This document shows, piece after piece, positions 1 through 64,000 of a DNA stretch of 64,000 nt. This stretch comes from Cenarchaeum sp. (lineage in GTDB: Archaea > Thermoproteota > Nitrososphaeria > Nitrososphaerales > Nitrosopumilaceae). The notes beneath the pieces are model-generated. The model had not been told where the DNA came from. It was given only the letters and a program-made list of their open reading frames with translations, and did not search any database. Each line of letters opens with the position of its first letter. Within the stretch, counting starts at the first letter, position 1. The translations under genes and the position numbers were made by a program. The stretch is from positions 288,001-352,000 of the forward strand of contig CBDESU010000001.1 in NCBI GenBank assembly GCA_965242695.1, written 5' to 3'.

Positions 1-1785
1 CGGGACGACTGCAACAAGAAGTTCCTGACCGTGGGCTACGCCAGGAGGAAGGAGGGCGGAAGATCCCCCGGCGGCAGGGTGGTGATCGGCAGGAAGGGGA
101 TCGGAAAGCTGTCCCTCTTTTCGATTGCAGACGTGATAGAGATTCACACCGCAAGGAAGGGCAGCCGTGCCGACAGGTCGGGCTTTGTCATGGACATAAA
201 CAGGATACGGGACAAGATCGAGAGGGGGGGCTCGTCCACCACTACATGCGAGCTGGAAGAGGTCGACGAGTCGAGGATCGAGATCGATCACGGGACCAGA
301 ATCAAGCTGACGGGGCTGAACAGGAGGATAGGGCGCGATGCAAAGGCCGTGCGTAAGAACCTTGCGAGGCGGTTCAGCATAATCGATCCGGCCCACAGCT
401 TCAGCGTGACGGTCAACGGGGATGCCGTCACCATCAACGACAGGGACTACTGGCCCAGGCTCGAGTACGTCTGGTACATGGGAAGCGAGGGCGACAGGAT
501 AACCCGCCAGTGCAAGTGCAAGAGGGCAGAGATCGACGAAGCAGTCGACAACGACAGGGAGTACAGGGTCAGCGGCTGGGTGGGCACCGTAAAGAAACAG
601 GAGGATATAGACGACGGCAACAACAGGATAACCGTAATGGCGAGGGGAAAGATCATACACGAAGACATTCTCAGCGGCATCAAGGAGGGAGGCGTGTTTT
701 CAAAGTACATCATAGGCGAGATACGGGCGGACTTCCTCGACATCGACGAGGAGGAGGACATTGCCACGAGCAGCAGGCAGAGCGTCATAGAGGACAGCCC
801 GCGGTTTATAGCGCTGAGGGAATACGTCAAGTCGACAGTAATCAAGAAGATACAGTCGGAGTGGACCAAGTTCCGGACGGAAAACGCCAAGGACGATGCG
901 CTAAGCGATCCCGCCGTCAGAGAATGGTTCGAGAACCTGTCGTCCGGCAACCGGAGGTACGCCGAGCGCCTGTTCCAAAAGATAGAGACGTTCAAGGCAC
1001 TCGGAACAGAGTCCAAGATCGAGCTGTACAAGGCCACCATCGTCGCATTCGAGACCCTTGCCATGTACGAGCAGCTTTCGGCACTCGACAGAGTCCGCGA
1101 GGGCGAAGGGCTGGACGAGTTCCTCAGGGTCCTAGGCGACGTGGACAAGCTCGAGGCTGCCCACTACCTGGACATAACGCGCTGCCGCCTAGAGATCCTC
1201 AAGAACTTTCAGGACCTGGTGGACGAGGACGCAAAGGAAAGGGTACTGCAGAAGTACCTGTTTGATCACCTGTGGCTGCTCGACCCCTCCTGGGACAGGG
1301 CGGGGGAGGACAAGGAGATGGAGAAGAGCCTCAAGTCTGCATTTGGGGCCATTGATGCGAACCTTACAAAGGACGAGGAGAGTGCCCGCGTGGACATACG
1401 CTACAGGACATATGCGGGGATGCACGTCATCGTCGAGCTCAAGAGGCACAGCGCAAAGGTGAACATACACCGCCTGACCGAGCAGATCGAAAAGTACAAC
1501 GACGCAATGGTAAAGATCCTCGAGGCGCGCCAGGACCCCCACCAGCAGATCAGCATCGTCTGCGTGCTTGGCGGCGAGCCGGGCCCGGGCAGGGACGCCA
1601 AAAAGAAGCAGGAGCAGCTGAAGATACACAACGGGAGGTACGTGACATACGAGTCGCTGATCCACGGCGCGCGGCAGGCGTATGCCGACTACATCGAAAA
1701 ATGGGAGGGCGTGAAGAACATCAAGGATCTGGTCGAGCGCATAAAGTTTGATCAACCGCGGCCCGGCCCAGACAGGGGCGGCTGA
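1..1785 (+). CDS. GHKL (MORC/HATPase_c_3-like) ATPase with C-terminal PD-(D/E)xK endonuclease-like domain; 5' end outside window
   Basis: Frame is open from base 1 (RDDCNKKFLTVGYARR). G2 motif GRKGIGKLS, HGTRIKL, C-terminal HLWLLDPSW and RVDIRY...IVELKR. Paralogous to 53254-55257. Confidence 0.85.
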   Translation, partial: RDDCNKKFLTVGYARRKEGGRSPGGRVVIGRKGIGKLSLFSIADVIEIHTARKGSRADRSGFVMDINRIRDKIERGGSSTTTCELEEVDESRIEIDHGTRIKLTGLNRRIGRDAKAVRKNLARRFSIIDPAHSFSVTVNGDAVTINDRDYWPRLEYVWYMGSEGDRITRQCKCKRAEIDEAVDNDREYRVSGWVGTVKKQEDIDDGNNRITVMARGKIIHEDILSGIKEGGVFSKYIIGEIRADFLDIDEEEDIATSSRQSVIEDSPRFIALREYVKSTVIKKIQSEWTKFRTENAKDDALSDPAVREWFENLSSGNRRYAERLFQKIETFKALGTESKIELYKATIVAFETLAMYEQLSALDRVREGEGLDEFLRVLGDVDKLEAAHYLDITRCRLEILKNFQDLVDEDAKERVLQKYLFDHLWLLDPSWDRAGEDKEMEKSLKSAFGAIDANLTKDEESARVDIRYRTYAGMHVIVELKRHSAKVNIHRLTEQIEKYNDAMVKILEARQDPHQQISIVCVLGGEPGPGRDAKKKQEQLKIHNGRYVTYESLIHGARQAYADYIEKWEGVKNIKDLVERIKFDQPRPGPDRGG

Positions 1786-1949
1786 GCGCCAAGTGCCGCG
1801 GCGACTAGTGGCCGGCGGCGGCTCCCGACTCCTTCCGGGGCCGCATGCCGCTGGGGCGACGTGGGAAAACTGGGTTGGTCACAAGGCGACGCATCCGACA
1901 AAGGACAGGTGGGGCCCCACTAGCCCGAGTGCACGCCTAGGCCTCGATC

Positions 1950-3791
1950 TCAGCCGCGCCGCCCTGCCCGCCGCCGTAGGCGGCCGCCCCGGCCCCGCCT
2001 GTCTCCGCCCTCACCCTCCGCCCCGCCGCCCCTCTCGGGCGCCCTGATCTCGGGCGCCCCTCCGCCCGGCATCGCGGGGTCGGCCATGGGAGGGCGGCCG
2101 GCCGCAAGCGCGAACGGCGGGTCGGACGCGGCCATGCGCGCGGGGCCGAGCGGGGTCGCCGACTCGCCGGCCGCGGACATCCTTCCTCCCAGTCCCTGCG
2201 CGTGCGGCGTGGGCGCGCCGGCCGGCCCGACCAGTCCGCTCCACTGCGCGCCGGCCCCGGCCGCGCCGGGCCAGAGCGGCTCGGACGCGCCGGCGCCGAC
2301 CGCCCCCGCATACCTTGCAAAGGGCGATCCCATCGCGCCGGCGCCGGGAACGGTCCCGAGCCCGACCGAAATGTCCTGCAGCATCCCGACGCTCGCCCCC
2401 GACCGCAGCCCGCCGCCGAGCCCCGCAAGCCCCCCGCGCAGCCCGCCGCCGTCCCTGTACCCGGCGACGGCCCCCGTTCCCGCGCCGTGCGCGACGCTGA
2501 CGGCCCCCGTAACCCCCGACAGCACCGCCGTCCCGACCATCCCCGACGCCTGCCCGACGAGCCCCGCCAGCACGGGCGCCATCAGGAGGGGTATTCCGGT
2601 GGCCAGGAGCAGCAGCGACATGGCCGCGATCCAGAACGTCATCAGGCTGTCGCCCGCATGCCTCCCGTCCTCCATGTCGAGGAGTATGCCGGCGCCCGTG
2701 AACAGGACGGCGGCGGTCATTACGGGGATGAGCAGCAGCGGCACTATCGACTCGAGCATCCTCGAGAATATCGAGCCGACGCGCGGCGCAAACGACAGCA
2801 CGCACAGCAGCGGCAGCAGCGATATGACGAGCGCCAGGAACAGCTCGCGGACCGTCATCGTGACGAGCCCGACGAGCGTGAGAGAAAAGAGCATCATCAC
2901 CTTTGTCATCCCCATGAACACGCCGCTGCCGACGCGCTCGGCGAGGTCCTCTAGCATGCCGAACGCCTGCTCTGCCCCCGTCTGCGCCTCCTCCAGCCCG
3001 TCGGTCGCGCCCCAGAACGCCTTGTGGTACACGTACGAGACCCTCAGGCGCGGATCGCACGGCGACATCGCCTCGGCCTCGGAGACGGCGTCGCGAAACC
3101 TCAGGTTCTGCCCCGCCACGAGGGCCGTCAGGTCGTCGGCCGCCGGCGAGACCTCGTACGGGACGCGGGTGTCGCGCGCCGACGGGTCGCGCCTGCCGGC
3201 GGGCCCCGCCGGCCCCTCCTCGTACACGCCGGGCAGGCACCCGTCGAGCCCCTCGGAGCCGCGTACAGCGCGCGGCTCGAGCGTGTAGAGCGGGTTGAGC
3301 AGCAGTATTCCGAGCCTCTCGGACTCGACGGCGGCCGCGTCCCACGCGGGGACGAACACGGAGACCAGGACGACCATGCCGAGGAACCGCATGAACAGCG
3401 GCCTTGCCGAGCCGCGCGGCCACACGCCTGCCGCCTCGGCCCAGGCCGCAAACAGGACGTAGCCGAGGACGGCGACCGAGCCTGCCAGGAACACGTTGCG
3501 CCGCATGAGCTCGAACGTGACGAGGTTCGACGTCGGCTCGGTGTAGCCGGCTAGCATGTCGTACCCCGCTATGCCGCGCTCGTCCTCGAAGAACTTTGGG
3601 TTGTGGAAGCCGGCCGAGATGAGCTCTTCGCGCAGGACGGACGTCTCGTTGGCGGCAAAGACGAGGAACGACATGAGCAGCAGGAACGTCGTCGTCAGTA
3701 CGAGCACGCCGCTCACGCCAAAGTCGGCGCGCGAGCTGCCCGACAGGAACCGGAGGGCGGCTCCGCCCCCGCGGCGCCGGCTGGGGGGCAT
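1950..3791 (-). CDS. VirB6/TrbL-like polytopic membrane protein of a conjugation-type system
   Basis: About 7-8 hydrophobic segments (e.g. VRELFLALVISLLPLLCVLSFAP) followed by a Gly/Ala-rich tail (SGVTGAVSVAHGAGTGAVAG) typical of VirB6/TrbL. ATG at 3791 lies just after the stop of the upstream gene (3796). Confidence 0.65.
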   Translation of the reverse strand: MPPSRRRGGGAALRFLSGSSRADFGVSGVLVLTTTFLLLMSFLVFAANETSVLREELISAGFHNPKFFEDERGIAGYDMLAGYTEPTSNLVTFELMRRNVFLAGSVAVLGYVLFAAWAEAAGVWPRGSARPLFMRFLGMVVLVSVFVPAWDAAAVESERLGILLLNPLYTLEPRAVRGSEGLDGCLPGVYEEGPAGPAGRRDPSARDTRVPYEVSPAADDLTALVAGQNLRFRDAVSEAEAMSPCDPRLRVSYVYHKAFWGATDGLEEAQTGAEQAFGMLEDLAERVGSGVFMGMTKVMMLFSLTLVGLVTMTVRELFLALVISLLPLLCVLSFAPRVGSIFSRMLESIVPLLLIPVMTAAVLFTGAGILLDMEDGRHAGDSLMTFWIAAMSLLLLATGIPLLMAPVLAGLVGQASGMVGTAVLSGVTGAVSVAHGAGTGAVAGYRDGGGLRGGLAGLGGGLRSGASVGMLQDISVGLGTVPGAGAMGSPFARYAGAVGAGASEPLWPGAAGAGAQWSGLVGPAGAPTPHAQGLGGRMSAAGESATPLGPARMAASDPPFALAAGRPPMADPAMPGGGAPEIRAPERGGGAEGEGGDRRGRGGRLRRRAGRRG

Positions 3792-3795
3792 CCCG

Positions 3796-4569
3796 TCAGC
3801 CCCCCTCTCCCGCCGCATCGACGAACTCGATCGTGCGCGATGCGATCGTCCCTCCGCCGGCCGCGTCGAGCACCTCGATGCGGCGCAGGCCGGCCCGGGG
3901 GATCAGCGTTACGGTGATCTGCCCCTCGCCGTTGGCCGTGTCGCGGACGAGCTCGGCGCCGTCGACGCGTACGACGACGCCGGCGTGCCCGTGGGCCGCG
4001 CCGATGTCGAGCGTCAGGTCCGCCGGCGCGCAGGCGCCCCCCTCGCCGTCCACGATCGCGACCCGCTCGGCGGCGGCCTCCTCCCCTGCCGACCCTCCGG
4101 CGCGCCGCCCCGCCGCCGCCTGCGCGCCGGATCCCAGGACGTATTCGTCGCCGGGGCCTGCCACCGTATGCGCCCCGCCGCCGTCCCCGCCCGCGCGCGG
4201 GCGGCCGAGCAGGGCGGCAAGGGGGCCGCGCCCCCTCCCGGCCCCCTTTCCGCGCCGGGCGCCCCTTTTGCCCGCGGGGGCGGCAATGCAGGCAAGGGCG
4301 GCATAGTACAGGTACATCTCGGGCATCTCGCCGCGCCACCGGAAGAACGCGGCGGCGGCAAGGATGAGGCCGGCGGCTGCGAGCCACGGCGGCGCCGATC
4401 CCGTAAACGAGAGCATTGCGCATATGACGAACGCGCCGACGTAGCCGAGCTCGCGCACGCTCAGGCTCACGAGGGGGGCGTGGAAGAGCGGCGTGAGAAG
4501 GTCGGACTCGTGTCGGACGGCGATGAACTCTTGGTCGTACGTCACGGCGGCGGCCGCGCCCGTCCGCAT
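3796..4569 (-). CDS. PrgI/VirB3-like membrane protein with C-terminal beta-rich domain
   Basis: N-terminal LSVRELGY followed by two TM helices and RWRGEMPEMYLYY, a PrgI-like layout. Directly upstream of the VirB6-like gene. Confidence 0.45.
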   Translation of the reverse strand: MRTGAAAAVTYDQEFIAVRHESDLLTPLFHAPLVSLSVRELGYVGAFVICAMLSFTGSAPPWLAAAGLILAAAAFFRWRGEMPEMYLYYAALACIAAPAGKRGARRGKGAGRGRGPLAALLGRPRAGGDGGGAHTVAGPGDEYVLGSGAQAAAGRRAGGSAGEEAAAERVAIVDGEGGACAPADLTLDIGAAHGHAGVVVRVDGAELVRDTANGEGQITVTLIPRAGLRRIEVLDAAGGGTIASRTIEFVDAAGEGG

Positions 4570-4655
4570 TAAAGGGGGGCATGGGATGCTCGGGCAGGCG
4601 AAGCGTCAAAATGCTGTACGTTATTAGTGACCGCCGCGCCGCCCGCCCGGTTCTG

Positions 4656-5469
4656 ATGCGGCGGTCGAGGGCGGTCAAGATGTTCAGGCCAAGGTTCCAC
4701 GCAACGGACTGCGTGGAGTTTATGGGGGCGTGGAGGGGGCCGCGGGCAGACGTGGTCGTCACGTCGCCTCCGTACAACCTCGCCAAGAACTACGGCGGCT
4801 ACGACGACAGGCGCGAGTGGTCCGAGTACCTAGAATGGACGGAGGCATGGGGGGGGGGTGCTGGATGTACTGCACGACGACGGCTCATTCTTCCTCAACG
4901 TGGGCTACACCATGCGGCGGCCGAACATGCCGTTCGATGTCGTCGAGCGCATGTGCCGGGGCGGGCCGGGGTTCAAGCTCCAGAACGTCATCCACTGGAT
5001 CAAGTCGATCTCGATCCCTGAGCGGGGGTTTGCCGCCGGCCACTTCAAGCCGATCAACTCGGAGCGGTTTGTCAACCAGTGCCACGAGTTCATCTTCCAC
5101 CTGACAAAGACCGGCGCGGTAAAGATCGACAAGCTCTCCATAGGGGCCCCGTACGCGGACAAGTCGAACACGGATCGCTGGAGCCACGGCCGCACCGTAC
5201 GCGACAGGGGGAACGTCTGGTTCATCCCGTACGAGCAAAAGAACGCCGGCGACATGATCCACCCGTGCGAATTTCCTCCAGGCCTGCCGGAGATGTGCGT
5301 AAAGCTGCACGGCAGGCGCGACGGCATGCTGGTGTACGATCCGTTCGCGGGGATAGGATCGACGGCGGTTGCATGCAAGAGGCTCGGCGTCCGCAGCGTC
5401 AACACGGAGATCAACGCGCAGTACATCCGGCTAGCCAAGGAGAGGTGGGAGGCGGCCGGCGGTGGCTAG
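4656..5469 (+). CDS. N4-C/N6-A DNA methyltransferase (beta class), frameshifted at a G10 tract (4849-4858)
   Basis: Motif IV VVTSPPYN is in one frame. GSFFLNVG, HPCEFP and motif I DPFAGIGST are in the +1 frame. Removing one G (or adding two) joins them. Confidence 0.85.
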
Positions 5470-6028
5470 CGCAGTGGGCTTTCCAGCTCTTGTGCACAGG
5501 CTTTCCGGCCATGCCGTCATTGCGATCGACCCACGCCACCCGCTTATCGACACGCTCGAGAAGGGGCTCAACGGCATGCTCAGCCGAGCCAGGTATACGC
5601 GCTACCACGGCGGCCGCGTCAACGAGGTGGGGCGCTCGCTGGAGGCGGAGATACGCGGCATCATAGAGAGCAGCGGAGTGGCCAGTATAGAGCGGCAGCG
5701 CCAGGCCGCAGGGTACCCCGACATGTCGCTCAGGGCTAGGGACGGGACCAGGTGCTACCTGGAGATCAAGACCACGACGGAGAGCGCAAACAGGCCGTCG
5801 ACATTGAGGGCGTTCTACATATCGTCGGGCAACAAGATCACCTCTGACGCCCACCACCTGCTAGTGCACCTCTACGTCACCCAAATTCCAACCGTTGGAA
5901 AAAAGTCCGAGTTCCAACTCAACGGGTGGGTGATCAAGGACCTGCACGGCTTGGCGCTGCGCCCCAAGTTAGAGTACAACGCAAGCCACGCCGACATGTC
6001 TGCCCTGTCTACGCTGGCATCGTCTTAG
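5462..6028 (+). CDS. Putative type II restriction endonuclease (PD-(D/E)xK)
   Basis: GYPDM...YLEIKT catalytic motif. The start overlaps the end of the MTase. Confidence 0.7.
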   Translation: MASAVGFPALVHRLSGHAVIAIDPRHPLIDTLEKGLNGMLSRARYTRYHGGRVNEVGRSLEAEIRGIIESSGVASIERQRQAAGYPDMSLRARDGTRCYLEIKTTTESANRPSTLRAFYISSGNKITSDAHHLLVHLYVTQIPTVGKKSEFQLNGWVIKDLHGLALRPKLEYNASHADMSALSTLASS

Positions 6029-6200
6029 GCTCGCAGAGCTGCCAGGTCGCGTAATGCTGTTGTACGCACTGTGCAGCTCTGCGCGGGCAAGCTCACGCGC
6101 GGCTCGGAGTGGATTCATGGCCGCCATGGTACGCAGGTGCCGTCGCGATCGCAAGGTGGACCGAATCAAGAAAAAAAGGAGGGGCGCGCCCCTGCGCACC

Positions 6201-6629
6201 CTACCTCACGATGACGGTGAACAGGTTGCGCACCAGCTCGCCGGCCGTAGTGCGGGCGTTGAAGTCGGCGACGACCTCGTCGCCGGGGTACACCTTTGCA
6301 GCGCCCGTGTCGTTGAGGCTGCCGCCGAAGGTGATGGTCCCGTACGGGGCGGCCGGCACACTGCTCGTCAGGTTGCCTATCGCATGGCCGTCGTGCATGA
6401 GGGCGACGGACGCGCCGGCCTCCAGCGAGCTGCTGCCCTGGTTCGTCATGACGAGGTTGGCGACGGCGACCTGCCCGGCCCCGACGTAGAGTATCTGCAT
6501 CGTCTTGGGCGTCATGCTGGTCGTGCTCATGGCTCCCGTGAGGGCGTCGCTTCCAAAGACGGCGACGGCGCCGAGCGCGCCGACCGTTATGACGATCGAC
6601 ATGACGATGGCTATCGGCTTTGAATCCAT
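6201..6629 (-). CDS. Archaeal type IV pilin-like protein
   Basis: MDSKPIAIVMSIVITVGALGAVAVFG hydrophobic N-helix plus a beta-rich body (NLVMTNQGSSSL). TTTTAT box about 25 bp upstream and a T-rich terminator after the stop. Confidence 0.65.
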   Translation of the reverse strand: MDSKPIAIVMSIVITVGALGAVAVFGSDALTGAMSTTSMTPKTMQILYVGAGQVAVANLVMTNQGSSSLEAGASVALMHDGHAIGNLTSSVPAAPYGTITFGGSLNDTGAAKVYPGDEVVADFNARTTAGELVRNLFTVIVR

Positions 6630-6666
6630 GCAGCGCGGGCGCCCCTTTGAATAAAAGGGCGGGGGG

Positions 6667-7098
6667 CTACGGCGCGCCCGCGGGAGGCGCGGCCACGCGC
6701 AGCGCTTGGCCGGAGCGCGTGGAGACGGCAAACTCGCCGCCCGCCGGCGCATCGCACACGAGCGTGCGGGGGACGGAGACGGCCAGGCCCGCAATGCCCG
6801 CCCCGCCCAGGCCGGCCGCCTCGCACCGCACGGGCCGCCCGCCCGCATCCCACGCGCCGGCCAGGACGGCCGGGGAGGGCGACCCGGGGGCCGCCGCAAC
6901 CGTCGCATACGTGCGGTTCCCGTCGTGCTGCACGTCGATTGCGGCCAGGCGGCCGGCGGCAAGGCCGGCGCTGCGCGCATCGGCGAGCGAGCGGGCCGCA
7001 TCGGATGCGCTCGCGGCCCCGTCGGCGACGGCCGCCGCGACGGCCGCCGCGGCGGCGAATCCTGCGAGCAGGACCACGGCCTCATACGAGAGCATCAT
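6667..7098 (-). CDS. Pilin-like protein
   Basis: MMLSYEAVVLLAGFAAAAAV N-terminal helix with Glu near position 5, followed by a small beta domain. TTTTTAG upstream. Confidence 0.5.
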   Translation of the reverse strand: MMLSYEAVVLLAGFAAAAAVAAAVADGAASASDAARSLADARSAGLAAGRLAAIDVQHDGNRTYATVAAAPGSPSPAVLAGAWDAGGRPVRCEAAGLGGAGIAGLAVSVPRTLVCDAPAGGEFAVSTRSGQALRVAAPPAGAP

Positions 7099-7204
7099 TG
7101 CGCCCGCCCCGCATGCGGGCAGCTAAAAAGCGGGGGCCCCGCGTTCCCGCGCCCGCCCCGGGCCGCCGTGCCGGCCTTAAATCCAAACCGGCGCCGCCGC
7201 CGCA

Positions 7205-7957
7205 ATGCTAGACAAGATGGGAAAGACAGACCTGGGAGAGGCCGCAAAGTCGCTCGGCATCGTCTTTGTGATCGGCATCATCGTGGCCGTCACGGGCGGC
7301 ATGCTCACGGCCCTTGTGGCCGAGGACGACACCCCGTACGGCGGGGACGGCGGGGACGGGGACGGGGACGGCACCGCAAGGCAGTTCATCGGCATAATGC
7401 ACAGGGAGGGCAAGAGCTTTGTCGGCCTTGTCGCGTTCTGGGCCCCGATAGCCGGCCTGCTGATGATACTTTCGGCGGGGATCATACTGCTGCTTGGCGG
7501 CGGCAGGGGCGGCGCCCTCTGGGGCGCCGTCGCGCCCCGCCTGGCCATTGCCGTCGCCGCCTCGGCCGCTGCCGCCTGCCTGCTCGCCGCGCGCGGGACG
7601 GTCGGCGCCGAGACGCTAGCCGTCGCGTTCGCCGCCGCACTGGCTGCCGACGTGGCCACTACGGCGCTCTCGCCGCGGTGCATGGCGCGCGAGACGAACC
7701 TGCCGCTTGCGCTAGGCGCAAGACTGGCGGGGCCGCGGCTCGGCTGGGCCGTGTACGGGGCGGCGTACGCTGCGGCGTGCGGCGCGGCAGCGCACCTGTT
7801 CGCGCTCGACGCGTACGCGCTGCTCGCAGTCCTGGCGCCGCTTCATGCGGCGGCCGCATTCGCCAACGCGTACGGCGGCAGGATTCGGCTCGCCCGCACG
7901 CGCGCGCGGGCCGGGCCTGCGCCGGCAGCTGCGCCGCAGAGGCCGCATCGCGCATAG
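7205..7957 (+). CDS. Multi-pass membrane protein (N-terminal two-TM hairpin, possibly VirB2-like)
   Basis: Several hydrophobic helices. TTAAAT box at about 7177-7182 and a T-rich terminator at about 7983-7998. Confidence 0.55.
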   Translation: MLDKMGKTDLGEAAKSLGIVFVIGIIVAVTGGMLTALVAEDDTPYGGDGGDGDGDGTARQFIGIMHREGKSFVGLVAFWAPIAGLLMILSAGIILLLGGGRGGALWGAVAPRLAIAVAASAAAACLLAARGTVGAETLAVAFAAALAADVATTALSPRCMARETNLPLALGARLAGPRLGWAVYGAAYAAACGAAAHLFALDAYALLAVLAPLHAAAAFANAYGGRIRLARTRARAGPAPAAAPQRPHRA

Positions 7958-7981
7958 GGCGCCACGGCACCGACATCCATC

Positions 7982-7998
7982 ATTTTTCTTTTTTGTTT
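7982..7998 (+). terminator. T-rich archaeal terminator
   Basis: TTTTTCTTTTTTGTTT just downstream of the stop at 7957, in an otherwise very GC-rich context. Confidence 0.5.
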
Positions 7999-8095
7999 CG
8001 CGCGATCGCCCCTGCCGCGGCCCGCGCGGCGGCCGGTTCCGGCCGGCGCCGCCGAAGCCGCCCTTGGACTGCCCGCGCGGGATGCCTGCCGCCGC

Positions 8096-8938
8096 TCAGC
8101 GTTTTCTGCCGGGCGCGCGGCCCGCGCGCCGGCTCCCCTGCCGCTGCCGCTTCGGCGCAGGGGACGACGATCCCGGCGCGCGCCGCCCGCTCCTGCGCGC
8201 CGCCTTGTTGGCCTTGACCCATACCATGCTCCTCCCCCTTGGCCGCACGGCCGCCTCGGGCGGCGCCTCGGCCCCGGCCGCCTGGGCCTTTAGCCGTATG
8301 TGGTAGCGCTTTGATGCGGCAAGGTACGATGCCTTGCCGGCCGCCGTCGCGTAGCGCCGCCGAGCGTACTCGCGGTTGCGGGTGCGGTTGAGCTCGACCG
8401 CGGCCGGATTGCTGCGGTACGACTCGTACGCCCCCTTCTTGGAGCACGCGTTGCTGCAGTAGCGCGTGCGCATGGACTCTTCCGGTATGCGCTTGCCGCA
8501 CTGGTCGCAGTACAGCGGCTTCTTCGGCTCGGTGCGCCGCCTGCGCTCGGCCTTGCTGGCCTCCTCAAACTGGACCCTGACCTCGGGGTGCAGCCGCGAC
8601 TCTACGGCCGTGCGCTTGCGGCACCTATCGCTGCACAGGCGCGTCTGGGGCCTGCGGTCCTTGGGGAGGGGGCCCCCGCAGTACCTGCACGTGGTCGGCC
8701 GCCCTGGCTTGGCCGCCCCGCGTGCAGGCTTGGCCGCCCCGCGTGCAGGCTTGGCCGCCCCGCGTGCAGGCTTGGCCGCCCCGCGTGCAGGCTTGGCCGC
8801 CCCGCGCCCCTGCTGCCGCGCGGCGCCGCCACGGCGCCTGCCGCCGCCGAGAATGCTGCCGACCGCCGCACCAATGCGATCGAGTCGCCGCGCCGCGCCG
8901 CCGCGGCGCCTGCTGCCGCCCCTTGCCGACGCTACCAT
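8096..8938 (-). CDS. Basic protein with two CxxC...CSxxC (TRASH/treble-clef-like) Zn-binding motifs
   Basis: CRYCGGPL...LCSDRC and CDQCGKRI...YCSNAC. TTTATA box about 25 bp upstream of ATG 8938. Confidence 0.65.
   Translation of the reverse strand: MVASARGGSRRRGGAARRLDRIGAAVGSILGGGRRRGGAARQQGRGAAKPARGAAKPARGAAKPARGAAKPARGAAKPGRPTTCRYCGGPLPKDRRPQTRLCSDRCRKRTAVESRLHPEVRVQFEEASKAERRRRTEPKKPLYCDQCGKRIPEESMRTRYCSNACSKKGAYESYRSNPAAVELNRTRNREYARRRYATAAGKASYLAASKRYHIRLKAQAAGAEAPPEAAVRPRGRSMVWVKANKAARRSGRRAPGSSSPAPKRQRQGSRRAGRAPGRKR
8706..8805. repeat. 21-bp tandem repeat (GCTTGGCCGCCCCGCGTGCAG, about 4.7 copies) encoding RGAAKPA
   Basis: Read directly from the sequence. Confidence 0.9.
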
Positions 8939-9311
8939 GCGGGGCGGGGCCGGGCGGCATGCTATAAACCGCACGATCCTGGAATTGAGATGCACGGCAG
9001 GGCGCCGCCCCCGCCCTTGCCATGCGGCGCGGGGGGGGGGGAGGGGGAGAGGATGCCACGCCTGCCCTGTCCTGTAGGATATTGGACAGCGTGCGGGCGG
9101 CGGCCCGCTCTGGCCCGTGATGAGGGCGCACAGACCCCTGCCACGCGCCCCTGTCCCGGACCGCCCGCAGACTGGCCGGCATTCCTAGCGCCTGCCAAGT
9201 GGCGGCGGACGGAGGCGCAATGCGGAAGTGCGATCGGCGACCGGCAATGGCCGGCTATACTGCCGCGATCGCGGCCCGATCGTGCGCGGCGGCCGTGCCG
9301 GCCGGCGGCAT

Positions 9312-9572
9312 TTACTGTCCCTTCCTCCGCCGCTCCAGCGCCGCCACCAGGCCCTCGCTGAATATGATCACGTCCTCGATGCGCGGGCTCTGCCGGCCCG
9401 TCCCGAACAGGTTCCTGCCGATCAGGGCGATCTCGCCCTTTGAGTCCCGCGCATCGGCCAAGAGGTGGAAGAACCCCATGTCGTGGGGCCTGTCCTCCAT
9501 GTCCGAGTGCGGGCCGCCCAGATCGCTGAACGCGATCCGGCTCGCCTCCGTCGGCGGCGCACTGTCCGTCAT
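9312..9572 (-). CDS. Small hypothetical protein translationally coupled (ATGA overlap) to the upstream pseudogene
   Basis: ATG at 9572 overlaps the TGA at 9569-9571 of the reconstructed upstream gene. MTDSAPPTEASRIAFSDL... Confidence 0.45.
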   Translation of the reverse strand: MTDSAPPTEASRIAFSDLGGPHSDMEDRPHDMGFFHLLADARDSKGEIALIGRNLFGTGRQSPRIEDVIIFSEGLVAALERRRKGQ

Positions 9573-10037
9573 TTCATCAGGCTGCATCCGGCCATCTCCT
9601 CCCATACCCTGTCGCAACTGTCCCTGCTAAAGCGATCCCTCTTTGCGGTGACCCTTTCTACAATGTCGGCGCGCCGGATGCCGCTCGCCCTGTGCAGCAT
9701 GTGCAGCGATGCGGCGATCTCGAGAAAGTCGTGTCATTCTCCCTCCCACTGACGAACCTCCCGAACCTCTCAAAGCGTTCCTGCACGGCAGGGTTGACAA
9801 ACACCATGTCCTTGTCGTACGGCATCATGCCGCATATCGAGCCTGGCGCGCAGCCGACCGCTGCGAGCCCTGTGCAGTGCGGCCCGTGCAGGTACCACGA
9901 GTAGTCGTAGCCAAGGTACACGCCGAACGCCTGCAAGAGGTAGACGAACTTTTGGATGCGCAGGCGATGCTCAAAGTCGGCCATGCTGAACTCTAGGTCG
10001 GGAAACTGGCGCAGTATGTGCCCCGGATCGACGACAG
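9569..10037 (-). pseudogene. YwgA/SocA-like winged-helix protein, frameshifted
   Basis: RLRIQKFVYLLQAFG...YSWYLHGPHC in one frame continues as DFLEIAASLH...CSLMK* in another after about 9730. The N-terminal extension VVDPGHILRQFPDLEF is preceded by an in-frame TAG. Confidence 0.6.
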
Positions 10038-10121
10038 CCTACCCGCGACCGTGCCGGGACGGCGCGTATGAAAGGCATGCCCCTGCCTCCCGCCTTTTAT
10101 GCAGAGCCGCGCCGCGCGCGC

Positions 10122-12011
10122 ATGCCAGGATTGGAGGCGCCGGCAGGCGGCAGCCCACGCCCCCGATCTGCCGGCCGCCGCTCGGCCGCCCGCCACGGGT
10201 ACCTGATGCGCCCGGTCAACATGATCTACGCCGGCGAGGACAGGCAGCGCATGCTCGTCGGCCGCCTAAAGACGCTAGCCGACTCGCTCGACTCGCCCGT
10301 CGCCATAGACATGTACAGGGAGAGCGAGGAGATGATGTTCGGCTCGAGGCCGCTGCGGTGCTCGAACGAGCGGACCGTCCTGTCCTCGCACGCCGACGTC
10401 TCGGCGCTGCTCGACCAGGCGGGGTTTGCGTACGAGCGGGTGCCGCCGCCGCGGTACGAGGTCGCATCCTCCTCGGCCGGCCACGTCGTCCTTGCAAACG
10501 GCCTGCTCGCCAGGTGCTACTCGCTGCACGGCACGCCCGACCGCCTGCGCGCCGGCTGGATATACGCGATGTTCGGCGCCTGCGACTTTGTCCGCTTGCT
10601 CGTCTCGCCCGTCCCCGCCTCGTCGCACCTCCAGGTGCTGCGCGCCGCCGGCCGCGCCGCCCGCGACGAGTCGCGCGCGTCGGGGGCGATCGGCGGCGCC
10701 GGCACGGCGGCCGAGATGCGCGAGCGCGTCCTCGGCAGCGGCTCGTCGTCGATCGTATCGGTGCGCATAGTCCTCGGCGTGATGGGGCGCGACCGCAGGT
10801 CGCTTGCGGGGAGGGCGTCGGCCATGCTGTCGCGGGCGCGCGGCATGCGCGTCGATGCGCGGCGCCTGCCGTGGGCCGACGCGAGGTGGCTGCGCGCCGG
10901 GCGCACCGACATTCGCGTCGAGACCGGCTCGCTGCACCCCCTGTTCCCGTTCATCTCGTCCGAGCTGTACGAGAGGGGCGGCGCCGCGTGGGGGATCAAC
11001 CTCGCCACGGGCGGCGCCGTAAAGTACGACTACAAGCAGCGCCGCAACTACAACGTCGCGATCGCCGCGACGAGCGGCGCCGGCAAGAGCCACACCATCA
11101 AGATCATGCTCTCGCGCGCCAGGCGCATGTACCCGCGCGCGTTCGTGTTCATCGTCGACATCGAGAACGAGTACGTCGAATTCGGCCGCTCGCTCGGCCT
11201 TGCCGTGTGCGAGGCGTCCCCGGGCGTGCGCCTCGGGATGGACCCGTTCGGGTACATGACGGGGTACCGGGCGGCCTCTCTCCTTGCATCCATGCTCGGC
11301 GTGGGCCCCCTTGCAAGGTACGCGATGATCAGGGCCGCCGAGGACGGCTCGTGCCGCAGCGCGTCCGACATGGTCCGCCTCGTGGCAGAGGCCGACGCGC
11401 GGGACGGGACGAGCCACGCCCCGCTCGCGTCCATACTGCGGATGGGGCCGGTCAGGGCCGTCCTTGACGGCGAGCCGATGCTCGGCGGGGGCGGAGGGGA
11501 GGATGCGAGCACCGTCCTCGCCCTCGGGAGGTCGTTTGCCGTAAACTCGGACGAGCACCGCCTGGCGACCCGGGTCGCGCTCGAGTTTGCGATAGACAGG
11601 GCCACGCGCATGCCGCGCGACGTGCCAAAGTACGTCGTTCTCGACGAGGGGTGGGCGCTGTTCCGCGACGAGGCGACTGCCGAGTCGGTCGAGGAGCTCG
11701 CGCGGAGGGCCAGAAAGTACAACGTCATCATCGTGCTCGCCACGCAGAACGTCGACGACATCGCGCGGCACCGGCATGCGCTGGCGCTGTTCCGAAACTG
11801 CGACACAAAGATCTTCCTAAAGCTCGAGGAGCGCCGCCAGATGGCCGACGTCCTCGGGCTGCCCGAGCCCGAGATCGGCATACTGATGGCCGCCGAGCCG
11901 GGCGAGGCGATGATCCACGCCACGGACAACGACGTGCGCACCCGCATGGTCGCCGACGATGCAGAGCTGGAGATGTTCGACACGAACCCGAACACGGCGG
12001 CGGGGGGCTGA
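10122..12011 (+). CDS. virB4: VirB4-like conjugation ATPase
   Basis: GINLATG...NYNVAIAATSGAGKS (Walker A), FIVDIENEY, YVVLDEGW (Walker B), ARRARKYN...LATQN. TTTTAT at 10095-10100. Confidence 0.85.
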   Translation: MPGLEAPAGGSPRPRSAGRRSAARHGYLMRPVNMIYAGEDRQRMLVGRLKTLADSLDSPVAIDMYRESEEMMFGSRPLRCSNERTVLSSHADVSALLDQAGFAYERVPPPRYEVASSSAGHVVLANGLLARCYSLHGTPDRLRAGWIYAMFGACDFVRLLVSPVPASSHLQVLRAAGRAARDESRASGAIGGAGTAAEMRERVLGSGSSSIVSVRIVLGVMGRDRRSLAGRASAMLSRARGMRVDARRLPWADARWLRAGRTDIRVETGSLHPLFPFISSELYERGGAAWGINLATGGAVKYDYKQRRNYNVAIAATSGAGKSHTIKIMLSRARRMYPRAFVFIVDIENEYVEFGRSLGLAVCEASPGVRLGMDPFGYMTGYRAASLLASMLGVGPLARYAMIRAAEDGSCRSASDMVRLVAEADARDGTSHAPLASILRMGPVRAVLDGEPMLGGGGGEDASTVLALGRSFAVNSDEHRLATRVALEFAIDRATRMPRDVPKYVVLDEGWALFRDEATAESVEELARRARKYNVIIVLATQNVDDIARHRHALALFRNCDTKIFLKLEERRQMADVLGLPEPEIGILMAAEPGEAMIHATDNDVRTRMVADDAELEMFDTNPNTAAGG

Positions 12012-12016
12012 CCGGA

Positions 12017-13189
12017 ATGGAGCACGCGCATGCGGCCGCCATAATGATGGCCGTGGCCGCCGCTGCCGCGGCGGCGGCCGCATCGCACGCCTACGAGGAG
12101 GCCGGGCATGCGGCCGCCGGCGGGGCCGCATCCGCGCCGCCCGTCCACGCGCACGTGGATGTGAGGGGCGAGCGGCCGGCGGTCGCGACCCTGGCCGTGT
12201 CCAACGCGGGCCGCGCCGCCGTGGTCTCGGTCAACGCGACCGTATGCGGGGCGTCCGGGCTGCTCGGCAGGGCCGCCGGCGACGCCAACTGGTCGCTGCG
12301 CGCGGGATCGTCGGCGCATGTCGCGTGGGCCGCCCCGTGCCATGCCGGCCCCGCCCTGGCCCGGGTAGAGTACGAGACGGCCGACGGATCGTCCGCGGTT
12401 ACACTCCACAGGGCGTGCGCGGGCAGCGCATGCGGGCGCGGGATCGGCGGCATCGGCGGCGGCGCCGGGGGGTGGCGGGGGGACGGGGCCGCCCTGCCGC
12501 CGCCGCTGCCGACGCTGCTGGTGCCGATGCCGCCGCCGGTGCAGCCCAGTCCCCTGCCGGCCCCCGAGATTGCATCGTGCTCGGTGTCCGGCCTGGCCGC
12601 CACGGTCTGCTTCAACGGCAGCGCCGCGGCCGCATCGTACGAGGTCTCGCGCCTGCTCTCTCCGGGGCCTTCGGAATACGCCCTTGTCGGCAGCGCCGCG
12701 ACGGCGCCGGCCTGCCATTCGGACAGGGCGCCGCCCGGGTCGGCGTCGGCAACGTACGCGGTCTCGGCGCTGCCGGCTGCACCTGGGGGAGGCAGCGCAT
12801 CGCAGCCGTCGCGCACGGCGCGCGCCGACTTTGCCGCGCAGCAGTGCTACGTGGACACGCCGGGCGGCGAGAGGGTCGGCTCGCCGCGCGGACCGCCGGC
12901 GCCGGCGCCGGCAGCGCAGTCGGACTATCGCATCGCAATGTACACTGGGTTTGCATCCACGCCGCGTACGGTGCAGGCCGGCTTTGGCCCCGACATCCAC
13001 GTGGTCGAAAGGCTGTCCGACGGGTCGTGGTCGCGCCTCGGGTACGCGCCGTCGCACCCGCGCGATTCGCTGTCCGAGCACCTGCCGGCCGAGCTGGTCG
13101 CGCGCAGCGCGTCCGGGGATGCGGACGTGAGGTACGTCCGCGCCGACCTGCTGCGCCACCTGGACGCCTTCTGGGGGTCGCGGCAGTGA
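12017..13189 (+). CDS. Exported pilin-like protein with an FN3-like C-terminal domain
   Basis: Hydrophobic N-terminus, LAVSNAG beta motif, YEVSR...HSD...TYAVSA pattern. Starts 5 bp after virB4. Confidence 0.55.
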   Translation: MEHAHAAAIMMAVAAAAAAAAASHAYEEAGHAAAGGAASAPPVHAHVDVRGERPAVATLAVSNAGRAAVVSVNATVCGASGLLGRAAGDANWSLRAGSSAHVAWAAPCHAGPALARVEYETADGSSAVTLHRACAGSACGRGIGGIGGGAGGWRGDGAALPPPLPTLLVPMPPPVQPSPLPAPEIASCSVSGLAATVCFNGSAAAASYEVSRLLSPGPSEYALVGSAATAPACHSDRAPPGSASATYAVSALPAAPGGGSASQPSRTARADFAAQQCYVDTPGGERVGSPRGPPAPAPAAQSDYRIAMYTGFASTPRTVQAGFGPDIHVVERLSDGSWSRLGYAPSHPRDSLSEHLPAELVARSASGDADVRYVRADLLRHLDAFWGSRQ

Positions 13190-14214
13190 GGGCGGGCTGG
13201 GGGGTGGCCCTGGCTGCCGCGCTTGCGGCCTCTGCCGTCCTTTGCCTCGATGCGGCCGCCGGGCAGGCCTCGCCCTACCCCGCACACCCATGGGGATATG
13301 CCGGCGGCGAAGGCGGGGGCGGCGCCGGCGCCGCACCGTACTGGAGGTTTCTCGGCGGCGTCGGCGCCGGCGACTCGTTTGCGTACAGGATATGCGATTC
13401 GCTGTACGGCCCCTTTGCCGCCGGCGGACACGGCCCGCTTGCGCCGCGGAGCGGTGGCGGGGAGGGACGCTGGGCGTGCTACCTGGCCGAGCTGCACATA
13501 GAGGCCGTCGTCCCCGTATCGGGCGGCCGGAACGGCTCCGCCCAGGCCGCCTCCGTCGGCGCCGACGTCTATGTCGTCAGGGCCGCGGCGGACTGGGGCG
13601 GGGGCGGATCCGCGGCGCAGCCGCGCGCCCCCGAGTCCGTCCTGCTCGTCGTCGACGGCGGGAGCGGCCGCCTGGCCGTAAGGCACGCCATGCCCGCCGA
13701 CAGGGCCCTTGCCGAGTCCCTGCAGAGGACGATATTCTGGAGGGGAGGGCTCGGCGGCGGCGCGGCGCTCGCGTACGGCGAGCCGGTGGCCGAGCTGATC
13801 AGGGGCGTCCCGTCGACGGCGCTCCTCGTGTCCGGCTCGCACGTGTCCGAGTCGGGCCATGTCGAGTACACCGCAGTGCACGGCCTGCCTCGCCCGGCGC
13901 CCCACGCCGAGGGCGGCTGGCGCGCGCACGGGGGGCAGGGGATCAGCAAGGTCGTGCTTGCCGCCGGGGTCGGGCTGCCCGTCTCGGCCCGCGTGTACGG
14001 GGGATCGCCTCCGCCGCTCGACCACTACCACCCGGGCAGGCCGCTGTTCGAGTACGAGATGGTCGCGCTCGGGCAGGCGCCAGAGCCGGGCGCGCAGACC
14101 GCCGGCGGCCAGCCCGCCCATGCCGATCCCATCTCCAACCCGCACTATGCGGTGCACGGCGGCGGCGGCGGGCACCGGCCGCCGCCGGGACGGGGGGACG
14201 GAGGCGGATGGTAA
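13186..14214 (+). CDS. Secreted hypothetical protein
   Basis: GTG start overlapping the upstream TGA. Signal peptide RAGWGVALAAALAASAVLCLDAAAG. GDSFAYRICD motif. Confidence 0.6.
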   Translation: MRAGWGVALAAALAASAVLCLDAAAGQASPYPAHPWGYAGGEGGGGAGAAPYWRFLGGVGAGDSFAYRICDSLYGPFAAGGHGPLAPRSGGGEGRWACYLAELHIEAVVPVSGGRNGSAQAASVGADVYVVRAAADWGGGGSAAQPRAPESVLLVVDGGSGRLAVRHAMPADRALAESLQRTIFWRGGLGGGAALAYGEPVAELIRGVPSTALLVSGSHVSESGHVEYTAVHGLPRPAPHAEGGWRAHGGQGISKVVLAAGVGLPVSARVYGGSPPPLDHYHPGRPLFEYEMVALGQAPEPGAQTAGGQPAHADPISNPHYAVHGGGGGHRPPPGRGDGGGW

Positions 14215-17036
14215 ACTCGGCCGCCGCGGCCCTCGTCTCGGCCGCGGCCATCGCTGCCATCCTCGGCGTGCACTCGGCCGCCGTCGGCTCCGAGGTGCGC
14301 ATTGCGGGCGAGGCGGCCGACATGATATCCTCGCTCGCGGCAGCCTCGAACGAGGCCGTCTCGGCATCGTACGATGCGCCGTCGCGGTCGATCACAGTCC
14401 GCAACCATGGGGCCCTGCCGGCGCGCATCTTCATGGTCGACGTCCTGGCGCCGCGCGGCGGCGCGGAAGGCGGCGCGCCCGTGCGCGTGGCGCTTGCGCC
14501 GGGCGGGTACGCCGCCCCGCCGGGCATGATCGTCGTGAACGGGTCGGCCGTGGGCGGCTCGCGCGAGGTCGCGCCGGGGGCTGCATTGTCGATCCCGCTC
14601 GCCGGCGCACTGGGCGCCGCATCCGCATCCACGGCTCCCCCGCACCCGCGCTCGGCGGCCATTGCGACGGATGCGGGAACCCGGGCCGTCGTGGCCGGGC
14701 TGCCAGTATCCACGGCGCCGGGAGGAGGAGGCGGCGGAACCGGCGCCGCCGCCGGAGGCGGCAACGGCACGGCGACGATAAACGGCATGGGGATCAACTC
14801 GCGCATAGTCCACGCGTGGCACGGCGGGTTTGCCGTCGTGGGCACCGGGACGGTCGGCAGTGTGGTGGTACCCGCCGGCCCGTACGTGCGGGCAGGCGGC
14901 GCGGCCGACGGCTTTGTCGGGGTCGTGCTCGGCGGCGACCCGTCCGAGGCCGCGGCCGTCCCGTCCCTGTCCGGCTCGTACGCGTACGGCCCGGGCGGGT
15001 CGCTTGCGCCAGACGGGGGCGGCCGTGGGGCTGCCGCACCGCTCGCGTACGCCGCAAAGCGCACCCTCGAGGGCTCACCGTCGGTCGTGCGCGGCGGGGA
15101 CGGGCTGGAGCTGCGCGGCCCGGGCCGCGTCGTCCTCGAGCTGCGCGCCGGCGATCCAGGCTCGGCCCTGTTCCTGTCGGGCTCGGCCGCCGGCGCCGCC
15201 GAGGTGCTCGCCGGCGCCTCTCCGTACGACCTATTCTCGCAGGCGTACGCGGCGGGCAGGGGGTTTGAGGTGTGGAGGGGGCAGGCGGCCGGGCCGTCGT
15301 CGCACGCGCGGTTCGACGAGCCGTGCAGCCCGCCCTCGAACAGGGCCGAGTTTTCCGCCTCGTACTGGTGGGACGTGCCGTCGGTTCCGGTCGGGCTGCG
15401 CGGGCGCGTGGCGCACGGCGCCGTGCCGTCGGCCAACAACAACCTGCCAGACCCCGCGACGGGCCTGATGGGCGAGCCGCTCGTGCCGGCCGCTGCGCGC
15501 ATAGAGTACGGGCAGGGCGGCGGGGGCGGCGGGCTGTACGGGACGGTCGAGGGCCTGTCGATGCGGTCCGGCGGCGCGCCGCAGCTGAACGGGCCGGCCG
15601 CCTGCCACGCGCGGCCGGCCGGCGTGGTCCCGGTCCTGTACGACGAGGCGCCGATCGCAGAGGCGCTTGCCGTCTTGCCGGGGGCGCCCGCGCACGGGCG
15701 GTTCGAGGCCGTGCTGGCCGCGCCCGGCGGAGGCGAAAGGTCGTACGTTCTGGTGCGCATGGACGGCCCGTCGGATGCGGTCTCGCTCTCGGCGCGGCAG
15801 CTGTCGCCGGGCGAGGCCCTGCTGTCCGTGGCCGGCCTCCCGCCGTCCATGCCGTACAGGATCGCCTCGGGCGGGGCGGCGCTTGCCGCCGGGGTGACTT
15901 CGGCGGCCGGCGGGATCGCGCTTTCCGCCGCCGACATGGGTCTCGGGCCCGGCGCGCGGCCGGCCGCATCGCGGTGCGATCCGGCCGCCGCCCAGGCGTG
16001 CGCCCCCGCCGGCGCAGGGCGCGCGCCGGCCGCAATGGCGCCGGGCGCCGTCCTGCACCTGTACCGCGACTCGTTTGCCGTGCGCGGCGGGCTCGACGAG
16101 GCCGTCGCGTACGATCCCGTGAACAACGCATCCTTTGCCGTGCCGTCGTGGCGCGCCGACACCGTATACGTGGTGCATGCATGGGCGCGCATTCCCGTGG
16201 TCGGGCACGTATCCGTGTCCGGCGCGGCCCTCAACGGGACGCTTCCGCTGCCGTTCGTCGACGGGAAGAGGGGGGCCGCGCAGGGGGCGGCCCCCGAGTA
16301 CGTCCACGTTCCGGTCGTGCCGCGGTACGCGCACGTCGCAATGTCGGTCAACGGCGTGCCGGCAGCCCTTGCGTTCGCCGATGCGGCCTCGGCGGGAGGG
16401 GGCGGGGCATCTTCGGTGCGCATCATCGTGCCGTCCTCGTCGCAATCGCAGGCGGCCGACCCGGGCGGGCCCGTCGCGCGCGTTGCGGCCCAGGCCGGCG
16501 CGCCGCTCGCGTACGTGGCGCCGCGCGACGGGACGCTCGGCGCCGTGTTCGCGGTGCAGGCGTCCGGCTCTGTCCGGATAGACAACACGTACGTCCTGCG
16601 CGGCGCCGGCGGCGATGCGGGCTGGCGGTTCAACGCGACGGCGGCCGCGCCGCCGGCGCCGCCGTCCGGCTGGGAGCCGAACGCATCCCTCTCGGCGCAC
16701 GTAACAGTGCGGGTAAACGGCGACGTGTCAGGCACGGTCCAGCTCGCGCCCGCGGCCCCGCCCGGGTCGGGGGCGGGGCGCGCGGCGTACTCGGCGTCGG
16801 CCGGCGCCGGCTCGGTGCTCGTGTCGGTCTCGCACGGGCCGCTCGCGTACGATGCGCGCGGGTCGGCCGCGGTGCCGGTGCGGGCCGGCGACATGGTGGA
16901 GTTTGAGGTGGTGGCCGGCGCATCGGAGGCGGCCCCGCCGTACGCCCCGCCGGCCGGCGCCGAGGTGTCCTGGTCGACTGGATCGGCATCGGCCGCCGCC
17001 GCGATCCTGTCGGGAACGGCCATTGCGGGGATGTAG
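14208..17036 (+). CDS. Large exported protein with pilin-like N-terminus (putative minor pilin/adhesin, about 940 aa)
   Basis: MVNSAAAALVSAAAIAAILG helix, then NEAVSASY...ITVRNHG as in archaeal pilin/flagellin-type folds, and a beta-rich body. Overlaps the previous stop. Confidence 0.6.
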   Translation: MVNSAAAALVSAAAIAAILGVHSAAVGSEVRIAGEAADMISSLAAASNEAVSASYDAPSRSITVRNHGALPARIFMVDVLAPRGGAEGGAPVRVALAPGGYAAPPGMIVVNGSAVGGSREVAPGAALSIPLAGALGAASASTAPPHPRSAAIATDAGTRAVVAGLPVSTAPGGGGGGTGAAAGGGNGTATINGMGINSRIVHAWHGGFAVVGTGTVGSVVVPAGPYVRAGGAADGFVGVVLGGDPSEAAAVPSLSGSYAYGPGGSLAPDGGGRGAAAPLAYAAKRTLEGSPSVVRGGDGLELRGPGRVVLELRAGDPGSALFLSGSAAGAAEVLAGASPYDLFSQAYAAGRGFEVWRGQAAGPSSHARFDEPCSPPSNRAEFSASYWWDVPSVPVGLRGRVAHGAVPSANNNLPDPATGLMGEPLVPAAARIEYGQGGGGGGLYGTVEGLSMRSGGAPQLNGPAACHARPAGVVPVLYDEAPIAEALAVLPGAPAHGRFEAVLAAPGGGERSYVLVRMDGPSDAVSLSARQLSPGEALLSVAGLPPSMPYRIASGGAALAAGVTSAAGGIALSAADMGLGPGARPAASRCDPAAAQACAPAGAGRAPAAMAPGAVLHLYRDSFAVRGGLDEAVAYDPVNNASFAVPSWRADTVYVVHAWARIPVVGHVSVSGAALNGTLPLPFVDGKRGAAQGAAPEYVHVPVVPRYAHVAMSVNGVPAALAFADAASAGGGGASSVRIIVPSSSQSQAADPGGPVARVAAQAGAPLAYVAPRDGTLGAVFAVQASGSVRIDNTYVLRGAGGDAGWRFNATAAAPPAPPSGWEPNASLSAHVTVRVNGDVSGTVQLAPAAPPGSGAGRAAYSASAGAGSVLVSVSHGPLAYDARGSAAVPVRAGDMVEFEVVAGASEAAPPYAPPAGAEVSWSTGSASAAAAILSGTAIAGM

Positions 17037-17053
17037 GGGGAAGGGAGAGGAAG

Positions 17054-19141
17054 ATGGGGGGAATGGGGCGGCCAGGCGGGGATGCAGGGGCGGCCGGCCT
17101 GGGCGGGCGCGCCGGCATGTCCCTTGCCGCGGCAGCCGTGCTGCTCGTCGCCGCCGCCGCGGCCGCCCTGGCGGCGGGCCATGCGGGCGCCTTTGCCGTG
17201 GCGGCGGCCTGCCTTGCCGCGGCCCTTGCCGCCGGCGCGTCGCGGCGGTCGAATCTCCGGCCGGGCGGGCGGCGGCGCGGAACGGGCCGGACAGGCGGCG
17301 GAACGGCGGGCCGCGGCAGCGGCCGCGGCAGCGGCCGCGGCAGCGGCAGCGGCGGCGGCCGCGGCAGCGGCCCTGCGCGGCGCGGCAGGCCGCGCGCGCC
17401 GAGGCTCGTCGCCGGCGTCATGTCGCGGCGCCCGACCAGGACCAACCGGCTCGGCCGCGCCGTCATGTCTGCGCCCCTCCTGTCGGCCCTGTTTGCGCAC
17501 GAGTCTGCCCGGGTTGCGCGCCTGGCCCCGCGCACGGGCGCCCCGCTCGACGAGCAGTACTTTGTCATCCGCACCGCCGCCTGCGCCGCGGCCTCGGCCG
17601 CGGCGGCCTGCGCATGCGCCGCCTTCCTGGCCGTACTCCTTGCCGTTCCGGCCCTCCAGGCCGCGGCCGCCGCGGCGGCTGCCGCGCTCGCCCCGCTGCT
17701 TGCCGCGCCCCTGCTCGCCCCGCTCGTACTGTCGGCGCGCGCATCGGCGCGCGCATCGGCCGTGTCTGCCGAGCTGCTCGCGTTCCTGACGCTGGCCGGG
17801 ATTGTCCATACCGTCGACAAGACGCTGTTCTGGACGTTCGAGCAGGTCGCGTCCGCGCGCGGCGTATTCTCGGCCGTGGGGGCCGATGCGGCCGCGCTCC
17901 TGCGGCATGCGAGGGTTGGCGGCATGGACGAGGTCTCGGCCCTCATGGAGCTGGCGCGGTTCCACCCGCACGCGCCGTTTCGCACGTTCCTGCAGCGGTA
18001 CGCCTCGCTCGTCGGGTCGAGCCCCGCAAGGCTCGGCATGTGCGTAGAGCAGGCGCGCGACGAGGCACTCTCGGCCGCCGTCTCTGCGGCCTCGTCGTAC
18101 GCCGGCGCGGCAAACGGCGCGTTCTTTGCCGGGGTGATGGCAGTCTCCGTAATGCCGATGATGCTCGTCGGCGTAATGTTCCTGCCGGGGACGGGGACGG
18201 CCGCCGCGGCCGGACTGCTGCTCGCCGCCGTCATGGCCGCGCCGCTTGCGTTCCTGGCCCTGCCCGCCTTCATGCCGGCCGACTCTTTCCTGCGCGATGC
18301 CGGCGCGGTGCGCAGGCCGGCCGTACCGGCCGCGGCCGCGGCGGCCGCGGCCCTGGCCTCGACGGCCCTGTCCGGCTGGGGCGCGCACGCGCTGCCGCTC
18401 GCGGCCGCCGCGGCCGCGGCCGCGTTTGGCGGCGCCGCCTGGGCCCTGTCGGCGCGCGCCGAGCGGGACGCGGCCGACGCCGACGCCGAGATGCCAGTCC
18501 TGCTCGACCACATAGCCGAGCAGAAGAGGTCCAGGTCGGACATTGTGGCCATGCTCTCCGAGTACGCGGCAATGCCTGCCACAAGGCCCTGCGTGGCGCG
18601 GATGCTGCGCGGGGTGGCCTCGGCGGCCGTCGTTCGGCCGGCCCGCGAGGCGTTCTGCGGGGCGGCGCACTACCCGAGCGCGGCGGCCAGGTTTGCGCTG
18701 TTCGTCCTGTACGCCATACACGAGCACGGCGGCGGCACGCGCGAGACGGTCGTCGCGATGGCGCACTCGATGCGCCGCATGTCCGAGGCGCGGCGCCGGT
18801 TCGCATCCGAGGTGCGCTTCTCGGCCGCGCTAGTCGTCGCATCGCCCCTTGTGCTGACGTTTGCCGTAATGTCGACGTCGCTAATGGCCCTCGGCCCCGC
18901 TGCAGTGCAGGGCGGCGGCCTGGGCGGTGCGGCGGAAGTGGGGGCCGGTGCGGCCGCCGATCTGGTCGACTCGCTGCGGCCGGCCGTCGCAATGGTCGGC
19001 ATCTGCGGCGGGCTGGCCGTATGCAGGATCGCCGACCACTCGTTCCTGCGGACAAGGCACCTGTTCCTGGCCGCCTCGGTGTCTGCGGCATGCCTTGCCG
19101 CGTGGGATGCGGCGCTCGGGCTTGCGCGGTCGCTGGCGTGA
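17054..19141 (+). CDS. TadC/GspF-like type IV pilus membrane platform protein
   Basis: Duplicated T2SSF-like layout (ELLAFLTLAGI...ALMELARFHP; EMPVLLDHIAEQ...GGGTRETV) with multiple TM helices. Confidence 0.7.
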   Translation: MGGMGRPGGDAGAAGLGGRAGMSLAAAAVLLVAAAAAALAAGHAGAFAVAAACLAAALAAGASRRSNLRPGGRRRGTGRTGGGTAGRGSGRGSGRGSGSGGGRGSGPARRGRPRAPRLVAGVMSRRPTRTNRLGRAVMSAPLLSALFAHESARVARLAPRTGAPLDEQYFVIRTAACAAASAAAACACAAFLAVLLAVPALQAAAAAAAAALAPLLAAPLLAPLVLSARASARASAVSAELLAFLTLAGIVHTVDKTLFWTFEQVASARGVFSAVGADAAALLRHARVGGMDEVSALMELARFHPHAPFRTFLQRYASLVGSSPARLGMCVEQARDEALSAAVSAASSYAGAANGAFFAGVMAVSVMPMMLVGVMFLPGTGTAAAAGLLLAAVMAAPLAFLALPAFMPADSFLRDAGAVRRPAVPAAAAAAAALASTALSGWGAHALPLAAAAAAAAFGGAAWALSARAERDAADADAEMPVLLDHIAEQKRSRSDIVAMLSEYAAMPATRPCVARMLRGVASAAVVRPAREAFCGAAHYPSAAARFALFVLYAIHEHGGGTRETVVAMAHSMRRMSEARRRFASEVRFSAALVVASPLVLTFAVMSTSLMALGPAAVQGGGLGGAAEVGAGAAADLVDSLRPAVAMVGICGGLAVCRIADHSFLRTRHLFLAASVSAACLAAWDAALGLARSLA

Positions 19142-19374
19142 GCGCTGCGCGGGAGCGGCCCTGCGAGTGACAGCATGTTGGCCGTTCCGCGCGCCGGCCT
19201 GTCACTTGTGTGACAGTTTTAGCGCAACGGCGACTGCGAGGCCCGGGCCGATCTGCCTTGGCTTTGGACGGCATCCTGCCGGGCTTTGATGCGCGGCGGT
19301 GTGCCGATGGCGTGCCGCGGTCGCTAGGAGCGCCGCATCGCAGGGTTTACATGCCCGCCATGTGCGGTCGCCCC

Positions 19375-19581
19375 ATGGAGTATTGGGATGATGGCTCGGG
19401 AGACGACCACTTGTGGGCCGTAACGTCGGTAGTGGGAAGGCTGACGGGAAACGAGACCGAGGCCGAAAAGAAGGCCGCCCTCGAGCGCTGGATTAGCCTG
19501 CCAGAGGAAGAGCAGCTCAGGCTGATGATGAAGTACAGCGAGAAGCGTATGCGGCTGGCGCGCCTCAGTGAAATCCCCTGA
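19375..19581 (+). CDS. Small 68-aa hypothetical protein, copy 1
   Basis: MEYWDDGSGDDHLWAVTSVVGRL... TTTACAT 29 bp upstream and a T-rich terminator. The copy at 20463 differs mostly by synonymous changes. Confidence 0.65.
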   Translation: MEYWDDGSGDDHLWAVTSVVGRLTGNETEAEKKAALERWISLPEEEQLRLMMKYSEKRMRLARLSEIP

Positions 19582-19688
19582 AGGCAGGGGTGCGCTGTCG
19601 GCAACCGGGAGCGTTGCCGTTTTTTTCTTTGTTTTTGCTTTTACACGGCGCGAGGCCTACTGCACGGCGATCTTGGCGCTGGCACGAC

Positions 19689-20392
19689 CTAGGAGTGCGT
19701 TGGACTGTGGCGGTCGCCTGCCTTGCCGTCCCTGCCTAGGTGCGCCAGAATGGCGGCCTTGCCGACAAGTGCGTCGGTGTGGCCTGGTTCTACTTCGATC
19801 ATCCTGTTGTAACAGCACAGGGCCTCGTCGTGGCGCCCAAGGATGCGGAGAAGAAACGCCTTGCGCAAGTACACTTCCATATTCATCGGACCAAGCTCGG
19901 CTGCAACATCGTACGCGGCAAGGGCCTCGGAGGAACGGCCCAATGCCGCCAGCAGGTCGGCGCGGCGCATGCGGGCGGTTCCGTCGTACACGTCGAGCTC
20001 GATCGCCCTGTCGTACGCCGCAAGGACCTCGTCGCCGCGTCCCGTGCCTGCGAGGATGTTTCCCCTGAGGAAGTGCGCCCGCTGCAGCGAGCCGTCCATC
20101 TCGACGGCCCTGTCGCAGGCGGCGAGCGCCTCTGCGCCGCGTCCCACGCCTGCAAGTATGTCGGCCTTGGATGCGTGCGCATCGGGGAGGGCGGGATCAA
20201 GATCTATGGCCGCCCCGCAGGCGGCAAGCGCCTCCTCGTCCCTACCGAGCCTTGCAAGCGGCAGCGCCCTGGCAAGGTGCGTGACGGCGCGGCCCGGATC
20301 CAGCGATACGGCCGTGTCGTAGATGTCGAGTGCCTCCTCGTCCCTGCCCAGCCCGAAGAGCGCCAGCCCGAGCCGCGCGTGCGCCTGCGCGC
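19689..20392 (-). pseudogene. 5'-truncated TPR repeat gene fragment (duplicate of the C-terminal half of the HEPN-TPR gene)
   Basis: About 6 TPRs (AHARLGLAL...EEAL...YD.A..LDP). No cognate start at the duplication boundary. Confidence 0.65.
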
Positions 20393-20462
20393 AGCCGGCG
20401 GGCCGTGGTCCTCCGAAGCGCCACATCGCAGGATTTATATGCTCCCCCTGTGCGGCCGTTTC

Positions 20463-20669
20463 GTGGAATATTGGGATGACGGCTCCGGGGACGACCACCT
20501 GTGGGCCATAACGTCGGTGGTGGGAAGGCTGACGGGAAACGAGACCGAGGCCGAGAAGAAGGCGGCACTCGAGCGCTGGACCAGCCTGCCCGAGGAAGAG
20601 CAGCTCAGGCTGATGATGAAGTACAGCGAGAAGCGCATGCGGCTGGCACGTCTCAACGAACTTCCCTGA
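20463..20669 (+). CDS. Small 68-aa hypothetical protein, copy 2
   Basis: GTG start with TTTATAT 29 bp upstream. Near-identical protein to copy 1. Confidence 0.65.
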   Translation: MEYWDDGSGDDHLWAITSVVGRLTGNETEAEKKAALERWTSLPEEEQLRLMMKYSEKRMRLARLNELP

Positions 20670-20775
20670 AAGCAAGGGTGCGCTATCGGCAACCGAAGCG
20701 TTGCCGCTTTTTTTCTATGTTTTGGCTATTGCCCGGCGCAAGGCCCTACACGGCGATCTTGGCGACTGGCACGAC

Positions 20776-22112
20776 CTAGGGGTGCGCTTGCCTGTGGTGA
20801 TTGCTTGCATTGCCGTCCCTGCCTAGGTGCGCCAGAACGTCGTCCTTGCCCCCAAGTGCGTCGGTATGGCTTGGTTCCAGTTCGATCACCCTGTTGTAAC
20901 AGCACAGGGCCTCGTCGTGGCGCCCAAGGGTACGGAGCAGAAACGCCTTGCGCAGGTACGCTTCCATATTCATTGGACCCAGCTCGACTGCCACATCGTA
21001 CGCGGCAAGGGCCTCGGAGGATCGGCCTAATGCGGCTAGCAGGTCGGCGCGGCGCAAGCGGGCGGTTCCGTCGTACATGTCGAGCTCAATCGACCTGTCG
21101 TACGCGGCAAGGGACTCGGCGGCACGGCCCATGCCTACAAGGATGTTCCCGCGGAGTAGGTGCGCCCGCTGCAGCGAGCCGTCCATCTCGACGGCCCTGC
21201 CGCAGGCGGCGAGCGCCTCTGCGTCGCGTCCCATGCCAACAAGTACATCTGCCTTAGAAACGTGCGCGTCGGCTAGGGAAGGATCAAGCTCTGCCGCCGT
21301 GCCACAGCTGTCAAGCGCTTCTTCACTCCTGCCAAGATTTGCAAGCGGAAGCGCCCTGGCAAGGTGCGTGACGGCACAGTCCGGTTCTATCGACACCGAC
21401 TGGTCGTAGCTGTCAAGCGCTTCCTCGTATCGGGCAAGCCCAAAGAGCGCCATCCCGAGCCGCGCGTGCGCCTGCGCGCTCTCTCGGGGTGCTTCCGCAC
21501 CAGCGCGCGGCACAGCGGCTCGGACAGCTCGTACCCGTCGCGAGAGCGCTGCAGCATCCCCATCCACTTGAACACGTTCCCCTGCACGATGCGCATCTCG
21601 GCCTCCAGCTCGGGAATGTGGTTCGCGATCCCGAACACGAGCTGCAGGACGGCCTCGTACGCGGCGCGCACGTCGAACGCGACGGGCACGGCCGTGTGGA
21701 CGTTGTCGTTCCGGGCCGCGAACAGTGCGATCAGGGCGTCGCGCAGGCCGGGGTTGTCCCTGAAGACGTCGCCCAGGCCGTACTCGCGGAGCATCTTTTC
21801 GATCGCCTCGATGTTCTGGAAGTTGTGCGTGAACGAGACGAGCGCCTCCTTGGACAGGCGCGCGGCGCTGCCTATGTTGGCGAGGCGGATCTCGACGTAC
21901 TCGGGCATCGTCCCCCTGCCCCGACCGAGCATGTCTGCGACGGTGAGCCTGCAGAACTGCTCTACGACAGAGACGAGGGCTACGGCGATCGCCCTGTGGT
22001 CGTGCCTCCTGTGCGAGCCGAGCAGCATCTCAACGGCGAACAGATCGACCAGGATCACGGCAAGGCACTGCCCCGCCAGCGCCGGCGTTATGCTGACAAT
22101 CCTGCGGCTCAC
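20776..22112 (-). CDS. HEPN-domain plus TPR repeat protein, frameshifted at about 21480
   Basis: HEPN-like VEQFCR...NFQNIEAI...RNDNVH (Rx4H) domain, then TPRs. KHPE|SAQAHARLG is interrupted by 2 extra bases in a GA repeat. TTATAA about 25 bp upstream of GTG 22112. Confidence 0.65.
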
Positions 22113-22161
22113 GGGCGGGACGTCATTATACCCAGTTATAAGGTATCGCATTTATGCCGCC

Positions 22162-22312
22162 GCCTGCCGCGCCGCTCCTAGAGGCTCGTGGGCAGGGATA
22201 AGGGCGGCGCGAGCCGCCGATCCTGACCTCTGGGTGCCTGCCGCGCCGCCCCTAGAGGCTCGTGGGCAGGGATAAGGGCGGCGCGAGCCGCCGATCCTGA
22301 CCTCTGGGCGCC
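22162..22312. repeat. Two-copy 74-bp tandem repeat with internal GGCGGC-GCGA-GCCGCC hairpin
   Basis: Read directly. Copies start at 22162 and 22236 and differ at only a couple of positions. Confidence 0.9.
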
Positions 22313-22352
22313 AGGATGCGCCCCAGGCGGCCCTCCGCCCTCCGCCCGCCCC

Positions 22353-23990
22353 CTACCCCGCCGCCTCGCGCGCCTCGGCAAACTCCGACGCCTCCTCCAT
22401 GATCTGCGCCGCCGTGGGCCGCCTCTGGCTTGACGCGAGCCTCGAGAGGAACGCGGCCCTTGCGGCCAGGTCGGCCGCCGCATCGCGCGCGCCGCGCGCG
22501 GCCGCCGCCTGCGCGAGCCTCCCTCCCGCGCCTGCCATTGCGCCGGCCCTGCCGGCGCAGTCGTACACTCCCCCGCCCGCGTACGACGCGAGCGGCTCGA
22601 GCGAGACGTCCCCGCCCCCGCCGAGCCGCGTCTCGCACAGCGAGAGCATCCGCCGCCGCAGCCTGCCGCCCTCGGGGACGGCGCCGACGTGCATCACAAA
22701 CCACAGGTCGCTCTGCTGGGCGGCCATTATCTCTAGCGGCCTCGCCTCGAGGCGGCGCATCGCCGCCTCCGGCCCCGACGCGTGGAACGTCGCCATTGCG
22801 GCGTGGCCGGCCTCGAAGGCCTGGAACAGGATCGGCACGTCCGCAAGCCGGACCTCGCCGACCGCGATGCACTGCGGGCGCTGCCGCAGCGCGTACGAGA
22901 GCAGCTCGCCCATCCCGATGCCGTGGCCCCCGCCGAACGTGTCGCCTGCCGCGCGCGTGCGCAGGCGCAGGCAGCACTCCTGCGGGGGCCGCAGCTCCTC
23001 GGTGTCCTCGATGACGACGACCTTCCACCTGCGGCTGACGAGCGAGAGCAGCGCGTTGAGGACCGTCGTCTTGCCCGAGCCCGTCCCGCCGACTATCAGC
23101 CCCGTCCCGCCGGCCGCCAGGGCGGCCCATGCGTACGCGGCCGCCTCGGCGGGGAGGGACCCGCCGGCGGCCATGTCTGCTACCGTGACGTCGCGCGCCG
23201 GAAACCTCCTCACCGTGAACGCGGGCCCGTCCGGCGTCACGTCCGTCCCGCCGAACGCGGAGAGCCTGTCGCGCGCCGGCGTCGACCCCTCGACGTACGG
23301 CGAGAGCGACGTGGCGTACCTGCCGACCGACTGCATGAGGGTGCGCACGAGCGCGTCCGGCGAGCGGCCCTCCTCCTCCCCGGCGGGCCCGCCCCCGCGC
23401 CGGCCCGGGCCGAACCGTATGTTCGTGCCCATAAAGTACATGGACGGGTGGCCGTGGTGGAGGACCCTTACCGGCGAGGCGCCGCCGACGTACGTGATGT
23501 CCTCTATGCCGGGGTCGCGCATCGGCACGTCGATGACGCGAAAGCCGAGCGTGTCCCTCACCGCGTAGTACGACATGGCCGCGCGGTTGGCGGCGAGCTC
23601 TTTCTCGAGGAACAGCGTCTCGGCCGAGACCTCGAGCGACCAGAGCACCTGGCGGGCCGTCACGCTAGCAAAGTCGACGTCGCCGCCGGCGCGCGACATG
23701 TGCCCGAACATGCGAGCGTACGCGGCCGCCGCCGGGGCGGCGAGCGGCGGCTCGTCGATCAGGTAGCGGCCGTCGCGGGTTATGGAGACGGGGACCTGCC
23801 CGACGCGGTACCTCTCGAGGACCTCGTGGGGGCGGACGGACGCGACGAGGCGCCACGGGAGGGGCGGCTCGGCCGTACCGGCGCCGCCCTGCGGCGGCTG
23901 CTGCCGCTGCTGCGGCGCCCCGCGACTCCCGCCGCCGCCGGCCGGCTCGTCCCCGGCAGTGTATGATCGCGCGCGCCGAAAGCCGAGCAA
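22353..23990 (-). CDS. Type II/IV secretion ATPase (VirB11/TadA/CpaF/FlaI family)
   Basis: DPGIEDI, FTVRRF, Walker A GGTGSGKTT, Asp box IEDTEEL, LRQRPQCIAVGEVR, His box GHAAMATFH. Start is uncertain. Confidence 0.9.
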   Translation of the reverse strand: MLGFRRARSYTAGDEPAGGGGSRGAPQQRQQPPQGGAGTAEPPLPWRLVASVRPHEVLERYRVGQVPVSITRDGRYLIDEPPLAAPAAAAYARMFGHMSRAGGDVDFASVTARQVLWSLEVSAETLFLEKELAANRAAMSYYAVRDTLGFRVIDVPMRDPGIEDITYVGGASPVRVLHHGHPSMYFMGTNIRFGPGRRGGGPAGEEEGRSPDALVRTLMQSVGRYATSLSPYVEGSTPARDRLSAFGGTDVTPDGPAFTVRRFPARDVTVADMAAGGSLPAEAAAYAWAALAAGGTGLIVGGTGSGKTTVLNALLSLVSRRWKVVVIEDTEELRPPQECCLRLRTRAAGDTFGGGHGIGMGELLSYALRQRPQCIAVGEVRLADVPILFQAFEAGHAAMATFHASGPEAAMRRLEARPLEIMAAQQSDLWFVMHVGAVPEGGRLRRRMLSLCETRLGGGGDVSLEPLASYAGGGVYDCAGRAGAMAGAGGRLAQAAAARGARDAAADLAARAAFLSRLASSQRRPTAAQIMEEASEFAEAREAAG

Positions 23991-24154
23991 GGTGCGCCGG
24001 CGGCGGCCGCCCGTACTAAAGGGGGGGGGGATGGCATTGCGGCCGCCGCCCTGATGCCGGCGATATGGGCAGGTCCTGCCGCCGGGATGCGGCGCGCCGC
24101 CGCTCCCTGCCGCGAGAATCGCCCTTAATACGGCCGCGCCCGCCCGCGCCCGCG

Positions 24155-24643
24155 ATGGCGGCCTGGCAGGCGGTTCTCGGCGGGAGTGGGGAGGCGGCGA
24201 AAGGGCGGCGCGCACTTCCGACCGTGGCCGAGTCTGCGGCGGTGGCCGAGGCGGTGGCCGAGGCGGCCGCGATGCCAGCGGGCTGGAAGCCGAGTCGCTT
24301 CTTTGAAGCGTGGAAAAGAAGGGTTGTCAATATGGCGGGCTTCAAGATCTACTGGCTCAACATGGGGCACTACAGGATCCTTGCGCCGGACGACAGGCAG
24401 CACGTCATTGACAGTATCCTGCGCACCACGATAATGCATGCCTACAAATCCAGCGACTTTTACAAAGGCGTCCTTGCGTCGCACAACGACTACGAGGCCA
24501 TGCAGTCGTACGCGGCCGCGTTCGTAGAGCGTTCTGGGCAGACTTTTGGGAGGGCGCCTAGGGAATTGACTTGGCCGCGGCGGACATGGTGGCAAAGCGC
24601 ACTTGACTGCCCCGAACCGCCCGATCCGACGTCACGTCCCTGA
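24155..24643 (+). CDS. Hypothetical protein, paralogue A
   Basis: Shares MPAGWxPSRFFxAWKR...MGHYxIL...SHNDYEAMQxYAAA with 24830-25270. TTAATA about 30 bp upstream. Confidence 0.7.
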   Translation: MAAWQAVLGGSGEAAKGRRALPTVAESAAVAEAVAEAAAMPAGWKPSRFFEAWKRRVVNMAGFKIYWLNMGHYRILAPDDRQHVIDSILRTTIMHAYKSSDFYKGVLASHNDYEAMQSYAAAFVERSGQTFGRAPRELTWPRRTWWQSALDCPEPPDPTSRP

Positions 24644-24829
24644 GGCCTTGGCCGCCTCCTTGCTGATTGCGGGGCCTACGGCACGGCAGGTCCGCCCTTG
24701 CGGGAATAGGAGCATCCACGGTCGATCTTGGGTGACTCTCGGCGGCATTTTTTGCCGCTGGCACTCACTCCGGTGGCAGACATTGCCACGACCATTGGCT
24801 TTAATACAGCCCGCCCGCCAGCGCCCGCG

Positions 24830-25270
24830 ATGGCGGCCCGGCAGGCGGTTCTCGACAGGAGCAAGGCGACGGGACAAAGGCAGCGCGCGGCCCACACCAT
24901 CGGCGAGTCGGCCGTGGCGGCCGCGGCCGCCGCCGAGTCGGCCGCGATGCCAGCGGGCTGGAGGCCGAGCCGTTTCTTCGGCGCGTGGAAGAGGGAGGTC
25001 GACAAGACGGCCGGCTTCGATGTTTACTGGAGCACAATGGGACACTACGAGATTCTTACGCCCAAGGCTAAGAAGCGGATCGTTGGCACGATCTTGCGCA
25101 CTACGATTGCGTCAGAGGCCTACGACTCCGACGATTTTTACGAGGGCGTTATCGCGTCGCACAACGACTACGAGGCCATGCAGGCGTACGCGGCCGCGTA
25201 CGTGGACGCGTTCTGGCAGTATTACTGGACGGGTCACCACAATGTCACTAGGACAGCGGGAGTAGAATGA
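24830..25270 (+). CDS. Hypothetical protein, paralogue B
   Basis: Tandem paralogue of 24155-24643 with a conserved promoter (TTTAATA 24800-24806). Confidence 0.7.
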   Translation: MAARQAVLDRSKATGQRQRAAHTIGESAVAAAAAAESAAMPAGWRPSRFFGAWKREVDKTAGFDVYWSTMGHYEILTPKAKKRIVGTILRTTIASEAYDSDDFYEGVIASHNDYEAMQAYAAAYVDAFWQYYWTGHHNVTRTAGVE

Positions 25271-25283
25271 GAAGCGCATCCAG

Positions 25284-26087
25284 CTAGGAGCCGGCCCATG
25301 TGATTCTGTATTTTGCGCCCAGCGCCTTGGCCACCTCGCCGCTGATATTGGCATCCTGCAATACGACAAAGTCCGTTCCCGGTGGGATTGGAGTACCGTC
25401 GGGCACTCTTACCTCGGACTCGGCGGCATGCTTTGCCTCCTTCGGATCACACATCCTTTCGTCTTTTGCCTCCATATCCCTTGGCATGACGGTGTAGAGC
25501 ACGCACCGCATGCTCCTGCGTACAACATCGTCTATGGGAACCCGCATCTGGATTTTGCGCCTTTCGAATCGCAGCCCTGGATTGATCGTCAGCGCCTTGA
25601 AGCCGCGCCGAGTGGAGTCTGCCTCGACCCTGCTCTCGAACGCCCCCTCCATGCAGCTCCTGAGCTCGGGCGGGTCGATCCACCTGTAGACACGATCTGA
25701 TGCGAGTGCGGTTCTGCAGAGCCAGGCACTAAACGCATGCGCCGTCTCTTCCGCGTCTAGAAGCCTGCGGTATTTCAAACCGTCTCTCGCAATTTGGTCT
25801 AGGAGCCGCCGGTCGGACTTGCGCCAGTCCTTTCGTACCTGGGCTGTCTTGTACCTACTGTAAATTTCATAACTTCCAAAGTACTCGATGTCGATTGAAG
25901 CGCCGTATTTCCACACTCCTGACCAGGCGCCTTTTGCCGCGGACAGTACCCTTGGCACGGAAAGCGTGTCAAAGACATCTATCTTTTTTTGCACATTGCT
26001 GATCCTGATCGAGTGGCCCGGCGCCAGGCTGATCGTGGCGCCGCCGTGGCCGGCTGCGCCCGCCCGCCCTGCCGCCGATCCCTCCAT
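25284..26087 (-). CDS. Hypothetical protein, possible ADP-ribosyltransferase-like C-terminal domain
   Basis: Lower GC. Motif order VYRW...GFKALT...ESEVRVP resembles the R-S-ExE ART signature. Confidence 0.5.
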   Translation of the reverse strand: MEGSAAGRAGAAGHGGATISLAPGHSIRISNVQKKIDVFDTLSVPRVLSAAKGAWSGVWKYGASIDIEYFGSYEIYSRYKTAQVRKDWRKSDRRLLDQIARDGLKYRRLLDAEETAHAFSAWLCRTALASDRVYRWIDPPELRSCMEGAFESRVEADSTRRGFKALTINPGLRFERRKIQMRVPIDDVVRRSMRCVLYTVMPRDMEAKDERMCDPKEAKHAAESEVRVPDGTPIPPGTDFVVLQDANISGEVAKALGAKYRITWAGS

Positions 26088-26174
26088 GACGCCGGCGCCC
26101 CATAAACCCATTTAACAGTTTTCCTAGGTACTCAAAGCGTACCCGCGTAACACCGCCCTGCCCGATCCGTCCCT

Positions 26175-29100
26175 TCACGGCATACGGTAGCCTGCTGGCG
26201 CCGCGGCAAGCCTGCCGTACGCGGCCGCGCAGGCGGCCGCGATGCACGCGGCCACAAGGTACGGGACGGACGCCTCTGCGTACGACACGGCCGCCCCGTA
26301 CGCCCGCTCGGCCGCCGACTCTGCCGCGCCCTGTGAGCGGCCGCCGTCTGGTGGATCTGCGCCGAGGGACAGCGACGCGCTGCCGCCCCATGCGTTGGTT
26401 GCCTCAACTGCCGCGCCGCCCTCGCCCGCGATGCGCACCTCGCAGTACGGGCGGCACGGCACCTCTCCCGCGCCGCCGCCGAGACGAATCCCGTCCAGCC
26501 GCTGGGCCGGCGCGTACGGGGCGCCGTCGACGCGCAGCTCGGCTATCGGGCCAAACCACTCGGCGGCGCGCACCCTTGCGACGTACGGCGAGGGCGCGCC
26601 CGGCTCTTCCACGATGCCGCCGGGCGACGGCCCGACGGCGAACTCGTACTCGACCGGAGATGAGAATGCGTGCGGCCCGACGTGGACGGACGCAGCGCGG
26701 CCGTCCCCCGCGGACACTGCGAGATCGTACGGGGGCGGCGAGCCGAGGGCGGCCGCCTCGCCGTACCTGCCGGAGACCGTCTCGAGGGAGGGCGCGCCGG
26801 CCGCCTCGGCCGCCGCCTGCCAGATCATCCGGTCCGCCGCCGGCGCGACAAGCGCATGCCCGATGCCGACGGTGCCGGATGCGGAGCCGTTTCCAACCGC
26901 GCGGTTCGACGCGTCGTGCATGTCGCCTGCATACGCCGCCGCAAACGCCGCAGACGGGAACGGGCCCGCGGACAATGCGGCGGCAGCCTCCCCCCGCGGG
27001 CCGGCGAGCGCAATGGATGCGGCATCGGCCGCGGCCGGCGCGCACCCTCGCACGGCCCACTCGGACAGCGCAAACTCGCTGCCGGCGCACATGGCGGTTC
27101 GGATGCGCGAGTGGCCGCCGGACACAAGGGCCCCGTTGAGTCCAACCCCTCCGCACTCGACCGAGGCCTGCGGCACGCCGAATATTGCGCCCGTGCCGTC
27201 GTCTATGTCGTACACGGCGCCCGAGCCGCGCGGGCACACGGCGCGCGCGGCCGCATCGGCGACTGCCGCCGGAGCTCCGCCGCCGTTCCCGCCAGGCGGC
27301 TCGACGAGCGCAAGGCCGTACCGCGCCCCGTCGATCTCGATCGACGAGGCCGTCGCATCTGACGTTACGGTGCCGGCGCGGGCGCCGGCGCCTGGCACCG
27401 GCGGCAGCCCCTCGGTACGCAGCGCCGCGGTCCGCTCCAGGTGGCCGAGCATGAACGCGGCGAGCGGGACGGGCCTTGCCGCCCCTCCCTCCGCCGGCGC
27501 GAGCGCGGCCTCTACGCGCACGCCCGCGGCCGGCCTCCTTTCGCCCCCTGCCGACTCTAGAGCCGTCGCGTTGAGCTCGGCCGAGACGTGGGCGGCGGGG
27601 TAAGAGTACGCGTACGATGCAAGCTGCGTCGCGGTGCGGCCGCCAAACATCCTCGACTCTACGGTGGCGTTGAGTACGATGCCGCCGGGCGCGGCCGATG
27701 CGCCGCCGCCTGCCTCTGCCGCGCCTGGCGGCCCGGGCGGGTCGTGGCCGAGCAGCACCCTTGCAATTCCGGCGCCGCCGATCACGGCGGTCGCATTGCC
27801 GCCCACGGGCGCCCCCAGCATCACAAGCGAGACCGGCGCACTCTTATCCTCCCACGGCCCGCGGGCGCGCTCGGGCAGCGAGGCGAGCGCGCCAAGCGGG
27901 GCAGATGCGGCCACATCGGCGAGGCCCGCGGCGCCGCGCAGCGACATTGCCGAGTGCGCCGCGCCGGGCACCGGCATGCCGCCGTGCCCGGCCAGCCCGT
28001 ACTCGATGTCGGCCTCGGCCGCGCTCACCTTGCTGCGCCGGCCCTGGTGGGCCGTCCACTCGCCCTCGCCGTCCATGCCGAGCGACCCCTCGTACCGCAG
28101 CGCAAGCGCGTGCATCTTTTCAAGCGTCGTATGGCCGGGCCCGGCAAGGGCCGTGTACGCTAGGGCCGCCGAGTACCACGGCGCGTACGGCACGACGCGA
28201 ATTTTGGCGTCGATGGACGCCTCGGCCCCCTCGACCGCCCTGCCGATGTTGAGCAGCTTGATCTCGTACCTGACCGTGTGGCTGCCGGTCGATCCGGCAT
28301 CCGGCCGGAACACGTCGAGCCGGTCGCCGTTGGCCGACCGCACCGGCGTGTCCGACATGTGCGTTCTGCCGTCGCCGGCGGCCACGTCGCACAAGGGCGC
28401 GCCCGAGCACGAGTGCGTGAATATGTCGGGGAGCGGCGCCGGCCCGCGCTCAACCTCAAACGAGAGCGTCCCGTGCCTCTCGGCGCCGAACAGCACGCTA
28501 GGCCGGACGTGCACCGACGGCAGGTCCCACTCGTAGTACGTGCCGTCGGCGTTGGCCGAGGGGTGGCCGTCCAGGTCGAGGATGGGCGGCCTTTCAACGG
28601 CTACGACTACGATCGGCTCGGCTATCGCGGCCGGCACGAGCGCCGCGCGCTCGACGCGGACCGCGCGGTGCGCGTGCTCGTATGCGGGGTCGTGCCTTAC
28701 CTGGAGGGCCGAGACTGCAAGGCCGACGCGCTCTTCCTGCCGCGCGCACTCGTCGACGGTCATGTCCGCGACGGATGCGGACGCATTCCACGCGCCGCCG
28801 GACAGCGAGATTCTCTTGAGGGACGGGTGCGCCTCCCACTCTGCGCGGGTAGGCGATCCTGCCCCGCCGGCGATCGGGCCGTTCGGCGGCCCGTGCAACG
28901 GCGCGAGCAGGCCGGGCATGCGGGATGCGATCACACCGGCAAGGCACTCGCGGCCGGCGTTCGATCGCGGCTCGACCTCTGCCCTCCCGAACACGCACCC
29001 GCTGCCGGCCGGCAGGCTTGAGCAGGCGGCCCGCACGGCCGCGGCAAACGCCGCCGCCGAGGCGGCATCCTCGGGCGCCCATGCGCGGGGCGGGCCGGGA

Positions 29101-29780
29101 GGCGCGCCGCCCGCTGTCGATACCGTCACAAGGTGCAGGTCGTGCGTTGATCGCACCTCGAAGCCGCGGTTGGGGCCGCCGTGCAGCCAGCGGTCGTGCA
29201 CGGCGCGCTCGCGCCCCGACATCGGGCCGTCAGACCTCACCGAGAACGACGGCGACTCGGCCGTATGCAGCCCGACCCTTTCGCACGAGTACACGCGGAT
29301 GTAGGGTATGGTCCGGCAGTCGTACCCGTCCCACCATACGCGAAAGTAGTGGTCGGTGCGCAGCCATGCGGCATCCAGCCCGTAGTGGACGGACGGGTGC
29401 GGCGAGGGATCGAGCCCGTCCGACGGGCCGGCGACCGACATTGCGCCGGCGGCCGAGTAGCGCCCCCTCGCCTCGACCGGCCCCGCGCGCAGCGAGTCGC
29501 ACGTTTCAAGGCCCGCGCCTCCCTGCCCGTACAGCCGCGACTCGTACCTGAAAAGGTAGTTGACGGCATCGCCCGGGTATACGGTCCCGTCGGGGTTGCG
29601 CCGGACCGAGCCGTTGTGGTACGCGGGGTATGCGGCGGCCGAGACGGATATGCTGCATGTGGTCTCGCCGTCGGCAAGGGCTGGGTGGACTGCAAGGGGA
29701 ATTGCCGCCGTGCCGGACAGGGCGGCAAGGGCCGTGCATGCGGCGACGGCGGCGGCAACGGCGGCGAAACCGGCCGTCAT
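26175..29780 (-). CDS. Large secreted, C-terminally anchored surface protein (1201 aa)
   Basis: N-terminal signal peptide (…HPALA), repeated NxDGTxY motifs, C-terminal TM (VPYLVAACIAAACAAAY). Start overlaps the upstream stop. Confidence 0.7.
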   Translation of the reverse strand: MTAGFAAVAAAVAACTALAALSGTAAIPLAVHPALADGETTCSISVSAAAYPAYHNGSVRRNPDGTVYPGDAVNYLFRYESRLYGQGGAGLETCDSLRAGPVEARGRYSAAGAMSVAGPSDGLDPSPHPSVHYGLDAAWLRTDHYFRVWWDGYDCRTIPYIRVYSCERVGLHTAESPSFSVRSDGPMSGRERAVHDRWLHGGPNRGFEVRSTHDLHLVTVSTAGGAPPGPPRAWAPEDAASAAAFAAAVRAACSSLPAGSGCVFGRAEVEPRSNAGRECLAGVIASRMPGLLAPLHGPPNGPIAGGAGSPTRAEWEAHPSLKRISLSGGAWNASASVADMTVDECARQEERVGLAVSALQVRHDPAYEHAHRAVRVERAALVPAAIAEPIVVVAVERPPILDLDGHPSANADGTYYEWDLPSVHVRPSVLFGAERHGTLSFEVERGPAPLPDIFTHSCSGAPLCDVAAGDGRTHMSDTPVRSANGDRLDVFRPDAGSTGSHTVRYEIKLLNIGRAVEGAEASIDAKIRVVPYAPWYSAALAYTALAGPGHTTLEKMHALALRYEGSLGMDGEGEWTAHQGRRSKVSAAEADIEYGLAGHGGMPVPGAAHSAMSLRGAAGLADVAASAPLGALASLPERARGPWEDKSAPVSLVMLGAPVGGNATAVIGGAGIARVLLGHDPPGPPGAAEAGGGASAAPGGIVLNATVESRMFGGRTATQLASYAYSYPAAHVSAELNATALESAGGERRPAAGVRVEAALAPAEGGAARPVPLAAFMLGHLERTAALRTEGLPPVPGAGARAGTVTSDATASSIEIDGARYGLALVEPPGGNGGGAPAAVADAAARAVCPRGSGAVYDIDDGTGAIFGVPQASVECGGVGLNGALVSGGHSRIRTAMCAGSEFALSEWAVRGCAPAAADAASIALAGPRGEAAAALSAGPFPSAAFAAAYAGDMHDASNRAVGNGSASGTVGIGHALVAPAADRMIWQAAAEAAGAPSLETVSGRYGEAAALGSPPPYDLAVSAGDGRAASVHVGPHAFSSPVEYEFAVGPSPGGIVEEPGAPSPYVARVRAAEWFGPIAELRVDGAPYAPAQRLDGIRLGGGAGEVPCRPYCEVRIAGEGGAAVEATNAWGGSASLSLGADPPDGGRSQGAAESAAERAYGAAVSYAEASVPYLVAACIAAACAAAYGRLAAAPAGYRMP

Positions 29781-32700
29781 GCCTTCCCCTTCCCTCTTCC
29801 GGCGCCGCTTGCCCTGGAGACGTTTCGGTCCCTGCGCGCCGGCCCCGGCTTGTCCTGCCGCTGCCGCGCGCCCCTGCCGGCGCGCGCCCCTGCCGCTGCT
29901 GGAGCCGATGGCGACCTTGACGGGGATGCGGACGGGGATGCGGCCTCCATCTCCGCCGCCGCCGCGCTGCGGATTGCATCCAGGGCGGCCTCGGCGGCCA
30001 CCCCGGCGGCGGCTTCGTCCGCATCGTCCTGGATCTTGAGCCCCTCAGCCGCAGCGCGGTCTCCTGCCGCCAAAGTCCCTGCCCCCGCCGCAGGCGGCAG
30101 CGCAGGAGGCGGAGGCGGCGGCGCTCCTGCGGACGGGCGCGACGCAGTGGGGCGCGACATGGCGCCTGCCGCGCCGCGGCCCCCGCCCCCTGCCGCGCCG
30201 CGGGGGGCGTCCCCGCCGGCGGCGCGCCCCCCAGCGGGGGCATCTTCCCGCGTGCCGAACTCTGCAGTGCCGCCACCGCCGGCGGCGCGCCCCGCGCCGC
30301 GGCGCGGACGGCTGCCGCGCTCCCGGTCGGGGGCGGCATCGGCGCCGTTATGCAAGGCGGCATCGCCAGTGTCCGCGCTGCCGCCGCCTCCGCCGCCCAG
30401 GCCGGGCAGAGCCGACTCGCCTGCCGGACATGCCGTGATCCGGTTCGCGCTGCCGCCGCCTCCGCCGTCCAGGCCAGGGCCGACACCCCCCGCAACCACC
30501 TCGGCCGAGTCCCACGCCCCCGCCTCTGCGCCCGCACCCTCCGCACTTCCCTCGGCCGAGTCCCACGCCCCCGCCTCCGCACCCGCGCCACCCGCACCCG
30601 AATAGTCGCGGTGCGGCCCCCCGTCCAATCCCGGATCGTCCTCCTCGATGCCATGTCCGCCGCCGCGTTCCCCACCTGGCCCCTTTCCAATCGGAACGAG
30701 GCCCCGAACCGCGCCCCACGCGCCGCGGCAGGCCGCCTCGGCCGCGTCGAGCGCCTGCGCGGCCCTGAGCCTGTACCCCGCGGCGCCCCGAAACACGGCA
30801 AGGACGGCGAGCATCCCAAAGGCGGCAAACACGGCGGCAGCGCCCGTGTGGTCCTCGCGATACCTTGCGGTCACGACCACATCGTCGGCCGCGGCAAACG
30901 ACGCCTCGGCCCCCTGCGCGTTCAGGCCGGCGGCAAGCGCCGCCGCCGCCTCTGCCCTGCCGGGGCCCGCCTCGACTCCCTGTCCTCCCGCCGGCCTCAC
31001 GTCCCACCCGTCCCACACGCTGCGTACCAGAAACGAGGCCACGTGCTCCTCGGGCGCGCGCACGAACGCCGCCTCGCCTGCCCTGACCGCCCCTCCCCCG
31101 ACGGCGCCGCCTGCGGCCTCGACGAGCACGGTCCGCGCGTATGTCGCGGAAAACACGTCCCCGTCGCCCGGCTCGGCCGTGACGGCGCTCGGCGCCTGCC
31201 CCGCTCCCGCGCCGCCGCGCGCGTGCTGCGCCCCCTCGCCGCCCCCGGCGCCGAGCACGCGCGCATCGACGAGCTCGTACGCGCGGTCGCCGTGCCGCGC
31301 CGTCCTGGGAAACTCGACCGTAACGGACTGCCGCTCCGCGGTCTCGCGGTGCGGGGTCGTCGCCGACCTCGGCTCCGCATCCGACGCCGTCGACAGCGCG
31401 ACGGGAACGGCAAGGTGCGCCCCCGTTCCGTCGCGCGCCTCGACCGCGTACGTAACGGACGCATCGACGGCAACGTCAAACCTGGCCGATGCGGCAGTCG
31501 AGCCGGGCGCGTCTGCGGCGACCGTGACCGAAAACAGCCCCGCCTGGTCGGGGCGCAGCACGACGGCGCGCCCGCCGCCGGCGATCTCGTGGGGGATGGC
31601 CGTATCGACGGCGACCGTTCCGGGCGGCGCGGCCGGAGGCGCCGGCGGCATGCTCACGTCGATGCGGTACTCTTCCCCGGCGCGCACCACGCCGCCAAAC
31701 CCCGCCTCTATCGATGGGGACTCTGTCCTGGCGTACGGCCGCACCTCTGCCGAGCCGTGGCCCGACCCGGAAAAGACGGACAGCCTGCCTGCGCCCCCGC
31801 ACACGAACAGCCGGCCGGCGATCGGGTGCCCCGACTCGCCGGCGCCCTCCCGAATGTCGCCGCCCGAGGCCGACAGGGCCGCTGCCGCCTCGGCCGCGCC
31901 CGCGGGGCGGCAGCCGCCGGACGCGTCGAACCCGGCGCCCGTCCCGTCCGGCCCGCCTGCCAGCAGGTCGGACGATGCCGGAAACACCTCGTGCGCCCTG
32001 ACGGCGCGCGGCGCATCGACGATCGGGCCGTCCCCGCCGCGCCCTTCCGCAGCGCCGATGCCTGCCCACGAGCCGATCCGTCCCGCCGCCGGCGCGGCCG
32101 CCGGCGATGCGCCGTGCGGCGCACCGGCCGTTCCGGGCGTCCACGCCTCGAGCGTCCCCGTCCCGCCGGGCCCCGGCGTCCCGCGCACGCGCACCACAGG
32201 CGAGTCCATGGCGACAAACTCCGACGAGACGGCCGCGCCGCCGCCTGCCTCCAGCATTGCGACGGGCGGGCCGGCCGGCGCGCCGCGCGCGCGGCCGCCG
32301 AGCGCGGTATCGGGGTCGAGCACGGCTCCGGCCGCATCGCCGGCGTACAGCAGCGCGATATCCTGCACGCGGCCCGGCGCGACGGGCAGGGGCAGGATGT
32401 GCAGGCGCGGCTCGGAGCCTCCGCCCGCGGACACCTCGAGCGGGGCCGTGCGCGGGTGCTGCCGCATGCCGGGCGCCGTAACAGACACCTCGTACGACCC
32501 GGGCGGGGCCCGCACGGGCACGACGGCCGAGTTTGACGGGAGTGCGGCGTGGCCGTGCCCGCCCTGCGCGTGCACGGGGGCACCGATCACGGCGGTCGCC
32601 GCATGCTCGGCCCCGTTCGAGGATACGACGATCTCGACGGGAACGCCGGGCGCGGGGCGCAGCATGGAGACCGCACCGGACACGTCGAGGCGCCCGGCGC

Positions 32701-34129
32701 CACCGCTGCCCTCGCCCTCGCCCGGCCCCGCGCGCCCGGCGCCACCGACGACCTCTGCCGTCCTGTCGGCGTGCGCATGGTACGCGGCCGCCGCGATGAA
32801 CGACCTTCCGATGCCGCCCTCGCGCGGCCCGCCCGCGCCTGTCGATGCCGCTGTTGCCGCTGCGGCCGGCGGCACGACGTCGAACACGACCAGGTTTGGC
32901 GCGTCCTCCCCGCCCCCGCGCGTCCAGCCGGTTCCGCCGTCCCGCGCCCCGGCCGGCGCGCCCGCTCCCCCGCCGTCGAGGAGGGTCCCGTTCTCGCCGA
33001 CCGCTCCCCGCGCGCCGTACGCCGCCGGGCCGACGGCGAACCAGTCCGTCGCGCTGCCGTGCCCCGGCACCGCTACCGTAAGGGATGCGACCCCTGCCGC
33101 GCCGGTGCGGAACGTGCCGAGCCACGGCCAGGCGTCCACCTGGACGCGGGCGGGCCTGTCGGCTCCTGCATGGTGCGGCGAGGGGGATCCGTCCACCCTG
33201 GCGATGCCCGGGTCGGACGTGTGCACCAGGGCGTAGGGGGGCGTGTTCGGGGACCCTGCCGCGGCCGCCGCCGCGCCGTCCGGGCCCTCGAGCCACGCGA
33301 TATAGTGGCCGGCCGAGTTTTCGGGCAGGACGGGGGGCCACGCGCGCACCCGCACGGCCGGCGGCTCCTGCCACTCGAACCCGATGTGCGCCTCGGCGCG
33401 CATCCCGCCGCCGTGCGCGTGGACCGTCCCGGGCGCGGCCACAAACGCATCAAAGGTCGCCCCCGTCGAGCCGGCCGGTATGACGACCCTATCCGGGACG
33501 AGCAGGCCGGCGCCGCCTCCCGACAGGCGCACCTCCAGGCCGGATGCGGCAGGGACGGCCGTTGCGTGGTGGCCGCCGGCCGCCCATTCGACCAGGTGGA
33601 CGGCGCCGGCGACGTGGTGAGTCCGCGTCGACGGGGGCAGCGTAATGGCCAGGCCGCGCCCGCTGTCCGAGGTATCAGCGGCCACTACCGACCCCTCCAC
33701 GAACTCGCCGCCGACGGACGCGCGGATCGCGTGGGTGCCGAGCTCTAGCGCCTTGAAGGCAAAGATCGCATGGTCCGCGCCTGGCGGCATCTCTACGGAC
33801 GGGGCGACGAGGATGGCGGCGGGGTCTGCCGCGAGGAGGATCGTCGTCCCGTTGCTGCCCGTACCGCCTGCGCCGCGCGGCCCCTCGTGGCGGACCATGC
33901 CGTAGTGCCACGACTCGGGCGCGACGCGCTGCGGGACGTACAGCTCCGCACCGGGCGCATCGCCGGGCATACCGGCGGCATGCGCGTGCGGCGGGGCGGG
34001 GCCGTATTCTGCGCCGCCGCCGGCCGACGCCGACGCCACTGCCGCGGCCGCAACCGCGGCCCATGCAGCGAGCGCAAGGATGCGGGCGCGCCCGGCGCGC
34101 GGCCCGTCCCGCAGGACTCCGGCTGGCAT
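29777..34129 (-). CDS. Large membrane-anchored surface protein (about 1450 aa)
   Basis: TTAAAT about 25 bp upstream of ATG 34129, signal peptide, beta-rich body, late TM (AAAVFAAFGMLAVLAVF) and a low-complexity tail. Confidence 0.7.
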   Translation of the reverse strand: MPAGVLRDGPRAGRARILALAAWAAVAAAAVASASAGGGAEYGPAPPHAHAAGMPGDAPGAELYVPQRVAPESWHYGMVRHEGPRGAGGTGSNGTTILLAADPAAILVAPSVEMPPGADHAIFAFKALELGTHAIRASVGGEFVEGSVVAADTSDSGRGLAITLPPSTRTHHVAGAVHLVEWAAGGHHATAVPAASGLEVRLSGGGAGLLVPDRVVIPAGSTGATFDAFVAAPGTVHAHGGGMRAEAHIGFEWQEPPAVRVRAWPPVLPENSAGHYIAWLEGPDGAAAAAAGSPNTPPYALVHTSDPGIARVDGSPSPHHAGADRPARVQVDAWPWLGTFRTGAAGVASLTVAVPGHGSATDWFAVGPAAYGARGAVGENGTLLDGGGAGAPAGARDGGTGWTRGGGEDAPNLVVFDVVPPAAAATAASTGAGGPREGGIGRSFIAAAAYHAHADRTAEVVGGAGRAGPGEGEGSGGAGRLDVSGAVSMLRPAPGVPVEIVVSSNGAEHAATAVIGAPVHAQGGHGHAALPSNSAVVPVRAPPGSYEVSVTAPGMRQHPRTAPLEVSAGGGSEPRLHILPLPVAPGRVQDIALLYAGDAAGAVLDPDTALGGRARGAPAGPPVAMLEAGGGAAVSSEFVAMDSPVVRVRGTPGPGGTGTLEAWTPGTAGAPHGASPAAAPAAGRIGSWAGIGAAEGRGGDGPIVDAPRAVRAHEVFPASSDLLAGGPDGTGAGFDASGGCRPAGAAEAAAALSASGGDIREGAGESGHPIAGRLFVCGGAGRLSVFSGSGHGSAEVRPYARTESPSIEAGFGGVVRAGEEYRIDVSMPPAPPAAPPGTVAVDTAIPHEIAGGGRAVVLRPDQAGLFSVTVAADAPGSTAASARFDVAVDASVTYAVEARDGTGAHLAVPVALSTASDAEPRSATTPHRETAERQSVTVEFPRTARHGDRAYELVDARVLGAGGGEGAQHARGGAGAGQAPSAVTAEPGDGDVFSATYARTVLVEAAGGAVGGGAVRAGEAAFVRAPEEHVASFLVRSVWDGWDVRPAGGQGVEAGPGRAEAAAALAAGLNAQGAEASFAAADDVVVTARYREDHTGAAAVFAAFGMLAVLAVFRGAAGYRLRAAQALDAAEAACRGAWGAVRGLVPIGKGPGGERGGGHGIEEDDPGLDGGPHRDYSGAGGAGAEAGAWDSAEGSAEGAGAEAGAWDSAEVVAGGVGPGLDGGGGGSANRITACPAGESALPGLGGGGGGSADTGDAALHNGADAAPDRERGSRPRRGAGRAAGGGGTAEFGTREDAPAGGRAAGGDAPRGAAGGGGRGAAGAMSRPTASRPSAGAPPPPPPALPPAAGAGTLAAGDRAAAEGLKIQDDADEAAAGVAAEAALDAIRSAAAAEMEAASPSASPSRSPSAPAAAGARAGRGARQRQDKPGPARRDRNVSRASGAGRGKGKA

Positions 34130-34624
34130 GCGCGGTCGGTTTGCGCTGCGATTTAAGGGGCAGAGGCGGCGCGCCGTGCGCGCTTGGGCCGCCCAGGCGC
34201 GGATCGGCGCATGCAGGGGGAACGGGGCGCCGAACGCCCGATAGCCTAGTACGGACTCGCGCTGTCCGCTAACGCCCGACAGGCCGCGCGGGGTCTGGGT
34301 CGGGCTGCGGCTGTCGGGATCCTCGGCCCCCCTGCCGGCGGCGGGCCCGGGCCGCTCGGCGCCGCGCCCGGCCGCGCCCCGCATCCGCAGGCATGGCCGC
34401 CTTTTGCGCGGCGGCGGGGGCCGAACGGGGGCGGGCAGGCCCGTCGTGCGGCGGGGGCCGCGGGGCGCGGGCCGCGGCACCGGACGGCGGCCCCCGTCGT
34501 CCCGCCCGCCTTTCCGCCCGCCGCCGCGCTACCTGTCCCCGGCCACGCCCCGGCGGGACGGGGCGTCTGGGGGCAGGCGGGGCCTTGTCCATCTCTCCCA
34601 AAGGGCGCCCGCGTGCGCCGGCGC

Positions 34625-36106
34625 TCATACGAGAAAGAGAAAGACCGATGCCGGCAGGCAGCAGGTTCCGCGCCCCGCCCTCATCTCGTTCCTGCTGACC
34701 AGGATCCCGCCTTCAGAGCCGACGATCCTCTTGTAGTCGAGTATGCCGTACATGTCGCGGCTCTTTATCTGGCTTTGATACTTTACATCTATGGGCATCA
34801 TCCCGCCGTTGTCCCTGACCAGAAAGTCGACCTCCCTCTTGCGCGATCTCCAGTAGAACACGGCGTTGTCGTGACCGTACGCGACGCGCATGCCGAGCGT
34901 GCGGTACGCAAAGCGCAGGATGTGCTCGCAGACGACCTGCTCGACGAGCCTGGACAGGCGCGCCCGATCGTCCATGCACTCTAGGCTGGCGTCGTACGCG
35001 CTCCCCGATCCCAGGCCGCTGGCCATGTGGAAAAGGAACGGATCGCGAAAGTAGGTCTTTTTCGCCGCACCGTACTTTGGGCGATCGCTCGCCGCGTTGT
35101 ACCTGTGTATGGAGGCGGTGCAGAACATGTCCTCCAGGATCCTTGCATAGTCTCTAGCAGTATGGTGGCTTGACACGGCCGTGCCCTTCTTGAGCGACGA
35201 CCAGGATACTGCGCTGCCGGTGCATTCGGCAACCCTGCCCATGATCTGGCCCGCAAGCGCCGGGTTTTTTCCAAGGCGGCCAAAGCCGCCCTGGATCAGC
35301 TTTGCATACCGCTCGTAGTGCGCGTCGTCGACGTGCCCGTCCTTGGCAAGCCTGTCTACAATGAACGGTATTCCGCCGGCCAAGAGGTACCTGTGCAGGC
35401 ACCTGCCAAGCTCGTTCTGGCGCATGTAGAGCTCCTTGATCGGGGCGCCAATGCTGCCCGACGCGGCGCCCCTGAGGATGGAGATGCGCGACTCTTGGTC
35501 CAGCGGAACCGCCCGCGCCGCATTGTCGTACAGGCCTCGGTCTGTTGCCATGACAAACCGCCTAAAGTTCATGGGCATGGCGACCTTGTCGAGCGTGCCG
35601 CTCCCAGGGTCGCCCCTCCTGCCGGCCAGGAGCTCGGTGGCCCTGGACAGGTCGACCGTATGCGACCCCGTCGTCACGACGGTGCAGTTCTCGAGCATGT
35701 TCAGGTCCTTGAGCGACTTTATCGCCCGCTGCCAGTCGATGACGTTGGATATCTCGTCAAGGAACAGGTACCTTCGCGACTTTTCCGACTGGCTGCTCTT
35801 GTCAAAGTACTCGTAGAGGACGTTCTCGACGTCGAGCGGGGCGGTCTCGGATTCGAACGAATAGTACATGACGTTGTGCGGCGGGACGCTCTCGAGCAGC
35901 CGGGCGATCGCCAGCTTTACCAGCGTGGTCTTGCCCACCTGCCTCGGCCCCCTCAGCGAGTAGATGTAGTCGCCCGCCTCGAAGACGCTCGGATCGGGGG
36001 CGAGTCCTAGCGAAGAGGCCTTCAGCGCCGCTATCTTTGGATCCCTGCCAATGGCCGCCTTGTCCTTCCACCATGGGTTGAGCCTGGCCATCCTTGCGAC
36101 GTGCAT
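34625..36106 (-). CDS. AAA_14 ATPase with DUF4143 C-terminal domain
   Basis: NPWW, GPRQVGKTT, LFLDEI, VTTGS, LAGR, YLLAGGIP, KKTYFRDP, YWRSRKREVDF...IDVK. Confidence 0.9.
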   Translation of the reverse strand: MHVARMARLNPWWKDKAAIGRDPKIAALKASSLGLAPDPSVFEAGDYIYSLRGPRQVGKTTLVKLAIARLLESVPPHNVMYYSFESETAPLDVENVLYEYFDKSSQSEKSRRYLFLDEISNVIDWQRAIKSLKDLNMLENCTVVTTGSHTVDLSRATELLAGRRGDPGSGTLDKVAMPMNFRRFVMATDRGLYDNAARAVPLDQESRISILRGAASGSIGAPIKELYMRQNELGRCLHRYLLAGGIPFIVDRLAKDGHVDDAHYERYAKLIQGGFGRLGKNPALAGQIMGRVAECTGSAVSWSSLKKGTAVSSHHTARDYARILEDMFCTASIHRYNAASDRPKYGAAKKTYFRDPFLFHMASGLGSGSAYDASLECMDDRARLSRLVEQVVCEHILRFAYRTLGMRVAYGHDNAVFYWRSRKREVDFLVRDNGGMMPIDVKYQSQIKSRDMYGILDYKRIVGSEGGILVSRNEMRAGRGTCCLPASVFLFLV

Positions 36107-36147
36107 GGCCGCCCTCTGCCATGCCTGCCTATAATGCCGGCGCCTGT

Positions 36148-36301
36148 TGCCAGCCTGCTTTTAAAGCCCGGAAAACCGGCTGCCAGCCTGCTTTTAAAGC
36201 CCGGAAAACCGGCTGCCAGCCTGCTTTTAAAGCCCGGAAAACCGGCTGCCAGCCTGCTTTTAAAGCCCGGAAAACCGGCTGCCAGCCTGCTTTTAAAGCC
36301 C
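36148..36301. repeat. 33-bp perfect tandem repeat TGCCAGCCTGCTTTTAAAGCCCGGAAAACCGGC, about 4.7 copies
   Basis: Copies at 36148, 36181, 36214, 36247 and a partial copy at 36280. No spacers. Confidence 0.95.
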
Positions 36302-36410
36302 CGAGAACAGGTTGTCCTGACAGGCCGGGGGTGGCGGCCTGTTGTAGCCGACCCGCTGCAGATACCTCATCCAAGCAGAGCCGGCTGGGCAGGCCCAGGG
36401 CCGCGCCCTG

Positions 36411-37625
36411 CTATGGCAGGCCGCACTGGACATTGTACGAGACGGTCTGGGCGAGGACGCCGCCCTCTGCCGCGTCGTACGGGGCCAGGTTCAGCCTGAA
36501 CCACAGCGATGCGGTGTCGCCGCCTCCGAGCCCTCGCACCACGGCCGTCCCCCCGCCGACGGACGCGTAGGCGCCCTCCATGCCATCCTCGCACGCCTCG
36601 GTCGCCGCGGCCGGAATGGACGCGTAGACGCGCGCGACAAGGGCGCTCGATGTCCTGCCCTCGCCCGTCCCGTTCGCGGGGGCCGCCAGGATCGGCGATG
36701 CGGCGCCCGGCGAGGTGCCGCCGCCGTGGCCCGCCTGCCACGTAGTCGCATCTATTCCAGCCTGCGCAAACGGCGCCGAGCCGTAGTTGATCCGCGTCTG
36801 CTCGGTGGGATACAAGCGGGCGCCGGGCGCTGCATCGCCGATGTCTAGGCTCGGCGACCCGAGCCCGACCGAGCATGTGTGGTACACGGGCGCCGGGGCG
36901 CCGCTCTCGGACTCTGCGGTGCCGAACCGGGCCAGGTGGTGCGTGTAGATGGCCATGTCCCTGCCGTCGTCCGAGTCGATCCGGCACTCGCCCGTGCCGC
37001 CGAGGTGCCGGTCGACCCTGGCAGTATCGTCCGCTGCGCATGCTGTGCCGATCGGCACGATCCGACCGCCGGGGCCGTCGTCGATGCAGACGCCCTGCCG
37101 CCTGCCTGGCCCTCGAGGGATATGCGGACGGGCATGTCGAACGCGACCCTGCCGCTGTCATCGTCGCCGATCTCCACGACGCCCCGCAGCAGGACCGCAC
37201 CCGGGCCGCCGTACAAGACCCTCCGCGCCAGAGCCGGGCGGCACTGCGCGCAGGACGAGCAGGCCGCCGGGCGGCACGGACGTTGCCTTTGCCCCGGGCG
37301 GGAGCGACACTGATGCGAACGATGTGGCTACGGCGGCGCCCTCGGGCGGGAACTGCGCGGTTCCGCCGGCGGCGCCTGCCTGGTCAAGCACGTCACGTTG
37401 ATCGTGACGCGCAACTCGTTGTCCCTGTCGGCAAGGTTGCTGTAGACCGCATCGTCGTCCGGCCCGGGACAGCCGTTGCGGCGCCGTTGCCGCCCGCGCT
37501 GATCACTGCCGGGCTGGCGCGCGGCGACGCCGGGGATCCGGCATCCGGAATATCCGAGCCGGCGGGGCTCCCGCCCGCATCCCTGATGGAGCCGCCGCCC
37601 GCCGACGGGGCATCCCGCCCTGCGC
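36411..37625 (-). pseudogene. Degenerate duplicate of the 3' end of the giant surface protein gene
   Basis: Pieces (GGSIRDA.., QFPPEGAAVATSFASV, VEIGDD..MPVRISLEGQAGGRA, CAADDTARV..LWFRLNLAPY) lie in several frames and are homologous to about 37635-38950. Confidence 0.75.
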
Positions 37626-37634
37626 CCTGCGCGG

Positions 37635-40600
37635 CTACTGCGGCAGGATGCACTGGGCGCTGTACGTGATGCTCTGCGAGATCGTGCCGACCGGCACCTC
37701 GCTGCCGTACGGGGCCAGGTTCAGCCTGAACCACAGCGGCTTGACGTCCCCGCCGCCGAGGCCGCCGGCCACCGCAGTATCCGCGCCGACCGCGGCGTAG
37801 TCGCCTATCCTGCCGGACTCGCTCACCTCGGATGCGCCAGCCGGCAGGGTCGCCGAGATGCGCGCGACAAGGGCGCTCGACGCCCTGCCCTCGCTTGTGC
37901 CGGGCGCCGGGGCCGGCAGGGACGGGTATCCGCCGGAATCGGAGCCGCCGTCGGCACCGGCCCGCCACGGGGACGCCTCGATCCCGACACCTGCAAACGG
38001 CGCCGAGCCGGAGTTGATCAGCCTCTGCTCTGCCGGATCGGAGCGGCCGCCGAGCGCCGCATCGCCGATCGGCAGGCTCTGCCGCCAGAGGCTCACCGAG
38101 CACGTATAGTCCACGGGCGGCGGCATGCCGCTCTCGGACAGCACGGTGCCAAACCGCGTCAGGTGGTACGTGTAGATGACCATGTCCCCGCTCGAGTCGA
38201 TCCGGCACTCGCCCATGCCGCCGAGGTGGCGGTGGACCCTGACTGTATCGTCGGCCCCGCAGGCGTCGTCGATCGGCACCAGCGAGCCGTCCGTGCCGTC
38301 GATGTAGAACGCGCGGCCGCCGGCCTGGCCCTCGAGCTGTACGCGGACGGGCATGCTGAACGTGACGGTACTGCCCTCGTCGCCGATCTCTACGATCCTT
38401 CGCAGTGTCACGGCCGAGCCGTCGTACGCAAGGCCCTGGACGGCCGGATCCGCCGGCAGGCCGCCGTCGGACTCGGCGACGACGTGCAGGACGAGCAGGC
38501 CGTCGGGCGGCACTGACATTGCCGTCACACCGGGCGGGAACTGCACGGACGCGAACGACGTCGTCACGGCGGCGCCCTCGGGCGGGAACTGGACTGTCCC
38601 GCCGGCGGTCCCTGCGCCTGCCAGCCCCGTCACGTTGATCGTGACGCGAACCTCGTTGCCCCTGCCGGTAAGATTGGCCTGGACCGCGGCGTCGTCCGGC
38701 CCGATGACGACCGTTGCGGTGTTTCCGGTCGCGTTGTCCGCGCCGCCGCCTACGCCGCCTCCGTTGGATCCAGCGCCGCCGCCTCCGTTGGATCCAGCGC
38801 CGCCGCCTCCGTTGGATCCAGCGCCGCCACCGTCGATCACAATGCCCGATGCATGCAGCGAGTCGGGCGAGCCCGGCTCGGGCAGCATCCGGTCGGCATC
38901 GCGGCCGCTTGCATCCCGTATTGTACCGCCGTTGAGGGACAGGGCGCCGCTGTCCGCATAGTCGAGGCGGTCCGCCATGTCTCCGGACTGTACCCTGTAG
39001 AGGAACGCCAGCCTAGAGTCGCCGTCGCTGCCCTCTACGTATGCCGCGCTCCTGGCCGGCTCGGTCGAGAGCGCCAGCGTAGGCGCCCCCGTCACGTGCA
39101 CGGTTCCGCTAAAGGCCACGGTAATGTTGACGGCCGAGCCGGCGCCGTACGTGCCGCCAGCGTCCGCCGAGAATACCCTGAGGACGCTGGGCGGATCCTC
39201 CGACTGCATCGTCGTGTCTATCTCGATGTCCCTCGAGTGGCCCAGCGATCCGGCCTCGCCCGGCCCGGGCAGCATCCGGTCGGCGTCGTTGCCGGCCGCA
39301 TCCTTGATGGTTCCGCCGTTGAGGGTCAGCGCGCCGGTCCCGGTATAGTCCAGGTCGTCCGCTACATCGTCGGGAAGCACCCTGTACTCGAACACAAGCG
39401 TCCGCGAGCCGCTGCCGTAGTCGTATGCGGCCATGCCGGCGGCCGCGCCCGTATCGAGCTCGATCCGCGGCGAACCCGTCACGTGCACGGCCTCGTCAAA
39501 CAAGACCGTGACGTTGATCCTCGAGCCGATGCCGTACGCGCGGTCCGCGTTAGGCGACGAGACGGCCTCTACACTCGGGGCGGTGGTGTCGATGCGAATG
39601 CCCGCGGCCGCAAGCGACATCTCCCCTTCGATGCCGGACAGGTCCAGGTCGGCGCCGTTGCCGATTGCATCCGTCATGGTCCCGCTGTCAAGGGACAGGG
39701 CATCGGCGCCGTCGTAGTCTAGGGGGCCCGCGCCGTCGCCTACTTGCACCGTATAGTTGAAGACGAGCGTCCGCATGTCGCCCGACTGCCGCTCGTACGT
39801 GGCGGCAGCGGTCGCATCCCCGTCGAGTGCGAGGCGCAGCGACGGGGATGCCCTGTCGGAGAGCACGACGGCCTCGCCAAAGCCGACGGCGATCCTGACC
39901 GTCTCGCCAGCCCGGTACGGCGCGCCCTTTGGATCGGACTCTGCTGCGCTGATCGCGCGCGGCCCCGCGGTGTCGATCCGTATGGGCATATCGTCGTCGC
40001 CGAGCAGGCCGTCCATTCCAGGCTCGGGCAGCGTCAGGCTGGCGGGGTTGTCGGCCGCGTCCGCAATGGATCCGTCGGGGGACAGCGCCGTAGTGTTCGC
40101 ATAGTCGAGGTCGGCCGCATTGTCGCCCCCTTCCACCGTGTATACAAACGCCATGTCCATGCCGGCGCTGCCGCCCTCGTCGTACACGGCGAACCGGTCC
40201 GTCCCGTCGTCCATCCTCAGCGCGATCGACGGCGCGCCGTCCCGGGCGACGTCCACATTCTCGTCAAACGAGACCGTAATGTTGATCTTCGAGCCTGCGC
40301 CGTACGTGCCGTTCGCGTTGGGCGACGAGACTGACTCGACGCGCGGGGCGGCGGTGTCGGGCACGATGGCCCTTGCGCCGCCGAGCGAGTCTGGAGAGCC
40401 CGGCGCAGGCAGTTCGAGGTCGACTGCGTTGCCCAGCAGGTCGGTTATGGCGCCGCGCGACGCCAGGGCCCCGGCGTGCGCGTATTCCAGGCCGGCGGCA
40501 GCGGCGGGAACGGCGTCGCCGGGCATCACCGTATAGTTGAAGACGAGCGTGTCTGTTCCGTTGCCGGACAGGTAAGGCGCCGCCCTGTCCTCCCCCTCCA

Positions 40601-43353
40601 GGGACAGCAGGAGCGAGGGCGGGCTCGACGGATCCTGCAGCATGACGCGCTCGTCGAATGCGACCGTAACGTTGATCATCGTCCCGGCAGAGTACGAGCC
40701 GTTCCCAATGGGGGAGGACACGCCGGCGACCGACGCCGGCCAGAGCCTGACGAGCTGGACGGCGTCGTCGTTTTGCGCGGCGATTAGCGAGTACGCGCGG
40801 CCGCCCGCCTTGAACACGGCGAGGCCGTCGGCGCCATCGAGGGCGTCGAATCCGCCTGGATCCCCGTCCTTGGCCGATCCCTCGGCTACGGGCGTTCCGT
40901 CCGGGTTGATGCGCATCAGCTGGATGCCATCGTCGGCGGCCGACGGCGCAAGGGCGTACGTCCAGCCGCCCATCTCGAACACCGCGGCGTTTGTCGAGCC
41001 ACCAATCGAGTCGAACCCGCCGGTTCCATTGACGGCCGAGCCCGCATTGGAGAGGGTGCCGTCGGGGTGGATGCGGGCGATCTGGACGGCTTTGTCGCCG
41101 GACGCGGTCACTACGGCGTGGGTGAGGCCACCGACCTCGAACACGGTGGCGGCGCCGGCATTGCCAAGCGTGTCGAATTCAGGCGTGTCGTCCACCGCCG
41201 TGGCGTTGACCGAGAGGGTGCCGTCGGGGTGGATGCTGACGAGCTGGATGATGCTGACATGGCGATTGCTGCTGGCGCCGGGCGAGGCCGCGAGGGCCCT
41301 TGGCGGGCCGTCGGCGTCGGCGGCGTCGCCAGACTTGATCACATTGACGGCGGCTACCCCGGTCAGGTTGAACATGTCGACTCCGTCCGACGCCGAGCCG
41401 TTGCGTGACAGGGTGCCGTTCGGGAGGATGTGGACTAGCTGGAGGCCGTTGTCGCCGTTGGCGGCAACGAGGGCATAGGTGCGGTCGTACGCCTCAAACA
41501 CGGATATGCCGGCTGCCCCGCCCAGCTTGTCAAACCCGCCTCCGGGGGAGGTCGCCGAGCTGTTGAGCATGAGGGCGCCGCCGGATCCGATATCGTACAG
41601 AGAGATGCTGTTGCCGGCCGATACGATGGCGCGGGGCAGGCCGCCCATCTCGAACGTGGTGACGTCTTCGGGTAGGTGCAGCCTGACGGTGGATCCTGTC
41701 CTATCTATGCCGCCAGGCGAGAGCGTACCGTCGGGGTGGATGCGGATCGCCTGGACGCCGCCAGGGTGATCAGAGCCGGTCTTTTCGTTGCGCGCCGCCA
41801 CCACGGCGTACGCGCCGCCGCCGTCCGTTTCGATCACATCGACTTCGATGGCTCCGTCTAGGGCGTCAAATCCGCCGACGCCGTCGGCGGCCGTGCCGTT
41901 GGCCTTCAGGACTGGGATGGGCCCTCCCAGTATCCCGATCGAGTTTGAGGCGGAGAGCGATCCCCTCTCTCCCGGCACGGGCAGCGGCAGGGTGGTCATG
42001 GCGGCATTGTCTGATACCTTGGAGATCGACCCGCCCTCCAACGACAGGGCGCCAGTGCCCGCATAGTCCAGGCTGTGCGCCTCGTCGCCGGCCCGCACCG
42101 TGTACTGGAACTCTAGGTCGGCCGTCCCGTTTCCCCCCGCGTAGGAGGCGTACCGGGGCGGCTCGGTGTCGAGCATGAGGCGCGGCTCGGTGTCGAGCAC
42201 GGCCTCCTTGTTAAGGGACACCGTAATGTCGACGATGCGGCCCGTGCCGTACGTCGCATCCCCGCCCGGCGACGAGACCGACAGTACGAACAGTGCAGTG
42301 TTGTCTATCGGGATGGGGCCCGAGCGGCCGAGCGAGCCGGATGCGGACAGGCTCAGGTTGGCCGGGTTGCCCGCCATGTCCTCGACGCCGCCGCCGGATG
42401 CGGCCAGCGCCATCGTGCCGTTGTACCTCACGTCCGCCGCGCTGTCCTCGCCCCGCACCTCGTACGCGAACGTGAGCGACTTTGTGTTGTTTCCCCCTGC
42501 ATAGGTGGCGTTGCGGAACTCTTCGCCGCCCAGGCTCAGCAGCAGCGCAGGCGCGGCGCCCGAGTGCACCACTACGGTCTCGTTGAAGTTGGCCCTGAAC
42601 TCGAGGCTGTCGCCCTCGCGGGCGTAGCCCCTGTCCGGCGGCGCGACGGTGATGTTTGCGACGCGCGGCGCGACGCCGTCGACGCGTATGTCGCTCTGGT
42701 TGGAGAGCGAGCCGGCCTCTCCCATGACAGGGAGTAGGCAGTTTATGCTATTGCCGGGGCCAGCTTCGAGCACGTTGAACGTATACTTCGGACCCGTACC
42801 TGATGAGGCATGGTGGGAGATCGACCAGTACAGCGCGTACCTTGAATGGTATTCCAGGTCGTCGGACTCGTCGCCTTCCTGCACCGTGTACGTGTATGCG
42901 ATTGTCGTGCCGAAGGCCGCGCTGCTGGCGTGCTCGCCAAACCGATCCTCGTCGCCCGTCTCCATCTTGATGCGGGTATGCGTCACTGTGTGAGCCTGGT
43001 GGGAGTCCCCGTTGAGAGAGGGGATCGTGACGATGATGCCTATGGTGTCGTTGATCCCGTACAGGCCGTCGTCCGAGGTAAATCTGATCGACGATAAGGC
43101 GGGGGTGCCCGTGGTATCGGCGCACGCGGCCACGTCTGCCTCCGGAGCCGTGGGGTTCGCGTAGGCGGCGGGCGGCGCATCGGCTGCGGCCAGTGCGAGC
43201 GCGGCTGCGGCCAGTGCGAGCGCAGCAGCTGCGGCCGGGCGCCGGCCCCTGCTACTGGACTTTGCGCGGGGATGGCGCTCCGCCCCCCCCCCCTCTCAAG
43301 GCATGCCGTATCGATCGCCCCTGCGATGCCCCTGCAACCCGCACGTTCTGCAT
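37635..43353 (-). CDS. Giant surface adhesin-like protein: about 8 Ig-like ~130-aa repeats, a beta-propeller-like block and a conserved C-terminal module; N-terminus frameshifted at a G11 tract
   Basis: Repeats of V.SVSS...YG.G..I.ITV.F.E.V...L.F.Y.V..GD...LDY...DAAGN.A. The signal peptide AAAAALALAAAALALAAADAPPAAYA is in frame upstream of GTG 43133 but joins ATG 43353 only if one G is removed from 43283-43293. Confidence 0.8.
38745..38830. repeat. 24-bp tandem repeat encoding a GAGSNGGG linker (about 3 copies)
   Basis: CCGTTGGATCCAGCGCCGCCGCCT repeated. Confidence 0.85.
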
Positions 43354-43692
43354 CTCTCCGATCGCCCGCAACTCGCAAGCGTCCGTATAAAAGAATGGCG
43401 GCGCGGGCGCGGGCGCGGGTGAGGTGCCGGCCGGACAGTCGCCGGGCGCAGGGCGCACGGGCCTGGCGCCGCATCGATGCGCCGCTGATCGGGGCGGCGG
43501 CTGCCTAGGCGCCGCGGCGCATGCGCGATCGGCCCGCCTCCGAGCCGAGTCGCGCCGTGGATGCCCCTGCATGCGGCGCGGGAGTGTGGTGGGCCGGCCC
43601 GTTCGCCCTGCGCGGCTGCGCGATCGCCCACAGGACGGCGCAGCGCGGGCGCAGGACGCGCCGCGCCCAGGCCCTGGCCTTGACAGCCCTTC

Positions 43693-46275
43693 TCACGCCC
43701 TTCCCTTTTCCCCTTTGGCCCCGCCGACCTCGGCCCCGTCAGCCGGCCACGGGCGGCAGAGCGACTCGATGACCTGCGCCGGCGTGAGAAGGCGCAGCGC
43801 CTGCCCACGGCCCGGAGGCCTGCCGGCGCGGCCCGCGGCCGCCTCTAGCGCAGGCGGGTCGGCTATCGATATACGGTACGACCCGTGGCCGACTCCTGCG
43901 CCGGCGAGCGTCTCGCCCACAACGGACGCGTCCCTCTCGCCAAACGCGACAAACCATACGGACATGCCGGCAGCGGCGCCCTTTTCGTAGTTGGCGATCA
44001 CCTGGTCGCGGTGCTTTGACGGCGATGCCTCTACCTCGACGGCGAGCACGTCGTCGGACCACGCGTCGGGATCGGCGGGCCGGCCGCCGGGCATTGCCAT
44101 TTTTGGCGGCTCGTACGGGGGCGGAGGGGGCTCGCGGCCGCCGCCCGCCCTGGCGGATTCGGCCCCGCCCTCCCCGGCACCCTCCGCCGCGGCCGGCTCG
44201 GCCGCAGCGGCCGCCGCGGCCGCGCGCAGCGGCGCCGCCTTTCGCCTCCCGGCCAGCCGGGCCGCGGCCTCTGTTGCGCGGCGCACGGCGGCCCTGCGGG
44301 CAGCGGCCTCGCGCGCAGTCGATGCGCCTGCCGCCGGCCGAAACGAGTGCACTACAATGTCCGGCCGCGTGCGCGCCGAGTCGCCGAGGTCCGGGACGGC
44401 ATAGTGGTGGTGCGCCCTCATCGCCGCGCATATCGACGAGATGGCGGCCCTATGCAGCCCGCCGCCGGCCCCGCGGCCAGAGAATGCGGACGAGTACAGC
44501 GACCTTACCGCCAGCGCAGTCTCGCTGTACATCTGTACCGTGCTGTCGAGCCTAGAGCCTACCGCGTATTCCGTCCGCGCGGATGCGTACCGCTCGTGGC
44601 CGGCAAGCGAGTCGGCAAGGGCCGATGCGGCGGCCCGCTCGTCCGTGCGGGCAAACGCAGAGCAGGCGGCCGCCGCAAGCGACGGGCCGGCGACCTCGCG
44701 CCCGCCTGCGGCATGCAGGACGCTGAGCAGAAAGTACTGGAGGGGCGGGAGGCGCGGCGAGGCCGCCGCGGCCGCGCCGGCGGCCGCCCTGCCGGCCCCG
44801 CGGGCGGCGCCGAACGAGCCGGCGGCCCGCAGCGGCGCCGGCATTCCGTGCGCCTCTAGGCTGAGGCGCGCCGTCTCCCTCCACCTTGATGCCACCTCCA
44901 GGTGGCGCGTCATCCCTACTCCGGACACCTGCCGCGAGCCGTGCGAGTAGGCGGCGAACCTGTGGCGGCCGAGCCTGCCGAGCTCGGCCTCGCCGAGCGG
45001 CATGCTCCTTGCAAGGACGGAGGCGGTCCGGCGGTCGCACCGGAACATCGCGATGCACCGGAACAGGTCGTCGAGCTCGCCGGCGAGGCTGCCCCCGAGC
45101 ACCCCGACGGACTGCGTCGCCACGGTCGCCTTCATGCCGTACTTGCGCACGCCGTTGAGCAGGTCGCGCACCACGTCGGGCGCGAACATGTGCACCTCGT
45201 CGATGTACACGTTGAACGGCGTGCGGCGGGCCTCGCCGAGGTCGAACCGTATGCGGTTCTCTAGCCCGAACATGCCGATGATCAGGGTCCCCATGAACTC
45301 TACGATGTCTGGCGTCGATGCCGACCCGAGGTCGACGACGACGAACCTGCCGCGCTCGATGCACTCGCGTATGCTGACCGACGACCTGGCAGACGAGAAC
45401 ATGGCCGCCACGGGCGGCGTGCTTATGATCTTGTCGAACTTGTTGTACACGGCGCCGGCCGCCTCGGAGGAGAACCTCGGGTACACGGACGCCCAAAAGT
45501 CGCGCACGGACGGGTCGGAGCACGAGCGGAGCGCCTCGGCGCGCCGCTCCTCGTCGTACAGGACGGAGACGAGGTCCAGGAAGCGGAACTCGCCTGGCGT
45601 CGACATGACGAGGCCCATCAGGTTGCGCAGTATGGCCTCTAGGCGGTGGCCCCAGCCGCTCGCAAAGTACTGCCTGAGGCTCGATACGGCGCCGGCCGCG
45701 CGTATGTACCGCTCGTGCTCGGTGCGGCTCTCGAGGGGGTTTATGCAGACCGTACGGCCGAACTGGTACATCGAGGCGAGCGATATGTACACGACGCGCC
45801 CGCGCATCGACGGCGGCACGAGCGAGAGGACCTCGCGCGCAAAGTCGCGGTGCGGGTCGACGAGCAAAAACCCCGTCCCGCGCGCAATGTCCTGCATTAT
45901 GAGGAGGCGCATGATCGACGTCTTGCCGGACCCGACCTCGCCGAACACGGCGATGTTCTGGCGGTCGCTCTCGGGTATGGCGAACAGCTCGGGGCGCCCC
46001 TCCGTTCCGCCGCCGGGAGCCTCTACGTAGCCGAGCGCCGTCGTCTCGCGGCTTGTGCGCGATGCGTCGAATGCGGGCGCGGCATCGGGGGGTGCGGGCC
46101 GCGGCCCGTCGTTTTCCGCGGCGGGCCGTCCCCGGGGCGGGGCGGCCGGGCCGCGGCCGGGGCCGCTCCCGGCCGGGCGGCGCCGAATGGCGGGCAGAAG
46201 GGCCCAGCCCGCGCCGCAGGCGGCGCCCGCGGCCGCCGCCGCGGCAAGAATACCGGCGGCATCGAGCGGCAGCAT
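43693..46275 (-). CDS. VirD4/TraG-like coupling ATPase with C-terminal wHTH-like and PD-(D/E)xK-like extension
   Basis: N-terminal TM, Walker A GEVGSGKTS, LVDPHRD, INPLE, FVVVDL, Walker B VYIDEVH, RKYG..ATQ. C-terminal GGLHRAAI...RPDIVV...AVEVEAS. Confidence 0.8.
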   Translation of the reverse strand: MLPLDAAGILAAAAAAGAACGAGWALLPAIRRRPAGSGPGRGPAAPPRGRPAAENDGPRPAPPDAAPAFDASRTSRETTALGYVEAPGGGTEGRPELFAIPESDRQNIAVFGEVGSGKTSIMRLLIMQDIARGTGFLLVDPHRDFAREVLSLVPPSMRGRVVYISLASMYQFGRTVCINPLESRTEHERYIRAAGAVSSLRQYFASGWGHRLEAILRNLMGLVMSTPGEFRFLDLVSVLYDEERRAEALRSCSDPSVRDFWASVYPRFSSEAAGAVYNKFDKIISTPPVAAMFSSARSSVSIRECIERGRFVVVDLGSASTPDIVEFMGTLIIGMFGLENRIRFDLGEARRTPFNVYIDEVHMFAPDVVRDLLNGVRKYGMKATVATQSVGVLGGSLAGELDDLFRCIAMFRCDRRTASVLARSMPLGEAELGRLGRHRFAAYSHGSRQVSGVGMTRHLEVASRWRETARLSLEAHGMPAPLRAAGSFGAARGAGRAAAGAAAAASPRLPPLQYFLLSVLHAAGGREVAGPSLAAAACSAFARTDERAAASALADSLAGHERYASARTEYAVGSRLDSTVQMYSETALAVRSLYSSAFSGRGAGGGLHRAAISSICAAMRAHHHYAVPDLGDSARTRPDIVVHSFRPAAGASTAREAAARRAAVRRATEAAARLAGRRKAAPLRAAAAAAAAEPAAAEGAGEGGAESARAGGGREPPPPPYEPPKMAMPGGRPADPDAWSDDVLAVEVEASPSKHRDQVIANYEKGAAAGMSVWFVAFGERDASVVGETLAGAGVGHGSYRISIADPPALEAAAGRAGRPPGRGQALRLLTPAQVIESLCRPWPADGAEVGGAKGEKGRA

Positions 46276-46284
46276 CCGGATCCC

Positions 46285-46773
46285 CTACGGGAGCGCCTCG
46301 ATCGCGAGGAGCTGCGCGTCGAACCTGGCAAGGCGGCGGTATGCATCGTCCGTAATGCAGATCTGCTCGCGGCCGCGCTTGGCGGCCAGGCCGCGCGCGA
46401 CAAGGCATGCCGCGGCCGAGCGCATGCGGGACGGCGACCTGCCGGCAAGGAGCGGCAGGAGGGCCGAGTACGAGACGGGCACGTCGATCGGCAGGGGCCG
46501 GGCATCGGGGGCGCTCGCGGCCGCGGCGGCGGCCCGCTCGATCCGCCTGCGGAATGTATACAGGAACGAGAGGATGCGCATCTCGAGGACGGGCACGCCG
46601 AGCATGGCGGCCATGTACGCGGCCTCGCCGCGCCCGCTCAGGCGGCACTCCTCGTGCAGCATGCCGCGCCGGCGCAGCGCGGCCTTTTCGCGCGCGGACA
46701 GGTCCCCGCCGGCGCGGAGCCTTGCAGATGCGGCGTACCACGCCGAGCGGCGCAGCGTCCTGCGCGCCGTCAC
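46285..46773 (-). CDS. Hypothetical winged-helix-like protein
   Basis: GTG overlaps the upstream TGA. EMRILSFLY...SRMRSAAACLVARGLA..ICIT is a wHTH-like pattern. Confidence 0.5.
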   Translation of the reverse strand: MTARRTLRRSAWYAASARLRAGGDLSAREKAALRRRGMLHEECRLSGRGEAAYMAAMLGVPVLEMRILSFLYTFRRRIERAAAAAASAPDARPLPIDVPVSYSALLPLLAGRSPSRMRSAAACLVARGLAAKRGREQICITDDAYRRLARFDAQLLAIEALP

Positions 46774-47681
46774 TGCCCCCACTCCGCCGTACGCTCGAAC
46801 GGGGCGGCAGGATCGGCCGCGTCCGTGCGCGCGTTCGTAAACGTGCGGCCCGCGCCGGGCTGCGCCTGGAGCCCAAACATCGACGGCGGCAGGGCCAGGA
46901 CGGACGCCATCTCGGCCGGCGAGAGGACGGGGGCGGTCCCGCGCCCGACAAGGCGCGGCAGGCGGGCCGGCGGCTCGGCAAGCCCGGTGCTGCGGATGAG
47001 GGGGCCGCCCCTGTTCCCGCCCCCGGTTCGCAGGCGGCGCCGGCGGCACGGCACGAGCGAGTTTGGGCCCGATCCCGCATGCGCAAAGTTGATCGACGAT
47101 GCGAGCCGGCCCATGCCTCCGGGGCACGAGGCGAATATGCGGCACAAAAAGAACGGGCCGCCTGCCAGCTTTGCCGCGGCCAGGCGGTCCAGGACGGCTG
47201 CGGCGCCGGCCCTCTCGGCCCCGCGCCCGCCGGGGCCGCCGCTGCGCCGCCGCAGCGAGGCGGCCCTGCGGGCTAGCGCGCCCCGCCTGCCGGCCACTAC
47301 AGAGTCGGGCACGCGCCTGCCGGCCAGTCCGGCGACAAAGTCCGGCAGCTCGGCAGAGTGCGCGTACAGGAGGCACGGCTCGGGCGCGGTGCACAGCGGC
47401 ACGGCGCAGCTCTCGCGGAGGCGAAACTCGACCACCTCCGGACCGGCTCCGCCCGCAGACGGGGCCGCAGGCGGGCCGCCGTCCGCCGGCGAGACGTCCA
47501 CGTCGGGCAGCGACCGGATGTGGTGCGCCTCGTGCGGGGCGACGCCGAGGTGCAGCGAGACCGACCTGCCCGCCTTTGCCAGCACGATGCCGAACCGCGA
47601 GACGGCCGACGCGAGGGCCACCGTGCGGGCCGCATCCGCATCCTCGAACGCCGCCGCCGGGCGCGCCTCGAACCACGCCAT
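46770..47681 (-). CDS. Hypothetical protein resembling the region preceding the ATPase domain of long coupling proteins
   Basis: KLAGGPFFLCRIF...NSLVP...LSPAEMASVLALP pattern. Operonic with the coupling protein. Confidence 0.5.
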   Translation of the reverse strand: MAWFEARPAAAFEDADAARTVALASAVSRFGIVLAKAGRSVSLHLGVAPHEAHHIRSLPDVDVSPADGGPPAAPSAGGAGPEVVEFRLRESCAVPLCTAPEPCLLYAHSAELPDFVAGLAGRRVPDSVVAGRRGALARRAASLRRRSGGPGGRGAERAGAAAVLDRLAAAKLAGGPFFLCRIFASCPGGMGRLASSINFAHAGSGPNSLVPCRRRRLRTGGGNRGGPLIRSTGLAEPPARLPRLVGRGTAPVLSPAEMASVLALPPSMFGLQAQPGAGRTFTNARTDAADPAAPFERTAEWGQ

Positions 47682-47843
47682 CACGGCCCGACCACCGCCA
47701 GCAGGGCCGCCGAGGCGGCGCACGAGTGGGCCAGGACTGGGACGGACGGCGAGATGCGCCCGGCGTACCGGCTGCCGGGGCCCAAGAGGGGGCCGCCCCG
47801 CGGGCCCCGCCACGCGGCGGGGATGCCGTCGCTACCGCCGTCG

Positions 47844-48503
47844 CTACCGCCGCCAATTCCGCTCGCGCCGCCCGTCCGCCGCCGCGGAACCGCCCCCCGC
47901 CGGTGCGGGCCGCGGCGCATACGCCCACCTGTCGCGGGCCGAGCGGCGCTTGGACGATACGAACGCGGCCGCCGCGCCGAGCCAGCCGCCTCCCCCTCCT
48001 GCCGCCGCGCCGCCCCCTGCACTGCCGCCTCCCGGCCCGCCGCGGCCTCGGCGGCCGATGCGGCCGCAAGAGTTCGACACGGCGCAGACTGCGACCGCGT
48101 GCACGCACGACGAGGCTACTGCGGCAAGGATTGACAGGACGGCAAGGTGCAGGCCCGCCGGGATCAGGACGGCAAACAGCGAGGAGAGTATGGCCCAGTC
48201 GGCCGTCCCGTACAGGCCGGCGAGCCGCAGCAGGCCGAGCATTGCGGCCGCCACGCCGGCCAGCATCGCCGGCGGCGCGATCTGGCCCATGTCGCCGCCG
48301 GCGCCGTACGCGGCGGCAAGGTGGGCTGCCGCCATCGCCGCCATTGCCAGCGTCAGGGCGTTGAGGGCCGAGCGCCAGCGCACCTCCTGGTACGAGGCGG
48401 CGCCGAGGGCGGCAAAGAACGCGCCGATCAGGACGGGATGGGCCGCCGCCCCTGCCGCCACGCCGGCCGCCGCAGCGGCGGCCGCCGCATCAGGGACGGT
48501 CAT
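47844..48503 (-). CDS. Prepilin peptidase (A24/PibD-FlaK)-like membrane protein
   Basis: AASYQEVRWRSALN (first catalytic Asp position is Glu) and GLYGTADW (GxxD), with multiple TMs. The 3' end is uncertain. Confidence 0.55.
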   Translation of the reverse strand: MTVPDAAAAAAAAGVAAGAAAHPVLIGAFFAALGAASYQEVRWRSALNALTLAMAAMAAAHLAAAYGAGGDMGQIAPPAMLAGVAAAMLGLLRLAGLYGTADWAILSSLFAVLIPAGLHLAVLSILAAVASSCVHAVAVCAVSNSCGRIGRRGRGGPGGGSAGGGAAAGGGGGWLGAAAAFVSSKRRSARDRWAYAPRPAPAGGGSAAADGRRERNWRR

Positions 48504-48868
48504 GCCTGTATCCTCCTCTTGCGGCCGCGCCCCGCCGGGCGCCGGCCGCGGTCGGCGGCGTACAGGACGACAAACGGGCCGTCCATTCCGCGCCGGCAGA
48601 GGTCGTCGGCCTTTTTGCGCAGCGCCTCGGCGCCGCCGGCCCTGACCACGCGCAGCGACGAGTCGTCGTCGAGGCGAAGGTAGTCGCGCTGGGCGCTTGG
48701 CAGCGCGTGTATGACCTCGGCCGGCTGGCGGCCTGCGCCGCCCCCGCCCCTGCCGCCGGGGCCCGGCTCTGGCGAGACGACGTAGCATCCGTCCCTGTCC
48801 TCGACGACCTCGCGCACGCCGCCCCTCAGGACGCAGTACCGCTTTTCGCATCCCGGGCAGCGGAACAT
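48500..48868 (-). CDS. Small Zn-ribbon-like hypothetical protein
   Basis: MFRCPGCEKRYC. Overlaps or abuts neighbours in the operon. Confidence 0.55.
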   Translation of the reverse strand: MFRCPGCEKRYCVLRGGVREVVEDRDGCYVVSPEPGPGGRGGGGAGRQPAEVIHALPSAQRDYLRLDDDSSLRVVRAGGAEALRKKADDLCRRGMDGPFVVLYAADRGRRPAGRGRKRRIQA

Positions 48869-48870
48869 GC

Positions 48871-49812
48871 TCAGGCGGGCCGCGCGGGACTCGGTCGCGG
48901 CGTCGGCGGCGGGGAGGCGCCGGCCGGGGAGGCGCCGGCCGGGGAGGCGGCGGCGCCGCCATCCTGCGCGCCGCCCCTGCCCTTCCCGCCGCCGCCGCTC
49001 CCTGCGCCGGCCGCGTCGGGCCGAAGGGTCGGCGGCAGGCGGGCGGCCCCCGCTTCTGTCGGCGCGCCGCCCTGCCCGGCATCCATCCCCGCGCTCTGGA
49101 GCAGGAGGCGGATCACGTCGGCACTGGGCCACGCAAAATGGCGCTGCCTGACGGCCTCGCACAGGCGCGCCGTCATGTCGGCAACGGCCACCTGCGACTC
49201 CTCGTCGAGGCGCGATACCGATATCAGGAACGGCAGGGGCGGGGCCTGCCGGACGCCGCACGCGTACACGCGGCGGACCATGTCCGAGAGGGCTGCGCGC
49301 GGGCGCTCGCCAAAGCCGAGCGAGACGGCCCGCTCCAGGTAGGGGCCAAGGTGCGCCCCGCCTACTCCGCCCTTCCCGTTGCCGCCCCGCAGGCGCCCGA
49401 CCGCCTCGGCGGCCGCGAACGGATCGATCGTGCCGTGCAGCGACGAGCGCGTCAGGTGCTCGCGCAGCGCAGCCTCGCCCCCGCCGCCTCCCACGCCCCT
49501 GCCGCCGCCTTCGACGATCCGTATCCCGACCCGCTCGGCCCCTGACTCCCGCGCCGCGTAGAGCACCTCGAGGTTGTCTACGGCCACAAGGCCGCGGCGG
49601 CCCCTGCCGCCGGCCGCGGCGGCGCGATCCTCCACGACGCACACAAAGTGCGAGCCGTTCGCGCCGCCCCTGCCGCCGCGCCGCAGCCTGCCCGCGACGA
49701 ACCCGACCGCATCGTCGTGGGGCACGGCCACCGTAATGCGGGGGTCGGACACGTCCGAGACGGGGGCCGTGCCGCCGCCGGCCGCGCCGGCCGCGCCGGA
49801 ATGCGGCGTCAT
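48871..49812 (-). CDS. Divergent ParB/Srx-like protein
   Basis: LVAVDNLEVLYAARESGAERVGIRIV...EHLTRSSLHGTIDPFAAAEAVGRL mirrors the ParB N-domain, with the GxxR motif degenerate. Confidence 0.5.
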   Translation of the reverse strand: MTPHSGAAGAAGGGTAPVSDVSDPRITVAVPHDDAVGFVAGRLRRGGRGGANGSHFVCVVEDRAAAAGGRGRRGLVAVDNLEVLYAARESGAERVGIRIVEGGGRGVGGGGGEAALREHLTRSSLHGTIDPFAAAEAVGRLRGGNGKGGVGGAHLGPYLERAVSLGFGERPRAALSDMVRRVYACGVRQAPPLPFLISVSRLDEESQVAVADMTARLCEAVRQRHFAWPSADVIRLLLQSAGMDAGQGGAPTEAGAARLPPTLRPDAAGAGSGGGGKGRGGAQDGGAAASPAGASPAGASPPPTPRPSPARPA

Positions 49813-50654
49813 GCGGCCACCGCCGCCGCCGCCGGCGCCGCGGCCCCTGCCCCGGCTCCGATCAGCTCAAACCGCCTTGCAATCTCGACGGCAATAGCGA
49901 GGGGCGCGCCCGAGTCGCACAGGCGCAGGGCCGACCTGCGGAGCGGCTCGGATGCGATCCTCCTGAGGCGGGACGCGGCCTCGGCCTCGGCGCCGGGCGG
50001 AGGCCGGTGCGCGCTGGCGCCGCGGCCCTCCCCGTCCCCCGCGCCGCCGTCCTCCCCGCCGGCGCGCACACGGCCGTCCCCGAGGCACTCGCCTATGCCG
50101 CCGGCCTCCACGAGGACGGCCTCTACGGCAAAGACTGCCCTGCGCGGGCGAAACGTCCGCCTGACCGCAAACGCGGCGCGGACGGCGCCGGACATGTCGG
50201 CCTCGGACGCGCCGATGCCGTACTCGGCGCACGTGCGGTATATGGCAAAGTATGCCACGCAGGGGCGGCGCAGGGCCGCGCCGGCGGCGCGCCTGCCGCG
50301 CACCATACGGGCGATGTGGGCGGCCCTGCGGCAGCACGCCGGCGGCAGCGACAGCAGGCCGCACGCGCGCTGGAGCATCGCATCGAACGGGTCGCGCGCG
50401 CCCTCTAGCATGCGCCGGTGCCGCCTCGAGCGCAGCACCGACGGGGGCGATATGTCGCGCGTGCCGACGGCGTCCTCGTTGTCGACGCGCACCCTGGCGG
50501 CGAGCAGCCCGCTCTCCGCCCGCCCGCCCTGCGCGGCGCCGTCGTCGGGCAGGCGCTCCTCGTGGACCGTCCCGCACGACGAGCACACCCGCTCGTGGCC
50601 GTCGACTAGCATGCGGGGGCGCAGGCAGCACGGCGGCCTGCCGGACGGGGTCAT
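49809..50654 (-). CDS. Divergent transcription factor B (TFB/TFIIB)-like protein
   Basis: N-terminal Zn ribbon CC...ERVCSSCGTVHEE, then a cyclin-like repeat LQRACGLLSLP...AAHI...CVAYFAIYRTC. Confidence 0.65.
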   Translation of the reverse strand: MTPSGRPPCCLRPRMLVDGHERVCSSCGTVHEERLPDDGAAQGGRAESGLLAARVRVDNEDAVGTRDISPPSVLRSRRHRRMLEGARDPFDAMLQRACGLLSLPPACCRRAAHIARMVRGRRAAGAALRRPCVAYFAIYRTCAEYGIGASEADMSGAVRAAFAVRRTFRPRRAVFAVEAVLVEAGGIGECLGDGRVRAGGEDGGAGDGEGRGASAHRPPPGAEAEAASRLRRIASEPLRRSALRLCDSGAPLAIAVEIARRFELIGAGAGAAAPAAAAVAA

Positions 50655-50920
50655 GCGCCGGCTGCGCCTCCACCGGGGCTGCCGGCCGCGGCGCCGCCGG
50701 CCCGGCCGCGGCCATACCTGGGCCCGATGCGCAGGAGCGCCCCGCAGCACGGGCAGGCCCTCGACGAGGTCTCGAAGAACATGTCGCACCTGCGGCAGCG
50801 CCTGAGGCCGCGCCCGTACGGGTCGCTGTTGAGCGGCTCCCTCGTGCCGGACAGCTCGCAGAGGGCCTTGCAGACGTTCAAGGGCGCCGCGCCCCCTGTG
50901 CCGCGCCCGTCACGACGCAT
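50651..50920 (-). CDS. Small Cys-rich Zn-finger protein of a type common in Nitrososphaerota
   Basis: CKALC...YGRGLRRCRRCDMFF...CPCCGALLRIGPR. Confidence 0.7.
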   Translation of the reverse strand: MRRDGRGTGGAAPLNVCKALCELSGTREPLNSDPYGRGLRRCRRCDMFFETSSRACPCCGALLRIGPRYGRGRAGGAAAGSPGGGAAGA

Positions 50921-51107
50921 CCCTCCCGTACACGTAGACGTACCGCTGCCCCGTGCTGCGCATGGACAGGTAGATCGAGTTGACGGCATCGTAGACGTCC
51001 TCGTTGCCGCAGGCGCACCGGCCGCAGCCCGTTCCCGCGCAGCCGTCGGGGGCGCCGAGGCTGTCGAGGATCGCCTTTATCTGGCGCTGGGTAAACTTTT
51101 GAGCCAC
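50910..51107 (-). CDS. Small hypothetical protein, first gene of the 51.1-43.7 kb operon
   Basis: 65-aa ORF overlapping the next gene, with plausible composition. Confidence 0.5.
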   Translation of the reverse strand: MAQKFTQRQIKAILDSLGAPDGCAGTGCGRCACGNEDVYDAVNSIYLSMRSTGQRYVYVYGRDAS

Positions 51108-51456
51108 TAGCGGCTCGCCCCCCTGAAGGCGCGCGCCGCGCCTGTGCGGGCCGCCGGAGCGGCCGCCGCCGTCCGGCAGGCGCGCGCCCGCGGCTCGTCG
51201 TGCGGGCGTGCCATATTGGATGGGAAATCATCGTACGGTATTTATGGGTACCCTACGGTTAAGGGGCGAAGGGTGACCGGCTAGCGGACGGCGCGCCGGC
51301 GCCGCCGCCGCGTGCGGGTCTTCAGCAGTGCCGCCCTGGATGTCCTGTCATATGTCGTTGGCCAGGGCGGCGCCGTCGTGCGAGGGCTGCCGCATGCAGG
51401 GCTGGCCTGCCGGCAGGCGCCGGCGGCCCTGCCGCAGACCGGGAGCTCCACGGCAG

Positions 51457-52026
51457 ATGCTGGATGCGGCACGGGGCCTCGGCACGGTTAATAAGGCCGC
51501 CGGCGCGAATGCCGCCGTGCGGCCGTACACGATGAAGACGCCGAGATGTGCGATTGACAACCTCGGCGCTAGGCTGTACGACGGAGTGTCCGATGTCATA
51601 GCCGAGGCCGTCTCCAACTCGCACGACGCCGATGCCGAGCACGTAATGGTGCGGATCCCGGCGGGCAAAGCGCTGGCTACGCGCAAGCGGGGCGGCGCGG
51701 TCGTCGATCGTAGCCTCGCGATCGTTGCCGCGGACGACGACCACGGAATTACGCGCGAGGAGGCCGACGGCTTCTGCCTGGACGCCATTGATGAATTCCC
51801 CGGGGAGGACAAGGGCGTGGCACTGGGCGCGGACGGATGCCGCCTGACGCCGATCTGCGACACGGTGAACCTTGAAGGACCGGCGGGCGACTCCCTCAAG
51901 TACAGGACCGAGCACGGGCAGCTTGCAAGGAAGACGTGGGTGGAGCTCCTGCCAGGGGCCGGGAATGCCTGCGAGGACTTCATCAGGTTCAGGGACGAAT
52001 CGGCGGGTGCCGGTGACTCGGGATGA
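51457..52026 (+). pseudogene. Degraded N-terminal fragment of a GHKL ATPase
   Basis: IDNLGARLY..VIAEAVSNSHDADA..DDDHGIT, after which homology is lost. Confidence 0.6.
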
Positions 52027-53159
52027 GGGCGGCGCATCCCCCCCGGCGCCGCCCGACCACGGCACGCGCAGGGCGGGGATCAAGGGAGGCGCGCGGGTAT
52101 CCGCTGGTCGACATGTTTGCCGGGGCGGGCTGCGCATCACTGGGGTTCCGGCGGGAGGGCTTTGACGTGGTCGCGGCACTGGAGATAGACCGCAGGCGCT
52201 GCGACGTCTACGAAAGGAACATCGGCCTGAGGCCCGTCCAGAAGGATGCGATGGATGCGACGGGCGCCGAGATGCTCAGGGCCGCCGGCCTGCGCAGGGG
52301 ATCGAGGTTCTGCATGGTCGGCTGCCCACCGTGCCAGTCGTTCAGCAAGCTCTCGGACACGAGAGGGGTCGGCGCCGCTAGCGATCCGCGAAGCCGCCTC
52401 GTGTCCAAGTTCGGAAGCCTGGTTGGCGAGATGAGGCCGTCCGCCGCCGTCTTTGAGAACGTGGCGTGGATGGCGAGCGGGCCCGGCAAGGCGTTCCTAG
52501 ACGGCTACGTCGAGGTGCTGGAGGGTGCAGGTTACTGCACGGTGACCAAAACGATAAACGCCAGCCGGACGGGCGTTCCGCAGAACCGGAAGAGGATCAT
52601 TGCGGTGTCTGTGAAGAAGCGCCTCCTGGATGCAGGGCGGGCGGCACTGCTGGACAAGTTCGACGAGGCGGAGCCGGCCGAGCGCAGGACGGTACGTGAC
52701 GCGCTGTCGGGCCTGGCGCCCCTCCGATCGGGCTGCAAGTCGAGAAGCGACCCGCTGCACTTTGCCAGCGCCCACGGAGACAGGGTCGCAGAGGTCATAC
52801 AGCACGTGCCGAAGAACGGCGGGAGCCGGAAGGACATACCGCGGCGGCTGTGGCTAGAGTGTCACAAAAGGCTGCGCGGCGGCGCCGAGACGTCGTACGG
52901 GCGCATGTGGTGGGACCGGCCGTCGCCGACGATGACCCGAAGATGCACGTCCCCGGCATGCGGCAGGTTCATCCACCCCTCGCAGAACCGCGGCATCACG
53001 CTGCGCGAGGCGGCGCGCCTGCAGACGATTCCAGACTCGTTCGACTTTGGCGGCAGCACCGCGGCGGCCATAGGGGGAATGATAGGCGATGCCGTCCCCG
53101 TGGACCTGGCGGCGTGGATTGCGAGGAGGCTGCTGGACGTGCTCCCGCCGGCCCGCTAG
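52023..53159 (+). CDS. dcm: C5-cytosine DNA methyltransferase
   Basis: DMFAGAG, GCPPCQSFS, FENV, QNRKR, IHPSQNRGITLREAARLQT, GDAVP. Confidence 0.92.
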   Translation: MRAAHPPRRRPTTARAGRGSREARGYPLVDMFAGAGCASLGFRREGFDVVAALEIDRRRCDVYERNIGLRPVQKDAMDATGAEMLRAAGLRRGSRFCMVGCPPCQSFSKLSDTRGVGAASDPRSRLVSKFGSLVGEMRPSAAVFENVAWMASGPGKAFLDGYVEVLEGAGYCTVTKTINASRTGVPQNRKRIIAVSVKKRLLDAGRAALLDKFDEAEPAERRTVRDALSGLAPLRSGCKSRSDPLHFASAHGDRVAEVIQHVPKNGGSRKDIPRRLWLECHKRLRGGAETSYGRMWWDRPSPTMTRRCTSPACGRFIHPSQNRGITLREAARLQTIPDSFDFGGSTAAAIGGMIGDAVPVDLAAWIARRLLDVLPPAR

Positions 53160-53253
53160 ATGGGGGTGCACAGGGGTGCGATCTTCTGTATCGCTGGCTG
53201 TTCGACATGGCCGCGGGTCGCAGCGTGCGGGCGGTGCGCCGCCGCATGCGCCG

Positions 53254-55257
53254 TCATCCCTGATCTGCGCTGTCGAGGTCTGCCATGCGCGGGTCGTCGC
53301 CTGGAGCGCGTTTTTTCATGGCGCTGTAAAAGTCCTTGTGCTCGTTCTTCGCTGTGCGTAGTAGCGCATCCCATGTGGTTACGGTGATCCCCGCTGCGGC
53401 GGCCCTGTCGCGAAGCCCTTCGGTGTCGTCAGCGAATTTGGAACCGATCAGGTACCCGAAGAACGTCTTTTTGTCTTCTTTCTTGGTGGTCTTGGCGTTT
53501 TCATTGGTGAAAAAGTCGATGTAGTCCTCCAGCTGGCGTATCCCTTTGCGGCCTATCGTTACTCCTGGCCGCTTGATTTCTATCACAAAGGCCCTGCCGA
53601 GCTCGCCCATGCAGAAAAAGTCGGGCCGCATCTTCCCTGCGCGCGCCTTCGATCCTGCCCCGAACTTCTCCCTTAGAGTCTTATCCAGCGTCTGTTCGTG
53701 GACCAGTCCTGCGTAGGAGGGGCTGATCAGCCACGGGTGGTTCTTGAGATGGCGCTGCATGTCTGGCACCTCCCTGGCCCCTTTCCTGATCATCTCTTCG
53801 AACTTGGATATGATCTTTAGCCGCGTCTGCACTATCTGTGCTAGCGATACTGCCTCCACGACCTGAAAGTCCGACAGTATCTCGTACATCATGGCCTGCG
53901 CATGCGGCTCGAGCGAGGATATTCTGCCTATCATGTCGGTGAGGCGGCGGTTTTCGTAGACGTCGATGAACGATCGGGCCAGCTCGTTCAGTCGCCTGTC
54001 TTCGATCGTCTCGATCGACGCCATCTTGTGTATTACGGACTGGATCTCCTTCCTGTCCCTGCTAGGAAACTTCTTGATCCTGTCCATGAACGGCGCATCC
54101 CGCTTGATCTTCTCGATCCGAACCCTCCCTCTCTCCTCCGCCCACCTGCGGAGGACCTCGGCAACCCTGTGTTGCCCCCATTCCAGCAGCTTGGCCGGCC
54201 TGCCCTGGGACCACAGTACGCCTCCCCTGTTGGTCGTCACGTAGTCGGTCTTTTCGTCTAGGAAGTCCGCCTCGATCTCGCCCGTCATGTACTGCATGCC
54301 GTGCTGGCCGTACATCCCGCCCGTCACCTCGAAGAACCACGGCTCCTGGACCATCTTGCCGCGCGACATGACCGATATGCCCCTCATGGCCGGCTCCTTG
54401 ATCGGCTTTTCCGTAAGGCCGATCCAGTACGCGATGCGGCCCGCGCCCCTGACCGCAGTGTGGGCCCTCCCGTCTCGCGTCGCCTCGCCCTCGAAGTGGT
54501 GCCTATCGTCGGGGAAGCGCAACTGGAACGTGCCCGGATTCCTCTTGATTTGACTGCCGTTTATGGTGATCGTGAACCTGTCAGACACCACGGAGAATCG
54601 CCGCGACATGGATGCGACAAACTGCTTCTCCGGTATCTGCCTGTCTAGGGTCAGCCCCGTAAGGCGCACCGTCGTGCCGTTGCGCTCGCCCGTCGCGGCG
54701 TCCGACTCGGAATCGACGACGTACTCTTCGCCGTGGTCCAGCTTGTCGATGGCCGAGTAGTCTAGCACAAACCTGGTCCTCCTGCCGCCGCGAACGGTCG
54801 TCACCTCCACCTTGGTCGCGATGCCGAAGCCGGCAAGCTTGCCAAGCCCCTTGTGCGCCATCCTCTTGCGCCTGCCGGCAGTGAGGTCGCCATCCTCCTC
54901 CCTCGCGTCCCTGCCGATCACCATGTACTTGGAATTGCAGTCGACCCACTCCATCCCTTCGCCGTCGTCGGACACGGTGATCTCGTCCCTGCCACGGATG
55001 CCCCTGCCTAGCGGAATGTCCACGCTGACGCGCGAGGCATCCGCGTCCCATGCGTTGGCAATGAGCTCCGCTATGGCGGGAACCGGCCCCGAGTACATCT
55101 GGAGGCCCAGGTGCCGCACGATCCTTCCGGCATACTTCATGGTCAGCTTGCGGCGCCGCACGGCCCCGCTGTCAAGTCCGACTATTACTGTCTTCCGCCC
55201 TGATCCGGATGCGGGTCCGCCCTTGTTCGCGCTAGGCGCCCGCAATCGGGACGGCAT
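53254..55257 (-). CDS. GHKL (MORC-like) ATPase with C-terminal endonuclease-like domain
   Basis: HLGLQMY..AIAELIANAWDADA, DDGEGM, AHKGLGKLA, NGTTVRL. C-terminal RPDFF...VIEIKRP. Start may be 55140. Confidence 0.88.
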   Translation of the reverse strand: MPSRLRAPSANKGGPASGSGRKTVIVGLDSGAVRRRKLTMKYAGRIVRHLGLQMYSGPVPAIAELIANAWDADASRVSVDIPLGRGIRGRDEITVSDDGEGMEWVDCNSKYMVIGRDAREEDGDLTAGRRKRMAHKGLGKLAGFGIATKVEVTTVRGGRRTRFVLDYSAIDKLDHGEEYVVDSESDAATGERNGTTVRLTGLTLDRQIPEKQFVASMSRRFSVVSDRFTITINGSQIKRNPGTFQLRFPDDRHHFEGEATRDGRAHTAVRGAGRIAYWIGLTEKPIKEPAMRGISVMSRGKMVQEPWFFEVTGGMYGQHGMQYMTGEIEADFLDEKTDYVTTNRGGVLWSQGRPAKLLEWGQHRVAEVLRRWAEERGRVRIEKIKRDAPFMDRIKKFPSRDRKEIQSVIHKMASIETIEDRRLNELARSFIDVYENRRLTDMIGRISSLEPHAQAMMYEILSDFQVVEAVSLAQIVQTRLKIISKFEEMIRKGAREVPDMQRHLKNHPWLISPSYAGLVHEQTLDKTLREKFGAGSKARAGKMRPDFFCMGELGRAFVIEIKRPGVTIGRKGIRQLEDYIDFFTNENAKTTKKEDKKTFFGYLIGSKFADDTEGLRDRAAAAGITVTTWDALLRTAKNEHKDFYSAMKKRAPGDDPRMADLDSADQG

Positions 55258-55390
55258 GCCGCGGCGCCGCACGGCCGGCAGTCGGGCGGACGGGGATCCC
55301 TCCAGGCTAGGCATGGCCTGCGGAGCAGGAGACGTGGGGGCGCTTGGCTCGGTACGCCGCCCGGGGGCGCCGCCCGTCGCACTGCCAAAC

Positions 55391-55762
55391 TCACGAGGCG
55401 TTGCGGGCGGCGTCGAGTGCGCCGCGGGCGGCATCCATGGCACGGCGGGAGTCGGCATCAGATGCGTCGGCATCCAGGGCGCGCCGGGCGGCATCCAGGG
55501 CGCGCCGGGCTGCATCGGCAATCTCGACTGCGGCGTCGAGTGCGCCGCGGGCATCGTCGGCGGCATCGTCGTTCCGCGTAGAATCCAAGGCGCGCCGCGC
55601 ACCTTCGTTGAAGGGACGCAGCTTGGCAAGCGCCGCGGCGTCGGCGGCAAGCGCCGCGGCGGCTCGGGCTAGATCGGCGGCGGCGTTGCGGGCGCGCCGG
55701 GCGTCGGCACCGGCAGCGTCGCGGGACGAAACGAGATTTGCGACTGCCTCGGCGGCATCCAT
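55391..55762 (-). CDS. Ala/Asp/Arg-rich helical repeat hypothetical protein
   Basis: DAARRALDA repeats. TTAA box about 25 bp upstream. Confidence 0.35.
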   Translation of the reverse strand: MDAAEAVANLVSSRDAAGADARRARNAAADLARAAAALAADAAALAKLRPFNEGARRALDSTRNDDAADDARGALDAAVEIADAARRALDAARRALDADASDADSRRAMDAARGALDAARNAS

Positions 55763-56095
55763 GGCGCGCGCCCGCGGCGCCTGCTACTTAATCTATCCGG
55801 CGCGTCAACACATGCTCGCGGCTCTGCCGGCGTGCGCCCACTGCCGCATCTGGCCAGCGCGCCCGCGGCGTGCGCCCCTGTCGCCGCAGGGGTAGGCTCT
55901 CAAAATCCGCAGCCTGCAGGTTGTCCCGTCTAATGTGCCGCAGGGCGCGCAGACTGCCGCGACATGGCCTCGCCGCCGGATCCCGCGGCACGGGTGCATG
56001 CGAGCGGCGGGATGGCCCTGCACTGTGCGGTGGGTATTCAACACTGTTATAGCCACGTGCTTTCTTGCCCCGGCGTGCAGTCGCTCGGAATCGCA

Positions 56096-58225
56096 ATGTT
56101 GCTGGCCGCCGCTATCATGGCCGCGATCGCCGCGGTGACGGGCGGTGTGGCGCATGCGGCTCACGACGACCCGACTATGCCCCATTGGCTACAGCCGGGC
56201 ATGTTCGCCGTGGCGGACACCAACAACCACCGCATCCAGGTGTTCCACCCGGACGGCACGTTCGCGTTCGCGTTCGGGTCGTACGGGGGCGGCCCGGGGG
56301 AGTTTGACTCCCCCGTCGACGTCACCATCGGCCCCGACGGCCGCATCGCCGTGGCCGATGTCAACAACCACCGCATCCAGGTGTTCCACCCGGACGGCAC
56401 GTTCGCGTTCGCGTTCGGGTCGTACGGGGGCGGCCCGGGGGAGTTTGCCGCACCCGTCGGCGTCGCCATCGGCCCCGACGGCCGCATCGCCGTGGCCGAC
56501 GCCGACCATCGTCGCATCCGGGTGTTCCACCCGGACGGCACGTTCGCGTTCGCGTTCGGGTCGTACGGAGTGGGCCAGAGACAGTTCATCTCCCCCGTCG
56601 ACGTCGCCATCGGCCCCGACGGCCGCATCGCCGTGGCAGACCCCGGTAAATTCGATGCCCAGGTATTCCATCCCAATGGCACGTTCGCGTTCGCAATCTA
56701 CCGTGGAGGGGGCCCCGAGCCATACCTGCCGGATGGCATAGCGTTTGGCCCCGACGGCCGCATTGCCCTGACCGCCTACCTCCATGGGTACATTAGCTTG
56801 TTCCACCCCAACGGCACCGAGCGCCCGACCGCGTATGGCGAAATAGGGACTTGGTACCCGTTTGGCGACGTAGTCGACGTCGCCATCGGCCCCGACGGTC
56901 GCACGGCCCTAGTCGATACCCGCAACCACGCCATTGCGGTATCCCATCCCAACGGCACGTTCGCGTTCGCGTTCGGGTCGTACGGGGGCGGCCCGGGGGA
57001 GTTTGACTCCCCCTCGGGCGTTGCAGTCAGGCACCGCGCGCCCCCCGCTGTGGCCCCTGCGCCGGTAATTGTTGTCGAGCCGGGCGGCTCACCAGGCGGG
57101 CCTTACAACTTTACCGCCGTCGGGGATGCGGCGAACCTGGCCATCAATGTAGTCGGGCTTGCGGGTCAGGGTGCCCAGCCGCCAGGCGGCCGGGGCGAGA
57201 TCACCGTGACGTTCCCTCCGTCCGAAACCGATGTGGTCACGTCGTTCGCATCGGTCTCTTTCCCGCCCGGCGTGACGGCCACGCACGTGCCGGCTGACGG
57301 CCTGCTCGTCCTTCGAACGTCGGACAAGGTTCCGGCGGATGCGCAGGTGCAGGGCGGCCTTGCGTACGACGGGTCCGGCCGCGTCGCGTTGCAGAGGGTC
57401 GTCGAGGTCGGCGGCGGGCCGTCCCGCATCATATTCGACCAGCCTGTTCGGATACTGCTGGAGGGGCAGGGCGGCGGCAGGGCATTCTACATAGACGGCG
57501 CGGCCGGACCCGGCGGCGGTTGCGTCGAGTTCGCCGGGCAGGCCGACGGCAGGGCATCCTGCATCGATGGCACGATTGGCAAGATCGTGCCCATTGATGG
57601 GGCTTGCGCTGCAGACGACGCGGGCAGGGTGCACCGGCAGATGGGCGGCAGCGGCGAGTGCCAAATGGACTCCGCGGGCGGCGGCAAGGTCATCTACACG
57701 TACCACCTCACCCTGTTCGGCACCGCGTTGCCCGAGAATGCGGTCCCTCCGCCCGCGACATACACGTGTGCGGCGGGCATCGGTGCGGTGGACCTGGACA
57801 TGCGCGCGGCCCCGGGCGAGTATTCGCCGGCCGTGCGGCAGGCGCTGATCAACGCGGGATCATTGCCGTTTGCGCATGTCGAGATTGCAGCGTCCCCGTG
57901 GCGCGCCGGCCCCGTCGCCGGCACACCGCAGGGCGCGACTCCCGCGTCACTCCCAGCTCTCATCGACGGTGAGGGCGAGGGCCGGGCGCCGGACCTCTCG
58001 AGATCGAGCGCTACCGCATCGCTGCCGCCCGGTGCAACCGAAGTGGGAGAGCAGGGTCCCGGCGGCGAATACGCGGCAATTGGCAACGGGGCGACGGTGG
58101 CACGCGGGCTAGGCGGTGGAGATGTCGCGCCACTGTGGTTCAGGCTAAACCTTACACCGTACGGAGAAATACGCGGAATCAACCTCGTCCAGCATATCAC
58201 GTACCAGGCCCTGTGCATGCAGTAG
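56096..58225 (+). CDS. Secreted NHL-repeat beta-propeller protein with the same C-terminal module as the giant adhesin
   Basis: Signal peptide (…VAHA), NHL repeats AVADTNNHRIQVFHPDGTFAFAFGSYGGGPGEFDSP (141-bp near-identical DNA units), C-terminal LEGQGGGRAFYIDG...LWFRLNLTPY. Confidence 0.85.
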   Translation: MLLAAAIMAAIAAVTGGVAHAAHDDPTMPHWLQPGMFAVADTNNHRIQVFHPDGTFAFAFGSYGGGPGEFDSPVDVTIGPDGRIAVADVNNHRIQVFHPDGTFAFAFGSYGGGPGEFAAPVGVAIGPDGRIAVADADHRRIRVFHPDGTFAFAFGSYGVGQRQFISPVDVAIGPDGRIAVADPGKFDAQVFHPNGTFAFAIYRGGGPEPYLPDGIAFGPDGRIALTAYLHGYISLFHPNGTERPTAYGEIGTWYPFGDVVDVAIGPDGRTALVDTRNHAIAVSHPNGTFAFAFGSYGGGPGEFDSPSGVAVRHRAPPAVAPAPVIVVEPGGSPGGPYNFTAVGDAANLAINVVGLAGQGAQPPGGRGEITVTFPPSETDVVTSFASVSFPPGVTATHVPADGLLVLRTSDKVPADAQVQGGLAYDGSGRVALQRVVEVGGGPSRIIFDQPVRILLEGQGGGRAFYIDGAAGPGGGCVEFAGQADGRASCIDGTIGKIVPIDGACAADDAGRVHRQMGGSGECQMDSAGGGKVIYTYHLTLFGTALPENAVPPPATYTCAAGIGAVDLDMRAAPGEYSPAVRQALINAGSLPFAHVEIAASPWRAGPVAGTPQGATPASLPALIDGEGEGRAPDLSRSSATASLPPGATEVGEQGPGGEYAAIGNGATVARGLGGGDVAPLWFRLNLTPYGEIRGINLVQHITYQALCMQ

Positions 58226-58480
58226 CTGTGCGGTTGCGGCGCATGACGCTAGCATTCCTGCCGCGTCACAGCATGCTTGCTACGCCTAGTCGCGATTTCG
58301 CTTGCATTCCATGACCGTCTTGCGTGCAGGCGGACGGTTGCATGCCGCCCCGGCCCGCGGGGTGCGCAAAAGGCTCACCAAGCGGCCCTGCACAGGTGTT
58401 GGTGGCGCATGGTGCGCGCCAGCGGCTGCGAGGAAGGCGGTGTCCGATGAAGCACGCCGGCGCCTTTCCTTGCCCCCGCG

Positions 58481-58906
58481 TCAGGATCTCCGCTCGGCAC
58501 CACGCCTCTCATCGAGCTTTCTTCGCACGCGGCGGGCGCACTTGTCTGGGTTCTTGTGTATGTCGTGCTCCCAGAACCGGAGCACCGACCACCCCTCCCT
58601 CCTGAGCCGCCTCGTGACGTACCTGTCGCGGGCCATGTTGCGTTCGATCTTGTCCCGCCAGTACCTGCCCGCCGGCTTTTTCCTCTCGTGGTACTTGTAG
58701 CCGTGCCAAAAGTCGCCGTCGCAGAACACCGCGATCCTCCTGCGGCGGCTCGCAAAGTCCGGGTTGCCCGTCATTTTTGGGTACATCTCGAACCGGGCGC
58801 CCGACCGGGCCAGCATCTTCTCCATCTTGAGGTCGATCGAGGTGCCCTTGCCGCGTATGCGCGACATGAGCCGCGAGCGTGCCTCGGGGGTGAGCATGTC
58901 GGCCAA
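58481..58906 (-). CDS. vsr: Very short patch repair endonuclease
   Basis: RSRLMSRIRGKGT, GNPDF, FCDGDFWHG, YWRDKIERNMARD, GWSVLRFWEH. Confidence 0.92.
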   Translation of the reverse strand: MADMLTPEARSRLMSRIRGKGTSIDLKMEKMLARSGARFEMYPKMTGNPDFASRRRRIAVFCDGDFWHGYKYHERKKPAGRYWRDKIERNMARDRYVTRRLRREGWSVLRFWEHDIHKNPDKCARRVRRKLDERRGAERRS

Positions 58907-59001
58907 TCAGGCCCCCGTCGGATGCCGCCCCTATTACGCTTGGGGGGGGGGGGCGCCCGAGCTCGCCGTGGTGCAGTTGAGTCTCGCTCCGATGCGCCGG
59001 A

Positions 59002-61032
59002 CTATGCGGCGGTGGGCGGCGGCAGCTCCTGTATCCCGATGCTCCCGAGGTACTCGTACGTGGCGTCGTAGAACGCCGGCCTGCGGGTCGGGTCGTCGCC
59101 GTCCCCCTCGGGCACGTATATCACCATGCCCTGCCTGGCGCGCGTCAGCAGGACGCGGTACGCATTCTCGCGGTACCGCCGCCAATCCTCGGCGTTGATG
59201 TTCACCCACCGCGTGCCGCGGAACCGCCTGTGCGACCAGCCGTCCCTGCCGTACCGCAGGTCGGCATCCCACGCCACGCATGCCCAGTCCACCTCCAGCC
59301 CCTGCGCCTTGAACTCCGTCGCGGCGTACTCCATGCTGTACGACGACTTTGGATCGCCCTTGCGGCCGAGGAACCACTTTACCGCGTCCACGGCCAGCCT
59401 CACGTAGATGCCGTGCGGCTGCAGGCGGAGGGACTGGGAGCTTGCCACGATGCCGTACCTCTCCGTCCCGCGCGCCATGCACCTCAGCCACTCCTTTGCC
59501 GCATCGAGCCGGCGCGTGCGGAACACCCGGTATTCTCCCAGCCTCCCGCACGCGCCCCTGGCGCCGGCCGCGTCGCGCCCCAGGAGCAGGTCGACGAACT
59601 CCGCCACGTGCGCCGAGCGGAACGAGCGGAGCGGGACGGACAGCCGGAGGGAGGGACGCGCGTGGACTTCGCCCCTCCCCCCGTCCCGCGCTCCGCCAGG
59701 CGGGGGACGCCGCCAGCCGGACGCGTCGGGCGTGTACACGTCCCACTCGGGGAACTTTTCGACCGCCTCGCGCCAGCCGGCCGGCCCAACCTCCCCGCGG
59801 TGTATCTCTTGGCTCTCGCCCATGAGGCATACTATGACGGCCCATCCCTTGTGCCGGTCCATGGTTCCCATGAGCTGCTCGGGCTCGGACACCGATACGT
59901 CCGTCCTGCCGTGCTTCTTCTTCATGTAGCGGGCCAGCTCGTCCCTGCTCCATGTCCGCTGGGCCTCGTCGAACACCACGATCCTCTCGTGCGGCACCCT
60001 TGCGTTCCCAAAGTGGTCGTTGCGGAACACGTGCATCTTTTGTATGAACTTTGCCACTGCCAGCATCTCCTCCTTCTTGGTGATGCGCGGCGCGCCCGGG
60101 CCGCCGGCCGCCGCCTCCTTCCTGCGCCTCACGCCGTCGCGCACCAGCGCCTCCTGCAGCACGCCCACGAGGTACATGTTGCCCGACAAGAACACCGAGT
60201 CGCCCTCGTGCGCGCGGTTGGCACCGCCGGCCAGCTCCATTCCCGCCAGCGTCTTGCCGGCGCCCGGGACGCCGGTCACAAAGCATATCGACTTTGCGTC
60301 TCTGCGGCGCGAGTCCCCGACAATCCGCTCGACCTCGGCTACTGTCCTGGCCAGGTTCTCGGCCCCGGCGTCGTTCTGCCTAATGTCCCTCACTGTATGC
60401 CCCTGGTACAGCATCCGTGCCGCCTCTATGATCGTCGGCGTCGGGCTGTATCCGGCCGCCTCCCAGGCCGCCGCGTCAATAGGGGCGGCGGCCCTTGACG
60501 CGGCCGCCATCCTCACGATGTCCCCGAGGTTTCCGCCGCTGGACTTTAGCACGCCGGCCACGTTGCGGTCCCACTCGACCCCGTCGCGGACGGGGCCTGC
60601 CTTGGTGGCCACCAGCACGGGCACTACGGGCGCATTCCTGCTCTCCGCATGGAAGTACTTTATGTACAGCGCATAGTCCATGACCTGGTCCATGTCGGCC
60701 GCGGCGTACGCTCCCTTGCCCGCCTTGAACTCTAGGACGAACACCATGCCGGATGTGATCACTACCGCGTCGACCCTCAGCCCCGTGCGCGGTATGCCGT
60801 ACTCCAGCAGTATGTGGCCGTCCATCCCTGCCAGCTGCTCCTGCAGGATGCGCACTGTCTCAGCCCACGCGTCCCTCTCGCTCTGCGGCAGGTCGAACCC
60901 GTGCCTGCCGGAGAGCCTGCCTAGGACGGTGTCGAGATCCTCCGCCAGAAACTGCGCAAGGGCGCTAGAGTAGTACGACCTGTCCAGGCCGGGGCCACCG
61001 GCATCCGGCGCCCCGTCGGATTCCCGCGGCAC
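59002..61032 (-). CDS. DUF2075 (Schlafen group 3-like) helicase-like protein with N-terminal nuclease-like domain
   Basis: LEYGIPR..RVDAV..LEFK, GVPGAGKT, FLSGN, VFDEAQR, ATEFKAQGLEVD, NAYRVLLTRARQG. Confidence 0.88.
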   Translation of the reverse strand: MPRESDGAPDAGGPGLDRSYYSSALAQFLAEDLDTVLGRLSGRHGFDLPQSERDAWAETVRILQEQLAGMDGHILLEYGIPRTGLRVDAVVITSGMVFVLEFKAGKGAYAAADMDQVMDYALYIKYFHAESRNAPVVPVLVATKAGPVRDGVEWDRNVAGVLKSSGGNLGDIVRMAAASRAAAPIDAAAWEAAGYSPTPTIIEAARMLYQGHTVRDIRQNDAGAENLARTVAEVERIVGDSRRRDAKSICFVTGVPGAGKTLAGMELAGGANRAHEGDSVFLSGNMYLVGVLQEALVRDGVRRRKEAAAGGPGAPRITKKEEMLAVAKFIQKMHVFRNDHFGNARVPHERIVVFDEAQRTWSRDELARYMKKKHGRTDVSVSEPEQLMGTMDRHKGWAVIVCLMGESQEIHRGEVGPAGWREAVEKFPEWDVYTPDASGWRRPPPGGARDGGRGEVHARPSLRLSVPLRSFRSAHVAEFVDLLLGRDAAGARGACGRLGEYRVFRTRRLDAAKEWLRCMARGTERYGIVASSQSLRLQPHGIYVRLAVDAVKWFLGRKGDPKSSYSMEYAATEFKAQGLEVDWACVAWDADLRYGRDGWSHRRFRGTRWVNINAEDWRRYRENAYRVLLTRARQGMVIYVPEGDGDDPTRRPAFYDATYEYLGSIGIQELPPPTAA

Positions 61033-61155
61033 GAACCCGCGCCTGCCGCGCCGAATATAACTGACCTGGTTGTGCGGCCTGGCAGGATGCGCGGGGCTGG
61101 TCCGCGGCAAGGCGCCGCTGCGCCGTCACGGGGGCGCCCGCTGCGGGCTTGGGCC

Positions 61156-61719
61156 TCACTCAGCGGGGGGATCCCTGAGGCTGCGGCGGTACGCGTCGCG
61201 CGCAGGGAGGCTCCTCGACCTTCCCATCTCTACGAGGCGCGCCTTTTCGACATTGAGGCGGCCGGCGCGCCTCAGCGCGTTGATGCGGAACACCATCTCG
61301 GCGTACAGGCTGAAGGGAACCTCGTCGATCACCTCCTCGTCCGAAAAGGAGCCAAAGTCCAGGTACGCCCTGACGCTGCGAAGCGGCACGCCGAAGTCGC
61401 GGGCGTACGCCTCCTTGTAGTTTGTGATCTCGAACTTGTTGGACACCGCCCGGTTGAAGTCTGCCAGTATCTTGCAGGCGGCCCACCGCCGCCTCGTGCC
61501 GACCCGCCCGCCGGCGCGGGACGGCGCGTCGGCCTTCCGGGCCGCCTCGACGGCCTCGAGGTAGGATGCCTTGAACTCATTTATGTCGGTCAGGAAGGAT
61601 GCGCCCGCCGCTTCAAAGTCGCCAATATCCACGAACACCTCGACGCCCTCGCTGCCGCCGTCGGGCTCTTCGGTCGTCTCGATCCTGACGGGGATTTTGC
61701 TAGCCATGCCGGTCACCAC
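61156..61719 (-). CDS. Hypothetical protein in the dcm-GHKL operon
   Basis: Overlaps the upstream stop. Globular composition. Confidence 0.65.
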   Translation of the reverse strand: MVTGMASKIPVRIETTEEPDGGSEGVEVFVDIGDFEAAGASFLTDINEFKASYLEAVEAARKADAPSRAGGRVGTRRRWAACKILADFNRAVSNKFEITNYKEAYARDFGVPLRSVRAYLDFGSFSDEEVIDEVPFSLYAEMVFRINALRRAGRLNVEKARLVEMGRSRSLPARDAYRRSLRDPPAE

Positions 61720-63143
61720 ACATCCTCAGCCATGGTCAGCACCCTGTTCTGGATATCGAGGACCTCCTCGGCCCCCATCTCCCTCTTTGATGCCGCGTTT
61801 TTCAGCAGCACGGTGGTGACCACCATCAGAACGCGCTGGCTCCTTGCGGCCGTGACGCTTTTGTACTTTCTAAACAGCGGATGCTCAGTGTTTACGAGCA
61901 TGCGGCTAGACGCATCAAGCCACCCGTCACGCGGGTCGTTTGGCCTATTGACAAACGCTATGTACAGGGATCCACCGCCGCCCCTGCGTTTCCGTTCTCT
62001 CTGATCACCTGGCCGATCTCCTTGCCCCTCGGGACCGGTGCCCTCGCCGCCATTGCCGCCTGGCCCGCCTCTCTCCGCGCCTGCGCCGCCTGTCCCGGGG
62101 CCTTTCCCTGTTCCGCGCCCCCCGCCGGACCCCGGGTTCAGAAACGCAAAGTCGGGGTTCCTGAAGAGGTTGTCGAAAAAGCGCGTCAAGCCAGTCCTCT
62201 CCCACTTTTCAACCCCCGGATCCCTGACATACCCGGCCTTCTTCAGCTCCTCGAATATCCTGCGCCCCGACTCTTTGTATGCAGCCGCAACCGTGCCCGT
62301 GGGCTTGAATGCAGTCTTGCTCAGGTTAAGATGGCCGGATATGCGCGTTGCATCAACGTACGCGTGAACGCGCCTGGCATACGCTGGCGTTATATCTGCC
62401 ATCCAGTCCGGCTTCTTCGTGGTTATCACCTTGCCCGACACGTGGTACTGCAGGCCCTGTCTGTCGGGAGAGATGTCCGCCTTCGCCACCGTGAGCACAA
62501 CGGGTAGCCGCGCGCCCTTTACGGGGGCGGTAAACTTCTTTCGCATCTCGTGGCCCGGCATCCATGGCTCGACCTTGGCCCCGTTGACGTACACCCTCAG
62601 CCCCCCGTCAATTGCGGGGCCGAACACCTCTGCGATCAGGCGGGCGGCGGACTTGTCGAGGTCGCTGTAGTCGTCGGGCCTGAGCGTCACCCTGTACAGC
62701 GTCCCGCGCCTCTTGATGCTCGGCTCCACGTACCTGGCCTTGAGCTCGCCGCCGTCCACGTACATGTCGGACGCCCGGGGCGCGCGGCCGTCGGTCGTCT
62801 CCGTGTGTATGACGGTCTTGCCCCATGCGGCCAGGTACACCTTTGCCCCCACCCCCGCAAACCCGATCCCAGACCCCTTCGACTTGGACGACCTGGCGAT
62901 CACGTGGTAGTCCTCGAACTGCCTCTCGCTCATGGCCGGCCCGTCGTTGTGGAACGAGATGGACCGTGCCGCGCCGTCGAGCGACACGCGCACCGTCCTC
63001 GCCCCAACGTCGATGGCGTTGGCAATGGCCTCGGTCACCACCATCTCGGACGTCTTGTCGTACGCGTCTACGATGTCCTTGAGCGCATGCAGCGCGTCTA
63101 TCCTCATGACGAACTCGCGTCCCGCCTGAGCCAACGCGGTCAC
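61713..63143 (-). CDS. GHKL/HATPase_c_3 ATPase (about 476 aa, no obvious nuclease tail)
   Basis: EAIANAID, HNDGPAMS, GIGFAGVGAK, GTLYRV. GTG overlaps the dcm stop. Confidence 0.82.
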   Translation of the reverse strand: MTALAQAGREFVMRIDALHALKDIVDAYDKTSEMVVTEAIANAIDVGARTVRVSLDGAARSISFHNDGPAMSERQFEDYHVIARSSKSKGSGIGFAGVGAKVYLAAWGKTVIHTETTDGRAPRASDMYVDGGELKARYVEPSIKRRGTLYRVTLRPDDYSDLDKSAARLIAEVFGPAIDGGLRVYVNGAKVEPWMPGHEMRKKFTAPVKGARLPVVLTVAKADISPDRQGLQYHVSGKVITTKKPDWMADITPAYARRVHAYVDATRISGHLNLSKTAFKPTGTVAAAYKESGRRIFEELKKAGYVRDPGVEKWERTGLTRFFDNLFRNPDFAFLNPGSGGGRGTGKGPGTGGAGAERGGPGGNGGEGTGPEGQGDRPGDQRERKRRGGGGSLYIAFVNRPNDPRDGWLDASSRMLVNTEHPLFRKYKSVTAARSQRVLMVVTTVLLKNAASKREMGAEEVLDIQNRVLTMAEDVW

Positions 63144-64000
63144 CGCCGTCCCCTGCCCCCGTTCCGGCGCCGCGCCGCCCCGGGCGCGGCGGTGGCCACC
63201 GCCATGTGGGCATGCAGGTGGTCCAGGACCGCCTCGCCGACCCTCCTCGCAAGCCACACGGGCACGGCGTCGGAGACCTGCTGCTGCATGTCGCTCATCC
63301 CGCCGCGGAACTTGAACCCGTCGGGAAACGTCTGTATCCTCGCGGCCTCCCTTACGGACAGGAGGCGGTCCTGGTGCGGGTGGATGATCATCGCCTTCCT
63401 GAAGTTGGTGATCGTGACGGACGGCCGGTTCCCACGAAGCCTCTTGTAGATCATGCTGTGGACCATCTCGAGCCTGGAGTACTTGCCGCCGACCTTCATC
63501 ATCTCTTCCGGTATGTCGTTCCAGTTGCCGCCCGGGGGCACCCTCCTCATCCTCTCCGTCACCAGCGGGGTGTTGCGCGTGACGACATGGTTTGCGATGC
63601 GGCCTCGCCTGCCGCGCATGGACCTGGTGAACGGGGTCCCCTCGCCAGGCAGGTAGCGCGCATCGTCGGATCCCGCGCTGCCCGGCTCGATGGGAGGCAG
63701 GTCGCATATGGCGTCGTCCAGGGTAGTGTACGGCGCAAGGCCGGCGTAGGACCCGATGCCGCCGGGCGCGCCGTGGGTCGGCCTCGGCTTTTCGATCCCG
63801 ATTTCGAACTTGGATCCCACTATGAACGCTCGCCTCCTCGCCTGGGGCACGCCGTAGTCCGCCGCGTTGAGCAGCCACGGCTCGGCGTTGCCGTACCCCA
63901 TGCGGCGGAACGACGAGATCAGCGACCTTGCCACCTCCCCGCCCTGCATGCCGAGCAGTCCCGGCACGTTCTCCATGATGAACGCAGCCGGGTTGGCGCG
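63140..64000 (-). CDS. dcm: C5-cytosine DNA methyltransferase (5' part outside window)
   Basis: MENVPGL, LNAADYGVPQARRR, IHPHQDRLLSVREAARIQTFPD, DAVP. Confidence 0.9.
   Translation of the reverse strand, partial: RANPAAFIMENVPGLLGMQGGEVARSLISSFRRMGYGNAEPWLLNAADYGVPQARRRAFIVGSKFEIGIEKPRPTHGAPGGIGSYAGLAPYTTLDDAICDLPPIEPGSAGSDDARYLPGEGTPFTRSMRGRRGRIANHVVTRNTPLVTERMRRVPPGGNWNDIPEEMMKVGGKYSRLEMVHSMIYKRLRGNRPSVTITNFRKAMIIHPHQDRLLSVREAARIQTFPDGFKFRGGMSDMQQQVSDAVPVWLARRVGEAVLDHLHAHMAVATAAPGAARRRNGGRGRR

Follow-up and report, generated by a model that had tools for sequence, protein, structure and literature searches.

Elements of the ICE type have been described from thaumarchaeal genomes, among them NCAV2-E1/E2, NitIsl-E3, NitEve-E6 and others (Abby et al., 2018, PMC5797428; Krupovic et al., 2019, PMC6563490). 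As portrayed there, they combine VirB4 and VirD4-like ATPases and VirB6-/VirB3-like membrane proteins with TadC, a FlaI-type ATPase, a prepilin-peptidase-like gene and pilin candidates. In them a TFIIB gene immediately precedes a ParB-like one, a relaxase is missing, sizes run to tens of kb (median given as 64 kb), and module order is non-syntenic between elements. The locus presented here has all these traits in common with them. One published ICE, NCAV2-E2, is likewise described without an integrase and was called immobilised (PMC6563490, PMC5797428). On balance we consider it probable that an element of the thaumarchaeal ICE type is integrated here, with our locus as its conjugation module, and that this apparatus is old, chromosomally resident, still selected and vertically inherited. 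The window, i.e., the whole 64-kb stretch of DNA that was analysed, comes from a 3.9 Mb genome with 68% GC, and the locus is housed in an island of about 75 kb (about C1:285,250 to at most 360,900 in genome coordinates). Archaeal rRNAs and an archaeal AmoA (match 2.1e-118) are present in the genome, the nearest named VirB4 relatives belong to Nitrosotenuis, Nitrosotalea, Nitrosopumilaceae and Nitrososphaera, and the organism occurs in sponge metagenomes. The host is firmly confirmed as an ammonia-oxidising archaeon of sponge metagenomes.

For three proteins, VirB4, the FlaI-type ATPase and the TadC/UpsF-type platform, the identity has firm support from sequence. The genes concerned and their neighbours are:
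10068-12011, + strand, VirB4-family conjugative ATPase (Pfam and NCBIfam profiles, invariant Walker A)
12017..17036, + strand, three ORFs (390, 342 and 942 aa) between virB4 and tadC, each with a predicted N-terminal hydrophobic helix
17054-19141, + strand, TadC/UpsF-type pilus platform membrane protein (NCBIfam UpsF, multiple TM helices)
22353-24215, - strand, FlaI/TadA-type secretion ATPase (Pfam T2SSE, NCBIfam FlaI)
within 21387..24215, - strand, 254-aa protein with two predicted TM helices, after the FlaI/TadA-type ATPase gene

The VirB4 protein exceeded the Pfam cut-offs for P-loop_TraG (36 bits, cut-off 25.8) and AAA_10 (30.4 bits, cut-off 27.5). In NCBIfam it matched conju_CD1110 (6.2e-25) and TraC (2e-24), both under their equivalog cut-offs, and weakly CedB (1.1e-6). 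Its Walker A, G337-S341, is invariant in seven relatives. An earlier note on this DNA had called VirB4 at 10122; the call was borne out, and the protein is a true VirB4 relative rather than a generic HerA-like ATPase. All other ORFs named in that note also exist, at or near the positions it gave. The TadC call agrees with an UpsF match of 4.6e-22 over residues 201-659, under the family cut-off, and the protein is 80% identical to the copy in the congeneric genome G004. The three intervening ORFs are 61-66% identical to their G004 counterparts and had zero profile matches in Pfam, NCBIfam and PHROG. The run from virB4 to tadC, suspected before to be an operon, was confirmed as a series of five ORFs on the + strand, spaced by 5, -4, -7 and 26 nt. 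What had been called a TadA/VirB11-type ATPase matched Pfam T2SSE with 84 bits (cut-off 24.9) and NCBIfam FlaI with 2.7e-54; since homology to G004 begins at residue 120, its true start is probably near 23990.

Candidates for the membrane channel and for pilins were located at the left side of the window:
1950..3818, - strand, VirB6/TrbL-like polytopic membrane protein of 622 aa, seven predicted TM helices (TrbL_3, homologs)
3796..4569, - strand, small VirB3-like candidate with an N-terminal two-helix hairpin (TM helices 41-76)
6201..7098, - strand, two small ORFs (142 and 143 aa), pilin-like by topology only, one N-terminal hydrophobic helix each
7205..7957, + strand, small polytopic membrane protein (TM prediction)

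The proposed VirB6-like protein gained remote sequence support, as Pfam TrbL_3 matched residues 321-453 (E=0.012) and the TrbL domains PF19590 or PF04610 were present in 5 of its 31 homologs. Its AlphaFold (AF2) model was poor (pLDDT 54.5), and fold searches with that low-confidence model were uninformative. The gene overlapping its start had been read as PrgI/VirB3-like. The conserved hairpin topology fits, with the N-terminal ~90 aa conserved in G004 and a second congeneric genome, G002, while the C-terminus diverges, but the protein had no profile match in Pfam, NCBIfam or PHROG. Similarly, the "pilin-like" genes, five in total, have the membrane topology of a single N-terminal hydrophobic helix, but none matched a pilin profile or showed a classical class III signal motif at the N-terminus. 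The two at 6201..7098 are conserved in G004 and G002 and were without matches in Pfam, NCBIfam, PHROG and PDB. The first ~94 aa of the 7205..7957 protein are conserved and comprise two helices with an acidic/glycine loop. Searches with it gave no informative match, hhalign against the VirB6-like family was negative, and a VirB2/CedA1-like role is speculative.

The right side of the locus is occupied by a block on the opposite strand to virB4:
43693-46275, - strand, VirD4-like coupling-protein candidate (N-terminal TM helix, FtsK/HerA-type NTPase)
46285..47684, - strand, two conserved ORFs (165 and 304 aa) in the VirD4 operon (gene calls, conservation)
47844..48503, - strand, divergent A24 (prepilin peptidase)-like membrane protein (hhalign)
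48500..48868, - strand, small CxxC zinc-ribbon-like ORF, 78% identical in G004
48871..49812, - strand, ParB_N-like protein candidate (Atlas feature search)
49809..50750, - strand, divergent TFIIB/TFB homolog (hhalign against host TFBs)
50910..51107, - strand, small conserved ORF of 65 aa heading the block, 90% identical and in the same position in G004

The VirD4-like, A24-like, TFIIB-like and VirB6-like identities have remote support from sequence. The VirD4-like candidate falls into the FtsK/HerA/VirB4/VirD4 fold class and has a conserved C-terminal domain without a recognised fold. Its AlphaFold model, of low confidence (pLDDT 49.8), gave VIA Z of 17.5-19.4 to VirB4, HerA, Cagbeta, TrwB and DotL, and fold comparison does not separate the NTPase from HerA or VirB4. 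The model does show an N-terminal membrane helix and a P-loop not preceded by a HAS barrel, the best PDB match of the family profile was DotL/IcmO (E=0.0049), and the family members matched TrwB_AAD_bind (14/17) and TraG-D_C (11/17). The earlier VirD4 call has remote support in the fold, the membrane helix and these weak coupling-protein signals. The 165- and 304-aa ORFs had no matches in Pfam, NCBIfam or PHROG. The A24-like peptidase call stood as remote homology (hhalign E=7.9e-4 over 152 columns, controls 0.36-0.54; Atlas feature-search lead 0.88), but without a Pfam match. The protein carries Glu at the first catalytic Asp position and retains the second Asp (GTAD), and may thus be inactive. 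The ParB-like protein is a candidate suggested by the feature search (score 0.92, with ParB_N clusters making up 14 of 30 matches); no Pfam or PDB match was obtained. Directly upstream of it, the TFIIB-like protein aligned with four host TFBs from the zinc ribbon into the first cyclin repeat (hhalign probability 81%, E=1.2e-5, 139 columns), with weak matches to Pfam Zn_Ribbon_TF (0.0073) and PDB 1pft (0.13).

The remaining genes are:
8096..8995, - strand, zinc-finger/HNH-endonuclease-like ORF (PHROG HNH endonuclease 1.2e-8, Pfam treble clef 0.0019)
19689..21567, - strand, two TPR-repeat genes, tandem duplicates (Pfam TPR_1 about 1e-27 to 1e-30)
26175..34099, - strand, two giant proteins with N-terminal signal or anchor and C-terminal TM helix (TM prediction)
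34625..36308 (with repeats), - strand, AAA_14/DUF4143 ATPase gene (Pfam 8.5e-24, 8.9e-18)
37635..43133, - strand, 1832-aa Ig-like (Big_5) surface protein, its C-terminal domain multi-copy in the genome

The HNH-like ORF is 56% identical in G004 and holds a perfect 21-bp x 4.8 repeat at 8706-8806, the TPR duplicates share 84-89% identity, and the AAA_14/DUF4143 gene is preceded by five 33-bp direct repeats (36148-36308; 98% identical, TTTTAAA in each). The Ig-like protein is probably cargo. Both giant proteins accompany the cluster in G004 and G002 as well. These surface proteins, together with the Ig-like and TPR proteins inside the cluster and the sponge-metagenome origin, would also suit a locus that transfers no DNA, being an adhesion pilus with a protein-secreting T4SS, or a surface-adhesin cluster, for life in sponges. 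Neither the 43 called proteins nor the 131 six-frame gap ORFs included a relaxase, in line with a minimal VirB4/VirB6/VirD4 transfer set, and no replication module was found. These absences point the same way, but archaeal conjugative plasmids are likewise described without relaxases (PMC9905601, PMC6563490). Moreover, outside archaea VirB4 is closest to CD1110 and TraC, both of conjugative type, it is accompanied by a coupling-protein-like NTPase, and the gene set is also found in thaumarchaeal lineages that database records list as free-living in soil and freshwater. We regard a role outside DNA transfer as very unlikely.

VirB4 had a patchy distribution, being present in 11 of 41 related genomes; the host genome has a single one. 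Strong VirD4-like matches were found in six relatives, every one VirB4-positive; in four of them, at five loci in total, 6-45 kb separate the two genes. At 13 other thaumarchaeal loci, the neighbours of VirB4 included a FlaI homolog (five), a VirB6-like protein (four), relatives of the 1201-aa giant protein (four) and TadC (two). The genes are thus accessory and linked, not core and unlinked. Orthologous copies occur in two congeneric genomes, G002 and G004, with different chromosomal surroundings. Compared with this copy (G000), the one in G004 has its two main blocks in circularly permuted order, with orientations unchanged. The G002 copy is split, its VirD4 block being about 840 kb away from the remaining element genes, so that they are not a single transferable unit there any longer. 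All three genomes have many synteny breakpoints, and with such heavy rearrangement chromosomal context is weak evidence either way. Past mobility would also fit the differing contexts.

An ICE that is still mobile, its recombinase unrecognised by profiles or acting in trans, and which entered the three genomes independently, would explain the differing neighbours and the permutation with kept orientations, as expected after passage through a circle. The many ORFs without matches, the HNH-like ORF, IS630-type DDE transposases in or beside the island and loose contig ends at the left border (L111:5269-5288) agree with it. The frequency of breakpoints weakens the first of these points, and the expected signs of mobility were not found. 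The only PF00589 integrase match in the whole genome is 1.8 Mb from the locus, 40 extra ORFs in the G004 copy included none, the 64-kb window contains no tRNA, and no convincing terminal or attachment repeats were seen at the island. A recombinase of unrecognised type could hide among the ORFs without matches. No excision signal was found for this copy. One and the same left junction is spanned by contigs of three sponge-metagenome studies, and sequencing depth over the island resembles core. The single loose-end consensus tested is absent from this genome and hence is not the circle junction of this copy. Finally, dS of 13 element genes (0.37-0.63) equals that of six core genes (0.30-0.55). 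Equal dS is also compatible with early transfer between the diverging lineages. Present mobility appears unlikely to us.

All 13 tested element genes were intact in both genomes compared, with no stops and dN/dS of 0.15-0.44, and are under purifying selection. At dS of about 0.4-0.6, this makes a decaying remnant without current function highly improbable, in spite of the missing integrase, the catalytic Asp lost from the A24-like protein, and ORF 29777-34480, which encodes the second giant protein and in which the GC3 frame signal shifts near 30750 and homology is confined to residues 179-1239. Selection in three species, vertical-looking inheritance, the lack of an integrase, the distant VirD4 block of G002 and the single VirB4 would, on the other hand, also be met by ex-ICE machinery domesticated by the host for exchanging chromosomal DNA between symbiont cells. 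This would be a linked counterpart of Ups pili plus Ced/Ted, but with a coupling protein, and the turning of conjugation machinery into a DNA importer is established for Ced/Ted according to PMC9905601. The TFIIB-ParB pair and the R-M cargo accompanying it are, however, typical of selfish elements as described in PMC6563490, and the system is patchy even in the genus, where VirB4 found no match in G003 and just one of 26% identity in G001. We think domestication improbable. Lacking integrase, attachment repeats and excision signal, and diverging with its host, the element looks long-resident rather than freshly mobile.

If the element works in conjugation, one operon would be headed by the TFIIB-like factor and the ParB-like protein and also encode the A24-like homolog and the membrane-anchored VirD4-like NTPase, and a second would join VirB4, three membrane-anchored or secreted proteins and the TadC-type platform. 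The FlaI-type ATPase may power assembly of a type IV pilus-like filament, which together with the two giant surface proteins would make cell contact. VirB4, VirB6-like and VirB3-like proteins would form the membrane channel, into which the VirD4-like NTPase might feed DNA without a canonical relaxase. Pilus function, DNA substrate, transfer direction and transfer itself are inferred only. The earlier proposal of one element with a type IV pilus and a minimal T4SS fits in gene content and linkage, while its mating contact is conjecture.

Tad/Flp pili and CD1110/PrgJ-class T4SS are separate machines in bacteria. The locus shares a TadA/FlaI-type ATPase, a TadC-type platform and an A24-type peptidase with the former, and with the latter, monoderm-type conjugative systems, a VirB4 whose best NCBIfam match is the CD1110 family; all scores are far under the family cut-offs and so indicate homology without membership. 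The conjugative plasmids of Sulfolobales (pNOB8, pING family) resemble it in VirB4/TrbE and VirD4/TraG homologs, archaeal host and lack of a recognisable relaxase (PMC6563490, PMC9905601). Compared by description, they differ in being plasmids whose core has no type IV pilus genes or TFIIB-ParB pair. The Ced/Ted systems of Sulfolobales and Thermoproteales, which need the Ups type IV pilus for cell contact, also have a chromosomal VirB4-like ATPase and VirB6-like channel inherited with the host (PMC9905601, PMC11868833). As described, they import DNA without a VirD4-type coupling protein, and Ups and Ced are separate loci, whereas our locus has a VirD4-like protein and interleaved pilus and channel genes, and no CedA1/TedC/VirB2-like pilin was identified in it. 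The earlier note knew of no characterised example in Nitrososphaerota, but ICEs of such architecture have been published in silico (PMC6563490, PMC5797428); a literature search found no experimental study of them. As T4SS, type IV pilus and TFIIB-ParB without relaxase were already described there, the locus is not a new class. It departs from those ICEs, as far as they are described, in having no PilT-type second ATPase (of two T2SSE matches in the genome, one is outside the element), no recognisable replication module, and a host of a 68% GC lineage from sponge metagenomes. New here are the lack of integrase, direct-repeat attachment sites and tRNA or gene target, the two orthologous copies in other surroundings (one of them permuted), core-like dS in three species with dN/dS of 0.15-0.44, and the shared left junction.

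The sequence lies in a genome of 3.89 Mb in two contigs (C1 and C2) with 67-68% GC, and the GC of the window varies from 60 to 77% along its length. At such GC the raw ORF list of the window, with 316 ORFs of at least 80 aa, was swamped by spurious frames, and genes were therefore called by third-position GC, which gave 43 genes. The host had been taken for a putative thaumarchaeote, and despite the high GC this was borne out: archaeal SSU and LSU rRNAs are present in the genome, archaeal AmoA was found at 2.1e-118 with no match in 14 control genomes, and the named relatives nearest to its VirB4 are Nitrosotenuis, Nitrosotalea, Nitrosopumilaceae and Nitrososphaera MAGs. The stretch occurs, whole or in part, in public runs of five studies, several of the runs being labelled sponge metagenome. 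For sponge-associated Thaumarchaeota, GC as high as 66-67% and an abundance of R-M systems above the usual have been reported before (PMC7848895, PMC6697440).

The T4SS and type IV pilus genes span 1950-51107 and are arranged in five blocks.

Features of the cluster and its flanks (window coordinates)
1-1785: flank on one side, BbrUII/HgiDII-type restriction enzyme
1950-3818, minus strand: block 1, 622-aa VirB6-like protein with 7 TM helices
3796-4569, minus strand: block 1, 257-aa two-helix-hairpin protein, overlapping the 622-aa ORF
6201-6629 and 6667-7098, minus strand: block 2, small ORFs with one N-terminal hydrophobic helix each
7205-7957, plus strand: block 2, small polytopic ORF
8096-8995, minus strand: block 2, zinc-finger/HNH-like ORF
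10068-19141, plus strand: block 3, run of five ORFs with gaps of 5, -4, -7 and 26 nt, including VirB4 (10068-12011) and a TadC/UpsF-type gene (17054-19141)
Minus strand: block 4, two TPR genes and a two-TM protein, then an ATPase gene (22353-24215)
26175-34480, minus strand: block 4, two giant ORFs
After the giant ORFs: block 4, AAA_14/DUF4143 ATPase gene, then a 1832-aa Big_5 protein
51107/50750 down to 43693, minus strand: block 5, run from a small ORF (at 51107) and the TFIIB-like gene (at 50750) to the VirD4-like gene
From 51328 on: flank on the other side, Dcm, Vsr, more BbrUII-like genes, Schlafen-type helicase

The T4SS and pilus genes named in the earlier note largely held: VirB4, the FlaI/TadA-type ATPase and TadC were recovered by profiles, the VirB6-like, VirD4-like and A24-like proteins were reached by remote matches, and the VirB3-like and pilin-like genes were called by topology and helices alone. 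The predicted product of 10068-12011 belongs to the VirB4 family of conjugative ATPases by its P-loop, its Walker motifs and homology over its length. It exceeded the Pfam cut-offs for both P-loop_TraG and AAA_10 and matched 11 NCBIfam VirB4/TraC/TrbE families (6e-25 to 4.5e-5, all under the equivalog cut-offs), and its invariant residues are G337, G339, K340, S341, E527 and W529. The ATPase at 22353-24215 scored 84 bits against Pfam T2SSE, 2.7e-54 against NCBIfam FlaI and 1.2e-33 against the TadA type. No second T2SSE ATPase was found within the island of about 75 kb that holds the cluster; the other one of this genome is on contig C2 at 1,617,431. The membrane protein at 17054-19141 matched UpsF at 4.6e-22.

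The product of 43693-46275 is not proven to be a VirD4 and is placed weakly in the coupling-protein class. It has a membrane helix at residues 3-31 of its N-terminus, a P-loop about 75 residues later and no HAS barrel. The top PDB sequence match of the family profile was DotL/IcmO (E=0.0049). Among 17 family members, AAA_10 and DUF87 were each found in 15, TrwB_AAD_bind in 14 (best 9e-5) and TraG-D_C in 11 (best 5.7e-5); the window protein's own scores for the latter two were under the cut-off. The AlphaFold2 model was weak (pLDDT 49.8). In VIA, a fold search, it gave Z of 19.4-17.5 to VirB4, DndH, HerA, TdpA, Cagbeta, TrwB and DotL, and together with Foldseek this matched the whole FtsK/HerA/VirB4/VirD4 superfamily with no discrimination within it. 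Helix, profile and fold results thus point to an NTPase of the FtsK/HerA superfamily that is anchored in the membrane and has weak coupling-protein signatures. The protein also has a C-terminal domain (residues about 590-860, 43696-44508) that all of the family conserves; D629, W739, E747, E749, K754 and H755 are invariant in it. The domain is present in four related genomes as well (G001, G002, G017 and G019), and the model is fairly confident at residues 734-810. The C-terminal 271 aa gave nothing useful in a PDB sequence search and no Pfam match at E<=10, so that a PD-(D/E)xK reading of D629/E747/E749/K754 is only an idea.

The VirB6-like protein scored under the Pfam cut-offs for both TrbL_3 (E=0.012) and TrbL (E=1.1), and among its 31 database homologs five have a precomputed assignment to PF19590 or PF04610. 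The AlphaFold2 model of the protein was of poor quality (pLDDT 54.5), and the fold searches were uninformative for that reason: Foldseek against PDB found nothing at E<=0.001 and ranked TrwI/VirB6 sixth (E=3.3), and VIA gave helical hairpins only (Z<=8.1). Its profile found nothing useful among PDB sequences. The VirB3-like candidate (3796-4569) was picked out solely by the topology of its conserved hairpin, and the pilin-like candidates solely by their N-terminal helices. Archaeal class III signal peptides consist of a basic residue, Gly/Ala and then a hydrophobic helix; this usual cleavage motif was absent from the N-termini of the pilin candidates when read with their homologs, and none of the five candidates had a profile match at E<=5. 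Searches of ORFs 7205 and 6201 against PDB sequences gave nothing useful, and hhalign of the small membrane proteins against the VirB6-like family and one another was negative (E 0.07-0.68).

The A24-like protein (47844-48503, 219 aa) has three relatives only among 1.84 billion representatives, and neither it nor these three homologs had a Pfam match. By hhalign it aligned with 12 thaumarchaeal A24 ORFs from related genomes at E=7.9e-4 over 152 columns, as compared to 0.36 and 0.54 for two other membrane families of the element used as controls. The alignment places GTAD (D102) on the catalytic GGAD and a conserved Glu40 at the position of the first catalytic Asp, and a lead from Atlas, a feature search, agrees (0.88). 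PF01478 (Peptidase_A24) occurs in 21 of 41 related genomes, yet in none of the five of this genus; the genome that holds the window is one of these, and the family was absent from the whole of it at E<=0.1.

By hhalign, the family of 49809-50750 aligned with four host TFBs (probability 81%, E=1.2e-5); the 139 aligned columns reach from the zinc ribbon into the first cyclin repeat. Pfam Zn_Ribbon_TF scored 0.0073, and the sole PDB profile match was the TFIIB zinc ribbon 1pft (0.13). Judged from its sequence, the predicted product is a divergent TFIIB. The next ORF 3' of it (48871-49812), overlapping it by 4 nt, is ParB_N-like as a lead only, from an Atlas score of 0.92 with 14 of 30 matches. 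As single sequences, the two gave nothing useful against PDB.

Several further observations concern the cargo and the repeats. Five 33-bp direct repeats (98% matches), each with TTTTAAA, lie at 36148-36308 in the intergenic region just 5' of the AAA_14/DUF4143 ATPase gene; it may serve the element's ParB-like or TFIIB-like proteins as an iteron, a centromere-like array or an array of TBP/TFB sites. The ORF at 8096-8995 matched an HNH endonuclease in PHROGs (1.2e-8), shows a zinc-finger signal and contains a perfect repeat of 21 bp x 4.8 that encodes GAAKPAR units; it is kept in the congener G004 and was not found in the congener G002. A C-terminal domain of about 330 aa is common to the 1832-aa Big_5 protein, an adjacent fragment and an NHL-repeat protein (36411-37466, 37635-38703 and 57203-58164; 73-84% DNA identity). 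Since related copies are scattered across the genome, the domain may serve more generally to anchor or sort surface proteins. In ORF 29777-34480 (1567 aa), homology to G004 and G002 is restricted to residues 179-1239 and the third-position GC signal changes frame near 30750, which suggests that the true gene is shorter, that there is a frameshift, or that the tail is species-specific. A TPR gene (84-89% identity) and, separately, a pair of small ORFs (74-85%) are tandemly duplicated (19293-21065 and 24137-25206), and a 74-bp x 2.1 repeat (96%) lies at 22161-22312, 3' of the FlaI-type gene. The R-M-rich parts of the island (1-1785, 51328-64000, and L023:18623-19828 and L024:38-2170, two stretches outside the window) hold three BbrUII/HgiDII-like enzymes or fragments, three Dcm methylases, Vsr, an N6/N4 methylase, an AlwI-like enzyme, a Schlafen-type helicase and sacsin-like HATPase proteins.

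On the left, the core genes UbiA, PurK and a VTT-domain gene (76-85% DNA identity to G004) end at C1:285,248, and the island starts there, about 2.7 kb ahead of the window. On the right, conserved core genes resume with pyruvate phosphate dikinase, which begins at C1:360,909, and between it and the conjugation genes there are R-M genes, an AlwI-like gene, an IS630-type transposase and ATPase fragments; the right border was placed between C1:339,100 and 360,900. The 43 genes and 131 six-frame gap ORFs yielded no integrase, relaxase or A24 family, and Pfam, NCBIfam and PHROGs gave no relaxase family match. The one PF00589 (tyrosine recombinase) match in the whole genome is at C1:2156197, 1.8 Mb away. 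The window contains no tRNA, the nearest ones lying outside the island, about 31 kb to the left of it and about 46 kb past its right limit, and the search for flanking direct repeats gave as best border-to-border match a 16-nt inverted repeat. Logan contigs from three studies (X1, X3 and X7) span the left junction with about 0 to 4% differences, and depth over the island in these contigs was similar to that of the core. All joints listed for the contig data had sides of 20-25 letters, under 30, and were disregarded; one loose-end consensus at the left border was not in the genome.

The comparison with relatives showed linkage and a patchy distribution. Of 41 related genomes, 11 have a VirB4 match (8 of 37 genera), and strong matches to the VirD4-like protein occurred in six relatives, every one VirB4-positive, at 6-45 kb from VirB4 in four of them (G001, G004, G017 and, twice, G032). 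In G002 the VirD4-like gene (C1:3071419-3073674 of that genome) is about 840 kb from the VirB4 cluster. Local tblastn beside VirB4 on 13 other thaumarchaeal contigs found FlaI on five, VirB6-like on four, TadC on two and a relative of the 1201-aa protein on four; flanks on these contigs are 2-22 kb, so misses are expected. The two congeners, G004 and G002, carry orthologous clusters. In G004 the proteins are 54-90% identical for most genes, and in G002 33-72%, with order kept from the VirB6-like gene to the giant ORFs. The flanks differ across all three genomes: the right flank of G004 matches C1:692.7-719 kb of the window's genome, and the left flank seen here is in G004 joined to a homolog of C1:480-498 kb. 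The borders are also general synteny breakpoints in heavily rearranged genomes, so that there is no clean empty site.

Taken in reverse complement, the window has the order [small ORF-TFIIB-ParB...VirD4] followed by [giants-FlaI-TadC...VirB4-...-VirB3-VirB6], and the order in G004 is [giants...VirB6] - R-M - [small ORF...VirD4]. The two orders are a circular permutation with orientations kept, which fits a past circular form; duplication followed by loss could also have produced it. For 13 element genes compared between the window's genome and G004 (Nei-Gojobori), dS was 0.37-0.63 and dN/dS 0.15-0.44, with no internal stops, and six core genes from the flanks gave dS of 0.30-0.55. As the dS of the element is like that of the core, the element appears about as old as the species split, and the dN/dS values indicate purifying selection.

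It is conceivable, though we consider it unlikely, that this is a conjugative element captured by its host, in a lineage of ammonia-oxidising archaea found in sponge metagenomes: a type IV pilus interleaved with VirB4/VirB6/VirD4 and without integrase, selected since before the three species split and now serving chromosomal DNA exchange between symbiont cells in the sponge. In such a captured system the A24 peptidase may be a Glu/Asp variant, and the relaxase may be replaced by the HNH-like protein nearby or by a nuclease domain fused to the coupling protein. If true, the system would correspond to Ups plus Ced, at a single locus and with a capacity for export.

The signs of long residency and purifying selection bear on whether archaeal conjugation genes domesticate outside Sulfolobales and Thermoproteales. 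Concrete experimental targets are the divergent A24-like protein, the C-terminal domain of the coupling-protein candidate, the HNH-like ORF and the array of 33-bp repeats.

The locus does not establish a new kind of system. The earlier note had proposed a pilus for mating contact and a minimal T4SS for transfer, without relaxase, and knew of no characterised example in Nitrososphaerota; the mechanistic idea is reasonable and is not new, as it is the same as the published description of thaumarchaeal ICEs (integrative-conjugative elements; PMC6563490, PMC5797428). The account by Krupovic et al. [quoted passage not shown] Abby et al. (2018) describe two such elements, one of them given as lacking an integrase and called immobilised (PMC5797428). 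Literature searches turned up no experimental work on thaumarchaeal ICEs, and two comparative papers on sponge Thaumarchaeota (PMC7848895, PMC6697440) do not mention VirB4, "type IV" or "pili". The locus is a well-bounded, complete-looking example in a closed high-GC genome of an archaeon from sponge metagenomes, and its orthologs in two sister species permit a comparison which in the published survey was limited to near-identical strains. It adds a copy in such an archaeon, evidence for long chromosomal residency under selection without integrase, block permutation between species, the divergent A24-like protein, and a conserved extra domain on the coupling-protein candidate.

The likeness to the thaumarchaeal ICEs lies in a VirB4/TrbE-like and VirD4/TraG-like pair, the second weakly classed, linked in relatives; a TFIIB-like gene directly upstream of a ParB-like candidate; and no canonical relaxase. 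For the membrane proteins and the pilus genes the comparison is mixed: TadC/UpsF and a FlaI-type ATPase are present, VirB6 has some support through homologs and sub-threshold Pfam scores, the A24-like match is remote, VirB3 is a candidate by topology, the putative pilins matched no profile, and no second T2SSE ATPase was found in the island. An integrase and flanking direct repeats, which in those elements go with integration into a tRNA or protein gene, were not found here, although one published member is also described as without integrase (PMC5797428). Ced/Ted, shown by Beltran et al. to be domesticated conjugation machines (PMC9905601), do not match the locus. The CedB score of this VirB4 was 27.5 bits against a cut-off of 700, and a VirB2-like pilin, which Ced/Ted have, was not recognised in the element. 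Ced/Ted are without a coupling protein, whereas here a VirD4-like NTPase is present and co-inherited.
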